Assembly: GCF_003334785.1 (NCBI RefSeq)
Contig: NZ_QOWV01000001.1
Strand: one strand, 5' to 3'
Length of the DNA: 64,000 nucleotides
Origin: Escherichia coli
Lineage (GTDB): Bacteria; Pseudomonadota; Gammaproteobacteria; Enterobacterales; Enterobacteriaceae
Shown: positions 1 to 64,000 of the stretch, one piece after another
Position numbering within the stretch: position 1 is the stretch's first letter
Layout of the letters: the number at the start of each line of letters is the position of its first letter
Translations under genes and position numbers: made by a program
Notes under the pieces: generated by a model
The model's database searches: none
Seen by the model: only the letters and a program-made list of their open reading frames with translations
Told to the model about the DNA's origin: nothing

Positions 1-94
1 CTGGAGGAGGGGCGATTTTAAATGAGAGGAATCTGGTGTGCCTCCCTTTCGGGTGAAAGGGAGGAAGGGATATTAAGCAGGTTGCTGACAACGT

Positions 95-210
95 GCGGGC
101 TTTTTTGCCGGATGCGGCGTGAACGCCTTATCCGTCCTACAAGTTCATGCAATTTTAATAAGTTGCCAGATATCCTGTAGGCCTGATAAGCGTAGCGCAT
201 CAGGCAATGT
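95..210. repeat. REP/BIME-like cluster of repetitive extragenic palindromes downstream of glnQ
   Basis: Imperfect palindromic units of the GCCGGATGCGGCG...CGCCTTATCCG and GTAGGCCTGATAAGCG..CGCATCAGGC type, typical of E. coli REP elements. Confidence 0.55.
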
Positions 211-216
211 GTCTTA

Positions 217-939
217 TTAAGAGACGTGCTGCAAAAATTCCTGCAAGCGCTGGCTCGGCGGGTTCTTGATCAACACCTGCGGATTGCCATCTTCCGCAAT
301 CCGGCCTTTGTCGATAAAGATCAGCCGCGAAGCTACTTTCTCGGCAAAACCGATTTCGTGGGTCACGATCACCATCGTCATCCCTTCTTCAGCCAGATCC
401 TGCATAACCTTCAGCACTTCATGGCGCAGTTCCGGGTCAAGAGCGGAAGTCGGTTCATCAAACAGCATCATTTTCGGCTTCACCGCCAGCGCGCGGGCAA
501 TCGCCACACGCTGCTGTTGACCACCAGAAAGTTCGGAAGGGTAGTGATGTGCACGTTCTGCCAGACCGACTTTCGCCAGCAGCTCACGTGCCAGTTTTTC
601 CGCCTCTTCTTTGTTCGCGCCACGCACGCGTAGCGGGCCAAACATGACGTTTTCCAGCGCTGTCAGATGCGGGAAGAGGTAAAACTGCTGGAACACCATA
701 CCTGCTTCCTGGCGAATCAGGCGCTCGTCAACTTTCGGATCGTTAACCTTCAGGCCATCGACAATCAGATCGCCGGAGGTGATTTCTTCCAGTTTGTTGA
801 TGCAGCGCAGCAGGGTCGATTTACCGGAACCGGACGGCCCGATAATCACCACGACTTCGCCCTGGGCAATGTTCAAATCGATATTGTGCAGCACCTGGGT
901 TGGGCCAAAGTGCTTGGAGACGTTTTTAAATTCAATCAC
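217..939 (-). CDS. glnQ: Glutamine ABC transporter ATP-binding protein
   Basis: 240-aa ORF with Walker [13 protein letters not shown] signature LSGGQQQR and Walker [12 protein letters not shown]; stop overlaps glnP. Confidence 0.95.
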
Positions 940-1595
940 AGGATTTTCATCCTTCTTTCCAGACGACGCAGAATAAAGCTCAGCACCAGGGTAATAATCA
1001 GATAGAACACCGCCACGGCGCTCCAGATCTCAAGGGCGCGGAAGTTACCGGCAATAATTTCTTGCCCCTGACGGGTCAGTTCCGCCACGCCGATCACAAT
1101 AAACAGCGAGGTGTCTTTAATGCTGATGATCCACTGGTTACCCAGCGGCGGCAGCATACGACGCAGTGCCAGCGGTAAAATGACGTAGCGAATGGTTTCC
1201 CAACGTGAAAGACCGAGCGCCAGTCCTGCTTCACGAAAACCTTTGTGGATAGACAGCACCGCACCACGCGTGATTTCCGCAATATACGCGCCGGAGTTGA
1301 TCATGATGGTGACCACCGCCGCAGTAAATGGGTCGATGCGTAAGTCGTTAAACGCCATCGGCAGGGCGAAATAAATAAACATCACCTGGACGACGATAGG
1401 TGTGCCGCGGATCACTTCAATAAAGACCAGCGCGACGTGGTTGGCTATCCAACCTCCGAAGGTGCGTGCAAAACCTGCCAGCAATCCGATTACCAGACCG
1501 CCTGCCAGACCGAGGACCGAAATCCACAGGGTCATTTTGGCACCTTCAATCAGAAGCGGAATGGCAGGCCAGATGGCACTCCAGTCAAACTGCAT
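936..1595 (-). CDS. glnP: Glutamine ABC transporter permease
   Basis: 219-aa hydrophobic ORF, polar amino-acid permease family, overlapping glnQ by 4 nt. Confidence 0.95.
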
Positions 1596-1647
1596 ATGTT
1601 GTTCCTGTTACCGTGGTGTAAATAATCAAATTCAGGGTAATTAATGG

Positions 1648-1710
1648 CCCCGGAGCGGGTTTGCGCCCCTCACCCTAATCCTCTCCCCATAGGGGAGAGG
1701 GAACTGCCAG
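1648..1710. repeat. GC-rich palindromic intergenic repeat (boxC-like) between glnP and glnH
   Basis: CCCCTCACCCTAATCCTCTCCCCATAGGGGAGAGGG contains the inverted repeat CTCTCCCC/GGGGAGAG. Confidence 0.4.
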
Positions 1711-1733
1711 TGCGTTTTACAGGTGTAGCGTTA

Positions 1734-2495
<762 letters not shown>

Positions 2496-2529
2496 CTATC
2501 CACGGGACGATCCCCTGCGTGACATTCAC

Positions 2530-2552
2530 ATATATGAAAAAATCGTGCCAGT
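2530..2552 (-). promoter_or_regulatory. Candidate sigma-54 promoter for glnHPQ (glnHp2-like)
   Basis: Minus strand reads TGGCAC-N5-TTTCA about 50-70 bp upstream of the glnH start; the -12 element is imperfect. Confidence 0.4.
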
Positions 2553-2619
2553 TTTGCAACTCCTTGATTTTTCGAGATGCGGCAAAAACGTGATGCACGA
2601 TTTATAGGGCAATACCCTG

Positions 2620-2655
2620 AAGATGCACCATTCTGGGGCACCAATCTGGTGCGCT
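2620..2655. promoter_or_regulatory. Two overlapping NtrC-type enhancer sites upstream of the glnH promoter
   Basis: TGCACCATTCTGGGGCA and GCACCAATCTGGTGC match the TGCACCA-N3-TGGTGCA NtrC consensus. Confidence 0.45.
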
Positions 2656-2883
2656 AAAATTGTGCACTCAACACAGTGATTATTTAGCGTAAAACCTGAT
2701 GAAAAAACAATCTTTATGTAACGATTGTGTGATGATGTGGATACAAAAAATTTACTTAATCAGCTGGAGATAGCAGATGGATGCACTAAATAAGTGCGTT
2801 GAGGTGGGCTGCAAAACAAAACGGCCTCCTGTCAGGAAGCCGCTTTTATCGGGTACTAAAGTTCTGCACCATCAGCGATGGAT

Positions 2884-3531
<648 letters not shown>

Positions 3532-3685
3532 TTAGATATATTGATAAGAACAATTCTTATTTATCTGCTCGCCAGGAATTTTCGGAATAAATATGCTTTT
3601 GCATAATTCGATATATAAAGACGGTGTAGAGGAAAAGTAGCGAGAAATTCTGCATGGTTATGCATAACCATGCAGAAATGTAAAT

Positions 3686-4573
3686 TTAATTAATGTCTAA
3701 TTCTTTTATTTTGCTCTCTTTGCGTACTGTCAGCGTAGACCCCATTGAAGCGGCGATGATAGCGCCGAGCGCCAGTAGCTGTATGGGTGTCAGTGTTTCT
3801 CCGAGGAAAATCATCCCGGAAACGGCAGCCAGCGCCGGTTCCATGCTCATCAGCGTACCAAATGTCCGTGTTGGCAAACGGGTGAGGGCAATCATTTCCA
3901 GCGAATAAGGCAGAGCGGTCGAGAGAATAGCGACAGCCAGACCCAATGGAATAACCGACCAGTGCCAGAGTGCTTCACCAGCCTGAAGCGCTCCAATTGG
4001 CACGAAAATTAACGCTGCAATCAACGAACCAATTGCCACCGTCGCAGGGCCATGTTCCGCTCCTGCGCGTTGCCCACTTAAAATGTAAATAGCCCAACAA
4101 GCCCCGGCCCCCAGTGCCAGCGCACAGCCGGTTAAATCGACATGGGAAACGTCTTGCCCCAGCGGTAGCAGGAACCACAGACCAAGAACCGCCAGCACAA
4201 CCCAGACGAAATCTACCGGGCGACGAGAAGAGAACAGCGCCACCGCCAGTGGTCCGGTGAACTCCAGCGCCACCGCAATACCCAGCGGTACTGTCTGAAT
4301 AGAAAGATAAAAAAGATAATTCATCCCACCCAGCGAAACGCCGTAAAACAACAGCGGTAACCGTTGCTCTTTGGCAAAGCGCAGTCGCCATGGCTTAAAG
4401 AACGCGATGAGGATCAGCGTTCCTAATGCCAGACGCAGCGCAGTGACACCCGGTGCGCCCACCAGAGGAAAAAGTGACTTAGCTAACGAGGCTCCACCCT
4501 GAATAGACGCCATGGCAACGAGCAATATGACTATTGGTAACCAGACCGGCATTTTACGTAATGAACCAGGCAT
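3686..4573 (-). CDS. rhtA: Threonine/homoserine exporter, DMT/EamA family
   Basis: Polytopic membrane ORF; start chosen at MPGSLRKMPVWLPIV (295 aa) inside the 299-aa track ORF. Confidence 0.9.
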   Translation of the reverse strand: MPGSLRKMPVWLPIVILLVAMASIQGGASLAKSLFPLVGAPGVTALRLALGTLILIAFFKPWRLRFAKEQRLPLLFYGVSLGGMNYLFYLSIQTVPLGIAVALEFTGPLAVALFSSRRPVDFVWVVLAVLGLWFLLPLGQDVSHVDLTGCALALGAGACWAIYILSGQRAGAEHGPATVAIGSLIAALIFVPIGALQAGEALWHWSVIPLGLAVAILSTALPYSLEMIALTRLPTRTFGTLMSMEPALAAVSGMIFLGETLTPIQLLALGAIIAASMGSTLTVRKESKIKELDIN

Positions 4574-4925
4574 CCTTTCTCCCACAAATATCTAGACTTA
4601 AGTAAAGCGTGGAGTGTACTGGATATACCCAATGCTGGTTGAGCATTTGTTGAAAAAATTTTCCCCCGTTTTGACTAAAATGCGCCAGGATTGATGGAAT
4701 CATTAGTCTGGTGATTAGGAATAATCTGGATGAATGACAGGGAAAACATGCGTAATACTTACGCAGTTCTCTGAAAAAGTGATTTAAATTTAGATGGATA
4801 GCGGTGTATGGAAACGTTCTGTTACATGAAATGGCCCGTTAGACATCACAAATCGCGAAGAGTTTCCCATTAATTTTTGATATATTTAAAACTTAGGACT
4901 TATTTGAATCACATTTGAGGTGGTT

Positions 4926-5441
4926 ATGAAAAAAATTGCATGTCTTTCAGCACTGGCCGCAGTTCTGGCTTTCACCGCAGGTACTTCCGTAGCTGCGACT
5001 TCTACTGTAACTGGCGGTTACGCACAGAGCGACGCTCAGGGCCAAATGAACAAAATGGGCGGTTTCAACCTGAAATACCGCTATGAAGAAGACAACAGCC
5101 CGCTGGGTGTGATCGGTTCTTTCACTTACACCGAGAAAAGCCGTACTGCAAGCTCTGGTGACTACAACAAAAACCAGTACTACGGCATCACTGCTGGTCC
5201 GGCTTACCGCATTAACGACTGGGCAAGCATCTACGGTGTAGTGGGTGTGGGTTATGGTAAATTCCAGACCACTGAATACCCGACCTACAAACACGACACC
5301 AGCGACTACGGTTTCTCCTACGGTGCGGGTCTGCAGTTCAACCCGATGGAAAACGTTGCTCTGGACTTCTCTTACGAGCAGAGCCGTATTCGTAGCGTTG
5401 ACGTAGGCACCTGGATTGCCGGTGTTGGTTACCGCTTCTAA
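4926..5441 (+). CDS. ompX: Outer membrane protein X (8-strand beta-barrel)
   Basis: 171-aa product with signal peptide MKKIACLSALAAVLAFTAGTSVA and C-terminal aromatic residue (ends YRF). Confidence 0.95.
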   Translation: MKKIACLSALAAVLAFTAGTSVAATSTVTGGYAQSDAQGQMNKMGGFNLKYRYEEDNSPLGVIGSFTYTEKSRTASSGDYNKNQYYGITAGPAYRINDWASIYGVVGVGYGKFQTTEYPTYKHDTSDYGFSYGAGLQFNPMENVALDFSYEQSRIRSVDVGTWIAGVGYRF

Positions 5442-5454
5442 TCACTTTGGTGAT

Positions 5455-5492
5455 ATAAAAAATCCGCCTCTCGGGGCGGATTTTTGTTTTTA
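5455..5492. terminator. Bidirectional rho-independent terminator between ompX and opgE
   Basis: Hairpin ATCCGCC-TCTCGG-GGCGGAT flanked by an A-run upstream and a T-run downstream. Confidence 0.7.
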
Positions 5493-7073
5493 AGGTTTCG
5501 GGTCGAAAATATCGGTTCCGAGATGGTTGTAATCCACCTTCTGTAACTGGAAGTTGGTGATGTATATCGGCCCGGCTTTCTTCTCAGATATAAACGGGTA
5601 TTTGATGTTAATTTCCTTCGCTTTAATCCCCGTCCACTGGGAGAAAAAGCCTAAGAAGTCATTGGCTGAGCGGCGGGCTTTAATCACACGATGCGCTTTA
5701 TCGTCGCTGGAAATGACCATAAAAGGCACCTGGAAATTTTGCTGATATTTATCATCATGGGCAAGGTATTGCACGTCTTTACCGCGCTCTTTAAAGGCCA
5801 GACCGTGGTCAGAAAAGTAAACCAGCGAGAAGCTGCTGCCGCTGTTGCGTAACTGATCGTACAGCTTGCGCAGTAAATCGTCCGTTTGCGTCATGGTATA
5901 GAGATAGCACGACGTTTCTTTCGATTGCACAAAGGTTTCGTATTTTCCTTGTGTCCTGTCGCAGGCCTGCGGATGTGAGCCCATCAGATGTAGAACAATC
6001 AGCTGCGGTTGCGAGTGCTCTTGCGCCAGCACTTGAGCGGTCATATCCAGTAACGCTTCGTCTTTGGTGTTTTTATCTGCTTCAAAATTACCTTCTTTCA
6101 GGAAGTACACTTCATCTGCTCGTTTGGCGATGCTGGCGATAGCGGTATCGTATTCGCCGATTTGACCCTGGTTGGAAAACCACCAGGTCTGGAAGCCCGC
6201 GCGATTTGCCAGGGTGACAAAGTTATCCTGAAACTGTGGTTTGCCATCGACAACGCGATTGAGCGTTAAGCCAAGCGATTTCTGCGTGGAGCCACTGGCG
6301 GCAATGTAGTCAGCAAATATCAAACCGTTAACGCTGCTGGCAAACGGGGTATTGTCCCAGTGACCGCCAAAGGCACCGAGGGCATCGCGACGCGCGCTTT
6401 CACCGATCACCACCACATAGGTCTGATACTTCGGCTTAACGGCAGTGACCGTCCAGGTATCTTTCATTCCGGAAAGTTTTGCCATCCGTTCTTGCTCTTC
6501 AATCACCTCGTTATTATTGACGATGACATCCTTAGCAAAACGAAATACCGGATAGCCAGTATCTTTCAGTTTAAATACGCCACCCCAGGCCAGGTTTTGC
6601 ACGGGAGCAACAAAAAATGTCGCCACACTGAATACCAGACACAGGCTGTCGAAGGTATTCCAGCGCGCTTTTTCATTCTCTTTTTTTCGCCTGATTGCTA
6701 TTACGCCGAGCGCAAAAATAAATAAGCCGACCAGGTAGCTGTACCACGGAAAAATCGTCAGGATTTCGGTCGACTCTTCCATATTGGTGGAGTGCAATGC
6801 CAGCAATGTATTGAAATTAGGCGCGCCGTAGGCCTGAGCAAAAGGGAAATAACAAGCCGCCACCAGCGAACTGACACCGACCAGAACTTTTTGTACGCGA
6901 GGCAATGTTCGCCATAGCAAAAGCAAAATAGCCGTAAACGCAGCGGTGTAGAGCAAACTGAAGGGGTAACCTAAGCCGAGGTTAATTAATAGCGACTGTA
7001 AAAAGTAGAACGCAGTCCACGGGCTAAATACCCGGCTACGGGTAACAAGCGATTCTTTGAGGGTTAAATTCAT
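5490..7073 (-). CDS. opgE: Phosphoethanolamine transferase for osmoregulated periplasmic glucans
   Basis: 527-aa ORF with N-terminal transmembrane segments and a C-terminal sulfatase-like domain; position matches ybiP/opgE. Confidence 0.88.
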   Translation of the reverse strand: MNLTLKESLVTRSRVFSPWTAFYFLQSLLINLGLGYPFSLLYTAAFTAILLLLWRTLPRVQKVLVGVSSLVAACYFPFAQAYGAPNFNTLLALHSTNMEESTEILTIFPWYSYLVGLFIFALGVIAIRRKKENEKARWNTFDSLCLVFSVATFFVAPVQNLAWGGVFKLKDTGYPVFRFAKDVIVNNNEVIEEQERMAKLSGMKDTWTVTAVKPKYQTYVVVIGESARRDALGAFGGHWDNTPFASSVNGLIFADYIAASGSTQKSLGLTLNRVVDGKPQFQDNFVTLANRAGFQTWWFSNQGQIGEYDTAIASIAKRADEVYFLKEGNFEADKNTKDEALLDMTAQVLAQEHSQPQLIVLHLMGSHPQACDRTQGKYETFVQSKETSCYLYTMTQTDDLLRKLYDQLRNSGSSFSLVYFSDHGLAFKERGKDVQYLAHDDKYQQNFQVPFMVISSDDKAHRVIKARRSANDFLGFFSQWTGIKAKEINIKYPFISEKKAGPIYITNFQLQKVDYNHLGTDIFDPKP

Positions 7074-7344
7074 ATGCCACTATCGTAACAAACGCCATGT
7101 GCTTACCCTGGCGTCAAGGGTCAATACCTGCAAGAGTGCGTGAAGAGTGGAAAGGGGTCCGCATCCGCGAGCCGCAATATACGCAGGGCTGCAAGAAGAT
7201 AGAGCGAGCCGCCGTTCAGGTCAACTACTGACGAACAAATCTTTTGCGAAGGGGATTGCAAATCCGACAAAAAGTGGGGTTTTTCAGACCAAAACGCGTT
7301 ATGCCTGCATGAAAGCAGGAGTGAAGCGGCGTACCGCGACGCCG

Positions 7345-7473
7345 CTATTTATCGGAAGGTTTATCTTGCTGCGGTTTGTTGTTGACCATATCGCACAACA
7401 TAGAGAGCAGCATTAACCGTACTTTAAAGGGAGAATGACTAAACACGCGCATACACCTCTTGAACTCATTCAT
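7345..7473 (-). CDS. mntS: Small manganese-responsive protein MntS (42 aa), within the rybA transcript region
   Basis: Minus strand translates to MNEFKRCMRVFSHSPFKVRLMLLSMLCDMVNNKPQQDKPSDK; below the ORF-track length cut-off. Confidence 0.7.
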   Translation of the reverse strand: MNEFKRCMRVFSHSPFKVRLMLLSMLCDMVNNKPQQDKPSDK

Positions 7474-7529
7474 AAGACCTCCTGACTTGCTAATCCCGTC
7501 GATCCTTGAGGGATGATTGCATTACATAC

Positions 7530-7565
7530 AGATATAGCACAGGCTATATTATATAGCTATTGCTA
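7530..7565. promoter_or_regulatory. Candidate MntR operator(s) in the mntS promoter region
   Basis: Inverted repeat ATAGCACAGGCTAT followed by ATATAGCTAT, about 60-90 bp upstream of the mntS start. Confidence 0.4.
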
Positions 7566-7658
7566 AAACGTTAATTTTTTGTACCTTCGCAACTCTGGTT
7601 TACAATGTGCGCACGAAATGAGAACGCTATGTATGCGTCACCATAATGAGGAAGCACA

Positions 7659-8126
7659 ATGAGTCGTCGCGCAGGTACGCCAACAGCAAAAAAAGTGACG
7701 CAGTTAGTGAACGTGGAAGAGCACGTTGAAGGGTTCCGCCAGGTCAGAGAGGCGCATCGGCGCGAGCTTATTGATGATTACGTTGAGCTGATTTCTGACT
7801 TGATCAGGGAAGTGGGGGAAGCTCGTCAGGTGGACATGGCTGCTCGTCTGGGAGTTTCGCAACCGACGGTGGCTAAAATGCTTAAGCGGCTGGCAACCAT
7901 GGGGCTGATTGAAATGATCCCCTGGCGTGGCGTGTTTTTAACGGCAGAAGGAGAGAAGCTGGCGCAGGAAAGCCGCGAGCGACATCAGATAGTCGAAAAT
8001 TTCTTGTTGGTGTTGGGCGTCAGTCCGGAAATCGCCCGTCGCGACGCGGAAGGCATGGAGCACCATGTTAGTGAAGAGACGCTCGACGCTTTTCGTTTGT
8101 TTACCCAGAAACACGGTGCCAAATGA
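7659..8126 (+). CDS. mntR: Mn(II)-responsive transcriptional regulator, DtxR family
   Basis: 155-aa ORF with N-terminal HTH and metal-binding/dimerisation region; stop overlaps ybiR start. Confidence 0.92.
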
Positions 8127-9241
8127 GCCTGCCTTTTTTACGCACGCTGCAAGGCGATCGTTTTTTTCAGTTATTAATTCTTGTTGGTATCGGATTAAGC
8201 TTTTTCGTGCCCTTTGCACCGAAATCCTGGCCTGCTGCTATCGACTGGCACACCATCATCACCTTAAGCGGCCTGATGCTGCTGACCAAAGGTGTGGAGT
8301 TAAGCGGTTATTTTGATGTGCTGGGGCGCAAAATGGTGCGCCGCTTTGCTACGGAGCGTCGGCTGGCGATGTTTATGGTGCTGGCGGCGGCGCTGCTTTC
8401 TACCTTTCTGACCAACGATGTCGCGCTGTTTATTGTTGTTCCGCTGACTATCACGCTAAAAAGACTGTGTGAGATCCCGGTTAATCGGCTGATTATTTTT
8501 GAGGCGCTGGCAGTCAACGCTGGTTCGCTACTGACGCCAATTGGCAACCCGCAAAATATTCTTATCTGGGGACGTTCTGGTCTTTCGTTTGCCGGATTTA
8601 TTGCCCAAATGGCACCGCTGGCTGGCGCAATGATGCTGACGCTCCTGCTCCTGTGCTGGTGTTGTTTCCCTGGAAAGGCGATGCAATACCATACGGGGGT
8701 GCAAACACCGGAGTGGAAACCGCGGCTGGTGTGGAGTTGTCTGGGGCTGTATATCGTCTTTCTGACGGCGCTGGAGTTCAAACAAGAGCTGTGGGGACTG
8801 GTGATTGTGGCGGCAGGCTTTGCGCTGCTGGCACGTCGCGTGGTGCTCAGTGTGGACTGGACGCTGCTGCTGGTGTTTATGGCGATGTTTATCGACGTCC
8901 ATTTACTGACCCAGCTTCCAGCGTTGCAAGGCGTGTTGGGTAACGTGAGTCATCTATCTGAACCCGGGTTATGGTTAACGGCAATCGGTTTATCGCAGGT
9001 GATCAGTAACGTGCCGAGTACCATATTGTTGCTGAACTATGTGCCGCCGTCTTTATTACTGGTATGGGCGGTAAACGTAGGTGGCTTTGGGTTATTACCC
9101 GGATCGCTGGCAAATTTGATTGCGCTACGTATGGCGAACGATCGCCGCATCTGGTGGCGTTTCCATCTCTATTCAATACCGATGCTGTTGTGGGCGGCGT
9201 TGGTGGGATATGTTTTGTTAGTTATACTCCCGGCCAACTAG
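8123..9241 (+). CDS. ybiR: Putative anion transporter, ArsB/NhaD permease superfamily
   Basis: 372-aa polytopic membrane ORF in an operon with mntR. Confidence 0.88.
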
Positions 9242-9251
9242 GGTCTGGCAA

Positions 9252-9284
9252 ATAAAAAAGGCGGATTATGAGTCCGCCTTTTGC
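9252..9284. terminator. Bidirectional terminator between ybiR and ldtB
   Basis: Hairpin AGGCGGA-TTATGAG-TCCGCCT with A-run before and T-run after. Confidence 0.7.
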
Positions 9285-9299
9285 TTTAAGTTTTGAAGA

Positions 9300-10220
9300 T
9301 TAATTCAGACGAACCGGCATCCCGGAGCGGTTTTTAATCGCTTCATCAAGAACAACCTGGTCAACATCTGGCTGACCGGTCACTGTCTGCACGCTCTTCG
9401 TCAGGGTAATTGGCACAATTTCCTGACCTTCAAACTGGGCTTCGGTGGTAGACAGCGGGTTATGGACTTCAATATAACGGCTGCCGTCTGGCTCGGTGGT
9501 CGCTTTTACCGGCTCATCAATAAACTGTACGCGGGTACCGACCGGTACTTTCTCGAACAGGAATTTGATGTCTTCGTTACGCAGACGCACACAACCATGA
9601 CTTACACGCAGGCCGATACCGAAGTTGGCGTTGGTGCCATGGATAGCATACAGGCGACCGATATAGAGTGCATACAGCCCCATCGGGTTATCCGGACCTG
9701 CCGGAACGACAGCCGGAAGCGGTTCGCCCGCAGCGCGGTACTCTGCGTGCATTTTGGCGGTCGGCGTCCAGGTCGGGCCTGCTTTTTTACGCTCAACTTT
9801 GGTGGTCCAGTTGATAGGCGTATCTTTGCCTAACTGACCAATGCCGATCGGCAGCACGATAACGGTGTTGGTCCCTTTCGGATAGTAATAAAGACGCATC
9901 TCAGCACTGTTAATGACGATGCCTTCATGAACGGTATCCGGCAGGATCAGCTGCTGCGGAATGTTCAGTACAGTACCGCCTTTCGGCAGGAAGGTATCCA
10001 CACCCGGGTTCGCTTCCATCATATTGGAAAGCCCCATCTGGTACTCGGCGGCAAAATACTCCAGCGGCTGAGTGTTACCTTCAGGAATGGTGATCACCTG
10101 ATTCTGACCAACCAGGCGACTCCCGTCGGTTGGCAGAGGATAAGTTACCGCAGAGGCGGTACTGCAAAAGCCGACAACAGCGAAGGCCGCTGCGAATAAT
10201 GTTTTCAATTTCATATTCAT
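9300..10220 (-). CDS. ldtB: L,D-transpeptidase (YkuD domain) attaching Lpp to peptidoglycan
   Basis: 306-aa ORF with signal peptide and catalytic motif [20 protein letters not shown]. Confidence 0.9.
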
Positions 10221-10438
10221 GTTAAGCGAGATTTTGTGCCTGGCAGGCCATTGGGTTGAGAATATTAGAGTATTGGAAGCGCATTATAAGTTCATTCCAG
10301 CTCACAGTGAAATCAGATGTGTACGAAATCACATTTTTTGCCTTTGGCTTGAGTGTAGACCTTAAGCGAGGAGCAGGATCTTCTTTCAGACTTATGGCAT
10401 AATGCGCGGTTTGTCATATCTCTTTTCAGGATACGCCT

Positions 10439-12031
10439 GTGTTAGTTTCCAGTAACGTCACCATGCAGTTCGGCAGTAAGCCGTTGTTTGAAAACATTTC
10501 CGTCAAATTTGGCGGCGGCAACCGTTACGGCCTGATTGGCGCGAACGGTAGTGGTAAATCCACCTTTATGAAGATCCTCGGCGGCGACCTTGAGCCGACG
10601 CTGGGTAACGTTTCCCTCGATCCCAACGAGCGCATTGGTAAACTGCGTCAGGATCAGTTTGCCTTTGAAGAGTTCACTGTGCTGGATACGGTGATCATGG
10701 GGCATAAAGAGTTGTGGGAAGTGAAGCAGGAGCGCGACCGCATCTATGCTTTGCCGGAAATGAGTGAAGAAGACGGCTATAAAGTGGCCGATCTGGAAGT
10801 TAAATACGGCGAAATGGACGGTTACTCTGCGGAAGCTCGCGCCGGTGAACTGTTGCTTGGCGTGGGAATTCCAGTGGAACAGCACTACGGCCCGATGAGT
10901 GAAGTTGCTCCTGGCTGGAAGCTGCGTGTGCTTCTGGCGCAGGCGCTGTTTGCTGATCCGGATATTCTCCTGCTCGACGAACCGACCAACAACCTCGACA
11001 TCGACACCATTCGCTGGCTGGAACAGGTGCTGAACGAGCGTGACAGCACCATGATCATCATCTCGCACGACCGTCACTTCCTTAACATGGTCTGTACCCA
11101 CATGGCGGATCTGGATTACGGCGAGCTGCGCGTTTATCCGGGTAACTACGATGAGTACATGACGGCGGCGACCCAGGCGCGTGAACGTCTGCTGGCCGAT
11201 AACGCCAAGAAGAAAGCGCAGATTGCTGAGTTGCAATCTTTCGTTAGCCGCTTTAGCGCCAACGCCTCGAAATCTCGCCAGGCAACTTCGCGCGCGCGCC
11301 AGATTGATAAAATCAAACTGGAAGAGGTGAAAGCCTCCAGCCGTCAGAACCCGTTCATCCGTTTTGAACAGGATAAGAAACTGTTCCGTAACGCGCTGGA
11401 AGTGGAAGGTCTGACCAAAGGGTTTGATAACGGTCCGCTGTTTAAAAATCTCAACCTGCTGCTGGAAGTGGGTGAAAAACTGGCGGTACTGGGTACCAAC
11501 GGCGTCGGTAAATCAACGCTGCTGAAAACGCTGGTGGGCGATCTGCAACCGGACAGCGGCACCGTAAAATGGTCTGAGAACGCGCGCATTGGTTACTATG
11601 CTCAGGACCACGAATATGAGTTTGAAAATGATCTGACCGTGTTCGAATGGATGAGCCAGTGGAAGCAGGAAGGCGATGACGAGCAGGCGGTACGCAGTAT
11701 TCTCGGTCGTTTGCTGTTCAGCCAGGACGACATCAAAAAGCCAGCTAAAGTGCTTTCCGGTGGGGAAAAAGGGCGGATGCTGTTTGGTAAGTTAATGATG
11801 CAGAAGCCGAACATTCTGATCATGGACGAACCGACCAACCACCTGGATATGGAATCCATTGAGTCGCTGAACATGGCACTGGAACTGTATCAGGGCACGC
11901 TGATCTTTGTTTCACACGACCGTGAGTTCGTAAGCTCCCTGGCGACCCGCATTCTGGAAATCACCCCGGAACGCGTGATCGACTTTAGCGGTAATTACGA
12001 AGATTACCTGCGTAGTAAAGGGATCGAGTAA
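10439..12031 (+). CDS. ybiT: ABC-F family ATPase with two ABC domains and no transmembrane domain
   Basis: 530-aa ORF with two Walker A motifs ([18 protein letters not shown]) and two LSGG signatures; apparent GTG start. Confidence 0.9.
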
Positions 12032-12084
12032 GTGATTATCCGTCACCCCGATACTGTCGGGGTGACGGCGGCTGATGACAAATG

Positions 12085-12200
12085 CAAAATAGCCTGATGC
12101 GCTACGCTTATCAGGCCTACGCAGTACCTGCAATATATTGAATCTGCAGGACTTTGTAGGCCGGATAAGGCGTTAACGCCGCATCAGGCATTAACAAAGC
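12085..12200. repeat. REP/BIME element(s) between ybiT and ybiU
   Basis: GCCTGATGCGCTACGCTTATCAGGCCTAC and GTAGGCCGGATAAGGCGTTAACGCCGCATCAGGC palindromic units; preceded by a perfect stem-loop at 12042-12066. Confidence 0.6.
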
Positions 12201-12271
12201 GCATTTGTCAGCAATCTGAGTAACGTCGAATCGATTTTCTTAATCCCACATCAATTCACTTCCATTAATTC

Positions 12272-13537
12272 TCAAACATCCATGCCCAACGCTCGCTTAC
12301 CGTGAATGTTGAGGTCGGCAAGCGTAAAGCGTCCTTCCCAGTTTGTTTCATAGTCCTCGCGCGGGAAGTCGCCCGGCGATGCGCCTTTTTCCAGTGCGGC
12401 CTTCACCTTGTGCGCGTAGGCAAGATTTTTCTCGCACATCGGTGCCGCAGGAATGTACATCACGTTGCCCCAACCTTGTTGATTTTCAACGGGGGCAACG
12501 GAATGGATGACGTCGCAGTGCCACCAGACGGAGTCTCCGGCTTCGAGTTTTGGAATGCTGGTTAACGCCTCAATCAACAGTGGATGCCATTGCTCTGATA
12601 CCGGCAATACTCTTCCGGGCGCTACGCCGCACAGTTCATCCTCCGGCACATCATCAAGCAGCGGACGTAACAGTACGTACGCCATAGCTTCAGGAATGGG
12701 CACGACGTGCAGCAGCCCCTGACCAGGCAGCATATCAGAGAGCGCTGTCCAGCCCTGGAATGTCCGAAACACGGAACATTTGGTGGTGTTGTCCACCGTG
12801 TACTCTTCAACTTCCGTACGATGTGCCGCATGCCAGGGATCATATTGCGCCAGATTGCCATTAAAGACGTTGGCGAAAACGCGCTGATACGCTGGAAGCA
12901 GCCAGCGTTCCAGTGCCCCGGAGTCGGTATGCGCTCCAAGACCTTTGGAGGTCGTTCCGGGCGGACGGCGGCGGATACGGTCAGGGTAGATGACGCTCAC
13001 ATCCGGGTTAAACCATTGCTTTCCATCACTTTCAAATGTCCACAGACGATTGAGAAACGACTGCGCATTCGCCATTTCTTCACTCTGGCGGGCCTGCATT
13101 TGCGCCTGCGACCAGTAGATGGGGTAAATCTCGGGACGTGAAGCGCTGAGCGTCCCGAAGAAATTATCGCCGGGGCCTTTGTAGACCTCGTCAAAGCGGT
13201 TGCGGTCCAGATAGTCCAGCATCGACTGATCCCAGCCTAGCGCTTGTTCGCGGGGGAAATGGCCTTTTATCACCGCACAACCGCGACGTTTAATCTGTTC
13301 GCGCTGCTCTGCAGTAACATGACCTGCTTTGATATCGGCATAAGACAGCACCGGCCAGACGGCATCGCCCTGTGCTTTGAGTGCGTTGATTTCAGCCACT
13401 CGCGTGGCAATGTCATCGCTTAGCTGATTAAAGATCTGCTGGACGTCGCCAAGCTGCGCCCGCAGCGCGTGCTTCATCTGACGGATAGCTGCTTTGTGAT
13501 CGGCAGGCAATGTGTCGCTGGTAAAAGTAGAAGCCAT
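12272..13537 (-). CDS. ybiU: DUF1479-family protein
   Basis: 421-aa product starting MASTFTSD; synteny with K-12 ybiU. Confidence 0.85.
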   Translation of the reverse strand: MASTFTSDTLPADHKAAIRQMKHALRAQLGDVQQIFNQLSDDIATRVAEINALKAQGDAVWPVLSYADIKAGHVTAEQREQIKRRGCAVIKGHFPREQALGWDQSMLDYLDRNRFDEVYKGPGDNFFGTLSASRPEIYPIYWSQAQMQARQSEEMANAQSFLNRLWTFESDGKQWFNPDVSVIYPDRIRRRPPGTTSKGLGAHTDSGALERWLLPAYQRVFANVFNGNLAQYDPWHAAHRTEVEEYTVDNTTKCSVFRTFQGWTALSDMLPGQGLLHVVPIPEAMAYVLLRPLLDDVPEDELCGVAPGRVLPVSEQWHPLLIEALTSIPKLEAGDSVWWHCDVIHSVAPVENQQGWGNVMYIPAAPMCEKNLAYAHKVKAALEKGASPGDFPREDYETNWEGRFTLADLNIHGKRALGMDV

Positions 13538-13688
13538 AACCACCTCTCATTAACTTTCATTCGAAACCATTCTGATTTGCATGTGACAATATAAGTTATA
13601 AATAAGTTAATGCAAGTTTAATGATTTGATGTGATGTACAGGATGTAAAAAGAAGGGAAAACCGGAGCGCACGGCTCCGGTAGAGAGG

Positions 13689-14504
13689 TCAGCTGTTAAA
13701 AGGGGATGTGTTATCCAGCACCGCCTGAATCACATTCAGCGCGCCTTCATGATTATTATCATCGGTAGCGTAACGGGCGATTTGTTTAATGTTTTCCGCA
13801 GCATTGCCCATCGCAAAGGAATAACGCGCCATTTTCAGCATCTCCGCATCGTTACCGCTGTCGCCAATCGCTACCACATTTTGCGGTGACAGATCCCAGC
13901 GTTTCAGTAACCGCGAAATACCGTTTGCTTTATGTAGACCGGGAATAATCAGGTCGATAAAGCCAAAACCACTGGTAACGGGTTTCATAATGCCATCGAG
14001 CGCTACGTGCAGTTTGTCGATCACTAACGGGATTTGTTCATCCGGCAGGTTGAGCGAAAACTTGAACAGTACGTCGTCAATCTCCTGATAATCTTTTACA
14101 GGTTTCAGGCGATGGTAGTGTTTTGCCATCAGTGCGACAAATGCTTCGGGGGCATTTTCGCTGACATATGCACTTTGCAGACCGCAGGCGACAAAATTGA
14201 GTTGCTTATCTTTTAGCAACTCGCCAATAACAATCCGCGATTCATGTCGGGTCAGTTCGCCGTGGAACAACTGCTTGCCATGTTCGTAAACCAGTGCGCC
14301 GTTTTCCGCGACAAAAGAGATCTCATCCTTTAGCTCAGGAAAGAATGAAATAAGCTGGTAATACTGATTACCGCTGGCAACAACGAACTTAATGCCGCGC
14401 TTTTTCAGTTCCTGATATTGCGCCATAAAACGTGGTTGGTTGTACGTTTTGGCGTCGTTAAGAAAAGTACCGTCCATGTCTGTGACGATAACTTTTACGC
14501 TCAT
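13689..14504 (-). CDS. ybiV: Sugar phosphatase, HAD superfamily (Cof-like)
   Basis: 271-aa ORF with HAD motif I DMDGT near the N-terminus and GDSGND motif near the C-terminus. Confidence 0.9.
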
Positions 14505-14649
14505 AGGTGTGCTCCTGGCTCGAAAATGAAACCGTAACAGTGTAATAACAATGTGACGCAGAGCACAAATTATATTTCGAATGAAAGTAAGGATGAAATT
14601 GATGATGTGAATGATTTAGCCCGGCGACGACGCCGCCGGGCCGAGGAGA

Positions 14650-17082
14650 TTACAGCATATGTTCAGTACGGGCGATGATATCGTCCTGAGCGTCTGGAGA
14701 GAGCGCGGTGAAGAACGCGGAATAGCCCGCGACACGCACTACCAGATCGCGATACTGATCGGGATGTTTTTTCGCATCCAGCAGCGTTTCGCGGGAAACG
14801 ATGTTGTACTGAATATGCCAGCCTTTATGCACTTCAAAGAAGGTACGCAGCAGGATCATCAGTTTCTGCTTGTCAGATTCGTTCTCCAGCGTTGCCGGAT
14901 TCAGTTTCTGGTTGAGCAACACGCCGCCGAGAATCGCTGCCGTAGGCAGTTTACCCACTGAGCCAATGACCGCAGTAGGGCCAAGATGGTCAGTACCGGA
15001 GGCCGGGCTTGCGCCTTCTGCCAGCGGGGTGTGGGCTTTACGCCCGTCCGGTGTTGCCATAGTCTGCGCGCCAAACGGTACGTTAGCGGAGATTGATGAC
15101 GTACCCGCGTAATAGTTGCCGCCAACCGGACCACGACCGTAGCGCGGATTATGGTACTGTTTCAGTTCGTCGATATAGGTCTGATAAGCGCGAGCCAGCA
15201 GCGTATCGACAGTATCATCGTCGTTGCCGTACTTCGGCGCACCGTTAATCAGCCGCTGACGCAGCTGCTCGTGAGTCAGGCCGTCGAAGTCATCTGCCAG
15301 TGCGGCAGCAAGCTGTTGCTGACCAATCGCACCTTGTTCAAACACCAGTTTCTTCACTGCCGCCAGGCTGTTGCCGAGGTTGGCAATGCCGACCTGCAGG
15401 CCAGAAACCCAGTCATATTTCGCGCCGCCTTGCTTGATACTTTTCGCTCGCTCAATACAGTCATCCACCAGCGCCGAGCAGAGAATATCGTGCACGTTCT
15501 CTTCCAGCATGGTGTCGACGACATATTCGATTTCGATTGATTTGCGGGTGTAGTAACGGATTTGCGTATCCCACGCGTCCATCACTTCATCGAAGTTGTT
15601 GAAGTTACCTGCCGACAACGCTTTTTCTTGTGGCAGGAACACTTTGCCGCTGGTGGCATCATGCCCGCCTTCCAGCGCCGCCAGCATCACGCGGGCGAAG
15701 TTGATAAAGCTCATGCCGGTACAGCGATAGCCCCATTTGCCACCGACGGCGGTTTCTATACAACCAATCGCTGCGTAGTCATAAGCGTCCTGCGGTTCAA
15801 TACCGAGTTTAATAAATTCCGGGATCACGATTTCGTCGTTGTTGAACGCCGGCATCCCGAAGCCGCAACGGATCACCTGTACGCAGGCGTCGAGGAAATC
15901 GTTGCTCATTCCTGCATGGTAACGCACGCTGAGGTTAGGCTGAGTGGAACGCAGGCGACCGCAGGATTCGAGGATCGCGTAAGAGAGTGGATTCACCGCG
16001 TCCATTGGTTGACCATCAACCAGATTTTGCCCGCCAATAGTGACGTTCTGATACAGCGGACTTCCCGCAGAGGCTTTTGAGTGTGAGCCGGAGCGGATCT
16101 TGTTCACTTCCAGCAGTTTCAGCCAGCAGCTATGCAGCATCTCGATGGCGTGTTCGCGATCCAGCGTCTGGTTGAGTTCAACGTCGCGGCGATAGTACGG
16201 GTAGAGATACTGGTCCATACGACCAAACGATACTGAGTGACCGTTAGATTCGATCTGCAAAATCAACTGGATGAAGTAACACAGTTGCAGCGCCTGCCAG
16301 AAAGTCTGCGGCGGCTGGTGGGCGATAAGATCGCAGTTTTCTGCCATCGCCAGCAGTTCATCGCGACGGCTTTCGCGGGTTTCGGTCGCGGCCATTTCAC
16401 GCGCCAGGGCAGCGAAACGTTCAATGTGTTCACTGACTGCCACCAGCACGATATCAATCGCTTTCAGGAATTGCTCACCGTGTAAATCTTCCAGCACCGT
16501 CAGGTTGATGCGCGAGCGACGTTCCGCTACTTTCTCGCGCAGACCATCAAGCCCTTTTTCCAGCAGCAGCGGGAAATTCACCGCCAGGTGCGCATCGCCG
16601 GAGGTCATATTGCCTTCCGCTTTAATGATTCCGGTCGCCAGCAGACCTTTTTGCTCATCGGTAAACATGCCGTAGCAGCGATCCTGTACGGTCTGACCGC
16701 GCCACCACGGGCACACTTCATGCAGAACGCGTTTGTTCTCTTCGCTCACCGCAAAGCCAGCACCGGGACGATCTGCCAGATCATCAATCTCTTTTTCGAT
16801 CCACGAGACAGTATATTCCGGGAAGATCGGCGCGGCGCGAACTTCGCTTGCCTGGTTGCCAATGATCAACTCATCGTGTTTGATCCAGATGGTGCGATTC
16901 GCCAGGTGATGCGCCAGTGCCAGCGCGCGACGTACCGGGATCGGCTTATCGAGATGTTGTTGATACATCTCGGTATAGTGCTGCGCGCGCTCGGTACAGA
17001 CTGGCGGTTTCACAATATGCACCAGCGCATTTTTGTGCGCTTTAATGCGGTCGCTGAGCGTGTCCAGTTTCAGTGTGGTCAT
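14650..17082 (-). CDS. ybiW: Glycyl-radical enzyme, pyruvate formate-lyase family
   Basis: 810-aa ORF with C-terminal glycyl radical motif RVAGYSAFF and a PFL-like core. Confidence 0.9.
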   Translation of the reverse strand: MTTLKLDTLSDRIKAHKNALVHIVKPPVCTERAQHYTEMYQQHLDKPIPVRRALALAHHLANRTIWIKHDELIIGNQASEVRAAPIFPEYTVSWIEKEIDDLADRPGAGFAVSEENKRVLHEVCPWWRGQTVQDRCYGMFTDEQKGLLATGIIKAEGNMTSGDAHLAVNFPLLLEKGLDGLREKVAERRSRINLTVLEDLHGEQFLKAIDIVLVAVSEHIERFAALAREMAATETRESRRDELLAMAENCDLIAHQPPQTFWQALQLCYFIQLILQIESNGHSVSFGRMDQYLYPYYRRDVELNQTLDREHAIEMLHSCWLKLLEVNKIRSGSHSKASAGSPLYQNVTIGGQNLVDGQPMDAVNPLSYAILESCGRLRSTQPNLSVRYHAGMSNDFLDACVQVIRCGFGMPAFNNDEIVIPEFIKLGIEPQDAYDYAAIGCIETAVGGKWGYRCTGMSFINFARVMLAALEGGHDATSGKVFLPQEKALSAGNFNNFDEVMDAWDTQIRYYTRKSIEIEYVVDTMLEENVHDILCSALVDDCIERAKSIKQGGAKYDWVSGLQVGIANLGNSLAAVKKLVFEQGAIGQQQLAAALADDFDGLTHEQLRQRLINGAPKYGNDDDTVDTLLARAYQTYIDELKQYHNPRYGRGPVGGNYYAGTSSISANVPFGAQTMATPDGRKAHTPLAEGASPASGTDHLGPTAVIGSVGKLPTAAILGGVLLNQKLNPATLENESDKQKLMILLRTFFEVHKGWHIQYNIVSRETLLDAKKHPDQYRDLVVRVAGYSAFFTALSPDAQDDIIARTEHML

Positions 17083-17087
17083 GGTTG

Positions 17088-17987
17088 TTATCCTCGTAAG
17101 GTCGCGGTTAACCCTTTCTGGCAGGCATACTGCTGGGCAAAGTCGAGCAGTTCTGGCGCATCAAGCGGTTTTTCCGGGGCGTCATAGGGCAGATTAAGTA
17201 AGTGATATTTGTTGATGCCCAGCGTGTGGTAGGGCAGAAAATGAATTTCGCCAACGTGCAGCTCGTCGGCGGCAAAATCGGTAATGGCTTTTACAGAGGT
17301 TTCGTCGGCATTAAAGCCCTGAATCAGCGGCACGCGGATAATGATTTTTTTGCCCGCTGCGGCGAGTTTTTTCAGGTTATCCAGCACTCTGGCGGCGTTA
17401 CCGTCGGTCCACTGTTTAAACGGCGCGTCGGCAACGTGTTTTAAATCGGCAAGAAACAGATCGATATAGGGCAGAGAAGGGGCGATATATTTCCACGGCA
17501 CATGCAGACAGGTTTCTACCGCAGTATGAATGCCTGCCTCGTGGCTGGCTTGCAGTAGCGCCATCGCCATTTCCGGCTGCATAAAGGGCTCACCACCCGA
17601 AAGCGTTAAACCGCCGCCGCTGCGATCGTAAAACGGTTTATCGCGCAGAACGGTCGTCATGATCTCCTCAACGCTTTTCACTTCACCACACACGGTTAAT
17701 GCCTGTGTCGGACAGCAGTCGGTTAACGCCGTCAGATGCTCCGGGGTTAACTTTTCCCGATGAATAAGCAAACCATTCAGCGCGCGCTCAATCACTTCCG
17801 GCGCGGCCTTAGCGCACAGCTCGCAGCCTTCCAGACACAGTCGTGCGTCATACAGCAGATCCTGCGTGCGGGCGCGGCTTTCCGGGTTCTGACACCAGCG
17901 GCAGCCCAGCGAACAGCCTTTAAGAAATACGACCGTGCGGATACCGGGGCCATCATGGGTCGAGTAGCGCTGAATATTGAAAATCAT
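17088..17987 (-). CDS. ybiY: Glycyl-radical enzyme activating protein (radical SAM)
   Basis: Radical-SAM cysteine motif and additional Cys clusters; start chosen at MIFNIQRYS (299 aa). Confidence 0.85.
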
Positions 17988-18117
17988 AGTTGCCTCTCTA
18001 TTTCGTTCAAGCATTAAAATACTTTCGAATGAAAGTTAGATTGATGTGCGTCAACTGTTCAGAGAGTTTTCCCGTGATAGTCTACATTCAGACAAAAAGT
18101 ACATTTTGAGGATGGTT

Positions 18118-18780
18118 ATGGAACTGTATCTGGATACTTCAGACGTTGTTGCGGTGAAGGCGCTGTCACGTATTTTTCCGCTGGCGGGTGTGACCACTAA
18201 CCCAAGCATTATCGCCGCGGGTAAAAAACCGCTGGATGTTGTGCTTCCGCAACTTCATGAAGCGATGGGCGGTCAGGGGCGTCTGTTTGCCCAGGTAATG
18301 GCTACCACTGCCGAAGGGATGGTTAATGACGCGCTTAAGCTGCGTTCTATTATTGCGGATATCGTGGTGAAAGTTCCGGTGACCGCCGAGGGGCTGGCAG
18401 CTATTAAGATGTTAAAAGCGGAAGGGATTCCGACGCTGGGAACCGCGGTATATGGCGCAGCACAAGGGCTGCTGTCGGCGCTGGCAGGTGCGGAATATGT
18501 TGCGCCTTACGTTAATCGTATTGATGCTCAGGGCGGTAGCGGCATTCAGACTGTGACCGACTTACACCAGTTATTGAAAATGCATGCGCCGCAGGCGAAA
18601 GTGCTGGCAGCGAGTTTCAAAACCCCGCGTCAGGCGCTGGACTGCTTACTGGCAGGATGTGAATCAATTACTCTGCCACTGGATGTGGCACAACAGATGA
18701 TTAGCTATCCGGCGGTTGATGCCGCTGTGGCGAAGTTTGAGCAGGACTGGCAGGGAGCGTTTGGCAGAACGTCGATTTAA
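18118..18780 (+). CDS. fsaA: Fructose-6-phosphate aldolase 1 (transaldolase-like)
   Basis: 220-aa product starting [15 protein letters not shown]; TalC/MipB family. Confidence 0.9.
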
Positions 18781-18855
18781 CCGGACGTTCTGCATCCTCA
18801 TAAATTGCTGATGACGTGGCGGAGTGCCGCGTCTTATCAGGCCTGGAGGTGGCAA

Positions 18856-19605
18856 TTACTGCCCACACACCTCACACCCCGGATTACGCATCAGTTTCAT
18901 TTCGCGAAACTGACAGGTCATCGCATCGTACATGACGATTTTCCCGCTGGCCGGTTTGCCATAACCTGCCAGCATTTTGATCGCTTCCATTGCCTGCAAC
19001 GAACCAATTACGCCGATCAACGGTGCCATTACGCCTGCTTCCACGCAGGTTAATGCATTTTCACCAAACAAACGGCTAAGGCAGCGATAGCACGGTTCAC
19101 CGTCCTGATAAGTAAAGACGGTGATTTGACCTTCCATACGAATTGCCGCGCCGGAAACCAGCGGTACCTTCGCGGCAAAACAGCCTGCGTTCAGTTGATT
19201 ACGTACCGCAACGTTATCCGTACAGTCGAGCACCAGATCGTGTTCAGCAATCAATGCTGCAAGTTCTGCGTCATCCAGCAGTGCATTGACTGGCGTAATC
19301 GCGATATGTGGGTTGATCCGCGTCAGGGCGTCACGGGCGGATTCCACCTTCGGTTGCCCGACCGTGGCATCACTGTGCAGTGTCTGGCGTTGCAGATTCG
19401 AGAGCGAAACCGTGTCGAAGTCGAGCAGCGTCAGGTTACCGACACCGGCGCTTGCCAGATACTGCGAGGCTGCACAGCCGAGGCCGCCCAGGCCCACTAT
19501 CAGCACGCGAGAATCTTTCAGCGCCTCCTGGCCGTCAAAATCAAAGCCGCGCAGAATGATTTGCCGGTTGTAGCGCAGCATCTCCTGATCGCTGAGTTCC
19601 GCCAT
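18856..19605 (-). CDS. moeB: Molybdopterin-synthase adenylyltransferase
   Basis: 249-aa ThiF/MoeB E1-like ORF with nucleotide-binding GLGGLG and C-terminal CxxC pairs. Confidence 0.95.
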   Translation of the reverse strand: MAELSDQEMLRYNRQIILRGFDFDGQEALKDSRVLIVGLGGLGCAASQYLASAGVGNLTLLDFDTVSLSNLQRQTLHSDATVGQPKVESARDALTRINPHIAITPVNALLDDAELAALIAEHDLVLDCTDNVAVRNQLNAGCFAAKVPLVSGAAIRMEGQITVFTYQDGEPCYRCLSRLFGENALTCVEAGVMAPLIGVIGSLQAMEAIKMLAGYGKPASGKIVMYDAMTCQFREMKLMRNPGCEVCGQ

Positions 19606-20840
19606 TACAGGCCTCCGAACAACGCGTTAAACGGTTCTACTTCCACCCATTCGCCCACTTCCACATTGCCGCGATCGCGTTCCAGCACGATAAAGCAGTT
19701 GCCGAGGCTAAAGGAGCTAAATATATGTGAACCCTGATGTCCGGTGGTCGTCACTTCCAGTTCGCCATCGGCGTTGCGTTGCAGCACGCCGCGCTGGAAA
19801 TCAAGACGTCCTGGCGTTTTTTTCAGGCGGGACGCTGTGCGTACGCGCTGGCGCGCGGGCAGGCCGCTGGCGGTGTTACCGCTTAGTTTTGCCAGCAAAG
19901 GCTGTACCAGTTGATAGAAGGTCAGCGTCGCTGAAACCGGGTTGCCCGGCAGGCCGCAGAACCAGCTATTGCTGAGTTTACCGAACGCGAACGGTTTACC
20001 TGGTTTAATCGCCAGCTTCCAGAAGGCGATCTCCCCCAGCTCTTCAAGAATCGTTTTGGTGTAATCCGCCTCACCCACTGAAACACCGCCGGAACTGATC
20101 ACCACATCCGCCTGGCTGTCGGCTTCAATAAATGCGGCGCGCAGGGCATGGGGATCGTCGCGGATAATCCCTAAGTTAATTACCTCGCATCCCAACTGTT
20201 CTAACATCAGGTGTACGGCGAGACGGTTGGTATCGTAGATTTGGCCGTCGCCCAGCGGCTGACCGGGCAACTGGAGTTCATCACCGGTAGAAAAAAGCGC
20301 TACACGCACTTTACGAATCACCGGAACTTCGGCAATCCCCAGTGAAGCAATTACTGGCAGCTCTGCGGTAGTCAGGCGAGTTCCCGCCGGGAAAACAACC
20401 GCACCTGCAGAGATATCTTCACCGCGACGGCGAATATTTTGCCCGCTACGCACTTCAGCAGTAAAACGCACGCCATTGTCCATTTGTTCAGTCTGCTCCT
20501 GCATCACCACCGCTTCGCAGCCTTCCGGCACCGGCGCACCGGTCATAATACGAATGCAGGTACCCGCAGGCCATTCACCATGGTATGGCTGACCGGCAAA
20601 GGATTTACCGGCAACGGGCAGCGGTTGCCCGGAGGCAATATCGGCTAAACGCACCGCGTAGCCGTCCATTGCGGAGTTATCAAACCCCGGAACATCAAGC
20701 GGCGAAACGACATCGCTCGCCAGAATACGACCAAAACACTGTACCAGTGGCAGCGTTTCCTGGGCGGTCAGTGGGGTGACGCGAGAAAGCATCTCATTAA
20801 GCGCGGTGTCGAGCGACATCAATCCGGTGGTAAATTCCAT
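19605..20840 (-). CDS. moeA: Molybdopterin molybdotransferase
   Basis: 411-aa MoeA-family ORF immediately upstream of and co-oriented with moeB. Confidence 0.95.
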
Positions 20841-21043
20841 GAAAACACTCCTGCGGAGGCAAAATCGAATTTGCCTATTATGTCAGAAAAACGCCACAGA
20901 CTGTATGCCACCTCGGGCGTAGCGCTGGGTCCTGCCTTTACATGCCATATCCATCTTTCTATATTCAAAAATTGAATGAGTAATTCATAAAAATTCTGAT
21001 ATTTATAGCAAAAGTGGCGAACCACCCTTAATGGACGAATACT

Positions 21044-22009
21044 ATGGGCAAAGCAGTCATTGCAATTCATGGTGGCGCAGGTGCAATTAGCCGCGCGCAG
21101 ATGAGTCTGCAACAGGAATTACGCTACATCGAGGCGTTGTCTGCCATTGTTGAAACCGGGCAGAAAATGCTGGAAGCGGGCGAAAGTGCGCTGGATGTGG
21201 TGACGGAAGCGGTGCGTCTGCTGGAAGAGTGTCCACTGTTTAACGCCGGAATTGGCGCTGTCTTTACGCGTGATGAAACCCATGAACTGGACGCCTGTGT
21301 GATGGATGGTAACACCCTGAAAGCCGGTGCGGTGGCGGGCGTTAGTCATCTGCGTAATCCGGTTCTTGCCGCCCGGCTGGTGATGGAGCAAAGCCCGCAT
21401 GTGATGATGATTGGCGAAGGGGCAGAAAATTTTGCGTTTGCTCGTGGCATGGAGCGCGTCTCGCCGGAGATTTTCTCCACGCCTTTGCGTTATGAACAAC
21501 TACTGGCAGCGCGCAAGGAAGGGGCAACCGTCCTCGACCATAGCGGTGCGCCACTGGATGAAAAACAGAAAATGGGCACCGTGGGGGCCGTGGCGTTGGA
21601 TTTAGACGGCAATTTGGCGGCAGCCACGTCCACAGGCGGAATGACCAATAAATTACCCGGACGAGTTGGCGATAGTCCCTTAGTGGGTGCCGGATGCTAC
21701 GCCAATAACGCCAGTGTGGCGGTTTCTTGTACCGGCACGGGCGAAGTCTTCATCCGCGCGCTGGCGGCATATGACATCGCCGCGTTAATGGATTACGGCG
21801 GATTAAGTCTCGCGGAAGCCTGCGAGCGGGTAGTAATGGAAAAACTCCCTGCGCTTGGCGGTAGCGGTGGCTTAATCGCTATCGACCATGAAGGGAATGT
21901 CGCGCTACCGTTTAACACCGAAGGAATGTATCGCGCCTGGGGCTACGCAGGCGATACGCCAACCACCGGTATCTACCGTGAAAAAGGGGACACCGTTGCC
22001 ACACAGTGA
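21044..22009 (+). CDS. iaaA: Isoaspartyl dipeptidase / L-asparaginase (Ntn hydrolase)
   Basis: 321-aa ORF with autoprocessing site region GTVGAVALD. Confidence 0.9.
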
Positions 22010-23867
22010 TGAACTTGATGCCGGTAATGTGCTGGCGGTTGAAAATCTGAATATTGCCTTTATGCAGGACCAGCAGAAAATAGCTGCGGTCCGCAATCTC
22101 TCTTTTAGTCTGCAACGCGGTGAGACGCTGGCAATTGTTGGCGAATCCGGCTCCGGTAAGTCAGTGACTGCGTTGGCATTGATGCGCCTGTTGGAACAGG
22201 CGGGCGGTTTAGTACAGTGCGATAAAATGCTGTTGCAGCGGCGCAGTCGCGAAGTGATTGAACTTAGCGAGCAGAACGCTGCACAAATGCGCCATGTTCG
22301 CGGTGCGGATATGGCGATGATATTTCAGGAGCCGATGACATCGCTGAACCCGGTATTTACTGTGGGTGAACAGATTGCCGAATCAATTCGTCTGCATCAG
22401 AACGCCAGTCGTGAAGAAGCGATGGTCGAGGCGAAGCGGATGCTGGATCAGGTACGCATTCCTGAGGCACAAACCATTCTTTCACGTTATCCGCATCAAC
22501 TCTCTGGCGGGATGCGCCAGCGAGTGATGATTGCGATGGCGCTGTCATGCCGCCCGGCGGTGCTGATTGCCGATGAGCCAACCACCGCGCTGGATGTCAC
22601 TATTCAGGCGCAGATCCTGCAATTAATCAAAGTATTGCAAAAAGAGATGTCGATGGGCGTTATCTTTATCACTCACGATATGGGCGTGGTGGCAGAGATT
22701 GCCGATCGGGTACTGGTGATGTATCAGGGCGAGGCGGTGGAAACGGGTACCGTCGAACAGATTTTTCATGCACCGCAACATCCTTACACCCGTGCGCTGT
22801 TAGCTGCTGTTCCGCAACTTGGTGCGATGAAAGGGTTAGATTATCCCCGACGTTTCCCGTTGATATCGCTTGAACATCCAGCGAAACAGGCCCCCCCCAT
22901 CGAGCAGAAAACGGTGGTGGATGGCGAACCTGTTTTACGAGTGCGTAATCTTGTCACCCGTTTCCCTTTGCGCAGCGGTTTGTTGAATCGCGTAACGCGG
23001 GAAGTGCATGCCGTTGAGAAAGTCAGTTTTGATCTCTGGCCTGGCGAAACGCTATCGCTGGTGGGCGAGTCTGGCAGCGGTAAATCCACTACCGGGCGGG
23101 CGTTGCTGCGCCTGGTCGAATCGCAGGGCGGCGAAATTATCTTTAACGGTCAGCGAATCGATACCTTGTCACCCGGCAAACTTCAGGCATTACGCCGGGA
23201 TATTCAGTTTATTTTTCAGGACCCTTACGCTTCGCTGGACCCACGTCAGACCATCGGTGATTCGATTATCGAACCGCTGCGTGTACACGGTTTATTGCCA
23301 GGTAAAGACGCGGCTGCACGCGTTGCGTGGTTGCTGGAGCGCGTGGGCCTGTTACCTGAACATGCCTGGCGTTACCCGCATGAGTTTTCCGGCGGTCAGC
23401 GCCAGCGCATCTGCATTGCTCGCGCGTTGGCATTGAATCCAAAAGTGATCATTGCCGACGAAGCCGTTTCGGCGCTGGATGTTTCTATTCGCGGGCAGAT
23501 TATCAACTTGTTGCTCGATCTCCAGCGTGATTTCGGCATTGCGTATCTGTTTATCTCCCACGATATGGCGGTGGTAGAGCGGATTAGTCATCGTGTGGCG
23601 GTGATGTATCTCGGGCAAATTGTTGAAATTGGTCCACGGCGCGCGGTCTTCGAAAACCCGCAGCATCCTTATACGCGTAAATTACTGGCGGCAGTTCCGG
23701 TCGCTGAACCGTCCCGACAACGACCGCAGCGTGTACTGCTGTCGGACGATCTTCCCAGCAATATTCATCTGCGTGGCGAAGAGGTGGCAGCCGTCTCGTT
23801 GCAATGCGTCGGGCCGGGGCATTACGTCGCACAACCACAATCAGAATACGCATTCATGCGTAGATAA
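21996..23867 (+). CDS. gsiA: Glutathione ABC importer ATP-binding protein (tandem ABC domains)
   Basis: Two ABC cassettes (GESGSGKS twice, LSGGMRQR and FSGGQRQR); start taken at in-frame TTG (LPHSDELD) overlapping iaaA end, 623 aa. Confidence 0.85.
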
Positions 23868-23886
23868 CATTCAGGCGGAGAATAAA

Positions 23887-25425
23887 ATGGCAAGAGCTGT
23901 ACACCGTAGTGGGTTAGTGGCGCTGGGCATTGCGACAGCGTTGATGGCATCTTGTGCATTCGCTGCCAAAGATGTGGTGGTGGCGGTAGGATCGAATTTC
24001 ACCACGCTCGATCCGTATGACGCAAATGACACGTTATCTCAGGCCGTAGCGAAATCGTTTTACCAGGGGCTGTTCGGTCTGGATAAAGAGATGAAACTGA
24101 AAAACGTGCTGGCGGAGAGTTATACCGTTTCCGATGACGGCATTACTTACACCGTGAAATTGCGGGAAGGCATTAAATTCCAGGATGGCACCGATTTCAA
24201 CGCCGCGGCGGTGAAAGCGAATCTGGACCGGGCCAGCGATCCGGCGAATCATCTTAAACGCTATAACCTGTATAAGAATATTGCTAAAACGGAAGCGATC
24301 GATCCGACAACGGTAAAGATTACCCTCAAACAGCCGTTCTCAGCGTTTATTAATATTCTTGCCCATCCGGCGACCGCGATGATTTCACCGGCAGCGCTGG
24401 AAAAATATGGCAAGGAGATTGGTTTTTATCCGGTGGGAACCGGACCGTATGAACTGGATACCTGGAATCAGACCGATTTTGTGAAGGTGAAAAAATTCGC
24501 GGGTTACTGGCAGCCAGGATTGCCCAAACTGGACAGCATAACCTGGCGTCCGGTGGCGGATAACAACACCCGCGCGGCAATGCTGCAAACCGGTGAAGCG
24601 CAGTTTGCTTTCCCCATTCCTTACGAGCAGGCCACACTGCTGGAGAAAAACAAAAATATCGAGTTGATGGCCAGTCCGTCAATTATGCAGCGTTATATCA
24701 GTATGAACGTGACGCAAAAGCCGTTCGATAACCCGAAGGTCCGTGAGGCGCTGAATTACGCCATTAACCGTCCGGCGCTGGTGAAAGTTGCCTTTGCGGG
24801 CTATGCAACGCCAGCTACTGGTGTGGTACCGCCAAGTATCGCCTACGCGCAAAGTTATAAACCGTGGCCTTACGATCCAGTGAAAGCGCGCGAATTACTG
24901 AAAGAGGCGGGATATCCCAACGGTTTCAGTACCACGCTGTGGTCGTCACATAACCACAGCACCGCGCAGAAAGTGCTGCAATTTACCCAGCAGCAGTTAG
25001 CGCAGGTCGGGATTAAAGCCCAGGTGACTGCGATGGATGCCGGACAGCGGGCGGCAGAAGTTGAAGGTAAAGGGCAAAAAGAGAGCGGCGTGCGGATGTT
25101 CTACACTGGCTGGTCGGCTTCAACCGGCGAAGCGGACTGGGCACTATCGCCGCTGTTTGCCTCGCAGAACTGGCCACCGACGCTGTTTAATACCGCGTTT
25201 TACAGCAATAAACAGGTGGATGACTTCCTGGCTCAGGCACTGAAAACTAATGATCCGGCGGAAAAGACCCGCTTATATAAGGCGGCGCAGGATATCATCT
25301 GGCAAGAATCGCCGTGGATCCCGCTGGTGGTAGAAAAACTGGTGTCGGCACACAGTAAAAACCTGACCGGTTTTTGGATCATGCCAGACACCGGCTTCAG
25401 CTTTGAAGACGCGGATTTGCAATAA
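23887..25425 (+). CDS. gsiB: Glutathione-binding periplasmic protein
   Basis: 512-aa product starting [26 protein letters not shown]; family 5 solute-binding protein. Confidence 0.9.
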
Positions 25426-25442
25426 GCAACGCAGGGAGTGGA

Positions 25443-26363
25443 ATGCTTAATTACGTTATCAAACGCTTACTGGGGTTGATTCCGACGCTGTTTATCGTCT
25501 CGGTGCTGGTGTTTTTATTTGTCCATATGCTGCCCGGCGATCCGGCGCGATTGATTGCCGGGCCCGAAGCTGATGCGCAGGTTATAGAACTGGTGCGTCA
25601 GCAGCTGGGGTTGGATCAGCCGCTGTATCACCAGTTCTGGCACTATATCAGCAATGCTGTGCAGGGGGATTTTGGCCTGTCGATGGTGTCGCGTCGTCCG
25701 GTTGCCGATGAGATTGCCAGCCGCTTTATGCCAACGCTGTGGCTGACCATAACCAGTATGGTCTGGGCGGTTATATTTGGTATGGCGGCGGGAATTATCG
25801 CCGCCGTCTGGCGTAACCGTTGGCCGGATCGATTGAGTATGACCATTGCGGTGTCGGGGATCTCGTTTCCGGCATTTGCTCTGGGGATGCTTTTAATTCA
25901 GGTATTCTCCGTTGAACTGGGCTGGCTGCCTACCGTGGGAGCAGACAGTTGGCAGCACTACATTTTACCCTCCCTGACGCTCGGCGCGGCAGTGGCCGCC
26001 GTGATGGCGCGCTTTACCCGCGCGTCGTTTGTCGATGTTTTAAGCGAAGATTATATGCGTACCGCGAGGGCGAAAGGGGTGAGCGAAACCTGGGTTGTCC
26101 TCAAACACGGGCTACGTAACGCGATGATCCCGGTAGTGACCATGATGGGCTTACAGTTTGGCTTTTTGCTCGGTGGTTCCATCGTTGTGGAGAAAGTTTT
26201 CAACTGGCCGGGACTTGGACGCTTACTCGTTGACTCCGTAGAAATGCGTGATTACCCGGTGATTCAGGCGGAAATTCTGCTTTTCTCGCTGGAATTTATT
26301 CTTATCAACTTAGTGGTGGATGTGCTTTACGCCGCCATTAACCCGGCTATCAGGTACAAGTAA
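25443..26363 (+). CDS. gsiC: Glutathione ABC transporter permease
   Basis: 306-aa DppB/OppB-like permease. Confidence 0.9.
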
Positions 26364-26365
26364 GG

Positions 26366-27277
26366 ATGCGACTATTTAACTGGCGACGTCAGGCGGTGTT
26401 AAACGCCATGCCACTGGTCAAACCTGACCAGGTACGTACACCGTGGCATGAATTCTGGCGACGATTTCGCCGTCAGCATATGGCGATGACCGCCGCATTA
26501 TTCGTTATTTTATTGATTGTGGTGGCCATTTTTGCACGCTGGATCGCTCCCTATGACGCCGAAAATTATTTTGATTATGACAATCTGAATAACGGACCTT
26601 CTTTGCAGCACTGGTTTGGCGTCGATTCACTGGGGCGTGACATTTTCAGCCGTGTCCTGGTTGGTGCGCAAATCTCGCTGGCGGCGGGCGTGTTTGCCGT
26701 GTTTATCGGTGCGGCGATCGGGACGTTGCTGGGCTTGCTCGCTGGATATTATGAAGGCTGGTGGGATCGGCTGATCATGCGCATTTGCGATGTGCTGTTT
26801 GCCTTCCCGGGTATTTTACTGGCGATCGCTGTTGTTGCGGTGTTGGGAAGCGGCATTGCTAACGTGATTATTGCAGTCGCCATTTTTTCCATCCCCGCGT
26901 TTGCCCGCCTGGTGCGCGGCAACACGCTGGTGTTGAAACAGCAAACCTTTATTGAGTCAGCACGCAGTATTGGTGCCAGCGATATGACCGTTTTGTTGCG
27001 TCATATCCTGCCTGGGACCGTCTCTTCTATCGTGGTGTTTTTCACCATGCGCATTGGTACCTCGATTATCTCTGCCGCCAGCCTCTCATTTCTCGGCCTC
27101 GGTGCGCAGCCGCCGACACCAGAGTGGGGAGCAATGCTCAATGAGGCTCGAGCGGATATGGTTATCGCGCCGCATGTCGCTGTTTTTCCGGCCCTGGCTA
27201 TTTTTCTGACCGTACTGGCGTTCAATTTGTTGGGCGATGGTTTACGCGATGCGCTGGATCCGAAAATTAAAGGATAG
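26366..27277 (+). CDS. gsiD: Glutathione ABC transporter permease
   Basis: 303-aa DppC/OppC-like permease. Confidence 0.9.
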
Positions 27278-27454
27278 TTACGTTTGAATATTGCTTGAAA
27301 GGGTAATCACCTCACAGGAAATTATTGCCCTAAGCAAGTGTTGTAACTTTCTGCTGATTTTGTAGAATCGGGTAATTTGGTTAAAAAGCCGCAGCAAGGG
27401 ACAATTTTTGCAGCGGCACAGCGTTCAGATAGTTATTTTGTTAAATGTATTAAC

Positions 27455-29803
27455 ATGCTGAGTTTATACGAAAAGATAAAGATAAGGCTGATAATTTTAT
27501 TTTTATTGGCAGCACTGTCATTTATTGGTCTTTTTTTCATCATTAACTATCAACTGGTATCGGAGCGCGCGGTAAAACGTGCCGATAGCCGCTTTGAACT
27601 TATTCAGAAAAACGTTGGCTATTTCTTTAAAGATATTGAACGTTCGGCCCTGACATTAAAGGACTCACTGTATTTATTAAAAAATACAGAGGAGATTCAA
27701 CGCGCCGTGATTCTTAAAATGGAAATGATGCCATTTTTAGACTCGGTGGGACTGGTACTTGATGATAATAAATATTATCTTTTTTCGCGGAGGGCGAATG
27801 ATAAAATCGTTGTTTATCATCAGGAACAAGTAAATGGACCGCTTGTCGACGAGTCAGGGCGGGTTATTTTTGCCGATTTTAACCCATCGAAACGACCGTG
27901 GTCGGTGGCTTCAGATGACTCTAACAACAGCTGGAATCCGGCATACAATTGCTTTGATCGTCCGGGTAAAAAATGTATCTCTTTTACGCTACACATCAAC
28001 GGCAAAGATCACGATTTGTTAGCGGTGGATAAAATTCATGTCGATTTAAACTGGCGATATCTGAACGAGTATCTTGATCAAATCAGCGCTAATGATGAAG
28101 TTCTATTTTTGAAACAAGGCCATGAGATCATTGCCAAGAATCAACTCGCTCGTGAAAAACTGATTATTTATAATAGCGAAGGTAATTATAATATTATTGA
28201 TTCTGTCGATACTGAATATATCGAAAAAACATCAGCGGTGCCAAACAACGCATTATTCGAAATCTATTTTTATTATCCTGGCGGTAATTTATTGAACGCA
28301 TCAGATAAACTTTTTTATCTGCCGTTTGCGTTCATTATTATCGTATTGCTGGTGGTTTATTTAATGACCACTCGTGTGTTCCGTCGGCAATTTTCTGAAA
28401 TGACAGAGCTGGTTAATACGCTGGCGTTTTTGCCTGACTCAACGGATCAAATCGAGGCTCTGAAAATTCGTGAAGGCGATGCGAAAGAGATTATCAGCAT
28501 CAAAAATTCGATCGCGGAAATGAAAGATGCCGAAATTGAACGGTCAAATAAATTGCTCTCACTGATCTCTTACGATCAGGAAAGTGGTTTTATTAAAAAT
28601 ATGGCGATTATTGAGTCTAACAATAATCAGTATCTGGCTGTGGGGATCATCAAACTGTGTGGTCTGGAAGCCGTGGAAGCGGTGTTTGGTGTTGATGAGC
28701 GCAATAAAATCGTCAGGAAATTGTGTCAGCGAATTGCCGAGAAATATGCGCAATGCTGCGATATCGTGACATTCAATGCCGATCTCTATTTACTTCTGTG
28801 TCGGGAAAATGTACAGACATTTACCCGTAAAATAGCGATGGTAAACGATTTTGACAGCAGCTTTGGCTACCGCAATCTGCGCATCCATAAGTCTGCCATT
28901 TGTGAACCTTTGCAGGGGGAAAACGCCTGGAGTTACGCAGAAAAACTGAAACTGGCGATTTCCAGTATCCGTGACCATATGTTCTCAGAGTTTATTTTCT
29001 GTGATGACGCGAAACTCAACGAAATAGAAGAGAATATCTGGATTGCGCGTAATATTCGCCATGCAATGGAAATTGGCGAACTATTCCTCGTCTATCAACC
29101 GATCGTTGATATTAACACCCGCGCCATTCTGGGCGCGGAGGCGTTGTGCCGTTGGGTGTCTGCGGAGCGGGGGATCATTTCACCGCTGAAGTTCATTACC
29201 ATTGCTGAAGATATCGGGTTTATCAATGAGCTGGGTTATCAGATTATTAAAACGGCAATGGGTGAATTCAGACATTTTAGTCAGCGTGCGTCGCTGAAGG
29301 ATGATTTCTTACTGCATATTAATGTTTCGCCCTGGCAGTTAAACGAACCACACTTTCATGAGCGTTTTACCACCATCATGAAAGAAAATGGCCTGAAGGC
29401 GAACAGCCTCTGTGTTGAGATCACTGAAACCGTGATCGAGCGAATTAATGAACATTTTTATCTCAATATTGAACAACTGCGTAAACAAGGGGTACGGATA
29501 TCGATTGATGACTTTGGCACCGGTTTGTCAAACCTGAAACGTTTTTATGAAATTAATCCAGACAGCATAAAGGTGGACTCGCAATTCACCGGCGATATTT
29601 TCGGTACTGCGGGAAAAATTGTGCGCATTATTTTCGACCTGGCACGCTATAACCGGATCCCGGTGATTGCGGAAGGCGTAGAGAGCGAAGACGTTGCGCG
29701 CGAATTAATCAAATTAGGATGTGTTCAGGCTCAGGGGTATCTGTACCAGAAACCCATGCCATTCTCCGCCTGGGATAAAAGTGGAAAATTAGTAAAAGAG
29801 TAG
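27455..29803 (+). CDS. pdeI: c-di-GMP phosphodiesterase with periplasmic sensor domain and EAL domain
   Basis: Start chosen at [12 protein letters not shown] (782 aa); C-terminal EAL-type region; AT-rich gene. Confidence 0.85.
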
Positions 29804-29810
29804 TTTACGT

Positions 29811-31139
29811 ATGTCCAGAATCAATAAGTTCGTACTTACAGTCAGTCTGCTGATTTTTATCATGATTTCAGCAGTTGCCTGCGGGATCTACACTCAAATG
29901 GTAAAGGAACGGGTGTATAGCCTGAAACAGTCCGTTATTGATACTGCTTTTGCGGTGGCAAATATTGCTGAATATCGGCGTAGCGTGGCAATTGATCTTA
30001 TCAACACGCTAAATCCCACGGAGGAACAGCTGTTGGTTGGTTTGCGCACAGCTTACGCCGACTCGGTTTCCCCCTCTTATTTGTACGATGTCGGTCCTTA
30101 TCTGATTTCCAGTGACGAATGTATTCAGGTAAAGGAGTTCGAGAAAAATTATTGTGCAGATATTATGCAGGTTGTGAAGTATCGACATGTCAAAAATACA
30201 GGGTTTATCTCTTTTGACGGTAAAACCTTCGTCTATTACCTCTATCCGGTAACTCACAATCGTAGTCTGATATTTTTGCTTGGTCTGGAGCGTTTTTCTT
30301 TACTGTCAAAATCGCTGGCGATGGACAGCGAGAACCTGATGTTCTCTCTATTTAAGAACGGTAAACCGGTGACCGGTGATGAATATAATGCTAAAAACGC
30401 CATCTTCACCGTTTCGGAAGCGATGGAGCACTTCGCCTATTTGCCGACCGGATTGTATGTATTTGCGTATAAAAAAGATGTTTATTTGCGGGTTTGTACA
30501 TTGATTATTTTCTTTGCCGCATTGGTGGCAGTGATATCGGGTGCCAGTTGCCTCTATCTGGTACGCAGAGTGATTAATCGTGGTATTGTGGAGAAAGAAG
30601 CCATCATTAATAACCATTTTGAACGCGTACTGGATGGCGGGCTTTTCTTTTCGGCTGCCGATGTCAAAAAACTCTACAGTATGTATAACTCGGCGTTCCT
30701 GGACGACCTGACCAAAGCAATGGGCAGAAAATCCTTTGACGAAGATTTAAAAGCGCTGCCGGAAAAAGGCGGTTATTTGTGCCTGTTTGACGTCGATAAA
30801 TTCAAAAACATTAACGACACCTTCGGTCATTTGCTGGGCGATGAAGTGTTGATGAAAGTGGTGAAAATCCTTAAATCACAGATCCCGGTAGATAAAGGTA
30901 AAGTCTACCGCTTCGGCGGTGACGAATTTGCGGTGATTTATACGGGTGGAACGCTGGAAGAGTTGCTATCGATTCTAAAAGAAATCGTTCATTTCCAGGT
31001 GGGAAGCATTAATTTAAGTACCAGTATCGGTGTAGCACATTCAAATGAATGTCCTACCGTCGAACGCTTGAAAATGCTGGCGGATGAGCGGCTGTATAAG
31101 AGTAAGAAAAACGGCAGGGCACAGATTAGCTGGCAGTAA
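29811..31139 (+). CDS. dgcI: Diguanylate cyclase (GGDEF domain)
   Basis: 442-aa ORF with N-terminal membrane/periplasmic part and C-terminal RFGGDEF motif. Confidence 0.85.
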
Positions 31140-31185
31140 TCATTATTCGCAGGCCGGACAAATGATTTTGCCCGGCCTGAATTAA

Positions 31186-32511
31186 TTAAACCCGGCTACC
31201 CCACAAATCGTACTCATCGGCGTGCTCGACTTTCACACGCAGGATATCACCCGGCTTAACGTTGGTTTCACCATTGAGATAAACCGCGCCGTCGATTTCC
31301 GGTGCATCTGCCATGCTGCGACCAATCGCGCCTTCTTCGTCCACTTCGTCGATAATCACCAGAATTTCACGGCCCACTTTCTCTTGCAGGCGCTCGGCGG
31401 AAATCTGCTGCTGCAGCTGCATGAAACGGTTCCAGCGTTCTTCTTTAACTTCTTCCGGAACCTGGTCAGGCAGGGCATTGGCGTCTGCACCTTCAACCGG
31501 GCTGTATTTAAAGCAGCCAACGCGATCCAGACGCGCTTCTTTCAGGAAGTCGAGTAGCATCTGGAAATCTTCTTCTGTCTCGCCAGGGAAGCCGACAATA
31601 AAGGTTGAGCGTAGGGTCAGTTCCGGGCAGATTTCGCGCCACTGTTTGATGCGCGCCAGTTGGCGATCTACAGAACCCGGACGCTTCATCAGTTTGAGAA
31701 TGCGCGGGCTGGCGTGCTGCAACGGAATGTCCAGATACGGCAGGATTTTGCCTTCTGCCATCAGTGGGATGACGTCGTCCACATGCGGATAAGGGTAAAC
31801 GTAGTGCAGACGTGTCCAGATCCCCAGTTTCGATAACTGTTCGCACAGGCTGACCATGCTGGTTTTTACCGGCTCGCCGTTGTGGAAGCCAGTACGATGT
31901 TTAACATCAACGCCATAGGCGGAAGTATCCTGCGAGATCACCAGAATCTCTTTAACGCCCGCATCTACCAGACGTTTCGCTTCACTTAACACTTCGCCAA
32001 TCGGACGGCTCACCAGGTCGCCGCGCATAGACGGAATAATGCAGAAGGTGCAGCGGTGATTACAGCCTTCAGAAATTTTCAGATAGGCATAATGACGCGG
32101 CGTCAGTTTCACACCTTGTTCTGGCACCAGGCTCAGGAATGGGTTGTGTTTCGGTTTTGGCACGTAGTGATGAACGTGCTCCAGAACCTGCTCATAGCTA
32201 TGAGGCCCGGTGATTTCCAGCACTTTCGGGTGGACTTCGCGGATCTGATCTTCTTTTGCCCCCAGACAACCGGTCACAATAACCTTGCCGTTTTCATTCA
32301 ACGCTTCACCAATGGCTTCCAGTGATTCTTGTACCGCGCTGTCAATAAAGCCGCAGGTGTTGACGATCACCATGTCCGCATCGTCATAGCTCGGTACCAC
32401 GTCATAACCTTCAGTGCGGAGTTCGGTGAGAATACGCTCTGAATCAACAAGGTTTTTCGGACAGCCAAGGGAAACAAAGCCGATTTTCGGCTGGGGAGTT
32501 ACTTTGCTCAT
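31186..32511 (-). CDS. rimO: Ribosomal protein S12 methylthiotransferase (radical SAM MTTase)
   Basis: 441-aa ORF with MTTase N-terminal Cys motif, radical-SAM cysteines (CNHRCTFC) and TRAM domain. Confidence 0.95.
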
Positions 32512-32723
32512 AGCTTAAAAAATATTCAGTTACAGGAAAGGTCAGGGCAGGGATTCTACAGAGTTCTGGATAAAATTTGTATCGCAATCTCATTCGCTGG
32601 CGGAGGCGAAGGAAATGTAAATTTTGTTAATTCGGCGTGAAGAATTGATCCTGGACAGCATTTTGCTCAAAAAATAGCCATACTATTTAATTGCAACAAG
32701 GCTGGGAAGAGGAGGATCGAAGT

Positions 32724-33107
32724 ATGTTCGTTGACAGACAGCGAATCGATCTGCTGAACCGGTTGATCGACGCACGCGTTGACCTCGCCGCATACGTGCA
32801 ACTGAGGAAGGCAAAAGGATACATGTCCGTCAGCGAAAGCAATCATCTACGAGATAACTTTTTTAAACTGAATCGCGAACTGCACGATAAATCGCTGCGG
32901 TTGAATCTTCATCTGGATCAGGAAGAGTGGAGTGCTCTTCATCATGCTGAAGAAGCATTAGCGACAGCCGCAGTATGTTTGATGAGTGGGCACCATGATT
33001 GCCCGACTGTTATTACCGTCAACGCCGATAAGCTTGAAAATTGTCTGATGAGCTTAACGCTGAGTATCCAGAGCCTGCAGAAGCACGCCATGCTTGAGAA
33101 GGCCTGA
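32724..33107 (+). CDS. bssR: Biofilm regulator BssR
   Basis: 127-aa product starting MFVDRQRIDLLNRLIDARVDL. Confidence 0.85.
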   Translation: MFVDRQRIDLLNRLIDARVDLAAYVQLRKAKGYMSVSESNHLRDNFFKLNRELHDKSLRLNLHLDQEEWSALHHAEEALATAAVCLMSGHHDCPTVITVNADKLENCLMSLTLSIQSLQKHAMLEKA

Positions 33108-33217
33108 AAACTAAGGGGGAGAAAGCGTCTCCCCCTTCATGTTTAAGTTTTTGTAAAAATGAATTTGTTATCTCCTCCACTGACTACGCTTTAAGCCAGA
33201 GTCAATCCGGAGGCGTT

Positions 33218-34333
33218 ATGCATCGACAATCCTTTTTCCTTGTGCCCCTTATTTGTCTTTCTTCCGCTCTCTGGGCGGCTCCTGCAACGGTAAATGTCGA
33301 AGTACTGCAAGACAAACTCGACCATCCCTGGGCACTGGCCTTTTTACCCGATAATCACGGTATGTTAATCACTCTGCGCGGCGGCGAGTTGCGTCACTGG
33401 CAAGCAGGAAAAGGATTATCTGCGCCGCTTTCCGGAGTTCCGGACGTTTGGGCGCACGGGCAGGGCGGCCTGCTGGACGTGGTTTTAGCGCCTGATTTTG
33501 CTCAGTCTCGCCGCATCTGGTTAAGTTATTCCGAAGTTGGCGATGATGGCAAAGCCGGAACTGCTGTGGGTTATGGCCGCTTAAGTGATGATCTCTCAAA
33601 AGTGACCGACTTCCGCACCGTCTTTCGCCAGATGCCAAAACTGTCTACCGGCAACCATTTTGGCGGGCGGCTGGTATTCGACGGTAAAGGTTATCTTTTT
33701 ATTGCTCTGGGCGAAAACAATCAGCGCCCGACGGCGCAGGATCTGGATAAATTACAGGGCAAACTGGTGCGTCTGACCGACCAGGGCGAAATCCCGGATG
33801 ATAATCCTTTTATAAAGGAATCCGGTGCGCGCGCCGAGATCTGGTCTTATGGCATTCGTAATCCGCAAGGAATGGCGATGAATCCGTGGAGTAATGCACT
33901 GTGGCTGAATGAACATGGCCCGCGCGGTGGTGATGAAATTAATATCCCGCAAAAAGGCAAAAACTACGGCTGGCCGCTGGCAACCTGGGGAATCAACTAT
34001 TCAGGCTTTAAGATACCGGAAGCGAAAGGGGAGATCGTCGCCGGGACCGAGCAACCTGTTTTTTACTGGAAAGATTCGCCCGCTGTGAGCGGCATGGCCT
34101 TCTATAACAGCGATAAATTCCCCCAGTGGCAGCAAAAATTATTTATTGGCGCGCTGAAAGATAAAGATGTCATTGTGATGAGCGTCAACGGCGACAAAGT
34201 GACAGAAGATGGCCGTATTTTAACGGACAGAGGGCAGCGAATTCGTGATGTTCGCACTGGACCCGACGGTTATTTATACGTTCTCACCGACGAGTCCAGT
34301 GGGGAATTACTTAAAGTTAGCCCACGCAATTAG
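33218..34333 (+). CDS. yliI: Soluble aldose sugar dehydrogenase (PQQ-dependent beta-propeller)
   Basis: 371-aa ORF with signal peptide; synteny with K-12 yliI. Confidence 0.88.
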
Positions 34334-34956
34334 CTAACGGGAATCATCACCACTTTGCGCACTGCGGGGCGTTCAGTGAGTTGCTGATACCAGCGTTGCA
34401 GATTTGGACGCGGTGTCCAGGTCAGGCCAACGTTAAACAAATTGTAGATGAACGGTGCGATAGCGATATCGCCCACACCAAACTCGTCGCCAGAGAACCA
34501 TTTTACTTTTGCCAGTTCCGCATCGAGCAGGGCAAACAGGGCGTCGCACTCTTTGCAACTGGCATCAATGGCGGCCTGATCGCGCTCTTCCGGTGGTGTT
34601 CTGACTAATCCCATCAGGATCCCGCGATGAGCATTACTGAGCGTCTGGTTTGCCCAGTCCATCCATTTTTCCGCTTCCGCACGACGTGCCGGTGAGTCGA
34701 TCCACAGGCGTTTTTGCCCGTACTGTGCCGCCAGATAGCGGACAATGGCGTTTGATTCCCAAAGAATGAGATCACTTTCGTCGTCACGCAACAACGGCAC
34801 CAGCCCGTTAGGGTTCATCGCCAGAAAATCAGCATCGTGATTTATCCCAAACTCACGGCCCGCGAGAATTTGCTCATAAGGTAGTTCCAGTTCTTCGAGC
34901 GTCAGCAATACTTTTTTTACGTTAGTTGAATTATTCCGACCCCACAGCGTAATCAT
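34330..34956 (-). CDS. gstB: Glutathione S-transferase
   Basis: 208-aa product starting [16 protein letters not shown]; GST N/C domains. Confidence 0.9.
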
Positions 34957-35202
34957 ACTCACCCCTTTTCCGACAGGCAGCCACAGGCTGAACAGGACTC
35001 CGATGGTGAAGTAAAGTTAACTTTTAAGCAACAGCTGGCAAAAAAATGACACCAGAAGCAGCGAAGCGGCAGGATATTGCATAAACTTTAAAAACTTTAC
35101 CAACTTACGGTTTCTTTAAGTTTGTGTGTGCGTTATTAATCACCAAACTTATCATACGGCGATATAACGTATTTTTTTTGAATGGATACTCGGGTGGCAT
35201 TT

Positions 35203-36405
35203 ATGACGCAATACTCCTCTCTCCTTCGTGGTCTTGCAGCGGGTTCTGCATTTTTATTCCTTTTTGCCCCAACGGCATTCGCGGCGGAACAAACCGTTGA
35301 AGCGCCGAGCGTGGATGCGCGTGCATGGATTTTAATGGATTACGCCAGCGGTAAAGTGCTGGCAGAAGGCAATGCGGATGAGAAACTGGATCCCGCGAGC
35401 CTGACTAAAATCATGACCAGCTATGTGGTTGGGCAGGCGCTTAAGGCCGATAAGATTAAACTCACCGATATGGTGACGGTCGGTAAAGATGCCTGGGCGA
35501 CGGGAAATCCGGCACTGCGTGGTTCATCGGTAATGTTCCTCAAACCGGGCGATCAGGTTTCGGTGGCAGACTTGAACAAAGGTGTGATTATCCAGTCCGG
35601 TAATGACGCCTGTATTGCGCTGGCTGATTACGTTGCCGGGAGCCAGGAGTCATTTATTGGTCTGATGAATGGTTATGCCAAAAAACTGGGTCTGACCAAC
35701 ACTACCTTCCAGACGGTGCACGGCCTGGATGCGCCGGGGCAGTTCAGCACCGCGCGCGATATGGCATTGCTGGGTAAAGCATTGATCCACGATGTGCCGG
35801 AAGAGTACGCCATTCATAAAGAGAAAGAGTTCACCTTCAACAAAATTCGTCAGCCTAACCGTAACCGTCTGCTGTGGAGCAGCAATCTGAATGTTGATGG
35901 CATGAAGACAGGAACCACGGCAGGCGCGGGATATAATCTGGTTGCTTCGGCTACCCAGGGCGATATGCGTTTAATCTCCGTAGTGTTGGGGGCGAAAACC
36001 GACCGTATCCGTTTTAATGAGTCTGAGAAATTATTGACCTGGGGTTTCCGCTTCTTTGAAACCGTGACGCCAATTAAACCTGATGCCACCTTTGTGACTC
36101 AGCGCGTCTGGTTTGGTGATAAGAGCGAAGTGAATCTCGGGGCAGGTGAAGCGGGCTCAGTGACCATACCGCGTGGGCAGCTGAAAAACCTGAAAGCGAG
36201 TTATACGTTAACGGAACCGCAGCTTACCGCACCGCTGAAAAAAGGTCAGGTTGTCGGGACCATTGATTTCCAGCTTAACGGTAAATCCATTGAGCAGCGT
36301 CCGCTGATCGTGATGGAAAATGTGGAAGAGGGCGGATTCTTTGGTCGGGTGTGGGATTTCGTGATGATGAAATTCCATCAGTGGTTCGGCAGCTGGTTCT
36401 CTTAA
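35203..36405 (+). CDS. dacC: D-alanyl-D-alanine carboxypeptidase (PBP6)
   Basis: 400-aa product with signal peptide, SxxK (SLTK) and SGN motifs. Confidence 0.92.
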
Positions 36406-36410
36406 TCTTC

Positions 36411-36446
36411 TGATAACCGGATGGCGCGAAACGTCATCCGGTTATA
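36411..36446. terminator. Bidirectional terminator between dacC and deoR
   Basis: 11-bp perfect inverted repeat ATAACCGGATG / CATCCGGTTAT with an 11-nt loop. Confidence 0.65.
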
Positions 36447-36451
36447 CGTCA

Positions 36452-37210
36452 TTAATACATCAACTTAATGCGCTGCGTCTGCGCGTACTTCACATACTCA
36501 TCTTCCGGGCAACAATCGCTCACCACAATATCAAAGCGTTTCAGGTCACCCATGCGCGCCGGACGCACCTTGCCAAATTTACTGTGGTCGACAACCAGCA
36601 CATGCTTTTGCGCCATCGACATGGCCCAGTGTTTTACCGGCAACTCTTCAAGATTAAAACAGGTAGCGCCTTTACTGACATGCACGCCCGCCGCAGAATA
36701 AAAAGCGATATCCGGGCAAAAATTATTCAGCGTTTGCTGAAAATCGATGGGTTTGAAAATGGCGTTGCTGGCGTGAAATTCACCACCGCAAAGAAACGCG
36801 CGGCAATGGGGTTTCTCTTTCAGCGCCAGAAAGGTATTTAGCGAATAACAAACGGCGGTAAAAGGGATTTCATTATCAATCGCTTCAATAATCCACGGCG
36901 TGGTGGTGCCACAGTCAAAAAAGAGGGTCTGATCGGGTTCTACCAGCGTCGCAGCCAGTTTTGCCGCCCGGCGTTTTTCTTCCACCAGGCGGGATTTTTG
37001 ATCGCTTAACAGGTAATGGCTGGCACTGCGCGGTTCCAGAACAATATAGCCGCCGAGCAAAACGACGGGCGCACTGTGGTTGTTCAGATCGCGACGAATC
37101 GTCATCTCCGAAACCCCAAGCAGGGCGGCGGCGTCTTTAAGATGTAACTTATCGCTGCGTTTTAATTCTTGCAGCAGCTGCCCGATACGCTCTTCGCGAC
37201 GTGTTTCCAT
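36452..37210 (-). CDS. deoR: Deoxyribose operon repressor, DeoR family
   Basis: 252-aa ORF with N-terminal HTH and DeoR C-terminal sugar-phosphate-binding domain. Confidence 0.95.
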   Translation of the reverse strand: METRREERIGQLLQELKRSDKLHLKDAAALLGVSEMTIRRDLNNHSAPVVLLGGYIVLEPRSASHYLLSDQKSRLVEEKRRAAKLAATLVEPDQTLFFDCGTTTPWIIEAIDNEIPFTAVCYSLNTFLALKEKPHCRAFLCGGEFHASNAIFKPIDFQQTLNNFCPDIAFYSAAGVHVSKGATCFNLEELPVKHWAMSMAQKHVLVVDHSKFGKVRPARMGDLKRFDIVVSDCCPEDEYVKYAQTQRIKLMY

Positions 37211-37267
37211 AATCCCTCTGAATAGTTATTGAAGCGAGCCGCTCAATACTACACTTTTTAGCAGAGA

Positions 37268-37864
37268 TCAGTCACGCACCCAGCCTTTGCGGATCGGTAA
37301 TGCAAAACAGACGCGATACCACGATTGCAGACGTTGATAGAGTTTATGCCCCATCGCTTGCCAGATAATCTGGGCACTAAGGCAGCCAATCATACCTGCC
37401 AGCAATCCACCGAGCATATCCAGCGGCCAGTGGACGCCAAGATAAACGCGCGACCAGGCAATGACGACGGCCAGCACCATTAAAAGTGAGCCGGACCACA
37501 GGCGATGCCAGCATAAAAATGCCAGTGCAAAGGTGAAAATCACCGTACCGTGATCGCTTGGGAATGAGTCATCCGCCGCATGATGCAGGAAGTTATAGCC
37601 GATATTTTCGACAAAGGGTCGGTCGTGCGGAAAAAGATGTCCCATCGTCCAGGACACAAACAGGCTGACCGCCAGCGCGATAGCGATTTTTATCACCAGT
37701 TGCCGTTGTGCTGTAAGCCCCCACAACCAAAGTACCACGGCCAGCAACGGCACCACGGTAATCAAATCTTTAGCAATAAAAATCGCCAACGAGATCATCC
37801 ACGGAGCCGAGTCTGGCGTCGCGTTAATAAGAGAGAATAGAGAGAGATTCAAATTTTCCAGCAT
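37268..37864 (-). CDS. ybjG: Undecaprenyl-diphosphate phosphatase, PAP2 family
   Basis: 198-aa membrane product starting MLENLNLSLFSL. Confidence 0.85.
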   Translation of the reverse strand: MLENLNLSLFSLINATPDSAPWMISLAIFIAKDLITVVPLLAVVLWLWGLTAQRQLVIKIAIALAVSLFVSWTMGHLFPHDRPFVENIGYNFLHHAADDSFPSDHGTVIFTFALAFLCWHRLWSGSLLMVLAVVIAWSRVYLGVHWPLDMLGGLLAGMIGCLSAQIIWQAMGHKLYQRLQSWYRVCFALPIRKGWVRD

Positions 37865-38148
37865 AACTTCCCGACGCAAAGTGATTAAAAGGGAGCCAAT
37901 ACAGGCAAGTCGTTGAGAATAAAGTGCAGGTTAAACTGGGTAAAGCGGCATCGTCTTATTTCCCTCAAGCGGCCTGTTTACGGTGGGTGATTGTAACGGG
38001 CATAGGTTAAATAAAACTTAAAGAAAGCGTAGCTATACTCGTAATAATGTAAGAATGTGCTTAACCGTGGTTTCAGCTACAAAATTCGCTTTCTCGTTAG
38101 CTGCGCTTTTATTAAACTCTGCGCGATTATTATTGGCGAAGAAATTGC

Positions 38149-39381
38149 ATGCAAAATAAATTAGCTTCCGGTGCCAGGCTTGGACGTCAGGCGTTACTTT
38201 TCCCTCTCTGTCTGGTGCTTTACGAATTTTCAACCTATATCGGCAACGATATGATTCAACCCGGTATGTTGGCCGTGGTGGAACAATATCAGGCGGGCAT
38301 TGATTGGGTTCCTACTTCGATGACCGCGTATCTGGCGGGCGGGATGTTTTTACAATGGCTGCTGGGGCCGCTGTCGGATCGTATTGGTCGCCGTCCGGTG
38401 ATGCTGGCGGGAGTGGTGTGGTTTATCGTCACCTGTCTGGCAATATTGCTGGCGCAAAACATTGAACAATTCACCCTGTTGCGCTTCTTGCAGGGCATAA
38501 GCCTCTGTTTCATTGGCGCTGTGGGATACGCCGCAATTCAGGAATCCTTCGAAGAGGCGGTTTGTATCAAGATCACCGCGCTGATGGCGAACGTGGCGCT
38601 GATTGCTCCGCTACTTGGTCCGCTGGTGGGCGCGGCGTGGATCCATGTGCTGCCCTGGGAGGGGATGTTTGTTTTGTTTGCCGCATTGGCAGCGATCTCC
38701 TTTTTCGGTCTGCAACGAGCCATGCCTGAAACCGCCACGCGTATAGGCGAGAAACTGTCACTGAAAGAACTCGGTCGTGACTATAAGCTGGTGCTGAAGA
38801 ACGGCCGCTTTGTGGCGGGGGCGCTGGCGCTGGGATTCGTTAGTCTGCCGTTGCTGGCGTGGATCGCCCAGTCGCCGATTATCATCATTACCGGCGAGCA
38901 GTTGAGCAGCTATGAATATGGCTTGCTGCAAGTGCCTATTTTCGGGGCGTTAATTGCGGGTAACTTGCTGTTAGCGCGTCTGACCTCGCGCCGCACCGTA
39001 CGTTCGCTGATTATTATGGGCGGCTGGCCGATTATGATTGGTCTATTGGTCGCTGCTGCGGCAACGGTTATCTCATCGCACGCGTATTTATGGATGACTG
39101 CCGGGTTAAGTATTTATGCTTTCGGTATTGGTCTGGCGAATGCGGGACTGGTGCGATTAACCCTGTTTGCCAGCGATATGAGTAAAGGTACGGTTTCTGC
39201 CGCGATGGGAATGCTGCAAATGCTGATCTTTACCGTTGGTATTGAAATCAGCAAACATGCCTGGCTGAACGGGGGCAACGGACTGTTTAATCTCTTCAAC
39301 CTTGTCAACGGAATTTTGTGGCTGTCGCTGATGGTTATCTTTTTAAAAGATAAACAGATGGGAAATTCTCACGAAGGGTAA
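38149..39381 (+). CDS. mdfA: Multidrug efflux MFS transporter
   Basis: 410-aa 12-TM MFS ORF; synteny with K-12 mdfA/cmr. Confidence 0.95.
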
Positions 39382-39385
39382 AAAA

Positions 39386-39416
39386 ATGCCTGACTGCTTT
39401 GTGCGATCAGGCATTC
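39386..39416. terminator. Bidirectional terminator between mdfA and ybjH
   Basis: Inverted repeat AATGCCTGA / TCAGGCATT following an A-run. Confidence 0.6.
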
Positions 39417-39421
39417 TCGAA

Positions 39422-39706
39422 TTAATGGTGATGGTCGTCAATCTGGTGTTCGATAACCATCCCTTCACCTACGCTGGCAAGATGGCGAACATAAGGATGC
39501 GGGCGGTATGCCGGAGCTGGCGCAGGAGCCACATAGACGGTTTGCGGCACAGTCGCGACGCTGACCGCTTGTGGAACGCTGACTGAATCAGGAACCACAA
39601 CCACTTTGTATCCACTCGGCACATCGACGGTGACACTTTGCGCCATCGCCACACCAGTAAAGCCCATTAAAAGCGCGCCCAACAGTAGACAATTTTTCAT
39701 AATCAT
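39422..39706 (-). CDS. ybjH: Small secreted protein of unknown function
   Basis: 94-aa ORF with signal peptide MIMKNCLLLGALLMGFTGVAMA. Confidence 0.8.
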   Translation of the reverse strand: MIMKNCLLLGALLMGFTGVAMAQSVTVDVPSGYKVVVVPDSVSVPQAVSVATVPQTVYVAPAPAPAYRPHPYVRHLASVGEGMVIEHQIDDHHH

Positions 39707-39791
39707 TTCGCCTGAAATAATGCAGCGGGTTAATTTCCGCGAATTATGCAGCCTTCATTCAGGCATTGTGTTGCCGGGCGTGCTGCCGGTT

Positions 39792-40607
39792 TTATTGGTC
39801 AAATGGCGCTTCGTGTTTAAGAACTTTATCGATCACATCCAGTACGCCTTCACGGTTATTGGAGCCTGCGCGGTATTTTGCCGCTGCGACGACCGCGCTA
39901 CCGGCATTTTCCATTGCAAAACTAAAGCCTGCCTGACGCAGCATCTCAATATCGTTACCGCCATCGCCAAAGACCACCACTTCGCTGTCGTCTATTCCCC
40001 ATAATTTCTGCAGTTGGCGAAGGCCATTGGCTTTATGTACGCCGGGGATAATCAGATCGATGCTGCCGTTGCCGGTGTGGACCGACACCATAATATCGCC
40101 GATGGCCTCATGTAATGCTTTTTGTACTTGTGGAATCAGTTCATCGGAAAGATTCAGGCCAAACTTAAAGAAGATATCCTCTAAGTTGTCAAAGTTATCG
40201 ACGTATTCCAGACGGTGATAATACATTTCCGCCACCGTTTTCATGGCATCGTCATATTTTTTGAGTGTATAGGCACTATTTTTTCCGCAGGCAATAATTT
40301 CCACTTCCGGGCGCGTCAGCAAATGTTCCACGACAGTAGCAAACGCATCCTTCGATAGCTCGCCATTAAAAACATCTTTGCCTTCGCTCACTACCCAGCC
40401 GCCGTTTTCAGCCACAAAGGCAATTTCATTAGCAATTTCAGGGAAGAAAGAGATCAACTGATAATATTGATTCCCGCTGGCGACTACAAAGCGAATTCCT
40501 TGTGCTTTCATTTGCTGATACTGAGCCATAAACCGCTCACGGTTATAGGTTTTTTGATCGCTTAAGAAAGTACCATCCATGTCTACCGCAATTAATTTAA
40601 TGCTCAT
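39792..40607 (-). CDS. ybjI: HAD-superfamily phosphatase (Cof-like), paralogue of ybiV
   Basis: 271-aa product with DMDGT and GDGGND motifs. Confidence 0.9.
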   Translation of the reverse strand: MSIKLIAVDMDGTFLSDQKTYNRERFMAQYQQMKAQGIRFVVASGNQYYQLISFFPEIANEIAFVAENGGWVVSEGKDVFNGELSKDAFATVVEHLLTRPEVEIIACGKNSAYTLKKYDDAMKTVAEMYYHRLEYVDNFDNLEDIFFKFGLNLSDELIPQVQKALHEAIGDIMVSVHTGNGSIDLIIPGVHKANGLRQLQKLWGIDDSEVVVFGDGGNDIEMLRQAGFSFAMENAGSAVVAAAKYRAGSNNREGVLDVIDKVLKHEAPFDQ

Positions 40608-41815
40608 CAACTATTCTCCATCGCCGTCTGCGTTTTGGTATCGGGTTTGGCGACGGCTTTCGCGACAATAGCCGCGAGAATAACCAGCGCCAGTACAACC
40701 AGCATTGCACTACGTAATCCATAATGTTCGCCGAGATAGCCCAGCAGCGGCGGCCCGACGAGGAAAGCCAGATAACCGGTCGTTGCTACCACACTGACGC
40801 GGGTTGGTGCATCGGGGCCGGTATCGCTGGCGGCAGAAATGGTCAGCGGGAAGCCCAGCGAGGCACCCAGTCCCCAGAGTACAACAGACACCCCAGCGAC
40901 CCAGGCGCTATCGACAAAAATAATCAGCCCAATACCCAACGCCCCCATTAGTGCACTGGCCCGAACCACGGCAACGCGACTGTAACGGTCGATGAACCAA
41001 CCGCCGGTGAAGCGTCCAACGGTCATCCCCAGGGTAAAACCGGCATAAATCAGCGAGCCGGAAGTAGGGCTAAAACCGTGACCGTCAACCATTAATAAGG
41101 GTAACCAGTCGTTGGCAGAACCTTCGGCAAAGGCCATCGCCAGCACCACAACACCTATCAGCAGCAACTGGATATCGCGATAAAAAGGTACGCCTTTTTC
41201 GCCATGCTGGGTGCCATCGGCAGCATTTTTGCCCGTACCGTCAGGGATTGCCTGAATGGCGATATAAATAGGTGCGATACCTACCAGCGCCGCCAATAAA
41301 ATGTGCACCGTTGCCGGAACGCCAAAGGCCGTCAGTGCCATCCCGACACCTGCGCCTGCCAGCGTGCCCAGGCTATAAAAACCGTGCATCATCGGCAAAA
41401 CCGTCTTATTCATTTCTCGCTCAACGGCAGCACCTTCAACGTTTATCGCCACTTCCGCAGAACCAAAACTTGCCCCAAAGACGCCGAGACCAACGGCAAA
41501 GAGCAGGGGCGATGTCAGCCAGAGTGCCAGACTTAATATCATCATCCCGATCAATGCGCAGGACATCGTGACCAGGATGACATTACGTGTCCCAAAGCGT
41601 TTCACTAACCACGCCGAGCAGAGAATACCGCTCATCGAACCGATCGACAGACCAAAGAGAACACCGCCCATTTCAGCGATCGAGACAGAGAGAATATCGC
41701 GGATAGCAGGCGTACGGGTTGCCCAGGACGCCATTAACAGGCCTGGCAAAAAGAAGAACATAAACAGCGCCCAGGTTCGGCGTTTCAATGCATTACGTGA
41801 AGAATTTACGGTCAT
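40607..41815 (-). CDS. ybjJ: MFS transporter
   Basis: 402-aa polytopic ORF. Confidence 0.9.
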
Positions 41816-41898
41816 AGATCACGTCAAAATAAGAAGAGGGAAGACAACATTAGCAAGGTTGTGTACATTTGTACACAATTGCAGAGAGAGGAAATGAC

Positions 41899-42435
41899 AT
41901 GCGTCGCGCTAACGATCCGCAACGGCGAGAAAAAATTATCCAGGCCACGCTGGAGGCGGTGAAACTTTACGGAATACATGCTGTTACGCACCGCAAAATT
42001 GCTACCCTTGCCGGGGTACCGTTGGGATCGATGACCTACTATTTTTCAGGAATTGATGAGTTGTTACTGGAGGCGTTCAGCAGTTTTACTGAGATCATGT
42101 CCCGGCAATATCAGGCATTTTTTAGCGATGTTAGTGATGCTCCGGGCGCATGCCAGGCTATCACCGATATGATCTACAGCTCACAGGTTGCAACGCCGGA
42201 TAACATGGAGCTGATGTACCAGCTCTACGCGCTGGCTAGCCGAAAACCGCTATTAAAAACGGTAATGCAAAACTGGATGCAGCGCAGTCAGCAAACGCTC
42301 GAACAATGGTTTGAACCCGGAACCGCCCGCGCGCTTGATGCGTTTATTGAGGGGATGACGCTGCATTTTGTCACCGACCGTAAGCCGCTATCGCGCGAGG
42401 AGATTTTGAGGATGGTTGAGAGGGTTGCAGGGTAG
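41899..42435 (+). CDS. rcdA: TetR-family transcriptional regulator (regulator of csgD)
   Basis: 178-aa product starting [15 protein letters not shown] with N-terminal TetR HTH; the prophage begins about 17 bp downstream of its stop. Confidence 0.85.
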
Positions 42436-42451
42436 TAGATAAGTTTTAGAT

Positions 42452-42465
42452 AACAAAAAACCCAT
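42452..42465. repeat. Candidate attL core (left copy of 14-bp direct repeat)
   Basis: AACAAAAAACCCAT is identical to 54039-54052. Confidence 0.6.
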
Positions 42466-42484
42466 TTATGTAAACGGGTTAATG

Positions 42485-42521
42485 AAAACAATAAGTTAGG
42501 TTAAAAACAATAAGTTAGGTT
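42485..42521. repeat. Tandem 18-bp direct repeat (2 copies) next to the int 3' end; candidate integrase arm-type sites
   Basis: AAAACAATAAGTTAGGTT at 42485-42502 and 42504-42521, followed by TGGTGGT-CAG-TGGTGGT. Confidence 0.5.
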
Positions 42522-42539
42522 GGTGGTCAGTGGTGGTTA

Positions 42540-43592
42540 TTACGGGGTAATGCCAACCGCTGCCGCCACTTTGTCGCCACTTGGCAGCGTTGCCAGAGGA
42601 TTGAAACGGAGCGCCGTTTCTAGATGATCCGGTGCCAGATGTGCGTAACGCATAGTCATTTTTATATCGTGGTGTCCGAGAATTTTTTGTAAGGCCAGAA
42701 TGTTTCCACCCGACATCATGAAGTGCGCCGCAAACGTATGGCGCAGAACGTGTGTGAGTTGACCGCGAGGGAGCACGATAGACGTTTTTTCCATCACGGA
42801 TAAAAATTGAAAATAGCAGTCTGTGAAGAAATTGAACCCATCAAGCGCCATGATCTCTTCGTAAAGCTCTTTACTGATAGGGATGCTTCTGTTTTTCTTC
42901 CCCTTCGTTCTGACAAAGGTAATTCGGTATTTGGTCACCTGTGAGCGGGTAAGATTTACGGCTTCACGCCAGCGTGCGCCTGTGCTTAAGCATATCTTAA
43001 CTACCAGTGCCAGAATTGGGTCCTGACGTTTGCAATCAGCCAGCAATTCAACAATCTGCTCATGGGTAAGCCATGCCATCTCTTTTTCTGCGATGGTGAA
43101 TTTTCGCATGTTCTCCAGTGGGTTCGGATACGACCATTCGCCCAGACGGGATAGTTCGCTAAAAACACTACTTAGATAGCTTTGCTCCAGGTTAATGGTG
43201 ACCGGGCTTGCTCCTTTCTTCCATTTCTCGCTGAAGTAGATCTCGCCTGTCAGGCGTTTATCTCGATAGTGGGCAAACATTTTAGAGGTGAGATCGGTTG
43301 CAAGAGGATTGCCCAGAGCGTCAACCATCAACAGCAATTTGTCATAGACATGCTGCCCAGCTGTCAGAGATTTACCATGTAGTTTGAACCATAGCTCAAC
43401 CACGTCTTTCAGTGTTCGACGATCCACTGATTCACCCAGCCAGGGCTTTGCTTCGGTTTCTTCCATCGTGTGGCGCTCAAAAGCCAGTGCTTCGCCTTTG
43501 GTGGCGAATTGTTTACGCACACGACGCCCACTTCGTCCGGCGGGGTAACATTCGCAAAGCCATTTCCCTGTGGTTAGTTTTCGTACTGCCAT
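42540..43592 (-). CDS. int: Phage integrase, tyrosine recombinase (P2/186 Int-like)
   Basis: 350-aa ORF with catalytic signature STGARWREA, HVLRHTFAAHF and MRYAHL. Confidence 0.92.
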   Translation of the reverse strand: MAVRKLTTGKWLCECYPAGRSGRRVRKQFATKGEALAFERHTMEETEAKPWLGESVDRRTLKDVVELWFKLHGKSLTAGQHVYDKLLLMVDALGNPLATDLTSKMFAHYRDKRLTGEIYFSEKWKKGASPVTINLEQSYLSSVFSELSRLGEWSYPNPLENMRKFTIAEKEMAWLTHEQIVELLADCKRQDPILALVVKICLSTGARWREAVNLTRSQVTKYRITFVRTKGKKNRSIPISKELYEEIMALDGFNFFTDCYFQFLSVMEKTSIVLPRGQLTHVLRHTFAAHFMMSGGNILALQKILGHHDIKMTMRYAHLAPDHLETALRFNPLATLPSGDKVAAAVGITP

Positions 43593-43674
43593 AAAAAGCC
43601 CTCATATCAGAGGGCTAAATTTAACTGTATATGTAACCAGTAATCAATGTGTGATTACTATGAAACATACATTG

Positions 43675-45351
43675 CTAAGCAACATGTAGTTCATCGTTGG
43701 CGGAAGTGGCTGCTTTGCGCTCCTGCTCAATAGCTAGAGACTCTCTATATTCTTTCGCCTCTGCAAACATTGTCCAGTGGGCGTTGATGTTCATGTCTTC
43801 AATAACTGATTTGATTTCTTTTAAATTTACGTTAAAAAACTCTTTTCGTGAGTTAATTTTATTGACCTGCTTTTCGTTGAAAACTTTATGCAGATGGTTT
43901 TCTAATGATGGTGCATCATCACTATAAATCATCGCATGAACATCGAACGAAAAAGGAACACTAGCATCTCCGAGTTCACGAACACGATCAAGTGGTTCAA
44001 GGCGGCGTGTCATTCCAATTTTATATACATCTTCGCCAAATGAACCAATATTACTAATGATATAGACGTGGCCTGATCTGGTTTGTTGAGCCATAGAAAT
44101 AGCTCGTTGATTTTTAGCTTCAGCTTCTTCATATTTTAACTGTAGTTCAGCTATTTTTTGCTCTAAAGCTAAGCGTTGTTCTTCATTTGCAAGCATAAGT
44201 TCTTTCGTTGCTTTATTTATAGCTTGCTGAATAGCTTTTTCTTCTTTTTCAGCTTCTTTTATCGCTTTTTCATATTCTCTACGAGCTCTTTCCTCTTCAC
44301 GAAGCTGTTCTTTAATCCTTCTTTGCTCTTCTTTTTCTTCGAGCATAATTTCATTAACTGCTACACCCCATTTTAGCTCGTTGAGTCTTGCCTGAAGATA
44401 GATGTCACTTATTTTTGCGGACCTAAAGGCAGAGCCATTGTAATTTACTAGTTGAAATGCATCTTTTATTTCTTGGGAAAGTTTTCCAAAATTGTTGTGT
44501 TTGACTTTTGATAAAATACTGTCAACTCTTCCATTGAAGGCATCCAAAACAAAGTTTATGGCAGTATTACGCCTGTTTTGCTCAACATAATCACACGAAG
44601 CAGCTTTATTAGTTTTTATTAATGATTTGGTTAACTCTCTGGCTTTTTGTAATTCCTTGCCTGCATCTGTAAATTCATAATTTTCTGCCAGCTCATCAAG
44701 TACACTACGGTTAGGGATGATCCATTCATCACCATAACCTTCAATTTTATTTTTCATTGATTTTGCAACTGCTTCATATTTTTCTGCAAACTCTTTAGCT
44801 TCATATGCTGAACCAGCAATCTCCTTTGCTCTTTCTTCTGCATCAGAAATAATTTTTACTGCATTGTCATTAGCATTTGAGATTAGCTCATTTGCTTTAT
44901 TATTAGCATTATCAAGACGTTCTTTGGCTTTCAGGCGTGCATCGCGAGCGTCTTTGGTGATTGCTATAGCTTCGCTATTAGCGTTGCTTATTGTCATCTG
45001 AGCTTGATAATTTGCTTCGTTTACTGTTTTAGCCGCCTTAATTTGGGCTTCATCTATTTTTTGCTTGGCTATTGAGTCCGCATTTTTTATCTTATTCTCT
45101 GCATCCATTACTGCGCTGTGCAATTCTTCGTATTGCCACAATGGTGCTGCTCGCCCTTCAAGCTCTGATAATTCTCGTACGGTCTGTGCTAGTTTTTCTT
45201 GATTTTCAATCAGTTGGTTAGAAAGGGCTATGTTGTTAGCTGTCAGGTTATCTATAGCCGCTTTGTGTTTTTTACTTTGTTTAAATAATATTACAGCTAG
45301 AACAGGGGCGAGAAATGCTAATAAGAGTATAACGATGGCAAATGAATTCAT
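43675..45351 (-). CDS. Prophage accessory protein: N-terminal TM helix, long coiled coils, C-terminal GIY-YIG-like (T5orf172-type) domain; candidate anti-phage gene
   Basis: 558-aa ORF between int and the CI-like gene, co-oriented with both; AT-rich; hydrophobic N-terminus FAIVILLLAFLAPVLAVILF; K/E/A-rich heptad regions; C-terminal GHVYIISN...YKIGMTRR...E...N motif block. Confidence 0.8.
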   Translation of the reverse strand: MNSFAIVILLLAFLAPVLAVILFKQSKKHKAAIDNLTANNIALSNQLIENQEKLAQTVRELSELEGRAAPLWQYEELHSAVMDAENKIKNADSIAKQKIDEAQIKAAKTVNEANYQAQMTISNANSEAIAITKDARDARLKAKERLDNANNKANELISNANDNAVKIISDAEERAKEIAGSAYEAKEFAEKYEAVAKSMKNKIEGYGDEWIIPNRSVLDELAENYEFTDAGKELQKARELTKSLIKTNKAASCDYVEQNRRNTAINFVLDAFNGRVDSILSKVKHNNFGKLSQEIKDAFQLVNYNGSAFRSAKISDIYLQARLNELKWGVAVNEIMLEEKEEQRRIKEQLREEERARREYEKAIKEAEKEEKAIQQAINKATKELMLANEEQRLALEQKIAELQLKYEEAEAKNQRAISMAQQTRSGHVYIISNIGSFGEDVYKIGMTRRLEPLDRVRELGDASVPFSFDVHAMIYSDDAPSLENHLHKVFNEKQVNKINSRKEFFNVNLKEIKSVIEDMNINAHWTMFAEAKEYRESLAIEQERKAATSANDELHVA

Positions 45352-45371
45352 TTTAAAATCCTTTTACTATA

Positions 45372-45968
45372 TTAATTCGAGACTATTGTACTTCTTATAC
45401 AAGCAACCACTTCAATATCAGAAAATGCACATTCAAAGCTATTCTCTGCTGTTGTAATTTTAATCATTCCTTTAGGAAGCCTTGTGATTTTTCGAATGGA
45501 ATAGGTTCCGTCGATATTGATTAACCAGTTTCCATCAAGTACTTCAGAAAATTTTTGATCACAAATGTATGTGACGAGTCCATCCTGAACAACAATTGGT
45601 GATGAAAGGTTTGCAGGAAGAAATGATGAATCGAAGACATATGAACCGTCTTCAATCATTTTGCCTGCGGCAAGGCGAAACTTAACAAGCTCTTCTGTAG
45701 CTGCTGTCAGCGAGCTTTGCTTAAGGCCTTGTCCGGTAGTTAACCATTTGAGGGAGGTTCCTGTTTCAAGAGCACATTGGATTATCCAGTCAGCAGGAAA
45801 TGTATCCCGCAAATACCTGTTCGCTAGTGTGCTTTTTGATACTTCCAAGTGATCAGCTAAAGCCTGTCGTGTCGTAAAGCCATAGGCTTCGACTAATCGC
45901 TCAATCGCAGCCTTACCACCTTTATTGGGATTTATTTTGATCTCACTTGGGTACTTTGATGTTGACAT
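45372..45968 (-). CDS. cI: Phage immunity repressor (186 CI-like)
   Basis: 198-aa ORF with HTH region FTTRQALADHLEVSKSTLANRYL, transcribed divergently from the apl/cII-like genes. Confidence 0.8.
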   Translation of the reverse strand: MSTSKYPSEIKINPNKGGKAAIERLVEAYGFTTRQALADHLEVSKSTLANRYLRDTFPADWIIQCALETGTSLKWLTTGQGLKQSSLTAATEELVKFRLAAGKMIEDGSYVFDSSFLPANLSSPIVVQDGLVTYICDQKFSEVLDGNWLINIDGTYSIRKITRLPKGMIKITTAENSFECAFSDIEVVACIRSTIVSN

Positions 45969-46013
45969 ATCTCTTTTGCGATCCTAGTATCAGTTTTGTA
46001 CCCAATTGGGTAC
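45962..46013 (+). promoter_or_regulatory. Candidate rightward early promoter (pR-like) with palindromic operator
   Basis: -35 TTGACA (45962-45967), 17-bp spacer, -10 TAGTAT (45985-45990), then perfect 16-bp palindrome GTACCCAATTGGGTAC (45998-46013). Confidence 0.5.
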
Positions 46014-46063
46014 TTGTCACGATTACTACAGGCTCACCACAAGCCAATAGGAGATGTTGCATC

Positions 46064-46285
46064 ATGACCCCTAACATTTCAATAACTCTGAATACGCCAC
46101 ACGTCACAATCGAGCGTTATAGCGAACTTACTGGTCTTTCAATCGACACAATCAACGATATGTTGGCGGATGGTCGCATTCCTCGGCATCGTCTTCGTAA
46201 AGACAAGAAAAGAGAAAAGGTAATGATCAACCTTGCTGCTCTTACCGTTGATGCACTTACTGATTGCAATGTTGTATTCAACTAG
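46064..46285 (+). CDS. Small DNA-binding switch protein (186 Apl / P2 Cox-like)
   Basis: 73-aa [35 protein letters not shown] with HTH-like segment, first gene of the rightward operon; GGAGA RBS. Confidence 0.65.
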
Positions 46286-46317
46286 TTCCATTTTGGGATA
46301 CATCAGAGGTGTCGACC

Positions 46318-46827
46318 ATGTTTGATTACCAAGTTTCCAAACATCCACATTTTGATGAAGCCTGTCGAGCATTCGCACTGCGCCACAATCTGGTGCAACT
46401 GGCAGAACGTGCGGGCATGAATGTGCAGATTCTGCGGAACAAGCTGAACCCAGCTCAACCTCATTTATTAACCGCACCAGAAATCTGGCTGCTTACCGAT
46501 CTGACTGAAGATTCAACGTTGGTAGATGGTTTTCTGGCACAGATTCATTGTCTGCCATGTGTACCGATTAATGAGGTAGCAAAAGAGAAACTGCCGCATT
46601 ACGTCATGAGCGCAACTGCAGAGATCGGGCGTGTTGCAGCAGGTGCGGTATCTGGTGATGTAAAAACTAGTGCCGGTCGTCGTGATGCTATCAGCAGCAT
46701 TAACTCTGTAACACGACTGATGGCGCTGGCTGCTGTTTCATTGCAAGCCCGTTTACAGGCTAATCCTGCGATGGCGAGTGCAGTTGATACCATGACTGGC
46801 CTTGGTGCTTCATTCGGTTTGCTGTGA
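46318..46827 (+). CDS. cII: Phage regulatory protein CII (186 CII-like)
   Basis: 169-aa product [45 protein letters not shown]... resembling 186 CII as I recall it; GAGGTG RBS 7 nt upstream. Confidence 0.8.
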
Positions 46828-46834
46828 GGTGTTT

Positions 46835-47131
46835 ATGCTGACGAAAGAACCATCATTTGCATCGCTGCTGGTAAAACAAAGCCCGGCAATGCACTACGGT
46901 CACGGCTGGATCACGGGTGAGGATGGAAAACGCTGGCATCCATGTCATTCACAAGATGAATTGCTGTCTGAATTGACCACGAGGAAACGGAGAAAGTCCA
47001 AATGTATGCGGCAGAAAGTGAAGTGGTTTATCAGTTTCGTTACAGAGGGGAGAGTTATTCAGTACCTGAAGATGATTTGCTCTGTTGCTATCCGTCATTG
47101 TCGGGCGATGGCAGTTACTTTTTCACGTTAA
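46835..47131 (+). CDS. Hypothetical small early protein; 3' end uncertain
   Basis: ATG with GAGGTG RBS; the last 130 nt overlap the next ORF in another frame and look less protein-like. Confidence 0.45.
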   Translation: MLTKEPSFASLLVKQSPAMHYGHGWITGEDGKRWHPCHSQDELLSELTTRKRRKSKCMRQKVKWFISFVTEGRVIQYLKMICSVAIRHCRAMAVTFSR

Positions 47132-47226
47132 AGGATGGGACGTTTTTACGGGGAGAGCAGGTTAAAGAGACGATACGAAAAAATGTATCTCCTCTTGAGC
47201 GTTACCGTAAGAACAAAGAACGATAG
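47002..47226 (+). CDS. Hypothetical small early protein
   Basis: 74-aa ORF MYAAESEVVYQFRYRGESYSVPEDD... with GGAGAAAG RBS. Confidence 0.55.
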   Translation: MYAAESEVVYQFRYRGESYSVPEDDLLCCYPSLSGDGSYFFTLKDGTFLRGEQVKETIRKNVSPLERYRKNKER

Positions 47227-47248
47227 CTGCGTTTGGGGGATATGAAGT

Positions 47249-47590
47249 ATGGCAATTAATGGCGCTGCAGCAACTGTTCCATTAAGCCCCGGTGAACGCC
47301 TGAATGGACTTAATCACATTGCGGAGTTAAGGGCGAAAGTTTTTGGCCTGAATATTGAGTCAGAGCTTGAGCGGTTTATTAAAGATATGCGTGATCCACG
47401 GGATATCAATAATGAACAAAATAAACGGGCACTGGCTGCCATATTCTTTATGGCAAAAATTCCAGCTGAACGTCATAGCATCAGCATTAATGAGCTGACC
47501 ACTGACGAAAAGCGGGAGCTGATTAAAGCAATGAATCATTTTCGTGCAGTGGTGAGCTTATTTCCCAGACGGCTAACCATGCCGAATTAA
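47249..47590 (+). CDS. Hypothetical phage early protein
   Basis: 113-aa ORF with purine-rich RBS, co-directional in the early operon. Confidence 0.6.
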   Translation: MAINGAAATVPLSPGERLNGLNHIAELRAKVFGLNIESELERFIKDMRDPRDINNEQNKRALAAIFFMAKIPAERHSISINELTTDEKRELIKAMNHFRAVVSLFPRRLTMPN

Positions 47591-47657
47591 CCAACTAATG
47601 AAATTAATGGCGTAAACCCGCCGGGCATCCCTTTATCTAAATTCAGGAGAATTGATT

Positions 47658-47891
47658 ATGCGTAATATTGAAACCCTCACGACTAAAACCGGACCGGATG
47701 ACGCAGGGCTTAATATTTTACTGACAGAGGCTCGTCTGGAAGAACGCCGGGCAAGGGCTGAAGCAATGGCTGCTCGCCTTGATAGCCTGGCGTGTCATAT
47801 CTCATCCCGCCAGCTAAACCACGTGGAAGCGGCAGAACTGCTGCGCGTGACTGCTGAAGCAATCCAGAACGAAGCGCAGGAGATCCACTAA
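47658..47891 (+). CDS. Hypothetical phage early protein (P2 orf80/81-like position)
   Basis: 77-aa ORF from ATG with AGGAGA RBS (the track's TTG start at 47652 is rejected); stop overlaps next start. Confidence 0.6.
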   Translation: MRNIETLTTKTGPDDAGLNILLTEARLEERRARAEAMAARLDSLACHISSRQLNHVEAAELLRVTAEAIQNEAQEIH

Positions 47892-48118
47892 TGGCTGATG
47901 CAATGGATCTCGTACAGCAGCGCGTTGAAGAAGAACGCCAGCGCCATATCCGTGCAGCCCGTGCCAAATCACCGGGCGTGTCACGCGTACTTTGCATTGA
48001 ATGTGAAGCGCCAATTCCGCCAGCACGACGCCGCGCCATTCCGGGAGTGCAGCTTTGCATTACCTGTCAGGAAATCGCAGAACTGAAAGGCAAACATTAC
48101 AACGGAGGTGCTGTATGA
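47891..48118 (+). CDS. TraR/DksA-family C4 zinc-finger protein
   Basis: 75-aa ORF with CIECEAPIP...CITCQ four-cysteine motif; translationally coupled to neighbours. Confidence 0.75.
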   Translation: MADAMDLVQQRVEEERQRHIRAARAKSPGVSRVLCIECEAPIPPARRRAIPGVQLCITCQEIAELKGKHYNGGAV

Positions 48119-58029: not shown

Positions 58030-58932
58030 GTGAAAATTGCCATATTGTCCCGGGATGGAACGCTCTATTCGTGTAAGCGGCTGCGTGAAGCCGCTATACA
58101 GCGCGGTCACCTGGTTGAAATTCTTGATCCGCTTTCTTGCTACATGAACATAAATCCTGCGGCGTCTTCTATTCACTACAAAGGCCGCAAGTTACCCCAT
58201 TTTGACGCAGTGATCCCGCGTATTGGCACCGCCATTACCTTTTATGGGACGGCGGCACTGCGCCAGTTCGAGATGCTGGGGAGCTATCCGCTCAATGAGT
58301 CGGTCGCCATTGCCCGGGCGCGTGACAAATTGCGTTCCATGCAACTGCTGGCGCGTCAGGGCATCGACCTGCCTGTCACGGGCATTGCGCATTCGCCGGA
58401 TGATACCAGCGATTTAATCGACATGGTCGGTGGTGCGCCGCTGGTGGTCAAGTTGGTTGAAGGCACGCAGGGAATTGGCGTCGTGCTGGCGGAGACGCGT
58501 CAGGCGGCGGAAAGCGTGATTGACGCTTTCCGCGGTCTGAACGCGCATATTCTGGTGCAGGAATATATCAAAGAGGCGCAAGGGTGCGATATCCGCTGTC
58601 TGGTTGTTGGCGATGAAGTGGTCGCTGCGATTGAACGGCGGGCGAAAGAGGGCGATTTTCGTTCCAATTTGCATCGTGGCGGCGCGGCAAGCGTCGCCAG
58701 TATCACACCACAGGAGCGTGAAATCGCGATAAAAGCCGCGCGAACGATGGCGCTGGACGTTGCTGGTGTGGATATTCTGCGTGCTAATCGCGGGCCGTTG
58801 GTGATGGAGGTGAATGCGTCGCCGGGGCTGGAAGGAATAGAAAAAACCACCGGTATCGACATCGCGGGTAAAATGATCCGCTGGATCGAACGCCACGCTA
58901 CGACAGAATATTGCCTGAAAACGGGTGGTTAG
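58030..58932 (+). CDS. rimK: Ribosomal protein S6 glutamate ligase (ATP-grasp)
   Basis: 300-aa ATP-grasp ORF with apparent GTG start. Confidence 0.92.
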
Positions 58933-59019
58933 TCGCAATCACATTACTGATCATGGTTTTGCCTGCGCTTTTTGCGTAAGCTGTGCCGGTCTTTTTATCG
59001 AAAGAGGTTGTACAAAATT

Positions 59020-59496
59020 ATGACATCGCTGGTCGTTCCTGGTCTGGATACGCTGCGTCAATGGCTCGATGACCTGGGGATGAGTTTTTTTGAATGTGAT
59101 AACTGTCAGGCTCTGCATCTGCCCCATATGCAGAATTTCGACGGTGTCTTTGATGCCAAAATCGATCTGATCGATAACACGATCCTGTTTTCTGCCATGG
59201 CGGAAGTCCGACCTTCAGCCGTATTGCCGCTGGCGGCGGATTTATCTGCCATCAATGCCAGTTCGCTGACCGTGAAAGCATTTCTTGATATGCAGGATGA
59301 TAATCTGCCAAAGCTGGTGGTTTGCCAGTCTTTATCCGTTATGCAGGGCGTAACCTATGAGCAGTTTGCATGGTTCGTGCGTCAGAGCGAAGAGCAGATT
59401 TCGATGGTCATTCTTGAAGCTAATGCCCATCAACTGCTGTTACCGACTGATGATGAAGGGCAAAACAACGTTACCGAAAACTATTTCCTCCACTGA
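59020..59496 (+). CDS. ybjN: YbjN-family putative sensory transduction regulator
   Basis: 158-aa product starting MTSLVVPGLDTLRQW. Confidence 0.85.
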   Translation: MTSLVVPGLDTLRQWLDDLGMSFFECDNCQALHLPHMQNFDGVFDAKIDLIDNTILFSAMAEVRPSAVLPLAADLSAINASSLTVKAFLDMQDDNLPKLVVCQSLSVMQGVTYEQFAWFVRQSEEQISMVILEANAHQLLLPTDDEGQNNVTENYFLH

Positions 59497-59846
59497 TAAC
59501 TCCTTTCGAGCACGCAGTCGCTGGTGCAGTGGCTGCGCGCTGCAAAATTATCTGCTGTTTTTAACCTTTTCTTAAAGATTATTTCACTTCTCTTGTGTCG
59601 ATTTGGCTTTATCACATAGAGCAAATATGCATAAAAATTTGTTAAATACCGTTTTTTAATCCGAGCTATAGTCTCAAACCCTGGCTAAAGTTATTCTTGC
59701 GATGCTTTTATATAGCGAGCAGTGCTGGCCGGGAGAAAGTTCTCTTTTATTACACCGCGCCGATAAAAAATATGCACGTTTATTGCATATCTTTCAGTGT
59801 GACAACTTTTGTTCGTTTGTTAACGAACTTTCAGAAGGAAAGAGAT

Positions 59847-60959
59847 ATGACCGCCTTAAATAAAAAATGGCTATCGGGTCTGGTTGCGGGTGCTCTGATG
59901 GCCGTCTCTGTCGGCACGCTCGCGGCTGAACAAAAAACACTCCACATTTATAACTGGTCTGATTATATCGCCCCGGACACGGTGGCCAATTTTGAAAAAG
60001 AAACCGGTATTAAAGTCGTCTACGATGTTTTCGACTCTAACGAAGTACTGGAAGGCAAATTAATGGCCGGGAGTACCGGCTTTGATCTGGTGGTTCCATC
60101 TGCCAGCTTTCTGGAGCGCCAGTTGACTGCGGGAGTTTTCCAGCCGCTGGACAAAAGCAAATTGCCGGAGTGGAAGAATCTCGACCCGGAACTGCTGAAG
60201 CTGGTCGCCAAACACGATCCCGACAATAAATTTGCTATGCCCTATATGTGGGCGACGACCGGGATTGGCTATAACGTTGATAAAGTTAAAGCGGTGCTGG
60301 GCGAAAACGCGCCCGTCGATAGCTGGGACTTGATCCTCAAACCTGAAAATCTGGAAAAACTGAAAAGCTGCGGTGTCTCTTTCCTGGATGCGCCAGAAGA
60401 AGTTTTTGCTACCGTGTTGAATTATCTCGGCAAAGATCCCAACAGCACTAAAGCGGATGATTACACCGGACCGGCAACAGATCTGCTGTTAAAGCTGCGC
60501 CCGAACATTCGTTATTTCCATTCATCTCAATACATTAACGACCTGGCAAACGGCGATATTTGCGTCGCTATCGGCTGGGCAGGTGATGTCTGGCAGGCGT
60601 CAAACCGCGCGAAGGAAGCGAAGAATGGCGTGAATGTCTCGTTCTCGATTCCAAAAGAAGGGGCGATGGCGTTCTTTGATGTATTCGCCATGCCTGCGGA
60701 TGCCAAAAACAAAGACGAAGCCTATCAGTTCCTGAATTACCTGCTGCGCCCGGATGTAGTAGCGCATATTTCCGACCATGTGTTCTATGCCAACGCCAAT
60801 AAAGCAGCCACGCCGCTGGTGAGTGCGGAAGTCCGTGAGAACCCAGGTATTTATCCGCCTGCGGATGTTCGTGCGAAGCTGTTCACTCTGAAAGTGCAGG
60901 ATCCGAAAATCGACCGTGTGCGCACCCGCGCGTGGACCAAAGTGAAGAGCGGAAAATAA
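59847..60959 (+). CDS. potF: Putrescine-binding periplasmic protein
   Basis: 370-aa product starting MTALNKKWLSGLVAGALMAVSVGTLAA (signal peptide). Confidence 0.92.
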   Translation: MTALNKKWLSGLVAGALMAVSVGTLAAEQKTLHIYNWSDYIAPDTVANFEKETGIKVVYDVFDSNEVLEGKLMAGSTGFDLVVPSASFLERQLTAGVFQPLDKSKLPEWKNLDPELLKLVAKHDPDNKFAMPYMWATTGIGYNVDKVKAVLGENAPVDSWDLILKPENLEKLKSCGVSFLDAPEEVFATVLNYLGKDPNSTKADDYTGPATDLLLKLRPNIRYFHSSQYINDLANGDICVAIGWAGDVWQASNRAKEAKNGVNVSFSIPKEGAMAFFDVFAMPADAKNKDEAYQFLNYLLRPDVVAHISDHVFYANANKAATPLVSAEVRENPGIYPPADVRAKLFTLKVQDPKIDRVRTRAWTKVKSGK

Positions 60960-61053
60960 TCCGCAGTCGTAGATGCCGGAGGGGCGCACCACACCCGCCG
61001 GCAATTCGCACCATTATGGTGCGCTTGCACACATTCAATGCCGGAGAGCAGCC

Positions 61054-62187
61054 GTGAATGACGCTATCCCTCGCCCGCAGGCGAAAACCCGTAAGGCGCT
61101 GACGCCGCTATTAGAAATCCGCAACCTGACCAAATCCTACGATGGTCAACATGCGGTGGATGATGTCAGCCTGACCATCTACAAAGGTGAAATCTTCGCG
61201 CTGCTGGGCGCATCCGGCTGTGGCAAGTCCACGCTGCTGCGTATGCTGGCAGGTTTCGAACAACCTTCTGCCGGACAGATAATGCTTGATGGCGTCGATT
61301 TGTCACAGGTTCCGCCTTACCTGCGCCCCATCAATATGATGTTTCAGTCTTACGCGCTGTTTCCGCATATGACCGTGGAACAGAACATCGCTTTTGGCCT
61401 GAAACAGGACAAACTACCGAAAGCGGAAATTGCCAGCCGGGTCAATGAGATGCTCGGCCTGGTGCATATGCAGGAGTTCGCCAAACGCAAACCGCATCAG
61501 CTTTCCGGTGGTCAGCGACAACGTGTGGCCCTGGCCCGAAGCCTTGCGAAGCGCCCGAAACTATTACTGCTCGATGAGCCGATGGGCGCGCTGGATAAAA
61601 AGCTGCGTGACCGGATGCAGCTTGAAGTGGTGGATATTCTGGAGCGCGTCGGTGTGACTTGTGTGATGGTCACCCACGATCAGGAAGAGGCGATGACCAT
61701 GGCGGGGCGCATCGCCATTATGAATCGTGGGAAATTTGTCCAGATTGGCGAACCGGAAGAGATCTACGAGCATCCGACTACCCGCTATAGCGCCGAATTT
61801 ATTGGCTCGGTAAACGTCTTTGAAGGCGTACTCAAAGAGCGTCAGGAAGATGGCCTGGTGCTTGATTCGCCGGGGCTGGTGCATCCACTGAAAGTCGACG
61901 CGGATGCCTCGGTGGTCGATAACGTGCCGGTACATGTGGCGCTGCGCCCGGAAAAAATCATGCTTTGCGAAGAGCCGCCCGCCAATGGTTGTAACTTCGC
62001 GGTGGGGGAGGTGATACACATTGCCTATCTCGGCGATCTTTCGGTGTATCACGTTCGTCTGAAAAGTGGGCAGATGATTAGCGCCCAGCTACAAAACGCC
62101 CATCGTCATCGTAAAGGGTTACCGACCTGGGGCGACGAAGTGCGTTTGTGCTGGGAAGTGGACAGCTGTGTGGTGCTGACGGTTTAA
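61054..62187 (+). CDS. potG: Putrescine ABC transporter ATP-binding protein
   Basis: 377-aa product from GTG (VNDAIPRPQAK) with GASGCGKST Walker A and LSGGQRQR signature. Confidence 0.9.
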   Translation: MNDAIPRPQAKTRKALTPLLEIRNLTKSYDGQHAVDDVSLTIYKGEIFALLGASGCGKSTLLRMLAGFEQPSAGQIMLDGVDLSQVPPYLRPINMMFQSYALFPHMTVEQNIAFGLKQDKLPKAEIASRVNEMLGLVHMQEFAKRKPHQLSGGQRQRVALARSLAKRPKLLLLDEPMGALDKKLRDRMQLEVVDILERVGVTCVMVTHDQEEAMTMAGRIAIMNRGKFVQIGEPEEIYEHPTTRYSAEFIGSVNVFEGVLKERQEDGLVLDSPGLVHPLKVDADASVVDNVPVHVALRPEKIMLCEEPPANGCNFAVGEVIHIAYLGDLSVYHVRLKSGQMISAQLQNAHRHRKGLPTWGDEVRLCWEVDSCVVLTV

Positions 62188-62196
62188 GGAGCAAAG

Positions 62197-63150
62197 ATGA
62201 GTACACTTGAACCTGCTGCCCAGTCGAAACCGCCGGGCGGATTTAAGCTGTGGTTGTCGCAGCTGCAAATGAAGCATGGGCGCAAACTGGTCATTGCGTT
62301 GCCATATATCTGGTTGATCTTGCTGTTTCTGCTGCCATTTCTGATTGTCTTTAAAATAAGCCTGGCGGAGATGGCGCGCGCTATTCCACCTTATACCGAA
62401 CTGATGGAGTGGGCTGACGGGCAACTGTCCATCACTCTTAATCTCGGTAATTTTCTGCAACTGACCGACGATCCGCTCTATTTCGATGCTTATCTCCAGT
62501 CGCTACAGGTGGCTGCGATTTCGACATTTTGCTGTTTACTGATCGGCTATCCGCTGGCGTGGGCGGTGGCGCACAGTAAGCCTTCGACCCGTAATATTTT
62601 ATTACTACTGGTGATCCTGCCGTCGTGGACCTCGTTTCTGATCCGCGTTTATGCCTGGATGGGAATATTAAAAAACAACGGTGTGCTGAATAATTTTCTG
62701 CTGTGGCTGGGGGTTATCGATCAACCGCTGACCATTCTGCATACCAATCTGGCCGTTTATATCGGCATTGTTTACGCTTACGTGCCGTTTATGGTACTGC
62801 CGATTTATACCGCGTTGATTCGTATTGATTATTCGCTGGTGGAAGCAGCGCTGGATCTCGGTGCACGACCGCTGAAAACGTTCTTTACTGTGATCGTGCC
62901 GCTGACTAAAGGTGGGATTATTGCCGGATCGATGCTGGTGTTTATCCCGGCTGTGGGCGAGTTTGTGATCCCGGAACTGCTCGGTGGCCCGGACAGCATC
63001 ATGATCGGGCGCGTGCTATGGCAAGAGTTTTTCAATAACCGCGACTGGCCGGTGGCCTCGGCGGTAGCGATCATCATGTTGCTGCTGCTAATTGTGCCGA
63101 TAATGTGGTTCCACAAACACCAGCAAAAAAGCGTGGGAGAACACGGATGA
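62197..63150 (+). CDS. potH: Putrescine ABC transporter permease
   Basis: 317-aa permease ORF. Confidence 0.92.
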   Translation: MSTLEPAAQSKPPGGFKLWLSQLQMKHGRKLVIALPYIWLILLFLLPFLIVFKISLAEMARAIPPYTELMEWADGQLSITLNLGNFLQLTDDPLYFDAYLQSLQVAAISTFCCLLIGYPLAWAVAHSKPSTRNILLLLVILPSWTSFLIRVYAWMGILKNNGVLNNFLLWLGVIDQPLTILHTNLAVYIGIVYAYVPFMVLPIYTALIRIDYSLVEAALDLGARPLKTFFTVIVPLTKGGIIAGSMLVFIPAVGEFVIPELLGGPDSIMIGRVLWQEFFNNRDWPVASAVAIIMLLLLIVPIMWFHKHQQKSVGEHG

Positions 63151-63992
63151 ATAATTTACCGGTAGTTCGTTCGCCCTGGCGGATTGTGATTTTGCTGCTG
63201 GGCTTTACCTTTCTCTACGCGCCAATGCTGATGCTGGTTATCTATTCGTTTAACAGCTCGAAGCTGGTGACGGTGTGGGCCGGCTGGTCAACGCGCTGGT
63301 ATGGTGAGTTATTGCGCGATGACGCGATGATGAGTGCGGTTGGTTTAAGTCTGACAATTGCGGCCTGTGCGGCGACGGCGGCGGCGATCCTCGGAACTAT
63401 TGCGGCGGTGGTGCTGGTGCGCTTTGGCAGGTTTCGCGGATCAAATGGCTTTGCCTTTATGATCACCGCGCCGCTGGTAATGCCAGATGTCATCACGGGC
63501 TTGTCGCTGTTGTTATTATTCGTCGCGCTTGCTCATGCCATTGGCTGGCCTGCGGACCGCGGTATGCTCACCATCTGGCTGGCGCATGTCACTTTTTGTA
63601 CGGCTTATGTGGCGGTCGTTATTTCTTCAAGATTGCGGGAACTGGATCGCTCGATAGAAGAAGCAGCGATGGATCTCGGTGCGACGCCGCTGAAAGTGTT
63701 TTTCGTCATTACGCTACCGATGATCATGCCCGCGATCATTTCTGGCTGGTTACTGGCTTTTACTTTGTCGCTTGATGATCTGGTGATCGCCAGCTTTGTT
63801 TCCGGGCCGGGAGCCACCACGTTACCGATGCTGGTCTTTTCCAGCGTGCGGATGGGGGTGAATCCGGAAATCAACGCCCTGGCAACATTGATCCTCGGCG
63901 CGGTCGGAATTGTCGGATTTATCGCCTGGTATCTGATGGCTCGCGCAGAAAAACAGCGGATACGCGACATCCAGCGTGCAAGACGTGGCTGA
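63147..63992 (+). CDS. potI: Putrescine ABC transporter permease
   Basis: 281-aa product starting MNNLPVVRSPWRIVILL; overlaps potH stop. Confidence 0.92.
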   Translation: MNNLPVVRSPWRIVILLLGFTFLYAPMLMLVIYSFNSSKLVTVWAGWSTRWYGELLRDDAMMSAVGLSLTIAACAATAAAILGTIAAVVLVRFGRFRGSNGFAFMITAPLVMPDVITGLSLLLLFVALAHAIGWPADRGMLTIWLAHVTFCTAYVAVVISSRLRELDRSIEEAAMDLGATPLKVFFVITLPMIMPAIISGWLLAFTLSLDDLVIASFVSGPGATTLPMLVFSSVRMGVNPEINALATLILGAVGIVGFIAWYLMARAEKQRIRDIQRARRG

Positions 63993-64000
63993 AGACACTA

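Follow-up and report, generated by a model that had tools for sequence, protein, structure and literature searches.

The Escherichia coli small-protein gene mntS and its tandem MntR-type operators, divergent from mntR-ybiR

mntS is a small-protein gene of Escherichia coli that encodes the 42-residue protein MntS within the rybA transcript and is divergent from mntR and ybiR. The window, by which we mean the whole 64-kb stretch of E. coli DNA that was analyzed, carries mntS and rybA on its minus strand and mntR and ybiR on its plus strand. Between mntS and mntR lie two adjacent palindromes that are predicted MntR operators. The genes and features of the locus are the following, in window coordinates.

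5490..7073, minus strand: opgE (ybiP), from the K-12 annotation
7147..7416, plus strand: 89-aa antisense ORF with a GTG start, from the ORF list
7201..7540, minus strand: rybA ncRNA (b4416; K-12 852725..853064), from the K-12 annotation by identical alignment, with its 5' end at 7540
7325..7346, minus strand: predicted GC-rich hairpin AGCGGCG / CGCCGCU, overlapping the mntS stop codon
7345..7473, minus strand: mntS (b4705; YP_009029995.1; K-12 852869..852997), from the K-12 annotation by identical alignment
7478..7483, minus strand: Shine-Dalgarno sequence AGGAGG, 4 nt before the mntS AUG, in columns that are about 90% or more conserved
7532..7549, no strand: predicted MntR operator site 1, ATATAGC-ACAG-GCTATAT with perfect 7-bp arms; core ATAGCACAGGCTAT at 7534-7547
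7548..7553, minus strand: candidate -10 hexamer TATAAT of mntS, read from the sequence; ends 7 nt upstream of the annotated 5' end at 7540
7551..7568, no strand: predicted MntR operator site 2, 19 bp from site 1; core ATAGCTATTGCTAA at 7553-7566 with one mismatch (GCTAA)
7579..7606, plus strand: candidate mntR promoter, TTGTAC at 7579-7584, a 16-nt spacer, and TACAAT at 7601-7606; conserved
7659..8126, plus strand: mntR (K-12 b0817), the gene for the manganese-sensing repressor MntR of the DtxR family, an ORF that matches the NCBIfam MntR equivalog model NF008273 at 269 bits (cut-off 153)
8123..9241, plus strand: ybiR, from the K-12 annotation

The 42-aa ORF at 7345..7473 on the minus strand starts with ATG, stops with TAG, and is translated as MNEFKRCMRVFSHSPFKVRLMLLSMLCDMVNNKPQQDKPSDK in an ORF list with a minimum length of 20 aa. 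Positions 7150-7700 of the window are 100% identical to positions 852674-853224 of K-12 MG1655 (NC_000913.3), with zero differences over 551 bases, and window coordinates are converted to the K-12 record by adding 845524. The first-pass annotation had taken this ORF for MntS, encoded in the rybA transcript, and had proposed a comparison with the K-12 mntS annotation. That comparison confirmed the identification: the coding coordinates coincide, the protein is identical to b4705, and it lies inside b4416, at the same coordinates relative to rybA, mntR, and opgE as in K-12 and with no difference of any kind. The NCBIfam equivalog model NF033226 (small_MntS) matches residues 1-39 of the 42 at 96 bits (cut-off 36; E = 6e-28). 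A megablast search with positions 7000-7700 matched 5,422 of 5,426 complete E. coli genomes, with opgE, mntS, and mntR annotated beneath the match.

The feature is thus already known, as the well-characterized mntS gene of E. coli with its two MntR-type operators. The reading adopted here, with a probability of about 97%, is that the locus comprises mntS (42 aa, in the rybA transcript) and tandem MntR operators that control it, divergent from mntR-ybiR. MntS and MntR are an established node in manganese homeostasis, at which MntS blocks the MntP exporter when manganese is scarce, and the locus adds no new biology to that picture.

mntS is a textbook case of the under-calling of small proteins. 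A functional gene of 42 codons was invisible to the length-filtered ORF track, which listed a longer, spurious antisense ORF in its place. The gene was missing because of the minimum-length threshold and reappears when the threshold is lowered to 20 aa. The first-pass annotation described mntS as missed by the ORF track, which holds for the length-filtered list only; the RefSeq annotation already carries mntS here. Another annotated gene of the window, yliM (21 aa, METFCYMKWPVRHHKSRRVSH; 4808-4873, plus strand), lies upstream of ompX and would likewise be invisible to a length-filtered track.

Conservation of the MntS frame was examined in the best 80 species-representative GTDB loci, all from Enterobacteriaceae, which were anchored on MntR and carry MntR proteins 86-99% identical. 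Because the loci were anchored on MntR instead of the ORF, the sample was not selected for the ORF. The genera sampled include Escherichia, Citrobacter, Salmonella, Enterobacter, Klebsiella, Raoultella, Kluyvera, Kosakonia, Leclercia, Lelliottia, and Franconibacter. Of the 80 loci, 77 encode an MntS-like peptide upstream of mntR and divergent from it; every one of these ORFs starts with ATG and has 41-44 codons, and together they specify 67 distinct proteins. GGAGG occurs within 16 nt of the mntS ATG in 76 of the 77, and the mntS-mntR spacer measures 162-191 bp in all except one locus, in which an insertion extends it to 432 bp.

Selection in these loci is specific to the MntS frame. In the first 36 codons of the 77 loci, codon positions 1, 2, and 3 have 19, 13, and 33 variable columns of 36, respectively. 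The pN/pS ratio, pooled over comparisons with E. coli, is 0.19 for the MntS frame, while the two other sense frames give 1.02 and 2.20 and the three antisense frames give 0.85, 0.37, and 2.24. Purifying selection acts in the MntS frame. In-frame conservation across the enterobacteria was the point on which the first-pass annotation had staked the small ORF, and the frame proved to be conserved. A smaller published conservation analysis of mntS agrees (PMC4361602); the figures given here, including the 77 species, the pN/pS of 0.19, and the fixed 19-bp spacing of the operators, extend the published argument quantitatively without changing it.

Sixteen MntS residues are invariant among the 67 distinct proteins: M1, N2, E3, R6, C7, V10, F11, H13, S14, P15, F16, V18, R19, L20, L22, and K33. 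C27 is kept in 65 of the 67 and D28 in 61. A PF motif and candidate metal ligands among E3, C7, H13, P15, F16, C27, and D28 are discussed in the literature (PMC4361602; bioRxiv 10.1101/2023.06.02.543501).

The three loci without mntS are of two kinds. Two of them (L042 and L074) have less than 160 bp of DNA upstream of mntR, and the third, from Citrobacter sp. R56 (L013), is a real loss and the sole mntS-less locus among the 78 with enough upstream DNA. mntS is therefore dispensable in at least one lineage. At positions 1808-2890 of the Citrobacter sp. R56 locus, AT-rich DNA containing a 265-aa ORF with a Cys/His-rich N-terminus replaces mntS and the left half of site 1. That locus still has operator site 2 and the promoter region of mntR.

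The 89-aa ORF on the plus strand at 7147-7416 is the longest ORF of the interval, and length is the one property that speaks for an assignment in which it is the real gene and the minus-strand ORF a chance antisense frame. Against it, it starts with GTG, has no match in an NCBIfam search, and is annotated neither in K-12 nor in RefSeq. When it was aligned to the 77 loci by tblastn, it ran at full length without a stop in only three (L001, L002, and L023), and the first two of these are E. coli loci whose sequence equals that of the query. Elsewhere, even in the E. coli genome that represents the species (L003), stop codons intervene or the alignment breaks off. Among species, the longest ORF that overlaps mntS on the plus strand can be as short as 22 aa or as long as 118 aa, and the frame of the antisense ORF itself accounts for the pN/pS of 0.85 over its overlap with mntS. 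The antisense ORF was rejected as a gene on the grounds that stops or frameshifts interrupt it in nearly every other species and that it matches no family. The first-pass annotation was right to call it probably spurious, and the assignment of the real gene to the plus strand has next to no credibility.

rybA is the transcript that contains mntS, and its annotation in K-12 as an ncRNA raises a second alternative, in which RybA works as a regulatory sRNA and is itself the functional product, the 42-codon ORF being incidental. RybA is reported, in a statement cited within PMC4361602, to be an Hfq-independent sRNA that lowers aroF and aroL under peroxide stress, and there is constraint outside the ORF, in a near-invariant block of the 5' UTR and in a conserved 3' hairpin. 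These observations have to be set against the selection in the MntS frame, with its low pN/pS and its variable third codon positions, and against the conservation of the ATG, the stop position, and the Shine-Dalgarno sequence. In published work, manganese sensitivity was attributed to the MntS protein by means of frameshift alleles at F11 and F16, and Hfq is not needed for it (PMC4361602). An Rfam scan of 6500-8500 at E <= 1 returned no match, and thus no match to a curated RybA family. The 340-nt rybA RNA has a minimum free energy of -89.2 kcal/mol, which equals the shuffle mean (z = 0.0), and the idea of a highly structured RNA was dropped for that reason. An exclusively non-coding role for the transcript is very improbable, and it is possible that the RNA has a dual function, with RybA sRNA activity beside the coding of MntS.

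The constraint outside the ORF falls at both ends of the transcript. At the 5' end, a 12-nt block at 7520-7531 (CATTACATACAG; transcript positions +10 to +21) is almost invariant across 74 distinct spacers and is as conserved as the operators, though neither palindrome includes it. The folding prediction pairs this block with the half of site 1 that is transcribed, in a hairpin at the 5' terminus of the RNA.

At the 3' end, the stem pairs of the GC-rich hairpin at 7325-7346 are kept in 71-76 of 76 distinct sequences. A stem this close to invariant leaves little room for covariation, and so there is no covariation evidence for the structure; RNAalifold on the 3' region of mntS recovered just this post-stop hairpin, with almost no covariation. 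The consensus of other genera has a U-tract after the hairpin; in E. coli this tract is degraded, which explains why a terminator scan called no mntS terminator. The hairpin is probably a terminator or a 3'-end stabilizer of the shortest transcript. Published rybA transcripts range from 205 to about 400 nt and have a common 5' end (PMC4361602), and the degraded U-tract of E. coli may explain the reported ladder of longer, read-through RybA species.

The two palindromes upstream of mntS are predicted MntR operators. The core of site 1 (ATAGCACAGGCTAT) is upstream of both genes, 61-74 nt from the mntS ATG and 112-125 nt from the mntR ATG (7659). Two exact copies of ATAGC-N4-GCTAT are present in the 64-kb window, where 0.07 would be expected by chance, and none of 100 shuffles reached two. 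Across species, all 77 loci have perfect half-sites at site 1, and 75 of the 77 have a site 2 with at most one mismatch, its offset from site 1 being constant at 19 bp. Site 2 is a perfect palindrome in several loci of Enterobacter, Kosakonia, Lelliottia, and Pseudescherichia. The exact palindrome is present in 90 copies in 14.4 kb of mntS-mntR spacers and in no copy in 470 kb of flanking DNA from the same loci.

The 74 distinct spacers were aligned with MAFFT, and conservation was expressed as the frequency of the commonest base, averaged over each segment. By this measure, conservation within the spacer is highest at the two operators, at 0.989 for site 1 and 0.887 for site 2 against flanks of about 0.77 (0.78 in the mntS leader and 0.76 in the stretch towards mntR). 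The first-pass annotation had noted a single inverted repeat just before mntR as a candidate MntR operator. The repeat itself, ATAGCACAGGCTAT at 7534-7547, holds up: its half-sites are invariant in all 77 loci, and the palindrome recurs at other MntR targets. There are two tandem copies, however, the second of which is imperfect and has its last base just beyond the end coordinate given there, 7565. The placement is only approximate, as site 1 does not abut mntR but overlaps the start of mntS transcription.

The other MntR targets provided an independent check, in which K-12 DNA around them was scanned for ATAGC-N4-GCTAT. mntH has a perfect copy (AACATAGCCTTTGCTATGTT) 17-30 bp upstream of its ATG. 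mntP has one perfect copy and one copy with a single mismatch, 40 bp apart and about 370-420 bp upstream of its ATG. dps, which lies within the window (2884..3387, minus strand), has a perfect copy (ATAGCACCGGCTAT) at 3437-3450, 50-63 bp upstream of its ATG; this is the only other perfect ATAGC-N4-GCTAT in the 64 kb and is very probably the known MntR site of dps. With the sites at mntS, the window would therefore hold two MntR-controlled promoters about 4 kb apart. The consensus from six sites is roughly A(C/T)ATAGC-N4-GCTAT(G/A)T. Together, these comparisons support the prediction, made from sequence, that the inverted repeats at mntS are MntR operators.

The sites at mntS share with the operators of mntH, mntP, and dps the ATAGC-N4-GCTAT core and its A/T-rich extensions, and differ from them in arrangement. 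mntS has two abutting sites 19 bp apart over its promoter core, whereas mntH and dps each have one perfect site in the stretches scanned (5 kb and 64 kb, respectively). The two sites of mntP are far upstream, and MntR is reported to up-regulate that gene and not to repress it (PMC4207228). Site 2 of mntS is imperfect in E. coli, in contrast to its perfect counterparts in several other genera.

The promoter of mntS is a candidate placed largely by its position. A consensus promoter scan called no minus-strand promoter for mntS, and no convincing -35 element was found; the promoter geometry therefore rests on the annotated 5' end of rybA in K-12. The putative -10 hexamer lies between and under the two sites, with site 2 covering its upstream half and the spacer beyond, and the least conserved base of the TATAAT block in the 74-spacer alignment is hexamer position 3. 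The promoter appears to be dominated by its -10 element. Site 1 covers -9 to +9 if transcription begins at the annotated 5' end (7540). The operator positions, with site 1 over the annotated 5' end and site 2 over the inferred TATAAT, are compatible with repression.

Regulation of mntS by MntR has been documented in the literature. MntR:Mn represses mntS (PMC4361602), a PmntS-eGFP reporter is repressed by manganese only when MntR is present (PMC9806134), and the RegulonDB curation paper lists MntR as a repressor of mntS and dps (PMC4207228). The arrangement of the sites suggests how this would occur. When Mn2+ is sufficient, manganese-loaded MntR dimers would occupy the two adjacent 18-bp palindromes (7532-7549 and 7551-7568), and we infer that both sites are filled. 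Together they would mask the mntS start site and its -10 element and exclude RNA polymerase, a presumed promoter occlusion. When Mn2+ is scarce, MntR would leave the DNA, a transcript of about 200-400 nt would be made, and its strong AGGAGG ribosome-binding site would direct translation of MntS. MntS has been reported to bind and inhibit MntP (bioRxiv 10.1101/2023.06.02.543501, later Mol Microbiol 2024), and its synthesis would in this way block manganese export and raise intracellular manganese.

MntS is reported to be homologous to the 40-45-residue signal peptides of an MntR-linked subclade of SitA, the periplasmic subunit of the SitABCD manganese importer (bioRxiv 10.1101/2023.06.02.543501). 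The homology was found by iterative profile searches, the PF motif is common to both, and signal peptides of the SitA subclade can substitute for MntS; an origin of MntS from the signal peptide of an MntR-linked SitA has been proposed (bioRxiv 10.1101/2023.06.02.543501). MntS differs from SitA in that it is a stand-alone ORF and has neither the mature SitA domain nor the AXA cleavage motif. MgtS (with PitA/MgtA), AcrZ (with AcrB), and SgrT (with PtsG) are likewise proteins of fewer than 50 aa that are induced by a specific stress and bind and modulate a larger membrane transporter. Their sequences are unrelated to MntS, and their partners and signals differ, so the likeness is an analogy of mechanism and not membership of one family.

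mntR lies on the other side of the shared spacer, which measures 185 bp in the window. Its promoter is tentatively assigned to 7579-7606 from the two hexamers and their conservation; a simple promoter scan called two other, weaker plus-strand candidates, at 7521-7550 and 7618-7647. Both operator sites lie within the spacer, and the candidate mntR promoter begins only about 11 bp beyond site 2, so that the palindromes might mainly serve mntR-ybiR through autoregulation of the repressor, or serve both directions, instead of acting on mntS. The retention of site 2 next to mntR in Citrobacter sp. R56, where mntS and half of site 1 are deleted, fits such a role. The sites nevertheless overlap the mntS start site and -10 element but sit upstream of the candidate mntR -35, a position from which repression of mntR by occlusion is not expected. 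In one Leclercia locus, an insertion of about 250 bp parts the operators from the mntR promoter, and the operators remain next to mntS. A literature search found no report of mntR autoregulation. A main or joint role of the palindromes at mntR is unlikely, and the operators are best read as controlling mntS.

A broader possibility is that the leader and operator block has further functions, with the hairpin formed by 7520-7531 adding RNA control, through mRNA stability or RybA sRNA activity, and the tandem operators tuning mntR-ybiR. This combination is speculative, and the odds are clearly against it. Extra RNA control or mntR autoregulation, if true, would be an added detail in a well-studied regulon and not a new type of system.

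The insert in the Leclercia locus (L038; L. adecarboxylata NCTC13032) occupies positions 2665-2910 of that locus, between site 2 and the mntR -35. It contains internal repeats, with TTGCGCTGGCC... present twice, and is possibly a REP/MITE-like element.

The mntR stop codon and the ybiR start codon overlap by 4 bp (ATGA) at 8123-8126, an arrangement that suggests translational coupling within an operon. YbiR has weak matches only, to anion and DASS-type transporter families. The mntR leader contains a direct repeat, AATGAGAACGC (7617-7627) and AATGAGGAAGC (7645-7655), whose copies are 28 bp apart. The second copy holds the mntR ribosome-binding site, and the repeat is probably a chance match.

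What the first reader, a model, noticed from the sequence alone, without database searches (positions are those of the whole stretch)
21996..61056. Several core genes appear to use non-ATG start codons
The N-termini consistent with known products require TTG for gsiA (21996) and GTG for ybiT (10439), rimK (58030) and potG (61054). This is noted because automated ORF callers often mis-set these starts.
Basis: partly seen in the sequence, partly recalled or inferred. Interest (0 to 1): 0.12.

Follow-up and report, generated by a model that had tools for sequence, protein, structure and literature searches.

The report
Four E. coli genes with GTG/TTG starts
Four ordinary E. coli housekeeping and transport genes (ybiT, gsiA, rimK, potG) do begin with GTG or TTG instead of ATG, exactly as the curated K-12 annotation says, which is a normal and well-known feature of about one bacterial gene in six.

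Summary
The window is E. coli chromosome (glnQ to potI) plus an 11.6 kb P2-like prophage remnant.

- **Codons and annotation:** the codons at 10439 (GTG, ybiT), 21996 (TTG, gsiA), 58030 (GTG, rimK) and 61054 (GTG, potG) are the starts in the curated K-12 MG1655 record. NCBI's automatic annotation agrees where checked (ybiT, gsiA).
- **Comparative evidence:** the same codon position is a start codon in every relative examined. That is 80 Enterobacterales sequences for potG, 73 for rimK, 8 taxa for gsiA and 6 genera for ybiT. Upstream extensions are unconserved and often closed by stop codons.
- **Published experiments:** initiating-ribosome data support ybiT and rimK (Ribo-RET and INRI-seq) and gsiA (TetRP). 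potG has only a weak in vitro INRI-seq signal. rimK also has an N-terminal peptide, MKIAILSR.
- **Completeness:** glnQ, ybjL and ybjM also start with GTG, giving 7 of 49 shared genes against 8.3 expected.

Two items are mildly notable. potG is never ATG in 80 species despite at least 8 GTG/TTG switches. Public gene calls for ybiT homologues are often over-extended (67 of 120 clusters).

Nothing here is new. Interest is low.

The parts
10439..10441 (+). ybiT start codon GTG (CDS 10439-12031, 530 aa)
   Evidence: It is the first possible start after an in-frame stop at codon -13 and matches K-12 b0820. GTG is conserved in 6 genera, and 4 of them have no upstream in-frame candidate. It has a Ribo-RET peak and INRI-seq peaks in 5 of 5 replicates at 855963. 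The YbiT chain in PDB entry 9njf starts at the same residue.
10428..10431 (+). ybiT Shine-Dalgarno-like AGGA, 7 nt before the GTG
   Evidence: Read directly from the sequence. CAGGA is kept in Salmonella, Leclercia and Raoultella.
10463..10465 (+). Rejected alternative: ybiT ATG at codon 9
   Evidence: No SD lies in front of it. Codons 2-8 stay LV(S/T)(S/N)N(V/I)T through synonymous changes in 6 genera. Only 2 of 120 public calls use it.
21996..21998 (+). gsiA start codon TTG (CDS 21996-23867, 623 aa), overlapping the last 14 nt of iaaA
   Evidence: It matches K-12 b0829. TetRP signal at this TTG is 46/140/71, against 0/0/3 at the 2006 start (PMC4909307 Table S2). The homologous codon is TTG in 4 taxa and GTG in 4 taxa, followed by conserved PHS.
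21985..21989 (+). gsiA Shine-Dalgarno-like AGGGG, 6 nt before the TTG
   Evidence: Read from the sequence. AAGGAG or AAGGGG sits at the same place in the other 7 taxa.
21888..21890 (+). Rejected alternative: upstream in-frame ATG of the gsiA ORF (659 aa), inside iaaA
   Evidence: It is the first start after a stop. It is absent from or closed off in Lelliottia (stop at -6), E. lignolyticus (no candidate) and E. fergusonii (stop at -10, no iaaA).
22029..22031 (+). Rejected alternative: gsiA GTG at codon 12 (the 2006 K-12 start)
   Evidence: TetRP signal there is about zero. The codon is GTT in Salmonella and GTA in Lelliottia, neither of which is a start codon.
58030..58032 (+). rimK start codon GTG (CDS 58030-58932, 300 aa)
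   Evidence: It is the first start after a stop at -9 and matches K-12 b0852. The N-terminal peptide MKIAILSR is recorded, together with Ribo-RET and INRI support (PMC13245402 Table S1). The homologous codon is GTG in 53, ATG in 19 and TTG in 1 of 73 sequences, with KIAILS invariant in all 73 and KIAILSRDG nearly so. PDB entries 5zct and 4iwx start at the same residue.
58020..58025 (+). rimK Shine-Dalgarno-like GAGGTG, 4-6 nt before the GTG
   Evidence: Read from the sequence. GAGGTG is conserved in nearly all Enterobacteriaceae loci.
61054..61056 (+). potG start codon GTG (CDS 61054-62187, 377 aa)
   Evidence: It matches K-12 b0855. The homologous codon is GTG in 65 and TTG in 15 of 80 sequences. 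Of these, 39 have a stop at codon -1 and 42 have no upstream in-frame start at all. INRI-seq shows a peak in 2 of 5 replicates. The paralogue PotA (378 aa) has an N-terminal lead of similar length.
61043..61046 (+). potG Shine-Dalgarno GGAG within the conserved block GCCGGAGAGCA, 7 nt before the GTG
   Evidence: GGAG lies 7-11 nt upstream of the start in all 80 sequences, while the rest of the 87-353 nt spacer varies.
60973..60975 (+). Rejected alternative: upstream in-frame ATG of the potG ORF (404 aa)
   Evidence: It is the first start after a stop. It is present only in the window and the one other Escherichia locus. In 59 of 80 sequences an in-frame stop lies within 27 codons upstream.

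Best explanation
These are four ordinary E. coli protein-coding genes whose translation begins at a near-cognate start codon: GTG for ybiT, rimK and potG, and TTG for gsiA.

The 30S subunit is positioned by a Shine-Dalgarno-like purine run 6-7 nt upstream. Initiator fMet-tRNA reads GUG or UUG with a first-position mismatch, so the protein still begins with (formyl)methionine. Initiation is several-fold weaker than at AUG.

**Shown here:**
- the codons, their reading frames and their SD motifs;
- identity with the curated K-12 starts;
- conservation of the start position across relatives;
- lack of conservation, or closure by stop codons, of the upstream extensions.

**Taken from published data:**
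- initiating-ribosome peaks for ybiT, rimK and gsiA, and a weak one for potG;
- an N-terminal Met peptide for rimK.

**Inferred:**
- the weak codons help set low expression, and for potG and gsiA this would tune the ATPase subunit relative to the binding protein;
- gsiA is translationally coupled to iaaA through the 14-nt overlap.
For: **Sequence and annotation**
- The codons are present, in frame and identical to K-12.
- PGAP gives the same coordinates for ybiT and gsiA.

**Published experiments**
- INRI-seq Table S2, which also tabulates Meydan's Ribo-RET peaks: ybiT has peaks in 5 of 5 replicates plus Ribo-RET 35. rimK has 3 of 5 plus Ribo-RET 26. potG has 2 of 5.
- TetRP puts the gsiA signal on the TTG rather than on the GTG 33 nt downstream.
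- TRAINSPOTTER lists the rimK N-terminal peptide MKIAILSR from the GTG at 891967.

**Comparative sequence**
- potG: 65 GTG and 15 TTG in 80 sequences. Of these, 39 have a stop at codon -1 and 42 have no upstream in-frame start.
- rimK: 53 GTG, 19 ATG and 1 TTG at the same position, with a highly conserved N-terminus (KIAILS invariant, KIAILSRDG nearly so).
- gsiA: TTG or GTG in 8 taxa, including E. fergusonii, which lacks iaaA.
- ybiT: GTG in 6 genera.

**Structures and efficiency**
- Solved structures of RimK and YbiT use these N-termini.
- GUG and UUG initiate at 10-100% of AUG, and the resulting proteins carry N-terminal Met (10.1101/063800).
Against: - No Ribo-RET peak is recorded for gsiA or potG, and no INRI-seq peak for gsiA. 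Low expression in rich medium is the likely reason, but that is inference.
- The INRI-seq templates begin about 30 nt upstream of the annotated start. They therefore could not test the potG ATG 81 nt upstream.
- No N-terminal peptide was found for YbiT, GsiA or PotG in the part of the TRAINSPOTTER table that is held, which was cut when stored.
- In E. coli the frames upstream of gsiA and potG are open, with GTG at -6 and ATG at -33 and -36 for gsiA and ATG at -27 for potG. Minor longer isoforms in this species are therefore not formally excluded.
Confidence: 0.95

Rival explanations
1. The real starts of gsiA and potG are the upstream in-frame ATGs (21888 giving 659 aa, 60973 giving 404 aa). 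This is what a first-start-after-a-stop or ATG-preferring gene caller would choose.
For: Both frames are open back to those ATGs in this sequence. ATG is the stronger start codon.
Against: - The potG ATG exists only in Escherichia. In 59 of 80 sequences a stop lies within 27 codons upstream, and in 39 it lies at codon -1. The spacer is variable, hairpin-rich non-coding DNA.
- For gsiA, Lelliottia has a stop at -6, E. lignolyticus has no upstream candidate, and E. fergusonii has a stop at -10 and no iaaA.
- The gsiA stretch upstream of the TTG lies inside iaaA in another frame.
- TetRP signal sits on the TTG.
- The curated K-12 record rejects both ATGs.
Confidence: 0.02
2. The real starts lie downstream of the claimed codons: gsiA at the GTG of codon 12 (22029, the 2006 K-12 annotation), ybiT at the ATG of codon 9 (10463), and rimK at the ATG of codon 39 (58144).
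For: The 2006 K-12 record used 22029 for gsiA. Two of 120 public YbiT calls start at MQFG.
Against: - TetRP reads about zero at the 2006 gsiA site. Codon 12 is GTT in Salmonella and GTA in Lelliottia.
- ybiT codons 2-8 are conserved as protein through synonymous changes. The SD precedes the GTG, not the ATG. The Ribo-RET and INRI peaks are assigned to 855963.
- The rimK peptide MKIAILSR was observed, and KIAILS is invariant (KIAILSRDG nearly so) in 73 sequences.
Confidence: 0.02
3. More than one start is used. The annotated GTG or TTG gives the main product, while E. coli-specific upstream codons (gsiA GTG at 21978, potG ATG at 60973) give minor N-terminally extended isoforms.
For: The upstream frames are open in E. 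coli. Alternative in-frame initiation is documented genome-wide in E. coli (10.1101/520783). The public initiation data for these two genes are sparse.
Against: - Neither upstream codon is conserved beyond close relatives.
- No SD-like motif was noted in front of the potG ATG, which lies 13 nt after the potF stop and at the foot of a GC-rich hairpin.
- No dataset examined here reports a peak at either codon.
Confidence: 0.06

Closest known systems
Curated E. coli K-12 MG1655 annotation of ybiT (b0820), gsiA (b0829), rimK (b0852) and potG (b0855), NC_000913.3
   Same: The start codon, upstream 25 nt, first 30 residues and protein length are identical.
   Different: Nothing differs at these four sites. 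The window differs from K-12 only in carrying a P2-like prophage remnant between rcdA and ybjL.
Generic GUG/UUG initiation in bacteria (14% and 3% of E. coli genes)
   Same: A near-cognate codon follows an SD and is decoded by initiator tRNA as Met, with weaker initiation than AUG (10.1101/063800). The window's 7 of 49 matches the genome-wide rate.
   Different: No difference was found.
Conserved non-ATG starts with a demonstrated expression or fitness role (lacI, cra, mlc GTG in Enterobacteriaceae; PMC11445065)
   Same: potG is non-ATG in all 80 sequences examined. gsiA is non-ATG in 8 of 8 taxa and ybiT in 6 of 6 genera. This resembles the near-exclusive GTG reported for cra and mlc.
   Different: Those cases are transcription regulators, and lacI has a swap experiment behind it. 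The genes here are ABC ATPase subunits and an ABC-F protein, and no expression or fitness test exists. rimK does not fit, because it is ATG in 19 of 73 sequences.

Membership tests
GUG/UUG-initiated bacterial protein-coding gene | A GTG or TTG in frame at the 5' boundary of the conserved coding region, with non-conserved or closed sequence upstream | tested here: met
   All four genes meet this. For potG, 39 of 80 sequences have a stop at codon -1. For ybiT, a stop lies at -13 with no upstream candidate. For rimK, a stop lies at -9. For gsiA, the upstream frame is closed in Lelliottia, E. lignolyticus and E. fergusonii.
GUG/UUG-initiated bacterial protein-coding gene | A Shine-Dalgarno-like motif about 5-10 nt upstream of the codon | tested here: met
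   AGGA at -7 for ybiT, AGGGG at -6 for gsiA, GAGG(TG) at -6 for rimK and GGAG at -7 for potG. GGAG is conserved 7-11 nt upstream of potG in all 80 sequences.
GUG/UUG-initiated bacterial protein-coding gene | An initiating-ribosome footprint on that codon (ybiT, rimK, gsiA) | tested here: met
   From published tables: ybiT and rimK have Ribo-RET and INRI-seq peaks, and gsiA has a TetRP peak on the TTG.
GUG/UUG-initiated bacterial protein-coding gene | An initiating-ribosome footprint on that codon (potG) | tested here: inconclusive
   The only signal is a weak INRI-seq peak in 2 of 5 replicates, on a template that lacks the upstream ATG. There is no Ribo-RET peak.
GUG/UUG-initiated bacterial protein-coding gene | An N-terminal peptide starting with Met at the near-cognate codon | tested here: inconclusive
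   rimK is met, with MKIAILSR. No entries for ybiT, gsiA or potG were found in the stored, truncated part of the table.
   NC_000913.3 agrees for all four genes. PGAP was checked only for ybiT and gsiA and agrees.
Start codon kept weak by selection (lacI/cra/mlc-like) | A non-ATG start conserved across genera despite repeated substitution at the codon | tested here: met
   potG has no ATG in 80 sequences, with at least 8 GTG/TTG switches, while potF, ybjN and potH are ATG. gsiA is non-ATG in 8 of 8 taxa and ybiT in 6 of 6 genera, both small samples. rimK does not meet this feature, being ATG in 19 of 73 sequences.
Start codon kept weak by selection (lacI/cra/mlc-like) | Replacing the codon with ATG raises protein level and changes fitness or subunit stoichiometry | not testable with these tools
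   This needs an allelic-swap experiment.

The most novel reading that the evidence does not exclude
The potG start codon, and perhaps that of gsiA, the other ABC-importer ATPase subunit here, is actively held at a weak GTG or TTG by selection. The purpose would be to keep the ATPase subunit low relative to the binding protein encoded just upstream.

In 80 Enterobacterales sequences potG switched between GTG and TTG at least 8 times and never became ATG, although G-to-A is the easier mutation. The neighbouring genes potF, ybjN and potH are essentially always ATG.
Probability: 0.45. Interest if true: 0.2.

Novelty: already known. Interest (0 to 1): 0.06.

Why it matters
It matters only as quality control. 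It confirms that the reference starts of these four genes are right, and it shows with concrete numbers how often automated calls go wrong at GTG/TTG starts. The first-start-after-a-stop rule adds 36 and 27 spurious residues to GsiA and PotG. More than half of the public YbiT clusters examined carry a spurious N-terminal extension. It opens no biological question. The conserved weak start of potG is a small, testable example of start-codon tuning within an operon.

Tried and rejected
- **Ribo-RET preprint:** the main text (10.1101/520783) names none of the four genes.
- **TRAINSPOTTER Table S1:** the table was cut when stored, and only rimK was found.
- **TetRP supplement:** it lists only genes whose start was revised, so it is silent on ybiT, rimK and potG.
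- **Ribo-RET and INRI-seq for gsiA and potG:** Ribo-RET has no peak for either gene, and INRI-seq has none for gsiA.
- **PDB:** there is no E. coli PotG or GsiA structure, only paralogues (PotA, mycobacterial Dpp/Rv1281c).
- **potF-potG spacer fold:** the z-score is -1.2, which is not significant, so no structured element is claimed.
- **Metagenome scan for gsiA and ybiT:** I did not run it, because the best 80 hits would be near-identical E. coli. I used protein clusters plus exact-protein contig look-ups instead.
- **Upstream-ATG and downstream-start models:** both were considered and rejected, as set out under rival explanations.
Full report
**What the window is**

A 3 kb piece around gsiA matches all 5,426 complete E. 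coli genomes at 95-100% identity. Gene order follows K-12 MG1655 from glnQ (b0809) to potI (b0857). The one difference is an extra 11.6 kb between rcdA and ybjL. That segment is a P2-like prophage remnant.

**Checking the observation**

Each claimed codon is present and in frame with an ORF of the expected length.

| Gene | Codon | Position | Protein length |
|---|---|---|---|
| ybiT | GTG | 10439 | 530 aa |
| gsiA | TTG | 21996 | 623 aa |
| rimK | GTG | 58030 | 300 aa |
| potG | GTG | 61054 | 377 aa |

The start codon, the 25 nt upstream and the first 30 residues are identical to the CDS annotated in NC_000913.3. PGAP places ybiT and gsiA at exactly these window coordinates in a strain identical over the searched 3 kb around gsiA.

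The list is incomplete. glnQ (939, minus strand), ybjL (55882, minus strand) and ybjM (56152) also start with GTG. Seven of 49 K-12-shared genes are non-ATG. At the published E. coli frequencies of 83/14/3% for AUG/GUG/UUG (10.1101/063800), 8.3 are expected. The binomial P(X>=7) is 0.75. The number is what chance gives.

**Independent evidence: rimK**

- The GTG is the first possible start after an in-frame stop nine codons upstream.
- Among 73 sequences (the window plus 72 Enterobacterales loci), the homologous codon is GTG in 53, ATG in 19 and TTG in 1. The following residues KIAILS are invariant, and KIAILSRDG is kept in all but a few.
- The TRAINSPOTTER N-terminomics table lists the peptide MKIAILSR for the GTG at 891967, with Ribo-RET and INRI-seq support (PMC13245402).
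- The INRI-seq table shows peaks in 3 of 5 replicates and a Ribo-RET peak of 26 (PMC9825163).
- Crystal structures 5zct and 4iwx begin at this residue.

**Independent evidence: ybiT**

- The GTG is the first possible start after a stop at codon -13. The only alternative is the ATG at codon 9.
- GTG is kept in E. coli, Salmonella, Leclercia, Raoultella, Pantoea and Lonsdalea. Four of these have no upstream in-frame candidate.
- Codons 2-8 stay LV(S/T)(S/N)N(V/I)T through synonymous changes, while the upstream sequence diverges apart from the AGGA motif.
- INRI-seq peaks occur in 5 of 5 replicates, and a Ribo-RET peak of 35 is assigned to 855963.
- The YbiT chain in PDB entry 9njf starts at MLVSSNV.

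**Independent evidence: gsiA**

- The frame is open for 40 codons upstream of the TTG because that stretch lies inside iaaA in another frame. Candidate starts are ATG at -36 and -33, GTG at -6, and downstream GTG at codon 12 and ATG at codon 23.
- Nakahigashi et al. (PMC4909307, Table S2 row 8) found TetRP signal of 46/140/71 on the TTG, against 0/0/3 on the 2006-annotated GTG 33 nt downstream. Their new site equals the 2014 annotation.
- Across eight taxa the homologous codon is TTG in E. coli, E. albertii, E. fergusonii and C. farmeri. It is GTG in Salmonella, Lelliottia, Leclercia and E. lignolyticus. It is always followed by PHS and preceded by AAGGAG or AAGGGG.
- The upstream frame is closed in Lelliottia (stop at -6). 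It has no candidates in E. lignolyticus. In E. fergusonii, which lacks iaaA altogether, it is intergenic with a stop at -10.
- Codon 12 is GTT in Salmonella and GTA in Lelliottia. Codon 23 is ATG only in E. coli and E. albertii.
- No Ribo-RET or INRI-seq peak is recorded for gsiA.

**Independent evidence: potG**

This gene has the weakest experimental support. INRI-seq peaks appear in 2 of 5 replicates, on a template that does not include the upstream ATG, and there is no Ribo-RET peak.

The comparative evidence is decisive.

- In 80 sequences (the window plus 79 Enterobacterales loci), the homologous codon is GTG in 65 and TTG in 15.
- An in-frame stop lies at codon -1 in 39 of them and within 27 codons in 59.
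- 42 have no upstream in-frame ATG, GTG or TTG at all, and 61 have no upstream ATG.
- GGAG sits 7-11 nt upstream in all 80, inside the conserved block GCCGGAGAGCA. The rest of the 87-353 nt spacer is variable.
- The E. coli ATG at 60973 is found only in Escherichia.
- The paralogue PotA (378 aa) aligns from its residue 10 to PotG residue 12, so the 377-aa form has a normal N-terminal lead.

**How it works**

This is the textbook mechanism. An SD-like motif 6-7 nt upstream positions the 30S subunit. Initiator tRNA decodes GUG or UUG, and the product starts with Met. Initiation is weaker than at AUG: 10-100% of AUG in Hecht et al., and 8- to 12-fold lower according to PMC11445065.

- **Shown here:** codon identity, frame, SD motif, conservation and agreement with annotation.
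- **From the literature:** ribosome peaks and the rimK peptide.
- **Inferred:** the weak codons contribute to low expression, and gsiA is coupled to iaaA through the 14-nt overlap.

**Comparison with what is known, and novelty**

Everything matches the curated K-12 record and the general class of GUG/UUG-initiated genes. The finding is already known.

- The first-start-after-a-stop rule gives 659 aa for gsiA and 404 aa for potG.
- The 2006 K-12 annotation had gsiA 11 codons short.
- Of 120 public YbiT clusters, 51 start at the right codon and 67 are N-terminally extended. In 66 of those 67, a valine sits where the GTG start was read through. Two are truncated to codon 9.

**The one mildly interesting by-product**

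potG is never ATG in 80 sequences. On a neighbour-joining tree of the gene, at least 8 GTG/TTG switches are needed. In the same loci, excluding the window, the neighbouring genes behave differently:

| Gene | Start codons in the related loci |
|---|---|
| potF | ATG in 78 of 79 |
| ybjN | ATG in 75 of 75 |
| potH | ATG in 58 of 63 (the rest look like misalignments) |
| potI | 70 ATG, 6 GTG |

If ATG were as acceptable as TTG, eight switches without a single ATG would have probability of 0.004 or less. This is my rough estimate. It assumes equal rates, ignores the transition bias that would favour ATG, and relies on a gene tree.

The pattern suggests selection for a weak start, as reported for lacI, cra and mlc (PMC11445065). 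It is not tested here and is not a new kind of phenomenon.

**Verdict**

The finding is already known and of low interest (0.06).

Noticed in passing
The window total is therefore 7 non-ATG starts among 49 shared genes.
   Followed up: yes
window 61054-61056; loci L005-L084: The potG start codon is GTG (65) or TTG (15) and never ATG in 80 Enterobacterales sequences. At least 8 independent GTG/TTG switches are needed on a gene tree. The neighbours potF, ybjN and potH are essentially always ATG, which suggests selection for a weak start on the ATPase subunit.
   Followed up: partly
window 10439 (ybiT); proteins P0121-P0240: Of 120 public YbiT protein clusters, 67 carry non-conserved N-terminal extensions of 5-53 residues. 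In 66 of them a valine sits at the true GTG start. Two clusters are truncated to the ATG at codon 9. This is a concrete example of systematic start mis-calling at a GTG start.
   Followed up: yes
window 21996-22009; loci L085-L088, L094-L096; proteins P0002-P0004: The iaaA-gsiA junction varies between taxa.
- E. coli, E. albertii and C. farmeri have a 14-nt overlap.
- In Salmonella, Lelliottia, Leclercia and E. lignolyticus, iaaA ends 5-11 nt before the start (TAA in the first three, TAG in E. lignolyticus), within or right next to the gsiA SD.
- E. fergusonii lacks iaaA entirely.
- A few E. coli assemblies yield 940-aa predicted IaaA-GsiA fusion proteins. These are presumably frameshifts at the overlap.
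   Followed up: partly
window ~42500-53700: An 11.6 kb P2-like prophage remnant lies between rcdA and ybjL and is absent from K-12.
- It encodes a tyrosine integrase (42540-43592, minus strand).
- It encodes a 558-aa protein matching the PD-Lambda-1 anti-phage defence family at E = 2e-120 (43675-45351, minus strand).
- It encodes a Dam methylase (48055-48972).
- It contains a 1034-aa ORF with a tape-measure domain only at residues 420-576, which may be a deletion fusion.
- It has a gpD-like late gene.
- Another strain carries a full P2-like prophage at the same site.
- Only one of 5,426 genomes covers more than 80% of this segment.
   Followed up: partly
window 60960-61053; loci L005-L084: The potF-potG spacer is 87-353 nt long and highly variable, with GC-rich hairpins. 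In E. coli and in the Citrobacter and Enterobacter spacers inspected there is a CGCACC-N5-GGTGCG stem followed by a T-containing run. Only the last ~20 nt (GCCGGAGAGCA plus the start) are conserved. The E. coli fold is not better than shuffles (z = -1.2). It may act as a partial terminator or stabiliser separating potF from potGHI expression.
   Followed up: partly
window 12113-12155 (-) and 54039-54117 (-): There are two Rfam matches above gathering score. ES036 (CssrF) sRNA lies just downstream of the ybiT stop on the opposite strand (41.6 bits). RybB sRNA (105 bits) lies just past the prophage remnant, between it and ybjL.
   Followed up: no

Follow-up and report, generated by a model that had tools for sequence, protein, structure and literature searches.

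Tandem repeats between the att core and the integrase gene of a 186-like Escherichia coli prophage are probably IHF sites next to candidate Cox operators

Between the att core and the 3′ end of an integrase gene in Escherichia coli lies an 18-bp sequence repeated head to tail, with a single base between the copies and TGGTGGT-CAG-TGGTGGT immediately after them, which raises the question of what protein, if any, these repeats serve. We analyzed them within a stretch of 64,000 nucleotides of contig NZ_QOWV01000001.1 (assembly GCF_003334785.1), hereafter the window. An initial annotation had described the repeats and taken them for integrase arm-type sites, and its description of both their form and their placement, between the core end at 42465 and the int stop codon at 42540-42542, was confirmed by reading the sequence and by Tandem Repeats Finder.

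42485-42502 and 42504-42521: 18-bp tandem repeat AAAACAATAAGTTAGGTT, a single A between the copies, as read from the sequence

Tandem Repeats Finder reported 42485-42521 with a period of 19, 1.9 copies, a 100% match and a score of 74, and a separate repeat search recovered the same 18-mer family at 42485 and 42504. With up to three mismatches allowed, AAAACAATAAGTTAGGTT was found at two places only in the 64-kb window (42485 and 42504), against 0.05 expected; the 18-bp tandem duplication is real and far beyond chance. The TGGTGGT-CAG-TGGTGGT stretch occupies 42521-42537, its first T being the last T of the second 18-mer, and the repeat block ends 3 bp short of the int stop codon. Exact 7-mers recurring at +10 were counted five times in the window against approximately 3.9 expected, so the TGGTGGT pair alone is unremarkable.

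The element to which the repeats belong is a deletion-crippled 186-like (Peduoviridae) prophage of 11.6 kb, whose insertion point is the ybjL terminator, between rcdA and ybjL. It spans 42466-54052, beyond which K-12 sequence resumes, and the homology to K-12 (attB), hence the att core, ends at 42465. Its ends are laid out as follows.

42441..42465, + strand: attL core, host version AAGTTTTAGATAACAAAAAACCCAT, matching K-12 attB to 42465
42459..42480, − strand: intrinsic terminator of int transcription, with hairpin AACCCGTTTACATAAATGGGTT and then TTTTGTT (terminator scan: nine pairs and a T tail)
42540..43592, − strand: int, tyrosine integrase of 350 aa (ORF; PHROG integrase families), stop codon at 42540-42542
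54028..54052, + strand: attR core, phage version AAATTTCAGGCAACAAAAAACCCAT, with the intact host ybjL terminator next to it

The initial annotation had itself pointed out that the repeats would be host sequence if they were present in the rcdA-ybjL region of prophage-free strains; K-12 and other prophage-free strains match only to 42465, and because K-12 homology stops there, the repeats are phage DNA. Exact identity between attL and attR is limited to 42452-42465 (AACAAAAAACCCAT), so the crossover must fall inside this segment. On the other side, attR carries CAGGCAACAAAAAACCCAT at 54034-54052, and the phage version of the core reaches further left (AAATTTCAGGC...), this longer form being identical to the attB of other enterobacteria; core identity in other hosts extends to AATTTCAGGCAACAAAAAACCCAT. 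The att core consists of the T-tract and the descending stem of the ybjL terminator, and the int terminator shares bases with it, its 3′ half and T-tract being the att core. Relatives have C or T at 42475, which gives G-U or A-U in a minus-strand RNA, whereas the plus strand would give an A-C mismatch. An excess of structure in the repeat region, which forms the int 3′ UTR, was not detected (z = −0.11), the terminator hairpin alone folding, and no Rfam family matched the region; an RNA-level function of the repeats was rejected on these grounds.

An uninterrupted attP of 165 bp was found between ogr and int in the Klebsiella phage clone KP12, and it is composed of the left part of the window attR and the right part of the window attL. 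Also found were the gene order ogr/B-attP-int, a tyrosine integrase with two domains and, as the first gene of the early operon facing cI, a Cox/Apl gene. Within the literature library searched, no paper described a prophage at rcdA/ybjK-ybjL. The best megablast phage match, vB_EcoM-813R9, was rejected as a source of attP, being a prophage prediction with host flanks, and KP12 and ESSI2_ev129 were used as attP references instead. Scanning viral contigs for int returned 80 loci, all 99-100% identical, nearly all of which are cut 3 bp past the int stop codon and therefore give no information on att. Searching 100,044 species genomes for the core together with the phage hairpin yielded 15 enterobacterial loci; combined with phage and E. 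coli loci these made up 20 distinct P′ (int-side) arms, 19 of which align gapless, from Escherichia, Klebsiella, Citrobacter, Enterobacter, Raoultella, Kluyvera, Silvania and Huaxiibacter.

The first protein to be considered is the integrase itself. The initial annotation had read the 18-bp and TGGTGGT repeats as integrase arm-type sites of the P′ arm, with a P arm that was asymmetric or decayed, and several observations speak for this: they are direct repeats adjoining the core on the int side, the GTGG of TGGTGGT is complementary to the CCAC of the arm-type core, and 186 itself has one inverted arm-type site besides its direct ones. What sites this integrase would prefer can be predicted from its sequence. 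It is 55-57% identical to 186-type phage integrases and approximately 39% identical to P2 Int, and its N-terminal arm-binding domain is 58% identical to that of 186, with W11/E14/Y16 as in 186 versus Y/D/R in P2, the residues at the positions proposed to discriminate 186-type from P2-type Int (PMC3448106). The arm-type consensus has been given as tgccGCCActt for the 186 type and tgTGGaCa for the P2 type (PMC3448106), and with a 186-like Int N-terminal domain GCCAC-type sites are predicted, a wholly different arm sequence not being expected. In the GenBank record of 186 the arm consensus is YAYCGCCAYTY, and three sites are placed to the left of the core and two to its right. Comparison with the arm sites of P2/186-family phages, as the initial annotation had proposed, located matches to this 186-type consensus at 42561-42582 and 53965-53986, and not in the 18-bp units.

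42561-42571 and 42572-42582, + strand: predicted P′ arm-type Int sites TGCCGCCACTT and TGTCGCCACTT, each 10/11 to YAYCGCCAYTY, 11 bp apart
53965-53975 and 53976-53986, + strand: predicted P arm-type Int sites TGCCGCCATTT and TGTCGCCATCG, 10/11 and 8/11, 11 bp apart, directly after the ogr stop codon
53942..53952, − strand: possible third, inverted P-arm site GAGCGCCACCT, 8/11, inside the 3′ end of ogr

The P′ arm doublet lies at +96 and +107 from the core end, within the 3′ coding end of int, and its 186 counterparts, TACCGCCACTT and TATCGCCATTC, lie at the identical +96 and +107 (the core ends at 21030 in 186 and at 42465 in the window); the doublet is conserved in nearly all of the 20 relatives. 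The P doublet is 63 and 52 bp from the core, at the same distances as in KP12, 4LV2017 and ESSI2_ev129, and in 186 likewise an inverted site (AGTGGCGGTA) is found upstream of two direct P-arm sites. Scores of at least 8/11 to the arm consensus form a background of 1% of window positions, and the best score of the 18-bp repeat region (42479-42528) is 7/11. As the initial annotation had stated, the right end holds no copy of the 18-mer (up to three mismatches allowed); a different repeat, the GCCAY doublet, does occur on both arms. The integrase arm sites are thus predicted, as the best match, to be these GCCAY doublets and not the 18-bp repeats, and since near-consensus doublets stand on both arms, symmetric and intact, the formerly inferred asymmetry does not exist and decay need not be invoked. 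With near-consensus doublets on both arms, those of the P′ side exactly at the 186 positions, an 18-bp unit that scores at most 7/11 and has no P-arm copy, and an Int N-terminal domain that shares 58% identity, and all three discriminator residues, with its 186 counterpart, the assignment of the repeats to integrase is very improbable. What stands of the original proposal of recombination-protein sites in a P2/186-family att arm is that the repeats are phage DNA in the P′ arm and very probably bind proteins that take part in recombination; the integrase arm-type assignment falls away. A link to arm sites persists for the second TGGTGGT copy only, in that the corresponding columns of relatives hold an inverted near-consensus arm-type site, AATCGCCACTC (10/11; minus strand, 42531-42541), which covers the second GTGG copy and has diverged in the window lineage. 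The second copy may alternatively be a decayed inverted arm-type site, which Int rather than Cox would bind. AZ147 (L003), which had seemed to combine a different integrase with the same repeats, was rejected as such a case: its Int N-terminus shows 99% identity, and what sets it apart is an orf69-like insertion following the arm sites.

The 19-bp units are more probably read through a host protein. The IHF consensus is WATCAANNNNTTR; IHF covers approximately 35 bp and bends DNA sharply. Each unit of the tandem contains an IHF-like motif, which matches eight of the nine specified positions, with AAACAA instead of WATCAA.

42485..42503, + strand: unit 1 of the 19-bp tandem, with IHF-like AAACAATAAGTTA at 42486-42498, 8/9 of WATCAANNNNTTR, +21 from the core end
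42504..42522, + strand: unit 2 of the 19-bp tandem, with IHF-like AAACAATAAGTTA at 42505-42517, +40 from the core end; predicted principal IHF (H′-type) site
54004..54016, − strand: IHF-like site AATCATGATGTTA of the P arm, 8/9, oriented opposite to the P′ sites and 22 bp away from the core

Among the 14 relatives whose units have not become identical to each other, 12 have a unit 2 that matches perfectly, at 9/9 (AATCAATAAGTTA and variants), and 11 have a unit 1 that matches at 8/9. In unit 1 the columns A-A-A-C-A and T-T are invariant across the 20 distinct relatives, while the spacer columns and the 3′ end of the unit vary; column information there is 2.0 at W, A, x, C, A, T and T, whereas three of the four N positions reach 0.3-0.8, and unit 2 is similar. 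As the invariant columns are those that IHF specifies, the conservation follows the IHF consensus and not the arm consensus, which is a further point against assigning the units to integrase. The P′ arm is also collinear with that of 186, with IHF-like motifs at +21 and +40 in the window and at +20 (AATCAATAGTATG, 8/9) and +40 (TATCATTGACATA, 7/9) in 186, where the annotated IHF DNase I footprint, 21057-21086, corresponds to +27..+56 and contains the +40 motif. In PSP3 a tandem IHF-like pair, AAACAATCACTTA and AAACAACTAGTTA, is found 20 bp apart and 55 bp before the arm doublet of that phage, the distance to the doublet being that of the window pair. On the P arm, ESSI2_ev129 has a perfect 9/9 match, AATCAATAGATTA, which shares the strand and the 22-bp distance of the site in the window.

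Matches of at least 8/9 to the IHF consensus occur at 5.9e-4 per window position, and the reconstructed attP holds three against 0.28 expected. In composition-matched shuffles of the 74-bp arm, one match (at least 8/9) arose in 12-25%, two or more in 1-4%, and a perfect match in 0.5-1.3%, narrower ranges of 1-2% and 0.5-0.8% also being given for the last two outcomes. A single 8/9 match being common in shuffles (approximately 16%), the window sequence by itself is weak evidence for IHF, and the case rests on conservation and positional homology rather than on that sequence alone. On these grounds we consider it somewhat better than even that the 19-bp units represent one or more IHF sites of the P′ arm, in the attL of a 186-like prophage, with TGGTGGT as candidate Cox operators. 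At a spacing of 19 bp, IHF, which covers approximately 35 bp, cannot occupy both motifs in full.

The exactness of the duplication is a separate matter. In relatives the two units are diverged, as in AAAACAATGACTTGCAAGA and TAATCAATAAGTTAGGTTA, and the exact 18/19 identity is confined to one lineage, comprising the window, 4LV2017, KP12, AZ147 and the loci L117 and L132, two Escherichia sp. loci being included. Both homogenized units of this lineage combine a 5′ portion from unit 1 with a 3′ portion from unit 2, and other E. coli prophages at the same site (ECO2947 and N4220121) have diverged units that represent intermediate states. The arm is carried by 1090 of 5426 complete E. coli genomes (approximately 20%) and also by Klebsiella phages such as 4LV2017, and just 26 of the 1090 arm-carrying E. 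coli genomes are at least 99% identical to the window arm. Diverged relatives together with lineage-limited identity indicate that the exact duplication is, as judged from these alignments, a recent homogenization, within an E. coli/Klebsiella lineage, of an old and diverged motif pair. The relatives have GAGTGGCGATT at the position of the second TGGTGGT copy, which looks to have been homogenized in the same manner.

These distributions leave room for the view that the exact duplication is neutral, a recent slippage or conversion in a spacer whose length alone matters, with IHF-like matches arising from AT-richness. Such a view would accommodate the restriction of exact identity to one lineage, the diverged units of ECO2947 and N4220121, the small number of nearly identical arms (26 of 1090), the 8/9 IHF match seen in approximately 16% of shuffles, and the nearly invariant arm length, with 19 of 20 relatives gapless. 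It does not account for CAA and TT being invariant while neighboring columns vary, for the perfect consensus kept in 12 of 14 diverged relatives from several genera, for the motif pair recurring at this position in 186 and PSP3, with integrases just approximately 55% identical, or for the coincidence of the 186 motif with an experimental IHF footprint; we therefore regard a purely neutral origin as decidedly unlikely.

We then turned from the IHF-type units to the adjoining TGGTGGT stretch and to the directionality factor of the prophage.

42521..42548, + strand: candidate Cox operators GTGGT (42523), GTGGT (42533) and GGGGT (42544), with 10/11-bp phasing, +56..+83 from the core end
46064..46285, + strand: cox, 73-aa Cox-like excisionase/repressor (phrog_575, E = 9.6e-32)
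46016..46040, − strand: switch-region candidates GTGGT (46040-46036), GTAGT (46029-46025) and GTGAC (46020-46016), 24-48 bp upstream of cox

The Cox protein is identical in Klebsiella phage 4LV2017, 66% identical in ESSI2_ev129 and 29% identical to 186 Apl, and the TGGTGGT stretch lies within +45..+91, the interval of the five 10-bp-phased Apl operators of 186. A test for three phased GTGGT sites, a motif chosen post hoc, found 11 triples in the window versus 5.2 ± 2.1 in shuffles; it caught the P′ arm and also, reading the opposite strand, the doublet of arm sites, but missed the cI-cox switch region. Helically spaced GTGGT pairs numbered 16 in the window, counting both strands; three of them belong to the P′ arm, and a single one falls in the switch region, where 0.024 is expected in 95 bp. 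In the switch, GTGGT and GTAGT are 11 bp apart, the third site, GTGAC, has two mismatches, and the repeats run in the direction opposite to those of the P′ arm. 4LV2017, whose Cox is identical to that of the window but whose CI repressor is different, carries this block in conserved form. An unbiased 12-mer comparison of the P′ arm with the cI-cox switch in four phages gave nothing exceeding shuffles. PSP3 offers an analogue, with TGCAG/TGCAG/TGCAA in the P′ arm and TGCAC/TGCAC in the switch region. In HP1, the Cox motif is GGTMAWWWWA. In P2-like phages, directionality factors recognize direct repeats spaced by one helical turn, both in attP and in the switch (PMC7498355), and P2 Cox binds both places and protects at least 70 nt (PMC3936717). 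It is thus plausible, but unproven, that the TGGTGGT repeats are Cox operators.

A wider role for Cox can also be proposed, in which the 19-bp units themselves are Cox operators, within a long array from 42485 to approximately 42550 or within a Cox/IHF composite, and are not IHF sites. This would be in keeping with directionality factors binding direct repeats of the arm between core and arm sites, spreading and having low specificity (PMC7498355), with the 12-bp overlap of the Apl and IHF footprints in 186, and with the length of at least 70 nt protected by P2 Cox (PMC3936717). The period of the units is, however, 19 bp and not 10-11 bp, the unit has no internal half-repeat, and nothing unit-like is found in the cI-cox switch, where Cox must also bind. 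Moreover, the unit motif is kept across phages whose Cox is only 66% (ESSI2_ev129) or 29% (186 Apl) identical, and is present in PSP3 too, whose switch-proximal gene product looks quite different. Since the motif is conserved despite divergent Cox, a host factor fits better than a fast-evolving phage protein, and we judge the extension of Cox binding to the 19-bp units unlikely.

Taking the 19-bp units as IHF sites, the P′ arm would read, from core to int, as terminator, two tandem IHF-type motifs, GTGGT-type repeats and the arm doublet TGCCGCCACTT/TGTCGCCACTT. Given this anatomy, how it is conserved and how it lines up with the footprinted 186 site, we infer that host IHF would bind the repeat region, mainly at the unit-2 motif (42505-42517), with unit 1 serving as the upstream half of the approximately 35-bp IHF site or as an alternative register. 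The sharp bend introduced by IHF would let Int, held on the arm doublet by its N-terminal domains, reach the core with its catalytic domains. Cox bound to the adjacent GTGGT repeats would reshape attL for excision, and the same kind of repeat would be recognized at the cI-cox switch. A more speculative elaboration is that the two IHF motifs, 19-20 bp apart in this prophage family, 186 and PSP3, would be mutually exclusive registers whose bends differ by approximately 70 degrees, one integrative and the other excisive and selected by Cox, and that homogenization of the 19-bp and TGGTGGT units in the lineage would reflect concerted evolution of a directional switch; we regard this as very unlikely.

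The attP of 186 (Eganvirus; NC_001317) was reportedly described by Dodd, Egan, Shearwin and colleagues. It resembles the arrangement predicted for the window in its int-side order of core, IHF site, directionality-factor operators and two direct arm sites 11 bp apart, in the arm consensus YAYCGCCAYTY, in the W/E/Y residues of the Int N-terminal domain, in the arm sites at +96 and +107, and in a left arm that has an IHF site and, besides two direct arm sites, an inverted one. The two differ in several respects. The core of 186 is the 3′ end of tRNA-Ile, whereas that of the window prophage is the ybjL terminator; the directionality factor is Apl in 186 and a 73-aa Cox of phrog_575, 29% identical to it, in the window; and the five TTGCC-like operators of 186 are known from footprints, in contrast to two or three recognizable GTGGT-like putative ones in the window that are known from sequence. 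In 186, orf69 lies between the arm sites and int, while the window lacks orf69 and its arm sites therefore fall inside the int coding end. The P arm of the window is shorter, because the int terminator on the P′ side overlaps the core.

Lambda attP carries, on its P′ arm, the H′ IHF site and then the arm sites P′1-P′3, with the Xis sites on the P arm, away from int. Like lambda, the arrangement in the window would use an IHF bend between the core and the arm-type sites to let a heterobivalent integrase bridge both, and the IHF consensus WATCAANNNNTTR is the same; it is unlike lambda in integrase family branch, in arm sequence and in the candidate Cox sites lying on the int-proximal arm, as in P2 and 186. 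With P2 (Peduovirus) it shares the gene order ogr-attP-int and a compact attP with a two-domain Int, and it would share the use of IHF and Cox and the binding of Cox to attP and the switch region that is known in P2 (PMC3936717, PMC3448106). The window lacks, however, the P2-type arm sites (tgTGGaCa) and the cox boxes TTAAA(G/C)NC(A/C) of P2, and its Int, at approximately 39% identity to that of P2, has the 186-type discriminator residues. Salmonella phage PSP3, whose attP was compared by sequence, has the tandem IHF-like AAACAATCACTTA/AAACAACTAGTTA 20 bp apart, 55 bp before a GCCGCCACTT/GTCGCCA doublet, with a phage-specific 10-11-bp-phased repeat (TGCAG) between them that recurs in the switch as TGCAC; it differs in core, integration site, operator motif and early-gene product.

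Overall, this is ordinary, textbook attachment-site anatomy in an uncharacterized but very common 186-like prophage family, and no new biology is implied. Its value lies mostly in annotation, as the map of core, IHF, Cox and arm sites shows which 165 bp are the functional attP. Such a map is useful for engineering or curing these prophages or for using the integrase as a tool, where the repeats are not to be mistaken for arm sites. As a general rule, motifs common to distant phages would point to a host factor and to the conserved Int N-terminal domain, and a phage-specific, helically phased repeat would point to the excisionase.

Comparison with the Klebsiella phage 4LV2017 identified the prophage as a deletion derivative. 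The two are collinear up to gpA (4LV2017 position 8139), after which the correspondence jumps to gpT (4LV2017 position 29657), so that relative to 4LV2017 approximately 21.5 kb carrying the head, lysis and tail genes has been lost. The deletion joins the replication endonuclease in frame to the tape measure protein, giving a fused product of 1034 aa. This gpA-gpT junction was found in 0 of 5,426 complete E. coli genomes, and each half on its own was common among them. The features concerned are as follows.

Features of the prophage and its ends
42452-42481 and 54039-54100: attachment core and terminator stretches (in the ybjL terminator, its T-tract and the base of its stem)
43675-45351, minus strand: 558-aa gene between int and cI, a PADLOC match to PD-Lambda-1
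45947-45957: GGGTAC half-site inside the cI start region
45998-46013: perfect 16-bp palindrome GTACCCAATTGGGTAC in the cI-cox intergenic region
48969-52073: fused gene region, junction near 50269/50270 by comparison with 4LV2017

Since 4LV2017 has a different gene in the position of the 558-aa gene, the gap between int and cI seems to serve as a slot for variable cargo. The window's gene matched the anti-phage defence protein PD-Lambda-1 with an E value of 2.4e-120. The RefSeq name of its homologue is "SNIPE associated domain-containing protein", and the name given in the phage records is "chromosome segregation ATPase". In the neighbouring cI-cox intergenic region, a promoter (TTGACA-17 bp-TAGTAT) is directly followed downstream by the palindrome, and this palindrome and the GGGTAC half-site are probably the CI operators of the prophage's immunity type.

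The attachment core consists of two elements of the ybjL terminator, its T-tract and the base of its stem, and this terminator stays intact in attR after integration; the int terminator in attL is built on the same core bases. At 42475, C/T variation among relatives keeps the pairing (G-U or A-U) in the minus-strand RNA only. The left part of the core differs between E. coli attB, AAGTTTTAGAT, and the phage, AAATTTCAGGC (42441-42451 versus 54028-54038), and the phage version is present in other enterobacteria. This mismatch makes attB imperfect in E. coli K-12-type strains and places the crossover inside AACAAAAAACCCAT. The vB_EcoM-813R9 "phage" record (L002, ON470620.1) contains the host genes rcdA, ybjJ, ybjI and ybjH, and is thus a predicted prophage flanked by host sequence. 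Clone KP12_3 of Klebsiella phage KP12 (L005, OM835953.1) is filed under Vequintavirinae, but its genome is P2/186-like, with ogr-attP-int.

On the int side, some same-site E. coli prophages carry an extra small ORF of 270-315 bp between the arm-type doublet and int (L003, 3207-3476; L140, 1919-2233), placed similarly to orf69 of 186, whereas in the window the int coding sequence itself runs through the arm sites. This difference makes the arm doublet a recombination boundary between modules. In the Salmonella phage PSP3, the P' arm has TGCAG/TGCAG/TGCAA with a phasing of 11 and 10 bp (L142, 780-810), and TGCAC/TGCAC, 11 bp apart, lies directly upstream of the first early gene (L143, 1335-1365). 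These TGCAG/TGCAA and TGCAC repeats are probably directionality-factor operators; no published description of the PSP3 TGCAG/TGCAC repeats was found.

Despite the deletion, int, cox, attL and attR all appear intact, and for this reason the prophage remnant may still be able to excise.

Follow-up and report, generated by a model that had tools for sequence, protein, structure and literature searches.

Organisation of the locus

The window is the whole 64,000-nucleotide stretch of Escherichia coli DNA that was analysed. Within it, three genes on one strand form the locus under study:

42540..43592, minus strand: int, gene for a tyrosine integrase (350 aa), last gene of the operon and conserved anchor of the slot (PHROG 1, E=6e-75)
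43675..45351, minus strand: gene of the SNIPE / PD-lambda-1 family (558 aa; ORF list, PADLOC, PHROG, Pfam, RefSeq)
45372..45968, minus strand: gene for a CI-type repressor (198 aa), gene 1 of the lysogenic operon (PHROG 4, transcriptional repressor, E=6e-30)

The product of cI is annotated as 'phage repressor protein CI'. The 1.68-kb ORF between the repressor and integrase genes is separated from cI by 20 bp (45352-45371) and from int by 82 bp (43593-43674), exactly as the initial annotation had placed it. It starts with ATG, and an AAGGA Shine-Dalgarno sequence lies 7 nt 5' of this codon. The ORF had also been described as AT-rich relative to its flanks. This holds on the side of int, where the GC content of int and beyond is 0.45–0.50 against 0.34–0.40 for the ORF, but not on the side of cI (0.33–0.44). 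The low-GC tract includes cI and the AT-richness therefore extends past the ORF.

The host element is a decayed 186-like (P2-family) prophage, an 11.6-kb deletion remnant at rybB, with the following landmarks:

42452..54052, no strand: boundaries of the prophage remnant, given by the 14-bp direct repeat AACAAAAAACCCAT at 42452-42465 and 54039-54052 (repeat search)
54039-54117, minus strand: RybB sRNA (Rfam, 105 bits)

The second copy of the repeat forms the 3' terminus of the rybB sRNA gene; a search for tRNA genes returned none. The deletion junction of the window, which joins gpA to the tape measure gene, was found in 0 of 5426 complete E. coli genomes, so that either the remnant is unique among these or the junction is an assembly artefact. 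The operon of cI, the 558-aa ORF and int has been kept in two independently reduced prophage remnants, and the ORF is full length, with 100% nucleotide identity to copies in intact prophages.

Assignment to the PD-lambda-1/SNIPE family

The profile search that had been proposed as a check returned Pfam T5orf172, MUG113 and DUF4041 together with the PADLOC PD-Lambda-1 model PDLC03976 (E=2.4e-120), residues 106-550 being aligned to positions 36-481 of the 491 in the profile. A second PADLOC model, PDLC03977 (E=7.9e-117), and PHROG 1847 (E=6.6e-133) matched as well, and RefSeq copies 100% identical to the protein are named 'DUF4041' or 'SNIPE associated domain-containing protein'. The domain order DUF4041, T5orf172, MUG113 is the one given for PD-lambda-1 in the supplement of Vassallo et al. 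Residues Y430, R449, R450, E484 and N497 are conserved in 63–64 of 64 homologs. There is no obligatory partner gene, the neighbours being cI and int in both E. coli and Klebsiella, and a 53%-identical homolog is situated amid unrelated cargo genes. Judged by its sequence, the 558-aa protein clearly belongs to the PD-lambda-1/SNIPE family.

This family was founded on PD-lambda-1 from ECOR26 (Vassallo et al. 2022, PMC9519451), later renamed SNIPE, a membrane-tethered nuclease that cuts phage DNA during injection, with ManYZ and the tape measure protein as its guides (Saxton et al. 2025, bioRxiv 10.1101/2025.11.03.685801). DNA and the tape measure protein are both ligands of its DUF4041 domain, and replacement of E414 by Ala abolishes defence. 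A single N-terminal transmembrane helix is present in SNIPE and 59% of its homologs. The N-terminal region differs in length among homologs and shows little conservation, and has been proposed to act as a specificity adapter (Saxton et al. 2025, 10.1101/2025.11.03.685801). Substitution W257R retargets SNIPE to Bas14-type tape measure proteins, and the wild type confers weak, broad, ManYZ-independent defence against most siphoviruses. PD-Lambda-1 defence has been independently validated in Streptococcus thermophilus, where two homologs of 98.5% identity differ completely in activity.

The full-length PADLOC match and these published experiments on the family favour the earlier view of the ORF as a candidate anti-phage accessory gene. 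Family, architecture, defence phenotype and mechanism are all already published and the gene is not new. The suggested novelty, that no characterised function was known for this architecture, fails because SNIPE has exactly such an architecture and its function has been characterised.

Architecture of the protein

Five regions can be distinguished in the protein, listed here from the N-terminus:

45283..45342, minus strand: predicted N-terminal transmembrane anchor, residues ~4-23, followed by the basic stretch KQSKKHK (Kyte-Doolittle)
44740..45282, minus strand: helical stalk, residues 24-204, in the SNIPE family the variable 'adapter' region (AlphaFold2 helices 4-179 and 181-204)
44407..44709, minus strand: globular DUF4041 domain, residues ~215-315 (Pfam PF13250; AlphaFold2 elements 217-306)
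44086..44406, minus strand: linker coiled coil, residues 316-422 (AlphaFold2 helices 316-387 and 390-422)
43792..44073, minus strand: GIY-YIG (T5orf172/MUG113) nuclease domain, residues 427-520 (Pfam)

These regions agree with what had been read from the letters alone. The one N-terminal hydrophobic helix described at residues ~4-23 is the sole hydrophobic segment of the protein, 19-residue Kyte-Doolittle windows exceeding 1.6 at starts 1-9 only, and the hydropathy pattern of the N-terminus is that of ECOR26 SNIPE. The protein is thus predicted to sit in the membrane, and the topology of its anchor may be read from the positive-inside rule and, by analogy, from the PhoA-LacZ mapping of SNIPE. 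In the AlphaFold2 model (mean pLDDT 85.7) helices 4-204 and 316-422 correspond to the two heptad stretches noted earlier, and the order of transmembrane helix, stalk, globular domain, helix and small alpha/beta domain is the elongated architecture described for SNIPE. The central region, initially likened to DUF4041, contains the Pfam core of that domain at residues 267-322 (PF13250; nt 44386-44553; E=3.1e-12); among the precomputed Pfam labels retrieved by contig look-up, PF13250 carries the label 'SNIPE'.

At the C-terminus, the proposed T5orf172-type GIY-YIG domain was recovered by Pfam as T5orf172 (residues 427-520, E=8.1e-17) and MUG113 (443-520, E=1.9e-19). The peptide quoted for it, GHVYIISN...HAMIY, comprises residues 427-476 (nt 43924-44073) and falls within the block given as ~43807-44100. 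The codon of the predicted catalytic Glu, E484, is at 43900-43902. A homing-type GIY-YIG endonuclease was considered as an identity for the protein and rejected, a transmembrane anchor and DUF4041 being present and a homing-endonuclease DNA-binding module being absent from the Pfam matches.

Structure and profile comparisons beyond these families gave little. Foldseek with the whole AlphaFold2 model returned nothing significant from the PDB; the top non-coiled-coil match was the GIY-YIG nuclease Slx1 (E=0.25, 72 columns), weak because the entire elongated model served as the query, and the remaining matches were helical bundles. Searching PDB sequences with a profile brought up no solved structure of SNIPE, only weak matches to the helices of ATP synthase subunit b and cytochrome b562. 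The stalk gave weak DivIVA and ATP-synthase subunit b matches. No family-specific model was found in NCBIfam, where only coiled-coil noise (DivIVA, V-ATPase subunit E, SMC) appeared, far under the curated cut-offs.

Comparison with ECOR26 SNIPE

As the reference for comparison we used ECOR26 SNIPE (RCP76574.1, 500 aa, from phage PhiR26_1), verified by the presence of 9 out of 9 residues named in the SNIPE paper. Both proteins are encoded by single, prophage-borne genes and share a transmembrane helix, a stalk, DUF4041, a long linker helix and a C-terminal GIY-YIG/T5orf172 domain. BLASTP aligned residues 265-555 at 50% identity (E=5e-77). The similarity is unevenly distributed: the nuclease domain is 70% identical and the linker 48%, whereas the DUF4041 region (residues 200-330) is 18% identical and the stalk, barely alignable, 14% over 93 aligned columns. 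The catalytic Glu is common to both (E484, equivalent to E414 of ECOR26 SNIPE). The position of W257 in SNIPE is occupied by K327, a place where 50 of the 64 homologs have K or R. The 558-aa protein is longer by 58 residues and its stalk by ~70. The genomic settings differ as well: ECOR26 SNIPE is a separate gene in opposite orientation between ren and rha of a lambdoid prophage, unlike the present ORF within the cI-int lysogenic operon of a 186-like prophage.

Since the stalk and DUF4041, the targeting regions, are only 14–18% identical, the ManYZ dependence and lambda specificity of SNIPE are not transferable to the 558-aa protein. Likewise, the unlike activities of the 98.5% identical S. 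thermophilus homologs mean that activity of the present allele is not assumable from its sequence.

Expression signals

The following putative signals were found around the three genes:

43593..43674, minus strand: 82-nt spacer with two hairpins (terminator-like match; MFE −30.3 kcal/mol, z=−5.2 against shuffles)
45962..45990, plus strand: pR-like promoter TTGACA-17-TAGTAT, facing the cI start (promoter scan)
42459..42480, minus strand: terminator-like hairpin and T run 3' of int, overlapping the attL core (terminator scan, repeat search)

A crude sigma-70 scan revealed no minus-strand promoter-like site for the 558-aa ORF within cI or the gap. No convincing terminator was found within cI or the 20-bp gap, the terminator-like match inside cI (45657..45629) having a weak stem and no real T run. 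The 20-bp gap, the lack of a promoter-like site of its own and the lack of a convincing terminator between the genes suggest that the ORF is co-transcribed with cI. Most likely it is expressed from the lysogenic promoter on a single transcript with cI and int, which probably ends at the hairpin at 42459..42480. On a single lysogenic transcript, the protein is therefore predicted to be constitutive in lysogens and in the present prophage remnant.

The passage into int seems to be more elaborate. The second hairpin of the spacer (43616..43597, then a U run) ends 4 nt 5' of the int AUG and holds the sole SD-like GAGG for int; with a terminator-like hairpin ahead of int, operon transcription would be more than simple read-through. 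Searches of Rfam returned no known RNA in the operon. The switch of phage 186 consists of convergent pR and pL promoters, with which the placing of the pR-like promoter agrees; pL was not located by the promoter scan.

The slot between cI and int

The int gene was found in 1135 of the 5426 complete E. coli genomes, and 164 of these 1135 carry the SNIPE gene. On the int side, homology begins at window positions 43650-43672, immediately past the SNIPE stop codon. The cI side shows no conservation at the DNA level; the cI allele switches with the cargo, and the allele of the window was matched within E. coli in the 164 SNIPE-gene genomes only. Of five sampled genomes without SNIPE, three have defence-type cargo in the slot and two only a ~63-aa ORF; the closest SNIPE-less relatives, such as ATCC 8739, have a 63-aa ORF alone in the slot. 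The alternative cargo comprises Old (E=5.6e-234), a KAP/PDC-S20 NTPase (E=4e-82) and an AriA-like AAA ATPase (E=4.5e-23).

The 558-aa SNIPE gene is accessory prophage cargo. The initial annotation had named a conserved core gene of P2/186-like phages as the finding that would overturn it; the 164 carriers among 1135, and the other defence genes sharing the slot, show the opposite. With its cargo turning over beside a conserved int and rich in defence genes in the small sample of five genomes, the slot has the features of a defence hotspot.

A comparable defence hotspot between cI and int has been described in K139-like, P2-related Vibrio prophages (Rousset et al. 2022, PMC9122126). In both, a P2-related temperate phage has variable cargo, rich in defence genes, flanked by its CI repressor and integrase genes, but the E. 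coli slot belongs to another host family and another phage lineage. For P2, the published hotspots comprise a gpA-portal slot with tin/old and a Z/fun slot, and we did not find the cI-int slot of 186-like prophages from E. coli among them (Rousset et al. 2022, PMC9122126; Vassallo et al. 2022, PMC9519451). Among the megablast matches to int, phage 186 was missing. We advance it only tentatively, at odds rather against it, that the cI-linked 558-aa subtype in 186-like prophages across Enterobacteriaceae is a distinct SNIPE lineage directed at another entry route or tape measure class, and that its slot is a third, not explicitly described hotspot of the P2 family.

Discussion

We interpret the 558-aa ORF as a single-gene anti-phage system of the PD-lambda-1/SNIPE type, carried as accessory cargo in the cI-int slot of a 186-like prophage, and give this reading a probability of about 0.85. 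By homology to the ECOR26 protein, the membrane tether would hold the GIY-YIG nuclease off the chromosome. Upon phage injection, stalk and DUF4041 would engage the incoming DNA and the tape measure protein, and possibly also an entry factor in the host inner membrane. Cleavage of the phage DNA by the nuclease would follow at the membrane and leave the cell alive, the defence being direct rather than abortive infection.

How far the phage range resembles that of ECOR26 SNIPE is a separate matter. A true SNIPE member may have diverged in stalk and DUF4041 such that it docks to a different entry factor or tape measure class, its targets possibly including competitors of P2-like phages. The stalk and DUF4041 identities of 14% and 18%, the ~70 additional stalk residues and the adapter role proposed by Saxton et al. 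for the N-terminal region all point this way, as does K327 at the site of the W257R substitution, by which SNIPE is redirected to tape measure proteins of the Bas14 type. However, wild-type SNIPE is already broad, ManYZ-independent and weak against most siphoviruses, so that divergence need not alter the target class; we consider an altered specificity possible, at less than even odds.

It is improbable that the intact gene is silent or inactive here, as a relic of the decaying prophage or as an allele without activity. The prophage survives only as a deletion remnant, near-identical PD-Lambda-1 homologs can lack activity, and AT-rich genes of E. coli are frequently silenced by H-NS. Against this stand the full-length ORF, nucleotide-identical to the copies in intact prophages, its intact catalytic residues and the operon retained in two independently reduced remnants, which fits its maintenance. 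The same intactness in decayed remnants argues against a selfish homing-type GIY-YIG endonuclease or nuclease toxin that spread into the prophage without benefit for host defence. Although T5orf172/GIY-YIG domains are known from phage homing endonucleases and the AT-rich gene lies at a sharp homology breakpoint, the protein matches over its full length a family whose defence function has been demonstrated, and the cI-int slot also accommodates other defence genes; this explanation is very improbable.

The interpretation as a SNIPE system places the gene beside several known systems. Like the predicted expression of the SNIPE gene, that of the prophage exclusion genes lambda rexAB and P2 old/tin/fun takes place in the lysogen, and rexAB is co-transcribed with the repressor gene, as seems to apply here. 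None of these is related in sequence to the 558-aa protein, and Rex is an abortive-infection, membrane-depolarising system in contrast to the direct-defence nuclease SNIPE. Zorya, Kiwa and HK97 gp15 resemble SNIPE in acting at the inner membrane, where phage DNA is injected or close by. However, Zorya and Kiwa each comprise several proteins and sense perturbation of the envelope, unlike single-gene SNIPE, and HK97 gp15 blocks injection without a nuclease; none of the three has a domain in common with the 558-aa protein except weak coiled-coil noise.

PADLOC, Pfam and PGAP already label the exact protein, and its identification carries little weight as a discovery. As a natural SNIPE variant with a very different stalk and DUF4041, it could be used to test how both regions set phage specificity. 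Its location inside the repressor-integrase operon would tie defence to lysogeny, and the intact operon in independently eroded remnants fits domestication of a defence gene by the host.

The SNIPE-family gene between cI and int

The lysogenic operon of the decayed prophage contains the following features.

43675..45351, minus strand: SNIPE-family ORF, 558 aa, ATG start (ORF call)
45372..45968, minus strand: CI-type repressor gene (cI), 198 aa, upstream of the SNIPE ORF (PHROG match and RefSeq annotation of identical DNA)
42540..43592, minus strand: tyrosine integrase gene (int), 350 aa, downstream of the SNIPE ORF (PHROG match and RefSeq annotation of identical DNA)
42480..42459, minus strand: terminator-like hairpin with T run, 3' of int

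The intergenic gaps are 20 bp (cI–ORF) and 82 bp (ORF–int). GC content is 0.34–0.40 in the SNIPE ORF vs 0.45–0.50 in int, and cI also lies within the AT-rich tract. Only one hydrophobic segment is present in the protein (residues ~4–23), followed by KQSKKHK. The initial annotation had described the coordinates, strand, neighbours, gaps, AT-richness and N-terminal helix of this ORF, and every element was confirmed. It had also expected a GIY-YIG/T5orf172 domain and possibly DUF4041, which was borne out by a Pfam search returning DUF4041 (residues 267–322, E=3e-12), T5orf172 (427–520, E=8e-17) and MUG113 (443–520, E=2e-19).

Both PD-Lambda-1 models of PADLOC were matched over nearly their full length (E=2.4e-120 and 7.9e-117). 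PHROG 1847 was matched too (E=6.6e-133). RefSeq labels the identical copies of other E. coli genomes ‘DUF4041 domain-containing protein’ or, where the record is newer, ‘SNIPE associated domain-containing protein’, and precomputed Pfam labels obtained by contig look-up name PF13250 ‘SNIPE’. The family is large, comprising 3368 clusters (50% identity) at E<=0.001 and 1409 at E<=1e-30. Judged by these matches, the gene is a member of the PD-lambda-1/SNIPE defence family, which is experimentally characterised and already annotated. The earlier guess of a candidate anti-phage gene was correct.

PD-lambda-1 was discovered in a functional selection in which E. coli fosmid libraries were challenged with lambda (Vassallo et al. 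2022, PMC9519451) and renamed SNIPE by Saxton et al. (bioRxiv 10.1101/2025.11.03.685801). According to the latter study, SNIPE cuts phage DNA during injection, defence is lost in the nuclease mutant E414A, and the protein without its anchor becomes toxic via host DNA cleavage. Within the BASEL set it protects against siphoviruses, not myoviruses or podoviruses, and mutations in DUF4041 redirect it towards particular tape measure proteins. Streptococcus thermophilus homologs defend as well, yet two at 98.5% identity differ in activity.

Comparison with ECOR26 SNIPE

The characterised 500-aa reference from E. coli ECOR26 is the product of a 1503-bp CDS annotated PD-lambda-1 in Escherichia phage PhiR26_1; each of the nine residues that the paper names (E223, N250, L253, W257, E264, K305, I308, T319, E414) is present in it, which verified its identity. 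BLASTP against the window protein gave 50% identity over residues 265–555 (E=5e-77). Identities per region were computed in a 64-sequence family alignment.

Identity of the window protein to ECOR26 SNIPE by region (64-sequence alignment)
TM region: 23%
Stalk: 14%
DUF4041 region: 18%
Linker helix: 48%
Nuclease domain: 70%

In this alignment the catalytic E414 of SNIPE corresponds to E484 of the window protein, and Y430, R449, R450, E484 and N497 are kept in 63–64 of 64 sequences. The position of W257 is occupied by K327 in the window protein and by K or R in 50/64 homologs, Trp being found, within the alignment, in ECOR26 only; this agrees with the remark of Saxton et al. that W257R-like states are common (bioRxiv 10.1101/2025.11.03.685801). 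An AlphaFold2 model (mean pLDDT 85.7) predicts a helix (4–204), a small globular domain (~215–315), a second helix (316–422) and an alpha/beta domain (427–520), an elongated architecture like that described for SNIPE. By sequence, the stalk and DUF4041 domain are far from those of the studied ECOR26 protein.

The ECOR26 gene, at 4071–5573 of the lambdoid prophage PhiR26_1 (PV340555.1), is flanked by ren and a rha-like gene and oriented opposite to these neighbours. The accessory (‘moron’) slots used by the SNIPE family hence differ between unrelated temperate phages.

Inferred expression of the lysogenic operon

A promoter scan of cI and the cI–ORF gap revealed, on the strand of the SNIPE ORF, no promoter-like site for it. 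Inside cI there is a single terminator-like match, which is weak and has no real T run. A Shine-Dalgarno sequence (AAGGA) is located 7 nt 5' of the ATG. The 20-bp gap, this ribosome-binding site and the lack of an own-strand promoter-like site in cI or the gap argue that cI and the SNIPE gene share one transcript, started at the lysogenic promoter. Pointing towards the start of cI is a strong pR-like promoter (TTGACA-17-TAGTAT), the convergent arrangement known from phage 186.

With an MFE of −30.3 kcal/mol (z=−5.2), the 82-nt SNIPE–int spacer (43593–43674, minus strand) is predicted to form two stable hairpins. The second resembles an intrinsic terminator (stem and U run), ends 4 nt 5' of the int AUG and sequesters the sole SD-like GAGG for int. 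Prophages with other cargo conserve it together with the int leader, and it may cause transcription attenuation or possibly mask int translation in the lysogen.

Distribution and the cI–int slot

Of 5426 complete E. coli genomes, 164 carry the SNIPE gene, always as a single chromosomal copy, and 1135 carry int. Where the SNIPE gene is missing, homology begins right after its stop codon (window 43650–43672). Five such genomes were sampled for the content of the slot.

Alternative content of the cI–int slot in the sampled genomes
Old-family nuclease: PADLOC Old, E=5.6e-234
KAP P-loop NTPase: PDC-S20, E=4e-82
AriA-like AAA ATPase: E=4.5e-23
Single small ORF of ~63 aa, nothing else

From these counts and the alternative cargo we conclude that the SNIPE gene is accessory and that the slot behaves as a defence hotspot. 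The cI allele varies together with the cargo, the 198-aa cI being seen only alongside the SNIPE gene. A 53%-identical homolog resides within a larger cI-to-int block with six other genes. K139-like Vibrio prophages, which are P2-related, were previously reported to have a cI–int hotspot (Rousset et al. 2022, PMC9122126). Hotspots published to date for E. coli P2 are the gpA–portal and Z/fun slots (PMC9519451; PMC9122126).

The E. coli 186-like prophages with Old, KAP/PDC-S20 or AriA-like cargo in this slot sit at rybB/rcdA. Between int and the attachment site (int–rcdA) there is a further small cargo site, with a Panacea-domain protein and a hypothetical protein, or a DUF2971 protein.

In E. 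coli AR_0085 the SNIPE gene belongs to a complete 186-like prophage adjoining rcdA, where the genes run apl, cI, SNIPE, int; two phage records, vB_EcoM-813R9 and Klebsiella phage KP12, and Klebsiella genomes show this arrangement too. The classical P2 gpA–portal hotspot of the AR_0085 prophage (locus L001, 9203–12154) holds a three-gene ‘ABC-three component system’ and an ATP-binding protein. With its SNIPE gene, which is identical to that of the window, this one prophage thus carries at least two defence cargos.

Prophage decay and retention of the operon

The window prophage is a remnant flanked by the 14-bp direct repeat AACAAAAAACCCAT (42452–42465 and 54039–54052). Its attL copy forms the terminator-like hairpin just 3' of int. 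The copy at 54039–54052 makes up the 3' end, and so the terminator, of rybB, an sRNA gene (Rfam RybB, 54039–54117, minus strand), and thus the 186-like phage integrates into the rybB end and rebuilds the gene.

Homology to the intact AR_0085 prophage ends at window 50270, within the replication gene gpA. Here an ORF of 1034 aa (48969..52073, plus strand) joins, in frame, an N-terminal segment of the replication endonuclease gpA with a C-terminal segment of a tail tape measure protein, which indicates deletion of the head, terminase, lysis and most tail genes. The junction (near 50270) was found in 0 of the 5426 complete E. coli genomes searched. A smaller, independent remnant in E. coli SCU-118 (NZ_CP051716.1, 11023–15429) is reduced to ogr, a truncated cII, apl, cI, SNIPE and int, and suggests repeated prophage decay sparing the lysogenic operon. 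That the operon has stayed intact in two elements which decayed independently is compatible with selection for the repressor–defence module but does not prove it.

Follow-up and report, generated by a model that had tools for sequence, protein, structure and literature searches.

SNIPE, or PD-lambda-1, is a membrane-bound GIY-YIG nuclease of E. coli (Vassallo et al. 2022, PMC9519451; bioRxiv 10.1101/2025.11.03.685801). Its mechanism has been described by Saxton et al. (2025, bioRxiv 10.1101/2025.11.03.685801). The studied 500-aa protein sits in the inner membrane with its nuclease in the cytoplasm, and removal of the membrane helix makes it toxic. It associates with ManYZ and with the phage tape-measure protein, and protects directly and without abortive infection, cleaving phage DNA as it is injected. 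A W257R substitution broadened the range of the studied protein, and constitutive expression is known at the level of the SNIPE family only.

We analysed a 64,000-nucleotide stretch of Escherichia coli DNA (the window) that contains two AT-rich blocks: an accessory gene encoding 558 aa, between the int and cI genes of a prophage, and the c-di-GMP gene pair pdeI-dgcI (Table 1). Both blocks are real and horizontally acquired, and both correspond to things already described. The best explanation, which we consider very probable, is that the 558-aa gene is anti-phage cargo of a P2/186-like phage that integrated at the 3′ end of rybB and is now a defective remnant, with pdeI-dgcI being a separate and much older insertion. 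The practical value of these results is small and current understanding is unchanged; they do correct an annotation, as the gene named 'chromosome segregation ATPase' in phage records is SNIPE-like.

Table 1. Features of the two AT-rich blocks and of the surrounding prophage, in window coordinates
Feature	Coordinates	Strand	Evidence
3.9-kb insertion between convergent gsiD and rimO: 177-bp leader, pdeI, dgcI	27278..31183		Empty-site similarity limits; synteny table
pdeI (yliE), sensor EAL-domain phosphodiesterase, 782 aa, GC 41.6%	27455..29803	+	RefSeq annotation; NCBIfam EAL; GC
dgcI (yliF), GGDEF-domain protein, 442 aa, GC 43.5%	29811..31139	+	RefSeq annotation; TIGR00254 GGDEF above cut-off; GC
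attL core AACAAAAAACCCAT, left end of prophage remnant	42452..42465		Exact 14-mer; K-12 homology breaks here
P2-type tyrosine integrase (int), 350 aa, GC 48.9%	42540..43592	-	ORF; RefSeq 'phage integrase'; NCBIfam tyrosine-recombinase matches
Terminator-like hairpin and T-run, ending at int start codon, on conserved int-side flank	43597..43616	-	Pattern scan, sequence
SNIPE/PD-Lambda-1-family gene, 558 aa	43675..45351	-	PADLOC, Pfam, PHROG, alignment to studied SNIPE, hydropathy, dN/dS
Mosaic module (cargo gene and cI)	43675..45960		BLAST breakpoints 43674/43675 and 45960/45961 vs 4LV2017; ORFs of alternative module
cI immunity repressor, 186-type, 198 aa, GC 40.2%	45372..45968	-	RefSeq name; PHROG transcriptional repressor; GC; sequence
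Promoter-like site TTGACA, 17-nt spacer, TAGTAT, facing cox/apl-cII lytic operon	45962..45990	+	Consensus scan 10/12, consensus match only
Cox/Apl-like excisionase-repressor, 73 aa	46064..46285	+	PHROG 575, E = 9.6e-32
In-frame fusion ORF, 1034 aa: gpA (replication endonuclease) 5′ part and tail tape-measure 3′ part	48969..52073	+	ORF; AR_0085/KP12 comparison
ogr-like zinc-finger late activator, 72 aa, last prophage gene	53743..53961	+	ORF; position and length as KP12 OGR protein
attR core, identical to attL core, last 14 nt of rybB	54039..54052		14-mer repeat; Rfam placement of RybB
RybB sRNA gene, intact, 3′ end is the attachment site	54039..54117	-	Rfam RF00110, 105 bits, model 1-79 of 79; K-12 annotation

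Composition was compared with a backbone reference consisting of the 45 chromosomal genes of the window (GC mean 52.0%, sd 2.8, minimum 44.3%; GC3 mean 57.0%, sd 4.6). Against this reference, the second AT-rich block of the preliminary description, pdeI-dgcI, was clearly recovered. Both genes lie below all 45 backbone genes in GC (z = -3.7 for pdeI and -3.0 for dgcI), and the pair (42.3%) is more AT-rich than every one of 37,450 backbone windows of 3685 nt (backbone minimum 46.7%). The deficit falls mostly on codon positions 1 and 2, GC3 is modestly reduced (45-50% versus 57%), and the dinucleotide distance of 61.7 is borderline, at about the 98.7th percentile. Codon usage lies inside the backbone range (B = 0.23 and 0.26; CAI-like index 0.66 and 0.64). 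The preliminary description had named GC and codon usage within the normal range of flanking genes as the outcome that would count against foreign origin; for this pair, GC is outside that range and codon usage is within it.

Comparative analysis revealed that pdeI-dgcI is present in 5426/5426 complete E. coli genomes, is 100% identical to the pair in the K-12 derivative J53, and also occurs in E. albertii. A rimO-anchored scan yielded a scattered set of listed loci, without Salmonella, E. coli or E. fergusonii; among these, Citrobacter werkmanii, Enterobacter sp. Bisph1, Enterobacter sp. BIGb0383 and Mangrovibacter have gsiD and rimO facing each other directly, with 45-110 bp between them. 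Alignment to the empty sites in other genera ends at the gsiD stop codon and picks up again at that of rimO. Given such scattered loci, only E. albertii at one end, and Citrobacter and the other genera at the other, constrain when the insertion took place. The proposal that the pair was inserted after the gsi operon as an older acquisition is thus borne out by a junction that is empty in the listed Citrobacter, Enterobacter and Mangrovibacter and by the presence of the pair in E. albertii. These observations fit an old 3.9-kb insertion acquired in the Escherichia lineage. Our literature search on pdeI and dgcI found nothing on their distribution outside E. coli.

Alternatively, the pair could be ancestral to the Enterobacteriaceae and repeatedly lost, its AT-richness stemming from protein function (membrane sensor domains). 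Such a history would agree with the backbone-like codon usage, with a GC deficit seated chiefly at codon positions 1 and 2, and with a gsiD-rimO junction that is variable and holds other insertions in some genera. It would also agree with the lack of target duplications and mobility genes: no direct-repeat family bridges both insertion junctions, and no integrase or transposase is annotated there in RefSeq. We nevertheless judge it unlikely, as the tight convergent junction of the four listed genera has a hairpin but lacks any trace of the pair, GC3 still falls short of the backbone by 7-12 points, and GC remains at 40-42% in E. albertii. Moreover, PdeI diverges much faster than its neighbours (88% versus 97-99.8% amino-acid identity). 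The insertion, which we consider very probable, is an event separate from and much older than the arrival of the prophage cargo. The pair has become fixed in the Escherichia lineage, keeping its low GC mainly at codon positions 1 and 2 as its codon usage converged on that of the host. It offers a clean example of an old insertion in which codon usage has converged and base composition has not.

The 558-aa gene belongs to a different context, an 11.6-kb defective P2/186-like remnant inserted at the 3′ end of rybB. The 14-mer att core occurs exactly twice in the window (0 expected by chance). The gene order int-cI-cox-cII-fil-...-dam-A...T-U-D-ogr is collinear with circularly permuted phage KP12 at 95-97% identity, and the right arm aligns to the KP12 ogr region at 96.6% nucleotide identity. 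Relative to KP12, the remnant lacks about 23 kb between a point within gpA and one within the tape-measure gene; this deletion removed the replication, head, lysis and most tail genes and rendered the prophage defective. The resulting fusion junction lies at 50269-50270, with homology to AR_0085 ending at 50270, and occurs in 0/5426 genomes. As regards membership of the Peduoviridae, the remnant has the P2/186 gene order and the duplicated 14-bp core and lacks a complete replication and morphogenesis set. AR_0085 was dropped as the reference for the deletion in favour of KP12, its own prophage being rearranged beyond the lysis genes. Similarly, vB_EcoM-813R9 was not counted as an independent phage, because its record turned out to cover a predicted prophage region flanked by host DNA.

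In K-12 MG1655 the prophage site is empty and reads rcdA-rybB-ybjL, and the 558-aa gene is therefore not a K-12 gene. Among the 5426 complete E. coli genomes, 164 carry it and 1118 carry the same int lineage. The description of the AT-rich blocks as conserved K-12 genes accordingly holds for pdeI-dgcI and fails for the accessory gene.

Loss of about 23 kb, including the replication, head, lysis and most tail genes, would be compatible with a silent passenger decaying in a dead prophage. Several features make this quite improbable. The ORF is undamaged and matches copies from complete prophages at 100% identity, the cI gene directly upstream is intact too, and comparison with the phage KP12 orthologue gives a dN/dS of 0.053, indicating strong purifying selection over the whole ORF. 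The defective remnant thus keeps an intact anti-phage gene under purifying selection.

Profile and domain searches identify the 558-aa gene as a divergent member of the SNIPE (PD-lambda-1) family of anti-phage nuclease genes, an assignment made from sequence. The PADLOC PD-Lambda-1 profile (PDLC03976) matches aa 106-550 over profile positions 36-481 of 491 (E = 2.4e-120), and PHROG 1847 matches aa 6-547 (E = 6.6e-133). By hydropathy, the sole hydrophobic segment spans aa 4-23 (mean Kyte-Doolittle 3.16) and is followed by a basic KQSKKHK. DUF4041 (PF13250) lies at aa 267-322 (Pfam E = 3.1e-12), and a C-terminal GIY-YIG nuclease domain at aa 427-520 is recognised by the Pfam families MUG113 (E = 1.9e-19) and T5orf172 (E = 8.1e-17).

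For alignment, the studied SNIPE was represented by the 500-aa protein of phage PhiR26_1, which is annotated PD-lambda-1 and has, at the stated positions, 9/9 of the residues that the SNIPE paper singles out. The two proteins share 42% identity over aa 77-555 of the 558-aa protein. Identity reaches 74% in the nuclease domain, where the catalytic Glu is kept (SNIPE E414 aligned to E484), and just 28% in the DUF4041 part, and the N-terminal 264 aa show no significant BLASTP similarity to the studied SNIPE. Since the N-terminus is dissimilar and DUF4041 so weakly conserved, the phage range and host partners of the 558-aa protein may differ. Its membrane topology, its nuclease activity and the phages it targets are predicted by homology with the studied protein.

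In newer RefSeq records, the orthologous gene (99.8-99.9% nucleotide identity) goes under the name 'SNIPE associated domain-containing protein'. Orthologues of 558 aa with 83-85% identity are found in Citrobacter, Salmonella, Klebsiella and Enterobacter, in line with maintenance of the gene. All homologues gathered are at least 82% identical, giving a shallow alignment. No ATPase domain was found in the protein, despite its name in phage records, and no solved structure related to it by sequence was found. A DivIVA/Wag31 identity was rejected: the NCBIfam match is below threshold (22 bits, cut-off 260) and was taken as coiled-coil noise.

The place of the gene between int and cI is a variable cargo slot, where the immunity repressor changes along with unrelated defence genes that are just as AT-rich. 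At this position, related prophages and phages whose int flanks are 95-98% identical have other genes or next to nothing. Sampled relatives have Old (strain D5), PDC-S20 (strain 09-02E) or unknown genes, and the slot of strain 82.0312 and of E. coli B holds just a 63-aa ORF. Klebsiella phage 4LV2017 has another module, 2.6 kb long, in place of both cargo and cI, between 95%-identical flanks. All slot cargo is AT-rich (GC 30-37%, GC3 23-30%). None of the two 4LV2017 cargo proteins, the slot ORFs of 60-110 aa and the 401-aa gene next to int in RE-2010 gave a PADLOC match. For the P2-like lineage that integrates at rybB, these data document an int-cI slot filled alternately by SNIPE-like, Old, PDC-S20 and unknown genes, the last being possible new defence candidates to screen.

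This variation supports the proposal that the gene is accessory phage cargo of foreign composition, given that related phages with near-identical int flanks differ at exactly this place. The term 'moron' applies in part: between conserved flanks some relatives have the gene and others lack it, and its composition is deviant, but it does not look like a classic self-contained unit, following the cI stop codon by 20 nt with no promoter-like site between them. Nor is cI an ordinary neighbour, as it is itself AT-rich and is swapped along with the cargo.

The GIY-YIG fold is also used by homing endonucleases. A gene with T5orf172 and MUG113 domains that is present or absent between conserved flanks might therefore be a selfish homing endonuclease inserted between int and cI, with no role in defence. 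We regard this as very improbable, because the full architecture (membrane helix, long coiled coil, DUF4041 and nuclease) fits PD-Lambda-1 over 445 residues, the flanking breakpoints enclose cI too, the slot is occupied in other strains by non-nuclease defence genes, and strong purifying selection acts on the whole ORF.

The compositional anomaly of this anti-phage cargo gene is pronounced by every measure. The gene is an intact ORF with the limits given in the preliminary description, and its GC of 37.0% and GC3 of 27.2% correspond to z = -5.3 and -6.5 against the backbone. In a sliding-window test, 0/43,474 backbone windows of 1677 nt were as AT-rich (minimum 43.9%). The dinucleotide-signature distance is 183, compared with a maximum of 100 among 1000 backbone chunks; the CAI-like index (0.546) is below that of all backbone genes, and rare codons number 79 per 1000 versus 22 in the backbone. 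The strong A+T-richness proposed earlier is thus upheld by GC, GC3, sliding-window, dinucleotide and codon measures alike, and, as both GC and codon usage fall outside the backbone range, the gene does not resemble its flanking genes in the way that would have spoken against foreign origin.

The reported contrast with both neighbours holds for int (GC 48.9%) and not for cI, which is AT-rich as well (GC3 32%). The AT trough spans about 43,600 to 45,700 and includes the 3′ half of cI. The prophage remnant outside the 558-aa gene has a GC of 51%, and the phage lineage is not uniformly at about 37%. That the low GC is a by-product of a Lys/Glu/Asn/Ile-rich coiled coil (Glu, Lys and Asn make up 12%, 9.5% and 8.2% of the protein, respectively, and GC2 is 0.31) hardly deserves credence, as the deficit is greatest at synonymous third positions (GC3 27% versus 57%), rare codons occur at 3.6x the backbone rate, the dinucleotide signature is far beyond the backbone range, and the same slot holds unrelated proteins (Old, a KAP NTPase) whose genes are just as AT-rich. 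A foreign origin, by horizontal acquisition, accounts for the low GC of the 558-aa gene.

From its sequence context, the 558-aa gene looks operon-embedded rather than autonomous. The 20-nt gap after the cI stop codon contains no promoter-like site by consensus scan, which likewise detected no lysogenic promoter; an AAGGA ribosome-binding site precedes the gene, and a terminator-like hairpin lies downstream of it, between the gene and int. Phage 186 has a leftward lysogenic transcript, from which any gene located between cI and int would be expressed in a lysogen. Judging by gene spacing, the 558-aa gene is probably co-transcribed with cI, and would be transcribed in the lysogen as part of a leftward cI-(cargo)-int operon. 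The N-terminal helix would anchor the protein in the inner membrane, DUF4041 and the GIY-YIG nuclease would lie on the cytoplasmic side, and the nuclease would cut superinfecting phage DNA as it enters the cell. In this proposed mechanism the chromosome would be spared because the nuclease is held at the membrane.

Comparison with known systems places these findings in context. The pdeI-dgcI pair is the same as K-12 PdeI (YliE) and DgcI (YliF), without difference; what is added is comparative evidence for an Escherichia-lineage insertion at gsiD-rimO. The prophage resembles coliphage 186, with its cI-int lysogenic operon, and the lysogenic-conversion genes of P2 in the order int-cI-cox/apl-cII-fil-...-dam-A with T, U, D and ogr at the other end, and in having its attachment site within a small-RNA gene. 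Unlike the prophage of the window, the related phages RE-2010 and ESSI2_ev040 have int right beside the repressor.

The encoded protein shares with SNIPE a three-part architecture of a single N-terminal membrane helix, a central DUF4041 and a C-terminal GIY-YIG nuclease with catalytic Glu. Both genes are AT-rich (GC 35% for SNIPE, 37% here) and both lie on a prophage or phage record. They differ in length (558 aa here versus 500 aa), in the residues aligned to W257 and E223 (Lys327 and Ser292, respectively), and in location, the studied copy lying in a lambdoid phage beside O/P/ren and the 558-aa gene in a P2-like int-cI slot. Given the unrelated first 264 aa, the divergent DUF4041 and Lys327 at the W257 position, it is conceivable, though we hold it only tentatively, that the 558-aa enterobacterial subfamily is a functionally distinct SNIPE that uses an entry channel other than ManYZ and excludes other phages. 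A linked possibility, equally tentative, is that cargo and cI are exchanged as one cassette; if true, such exchange would tie immunity type to defence content.

Finally, the int-cI slot is comparable to the defence hotspots of P2-like phages (Rousset et al. 2022, PMC9122126; Vassallo et al. 2022; 2026 preprint 10.64898/2026.02.27.708500) in that interchangeable defence genes, here SNIPE-like, Old and PDC-S20, occupy a fixed locus in collinear prophages. It differs in being neither the classic gpA-portal (old/tin) hotspot, which is deleted in the prophage of the window, nor the fun(Z) hotspot, and in that the exchanged unit, by comparison with 4LV2017, also takes in the cI repressor.

Both blocks singled out in the preliminary description are genuine compositional islands of horizontal origin. 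Composition analysis of the 558-aa gene, located between the genes int and cI of a prophage, gave a GC content of 37.0% and a GC3 of 27.2%, versus a mean GC of 52.0% (sd 2.8, minimum 44.3%) and a GC3 of 57.0% across the 45 chromosomal (backbone) genes of the window. None of 43,474 backbone sliding windows of 1677 nt matched its AT-richness, and all backbone genes exceeded its CAI-like index of 0.546. Rare codons numbered 79 per 1000 versus 22 in the backbone, and the dinucleotide signature scored 183, the backbone never exceeding 100. GC, GC3, sliding windows, codon usage and dinucleotides thus all bear out the proposed AT-rich island. The contrast claimed with its neighbours holds for int (48.9% GC) but hardly for cI, because cI is itself AT-rich (40.2% GC, 32% GC3).

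The window contains Escherichia coli chromosome from glnQ to potI; up to position 50270 it shares 99.97% identity with strain AR_0085, and both sides of an 11.6-kb insertion are 99.9% identical to K-12 MG1655. MG1655 reads rcdA-rybB-ybjL without a prophage at this site, so the description of these genes as conserved K-12 genes fails for the 558-aa gene. A 14-bp core, AACAAAAAACCCAT, occurs in only two copies in the window, one of them forming the 3′ end of the intact RybB sRNA gene (Rfam, 105 bits). These last 14 nt of rybB serve the P2-like prophage as attachment core, and the gene is intact at attR; the attL copy is part of a terminator-like hairpin downstream of int. Between the cores lies a P2/186-like prophage with int, the 558-aa gene, cI, cox/apl, cII, fil, DUF5347, DUF2732, traR-like, dam and gpA, followed by T, U, D and ogr. 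Relative to KP12, a circularly permuted phage genome with 95-97% identity to it, the prophage is missing about 23 kb, from within gpA to within the tape-measure gene. The deletion ends meet with a 2-bp overlap, producing an in-frame 1034-aa fusion in which the 5′ portion of the gpA (replication endonuclease) gene runs into the 3′ portion of the tail tape-measure gene; as a single piece, this junction was absent from all 5426 complete RefSeq E. coli genomes. Owing to this deletion the prophage is a defective remnant, which retains int, the defence gene and the immunity region. The classic gpA-portal hotspot is likewise deleted in the window; there, the full-length relative in AR_0085 carries an ABC-three-component system and the related remnant in E. 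coli B a retron St85 effector (see table).

Features of the window and of compared loci
Feature	Sequence	Position	Strand	Remark
Inverted repeat copies	window	78-208; 12089-12218		~130 bp
ES036 (CssrF) match	window	12113-12155		Rfam
pdeI-dgcI insertion	window	27278 to ~31183
pdeI	window	27455-29803	+	EAL-domain phosphodiesterase
dgcI	window	29811-31139	+	GGDEF domain
attL core	window	42452-42465
Hairpin at attL	window	42480-42459
int	window	42540-43592	-
Hairpin before int	window	43616-43597	-	7 bp, G+C-rich, with T-run
AT trough	window	~43.6 to 45.7 kb
558-aa gene	window	43675-45351	-	SNIPE-like
cI	window	45372-45968	-
gpA/tape-measure fusion ORF	window	48969-52073
Deletion junction	window	50269-50270
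attR core	window	54039-54052
rybB	window	54039-54117	-
gpA-portal hotspot	AR_0085 (L002)	21198-24149		ABC-three-component system
gpA-portal hotspot	E. coli B (L094)	10407-10593		retron St85 effector
int-cI slot	phage 4LV2017 (L004)	1244-2900		201-aa and 349-aa proteins
int-cI slot	strain D5			Old homologue, PADLOC E = 9e-235
int-cI slot	strain 09-02E			PDC-S20 KAP-type NTPase, PADLOC E = 2.6e-171
int-cI slot	strain 82.0312 and E. coli B			63-aa ORF only
cI pseudogene	E. coli 13E0780 (L091)	5698-6294		internal stop
gsiD-rimO junction	Superficieibacter (L008)	11324-14372		3-kb insert, four genes, normal GC
gsiD-rimO junction	Enterobacter sp. Ag1 (L012)	11324-12206		246-aa ORF, signal peptide, family unassigned
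gsiD-rimO junction	Erwinia psidii (L017)	11318-11819		149-aa ORF
Additional ORF, rimO-dgcI	E. albertii (L007)	1956-2718		234 aa
558-aa protein	deposited record (L089)	27346-29022		ATPase name (see text)
558-aa protein	deposited record (L088)	27790-29466		ATPase name (see text)

The suggestion that the phage acquired this gene as cargo is upheld by the differing contents found between conserved flanks in Klebsiella phage 4LV2017 and in four strains that share this int and its insertion site (D5, 09-02E, 82.0312 and E. coli B). Up to 43674 and from 45961 onward, phage 4LV2017 and the window share 95% identity; between these flanks the phage carries another 2.6-kb module (30-39% GC) that includes a different, 313-aa cI. 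Its other two genes (30-33% GC) encode a 201-aa multi-pass membrane protein and a 349-aa protein; neither had a PADLOC match, their sole PHROG match was a family of unknown function, and they are candidate components of a defence or exclusion system that has yet to be described. In the four strains, the cargo has 33-36% GC and 25-30% GC3, beside int at 47-49% GC. The int lineage was found in 1118 of the 5426 complete genomes and the 558-aa gene in 164, always chromosomal and single-copy; the two divergent alleles inspected shared both the int-cI slot and the chromosomal site.

The gene starts 20 nt downstream of the cI stop codon, with AAGGA upstream of its start codon, and this gap contains no promoter-like site. 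It is therefore probably co-transcribed with cI, under the lysogenic promoter, and would be constitutive in the lysogen, where its product would exclude superinfecting phages. The terminator-like hairpin between its stop codon and the int start is part of the conserved flank on the int side; its T-run and the int ATG overlap, and the hairpin might limit read-through into int. In E. coli 13E0780 the upstream cI is annotated as a pseudogene and the SNIPE-like gene is intact, which would make it a natural setting in which to ask if expression depends on cI.

The second block, pdeI-dgcI, has GC contents of 41.6% and 43.5%, below every backbone gene, and its AT-richness was unmatched among 37,450 backbone windows of 3685 nt. 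Codon positions 1 and 2 account for most of the deficit, GC3 being moderately lowered, and codon usage lies within the backbone range; the anomaly is therefore one of GC but not of codon usage. All 5426 complete E. coli genomes contain the pair (5381 at ≥80% query coverage). A rimO-anchored synteny scan of the genome collection, whose results hold among the loci listed, located it at the same place in E. albertii (GC 40-42%), where amino-acid identity is 88% for PdeI, 93% for DgcI and 97-99.8% for neighbouring genes. The convergent genes gsiD and rimO face each other across a gap of just 45-110 bp with a hairpin in Citrobacter werkmanii, Enterobacter sp. Bisph1, Enterobacter sp. BIGb0383 and Mangrovibacter. 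Similarity to these empty sites ends at the gsiD stop codon and restarts at the rimO stop codon, which delimits the insertion; neither flanking repeats nor mobility genes were detected around it. Among the loci listed, other inserts occupy this junction in other genera; the additional E. albertii ORF resembles a 229-aa Superficieibacter ORF by eye only. Presence in E. albertii and empty junctions elsewhere agree with the older horizontal acquisition proposed. The simplest interpretation is that the Escherichia lineage acquired the pair long ago and that its codon usage then converged on the host's. Elsewhere in the window, two intergenic inverted copies, 81% identical, probably represent a REP/BIME-type repeat; the second overlaps the CssrF match.

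The 558-aa protein matches the PADLOC PD-Lambda-1 profile (E = 2.4e-120) and, over its whole length, PHROG 1847. Pfam places DUF4041 at aa 267-322 and a GIY-YIG-type T5orf172/MUG113 domain at aa 427-520; the sole hydrophobic segment, aa 4-23, is followed by a basic stretch. Orthologous genes (99.8-99.9% nucleotide identity) are named 'SNIPE associated domain-containing protein' in newer RefSeq records and 'DUF4041 domain-containing protein' in older ones. The protein is called 'chromosome segregation ATPase' in deposited phage records and 'vacuolar-type H+-ATPase subunit H' in JGI records; both names are probably coiled-coil artefacts. Pfam, NCBIfam and PADLOC detected no ATPase domain. Same-length proteins, 83-85% identical, occur in Citrobacter, Salmonella enterica subspecies, Klebsiella, Raoultella, Enterobacter and Lelliottia, and by sequence the 558-aa form is a well-populated subfamily. 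Its dN/dS of 0.053 against the KP12 copy indicates strong purifying selection.

PD-lambda-1 was discovered by a functional screen (PMC9519451). As SNIPE, it is a constitutively membrane-bound nuclease that cleaves phage DNA during injection, has ManYZ and the lambda tape-measure protein as partners, and is toxic without its membrane helix (bioRxiv 10.1101/2025.11.03.685801). The 500-aa PD-lambda-1-annotated product of phage PhiR26_1 served as reference because all nine residues named in that study stand at the named positions. The window protein is 42% identical to it over aa 77-555 (nuclease domain 74%, coiled-coil linker 48%, DUF4041 part 28%), with E484 aligned to E414 of SNIPE. BLASTP against this reference detected no significant similarity within the first 264 aa, which agrees with the N-terminal region being the least conserved and most variable in length in the family (bioRxiv 10.1101/2025.11.03.685801). 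Lys327 aligns to W257, whose substitution W257R widened the range of the studied protein (bioRxiv 10.1101/2025.11.03.685801). Given its divergent N-terminal half and DUF4041, the 558-aa subfamily may have different partners and a different phage range. The reference gene is likewise AT-rich (35% GC, adjoining O/P genes at 51%). Collectively, both blocks are instances of what has already been described: pdeI-dgcI is a well-known E. coli core pair, and the 558-aa gene belongs to the SNIPE/PD-lambda-1 family and occupies a minor hotspot already known from P2-like prophages.

Follow-up and report, generated by a model that had tools for sequence, protein, structure and literature searches.

The CI repressor of phage 186 forms a 14-mer wheel that wraps DNA, and the distal 186 operators FL and FR, about 300 bp away, loop to pR. 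The positions of the experimentally defined sites of this switch, as taken from the GenBank annotation of the 186 record, place the cI start at 23011, the three CI sites at 23011-23067, the −35 and −10 hexamers of pR at 23026-31 and 23049-54, the Apl sites at 23056-23123, the −10 and −35 hexamers of the leftward promoter pL at 23131-36 and 23154-59, and the apl ATG at 23141. The two promoters are convergent, with pR interfering with pL and CI activating pL by silencing pR (PMC6593788), and the three operators at pR are set two helical turns apart (PMC3675496). In 186, Apl represses pR and pL alike by binding to the DNA that separates them, and in P2-like phages generally the early promoters face each other at a distance of 40-60 bp (PMC7498355).

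Among other described switches, the Pe-Pc switch of P2 resembles the locus considered here in its early promoters, which are face-to-face as those here are predicted to be, and in having a Cox-type excisionase and regulator as the first lytic gene (PMC7498355). The P2 C protein, however, is a small, unrelated repressor acting on two direct repeats (PMC1904268), whereas here a repressor of the 186 CI family is found with an inverted repeat; the present switch is thus not of the P2 C type. Lambda OR shares with the design proposed below a repressor dyad that occludes the lytic promoter and a repressor that stimulates its own synthesis. The lambda promoters PR and PRM are back-to-back, however, and activation is by direct polymerase contact, in contrast to the convergent design of 186, and presumably of this locus, in which activation comes from relief of transcriptional interference (PMC6593788).

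The locus lies in a 64-kb stretch of Escherichia coli DNA (the window), and its genes place it beside 186. The gene cI (45372-45968, minus strand, its start codon read as CAT at 45966-68) encodes a protein of 198 aa in which Pfam recognises Phage_CI_repr (PF07022, residues 20-83, E 1e-31) and Phage_CI_C (PF16452, residues 96-190, E 6e-27). Its best PDB match is 186 CI (2FJR; phmmer, E 7e-27), with 32% identity over 170 aa, and its C-terminal domain is homologous to 2FKD, which was also matched. These comparisons make cI a full-length gene for a 186-family CI repressor, one presumably heteroimmune to 186 itself. On the plus strand, the apl/cox-like gene (46064-46285) encodes a 73-aa excisionase and regulator (phrog_575, Cox-like excisionase and repressor, E 1e-31) with weak similarity to 186 Apl. 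It is followed by cII, the activator of lysogeny establishment (46318-46827, plus strand; phrog_101), whose product shares 70% identity with 186 CII along its full 169 aa, and then by fil, a DksA-like zinc-finger gene, dam and the replication gene A. Leftward lies the integrase gene (42540-43592, minus strand; phrog_1) and, between it and cI, a PD-Lambda-1 defence gene (43675-45351, minus strand; PADLOC, E 2e-120), which sets this locus apart from 186. Taken together, the ORFs, the PHROG assignments and the 186 annotation give the 186 gene order, int-cI leftward and apl(cox)-cII-fil rightward, and the two switches have in common a two-domain CI, homologous cII and fil, and a strong rightward promoter, predicted in our case, that abuts the cI start. 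An earlier note, made from the sequence alone, had recognised the immunity switch of a 186-like prophage in this DNA, and the CI domains, the CII identity and the gene order bear this out. We consider it likely, for the explanation as a whole and with the CI operator included, that a prophage of the phage-186 type (Peduoviridae) has its early control region, pR-pL, in this interval.

The prophage is a remnant, reduced from the phage-186 type, and is situated between rcdA (ybjK) and a 561-aa ORF (54197-55882) which we take to be ybjL. Positions 34203-50270 of the window match, at 99.94% identity, the E. coli prophage region that was deposited under the name phage vB_EcoM-813R9, with no difference in the switch. 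The ORF at 48969-52073 joins residues 1-434 of gpA to a C-terminal portion of the tape-measure protein, and beyond this fusion just U, D and an ogr-like gene are left. The element had been described as a remnant lacking structural genes; a remnant it is, but the tape-measure C-terminus, U, D and the ogr-like gene have been kept. A tblastn search of the window gave no tum-like sequence, and tum is present in the intact relative vB_EcoM-813R9. Its loss is attributable to the deletion from gpA to the tape-measure gene, and is thus a property of this copy and not of the phage type. In 186, SOS induction proceeds through the LexA-controlled antirepressor Tum, and with tum deleted the remnant should be non-inducible by this route. 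An apparently intact set of repressor gene, putative operator and promoter has survived in the remnant, as had been proposed.

The rightward promoter pR has the −35 hexamer TTGACA at 45962-45967 (plus strand), overlapping the cI start codon, followed by a 17-bp spacer (45968-84) and the −10 hexamer TAGTAT at 45985-45990, from whose position transcription is predicted to start near 45997. It is the sole sigma-70-like match, at 10/12 positions, on either strand between 45300 and 46900, and this single match in 1.6 kb is fewer than chance would give (shuffle mean 3.1). Conservation was followed in 37 related loci from Escherichia, Klebsiella, Raoultella, Silvania and Xenorhabdus, 34 of which retain TTGACA or a one-base variant, the exact 17-bp spacing and TAnTnT; the −35 is TTGACA itself in 32 of these 34 promoter-bearing loci. 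The arrangement differs from that of 186, where the pR −35 lies 15 bp from the cI ATG instead of overlapping it, the intergenic region measures 129 bp compared with the 95 bp that separate cI from the apl ATG (46064) here, and the gap between the −10 hexamers of pR and pL is 76 bp compared with 63 bp to the pL candidate described below.

Seven base pairs after the pR −10 is the perfect 16-bp palindrome GTACCCAATTGGGTAC (45998-46013), at about +2 to +17 of pR, which we propose as the main CI operator and refer to as O_R. The succession given in the earlier note, TTGACA, 17 bp, TAGTAT and then the palindrome, holds on direct reading of the coordinates. The palindrome is unique in the window even when three mismatches are allowed, and the exact sequence was found in no paper in the searchable literature. 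Perfect 16-bp palindromes as such are not rare, however, the window holding two where 0.9 are expected per shuffle, and palindrome statistics were therefore dropped as evidence of function. Since the palindrome and the single promoter match are each unremarkable by chance, it is context and conservation that make the case for function. Three observations do go beyond chance: all three exact copies of TTGGGTAC in the 64 kb fall within 67 bp, the palindrome is placed inside the 95-bp intergenic region, and palindrome and promoter are both kept in relatives. A reading of the palindrome as a terminator was rejected, there being no T-run after it on either strand; the only terminator-like match between 45300 and 46900 is at 45657-45629, inside cI.

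The dyad, in the form GTnCCCAw|TTGGGnAC, is kept in seven loci whose CI has the identical recognition helix VSKSTLANRY (E. coli, Escherichia sp., Klebsiella phage KP12, K. michiganensis, Raoultella, Silvania and an Enterobacteriaceae genome). Positions G1, T2, C4, C5 and C6, and G11, G12, G13, A15 and C16, are invariant among them; 4 of the 16 positions vary in these relatives, mainly the symmetric pair 3/14 and the centre. The palindrome had been called perfect, which it is in this DNA, but its counterparts in same-helix relatives are the imperfect GTCCCCATTTGGGTAC, GTCCCCGTTTGGGTAC or GTTCCCATTTGGGGAC, and on this comparison the perfect symmetry is a peculiarity of one E. coli lineage. The near-identical recognition helix of the Xenorhabdus CIs, VSKSTMANRY, goes with a different dyad, GTTCTC-N5-GAGATC, set within a longer inverted repeat, and the recognition helix alone thus does not explain specificity.

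These comparisons also bear on whether the palindrome has any present function. In the same-helix relatives the intergenic region is 92-94% identical, compared with 76-84% for the flanking genes, and the palindrome together with the 7 bp to its left varies more than any other part of the intergenic region, which is otherwise close to invariant. A site less conserved than its surroundings could be a product of chance, about one perfect 16-bp palindrome being expected per 64 kb, or a relic, with pR repressed through other, unrecognised sites; the flanking pR operators of 186 are likewise not obvious dyads. Against this, dyad symmetry survives even where the flanking genes have diverged to the extent just given, a second copy is found 59 bp away, and the site co-segregates with the cI allele. 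We therefore regard a palindrome devoid of function as very unlikely.

Which protein, then, would recognise the dyad? Informative here are six loci in which Apl is identical at 74/74 positions but CI is a different protein, of 290-313 aa and with two N-terminal HTH domains in tandem: CFT073, three other E. coli chromosomes and the Klebsiella phages 4LV2017 and ST11-VIM1phi8.4. The dyad is gone in all six, and TGTGAA/TGTGAT motifs are found instead at the same three places, namely the 5' end of cI, the pR spacer and directly after the −10. CFT073, 4LV2017 and ST11-VIM1phi8.4 have the pR hexamers at the same positions as here and are near-identical to the window from 46014 rightward, but they have no GTACCC dyad, and GTCACG lies 7-8 bp closer to the −10. 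In the different-CI loci as a whole, likeness to the window resumes at 46014-46018. To the right of this junction, the apl-linked half of the switch, GTCACGATTA...GGAGATGTTGCATC (46014-46063), holds the apl ribosome site, the pL −10 and the candidate Apl repeats, and is shared, at 92-95% identity, with loci whose cI is different. The absence of the dyad where Apl is the same and CI is not implies that it travels with the cI-pR cassette and not with the apl module, which argues against an Apl site and fits a CI operator over the pR start.

The position of the palindrome would by itself suit Apl, since it is placed between the predicted starts of pR and pL, as are the Apl sites of 186 (PMC7498355). 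Sites of Apl/Cox proteins are, however, short direct repeats one helical turn apart that recur at att (PMC7498355), whereas the element here is an inverted repeat, and neither a copy of the palindrome nor a half-site is found at the att arm. With six loci encoding the identical Apl protein and lacking the palindrome, binding by an Apl/Cox-like protein is extremely unlikely to be its function. Candidate Apl sites are the repeats TGTCAC (46015), TACTAC (46024) and CACCAC (46035), of which the middle one is not conserved, and the att arm nearer int holds two copies of TGGTGGT, at 42521 and 42531, 10 bp from each other. The assignment of Apl sites from this comparison is weak.

We conclude that, most likely, the palindrome serves CI as an operator lying across the start of pR. 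The earlier note had read it as a repressor operator over the start of the lytic promoter, and its segregation with the cI allele is what that reading would lead one to expect. The comparison with 186 operators that had been suggested shows both a common core and clear differences. The CI-binding region of 186 pR contains a dyad, TCTCTCAATTGGGAGA, that shares with the palindrome a CAATTGGG core and an xxxCxC half-site shape, and at 186 pB the operator lies directly downstream of the −10, as the palindrome does here. The half-site sequences are different, however, TCTC(T/C)C or ATTCAC in 186 compared with GTACCC here, and so is the place of the main dyad, which is in the −35/−10 spacer in 186 and at +2 to +17 here.

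The same location allows a role in RNA. Given a pR start near 45997, the lytic transcript would begin with the hairpin GUACCC-AAUU-GGGUAC (6-bp stem, 4-nt loop), and a palindrome acting mainly at this level might, as a 5'-terminal hairpin of the lytic mRNA, counter 5'-end-dependent decay, or might serve in the cI leader transcribed from pL. A hairpin is predicted in both the rightward and the leftward transcript, but every palindrome folds, and this prediction does not discriminate. In Xenorhabdus an inverted repeat with 15-bp arms occupies the same place, and 7/15 pairs are changed on both sides, a covariation score reached by 0/500 shuffles. Its strongest-covarying pairs (columns 8/40 and 11/37), however, are upstream of the expected pR start, its wobble cells are about equal for the two strands, and only 81% of cells pair. 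Among closer relatives, loci L009-L012 have U-G at position 3/14, which still pairs in the rightward RNA, whereas KP12 and locus L008 have a C-U mismatch in the stem. Moreover, 186 is without such a hairpin at +1, there is no Rfam match between 45300 and 46900, and the loss of the dyad upon a swap of cI is more simply explained by a protein site. An RNA-level function is thus unlikely, and we keep to the palindrome as a CI operator in what follows.

Where is the promoter for cI? Because the pR −35 overlaps the cI start codon, it must lie to the right. The candidate pL has its −10, CAACAT, at 46059-46054 (minus strand), 5-10 bp upstream of the apl ATG, and its −35, TTGAAA, at 46082-46077 (minus strand), in apl codons 5-7 and at +14 to +19 of the apl ATG. 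These offsets (−10 to −5 and +14 to +19) are identical to those of the annotated 186 pL. The candidate matches the consensus poorly, at 8/12 positions, which is the joint best leftward score, and is the only conserved leftward candidate: its −10 is kept in 37/37 loci, a count partly forced by the anchor used, and its −35 is found at the exact 17-bp spacing in 36/37, to which the coding sequence may contribute. Both hexamers overlap the apl ribosome site or coding sequence, a possible cause of their conservation. In 186 the pL- mutation disrupts the apl ribosome site (PMC6593788), and this fits the placement of the pL candidate at the apl start. The cI promoter thus probably faces pR, with a leftward start near 46047 and about 50 bp between the two start sites, which are somewhat further apart in 186. 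The locus had been described as a divergent switch; the genes do diverge, but we read the promoters as face-to-face, with the pL candidate in the register of 186 pL.

A second leftward candidate, GTGACA (46020-46015), 17 bp and AAAACT (45997-45992), would instead set the promoters back-to-back, and the palindrome would then be spacer from which bound CI directly represses or activates its own promoter. It equals the preferred candidate in score (8/12), and the palindrome plus one base makes up its exact 17-bp spacer, much as the 186 dyad fills the pR spacer. This candidate was rejected, however, as its −10 is not conserved in close relatives. It becomes AAAATT, GAAACT, AGAACT or AAAACA in loci with the same CI, losing the critical A2 or T6; the start would fall inside the pR −10 and leave a leader of at most 20 nt; and the alternative candidate is the one positionally identical to 186 pL. 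A back-to-back arrangement has, in our judgement, very little likelihood, and the mechanism below assumes convergent promoters.

By analogy with 186, we envisage that pR drives apl-cII-fil and the replication genes rightward, and that the 198-aa CI, presumably as a dimer-based oligomer, would bind the 16-bp dyad O_R and keep RNA polymerase off pR. Facing pR from the apl start, some 50 bp away, pL would then be released: with pR silenced, transcriptional interference would be relieved, and transcription of cI, the PD-Lambda-1 gene and int would increase, as in 186. That these three genes are co-transcribed from pL as a lysogenic operon is probable from the gene order and the cI-int operon of 186.

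A further CI site may lie upstream, in the first codons of cI. The earlier note had reported a half-site-like sequence in this part of the gene. The extra TTGGGTAC is real, but it lies at 45947-45954, not at 45949-45956, and it does not stand alone. The palindrome region recurs here in direct orientation over 22 nt (45935-56 TTTTGATCTCACTTGGGTACTT and 45994-46015 TTTTGTACCCAATTGGGTACTT, 59 bp apart), and the extra TTGGGTAC makes up the right half of this copy. It thus belongs to a degenerate full copy, GATCTCACTTGGGTAC (GATCTC-ACTT-GGGTAC; 45939-45954, cI codons 5-10), whose centre is 59 bp to the left of that of O_R. This copy, O_L, scores 11/14 against the dyad pattern, second best in the region, and is kept in relatives, but within coding sequence; we propose it as an auxiliary site that probably aids CI binding. 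More speculatively, a weak site, O_M, may also contribute. It is the imperfect dyad TATCTC-TTTT-GCGATC (45968-45983) in the pR spacer, 29 bp from O_L and 30 bp from O_R, centre to centre, and locus L045, whose CI is different, has a similar spacer.

The predicted centres, at 45946.5, 45975.5 and 46005.5, are thus spaced by 29 and 30 bp, about three helical turns, in contrast to 186, where three operators at two-turn spacing fall within 56 bp; the two-turn spacing of 186 is not seen here, which, on these predicted sites, is a difference of variant. The pattern WWCNC-N4-GNGWW, which was fitted after O_L, O_M and O_R had been seen, gives three consecutive matches at 45940, 45969 and 45999, among 23 in 64 kb.

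A candidate for a distal site is GTTCCATTTTGGGATAC (46285-46301), at the apl stop codon, in a position like that of FR in 186, where FR overlaps pE, and probably overlapping the −10 of the CII-dependent promoter pE. It forms a conserved island, TAGTTCCATTTTGRGA, amid diverged flanks, but is a weak match to the dyad pattern (10/14, a score reached at 36 places in the window) and is also found in loci with a different CI. Its 10-mer TTCCATTTTG has one more exact copy in the window and one more in the complete KP12 genome, and in both cases the second copy is at the −35 region of the promoter of the ogr-like late activator. In 186, CI sites are found at pB, the matching place, and the parallel with the FR and pB sites of 186 is suggestive. 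No convincing candidate was found for a counterpart of FL: GTTTCCATCAAGTAC (45528-42), the strongest one inside cI, was set aside as it matches at only 9/13 positions and is 470 bp away. Elsewhere in the window, a motif match at 54085-54101 (12/14), next to a chromosomal hairpin where the prophage ends on the right, was taken as chance, and TTCGCAATGGAGAA (53656-69), upstream of the ogr-like gene, fits a degenerate dyad but was rejected as not conserved in KP12.

These candidates suggest a tentative and in our view doubtful extension, in which this class of CI may use three 16-bp dyads, built from the half-sites GTACCC and GATCTC/TATCTC/GATCGC and placed 29-30 bp apart across pR (about three turns, compared with two in 186), with further sites of the TTCCATTTTG type at the pE/FR position and at the ogr-like promoter. 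If it were true, natural relatives of 186 CI would wrap or loop DNA in a different register, with the cI-operator cassette being swapped as a unit at a fixed junction just to the right of the dyad. It would also bear on the DNA wrap of the CI wheel, predicted to take about 147 bp and observed to take about 180 bp, a standing discrepancy (PMC3675496). Unless such a three-turn spacing proves real, the locus adds nothing conceptually new to the 186 paradigm.

The switch is a previously undescribed member of the thoroughly studied 186 family, and a candidate operator, a promoter pair and a module boundary can now be assigned to an immunity class annotated so far as "repressor CI / hypothetical protein". 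The proposal that the remnant confers immunity to 186-like superinfecting phages is not upheld as far as 186 is concerned. With CI only 32% identical to that of 186 and operators that differ in sequence, any immunity is expected to act against homoimmune phages only, such as vB_EcoM-813R9 or KP12. We thus predict that the remnant could exclude these and not 186. The position of the adjacent PD-Lambda-1 gene suggests that this defence gene, too, is expressed from the repressor promoter. Of 5,426 complete E. coli genomes, at least 182 carry this immunity class, and it is found also in Klebsiella phages.

The remnant is marked by a single open reading frame (48969-52073, plus strand) in which residues 1-434 of the replication protein gpA continue in-frame into the tail tape-measure protein, of which the C-terminal part is kept. 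The junction, near 50270, is the mark of a deletion that removed tum, the head and lysis genes and most of the tail genes. When 5,426 complete E. coli genomes were compared with a 301-bp probe spanning it, each matched just one half of the probe and the junction itself occurred in none; the two halves have about 4 bp in common at the join. Incompleteness is also seen in a related switch locus deposited as a phage genome, vB_EcoM-813R9 (ON470620.1; L041). This record is a prophage region flanked by E. coli chromosome, with artP...ybjT on one side and rcdA...mdfA on the other; it lacks the genes beyond gpH, and the prophage is therefore itself incomplete.

The cI gene and its operators appear to have been exchanged as a cassette, with a fixed junction at 46014-46018 as the swap point. 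In six related loci (L004, L005 and L044-L047, including E. coli CFT073 at 912-913 kb and the Klebsiella phages 4LV2017 and ST11-VIM1phi8.4), the 186-family CI is a protein of 290-313 aa with two tandem N-terminal HTH domains, and TGTGAA-type repeats replace the palindrome, while the neighbouring Apl is identical to that of the window. In Xenorhabdus and Photorhabdus prophages (L013-L039), positions 1-41 after the pR -10 hold a long inverted repeat with 15-bp arms and a 5-nt loop. Its core, GnTCT(C/T)-N5-GAGAnC, is invariant and its outer arms show covariation between species; the repeat may serve as a pair of operators or may form a hairpin in RNA or DNA.

The window has two exact copies of the 10-mer TTCCATTTTG, one at the apl/cII junction (46286-46295, plus) and one around the -35 of the ogr-like promoter (53682-53691, minus), with a one-mismatch copy at 53640-53649 (minus); the genome of the Klebsiella phage relative KP12 also holds exactly two copies, at the same two places. 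In coliphage 186 the CI sites FR and pB lie at these two places.

Between cI and int lies a 558-aa gene (43675-45351, minus) with a PADLOC match (E 2e-120) to PD-Lambda-1, a family of anti-phage defence; RefSeq names it as a DUF4041 or SNIPE-associated protein. It is probably carried on the repressor (pL) transcript. In the int-proximal att arm (42485-42537), a tandem 18-bp repeat, AAAACAATAAGTTAGGTT, with copies at 42485 and 42504, and two TGGTGGT motifs 10 bp apart, at 42521 and 42531, are likely to be Int arm-type and Apl/Cox sites.

Of two GATC sites, one falls within the proposed O_L (45939-45942) and the other at the end of the pR spacer, just before the -10 (45980-45983). The prophage itself encodes a Dam-type methylase (dam, 48115-48972), and methylation might have an influence on the switch. 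Apart from the one at 45998-46013, the window contains a single perfect palindrome of 16 bp, TGGTTATGCATAACCA, at 3655-3670.
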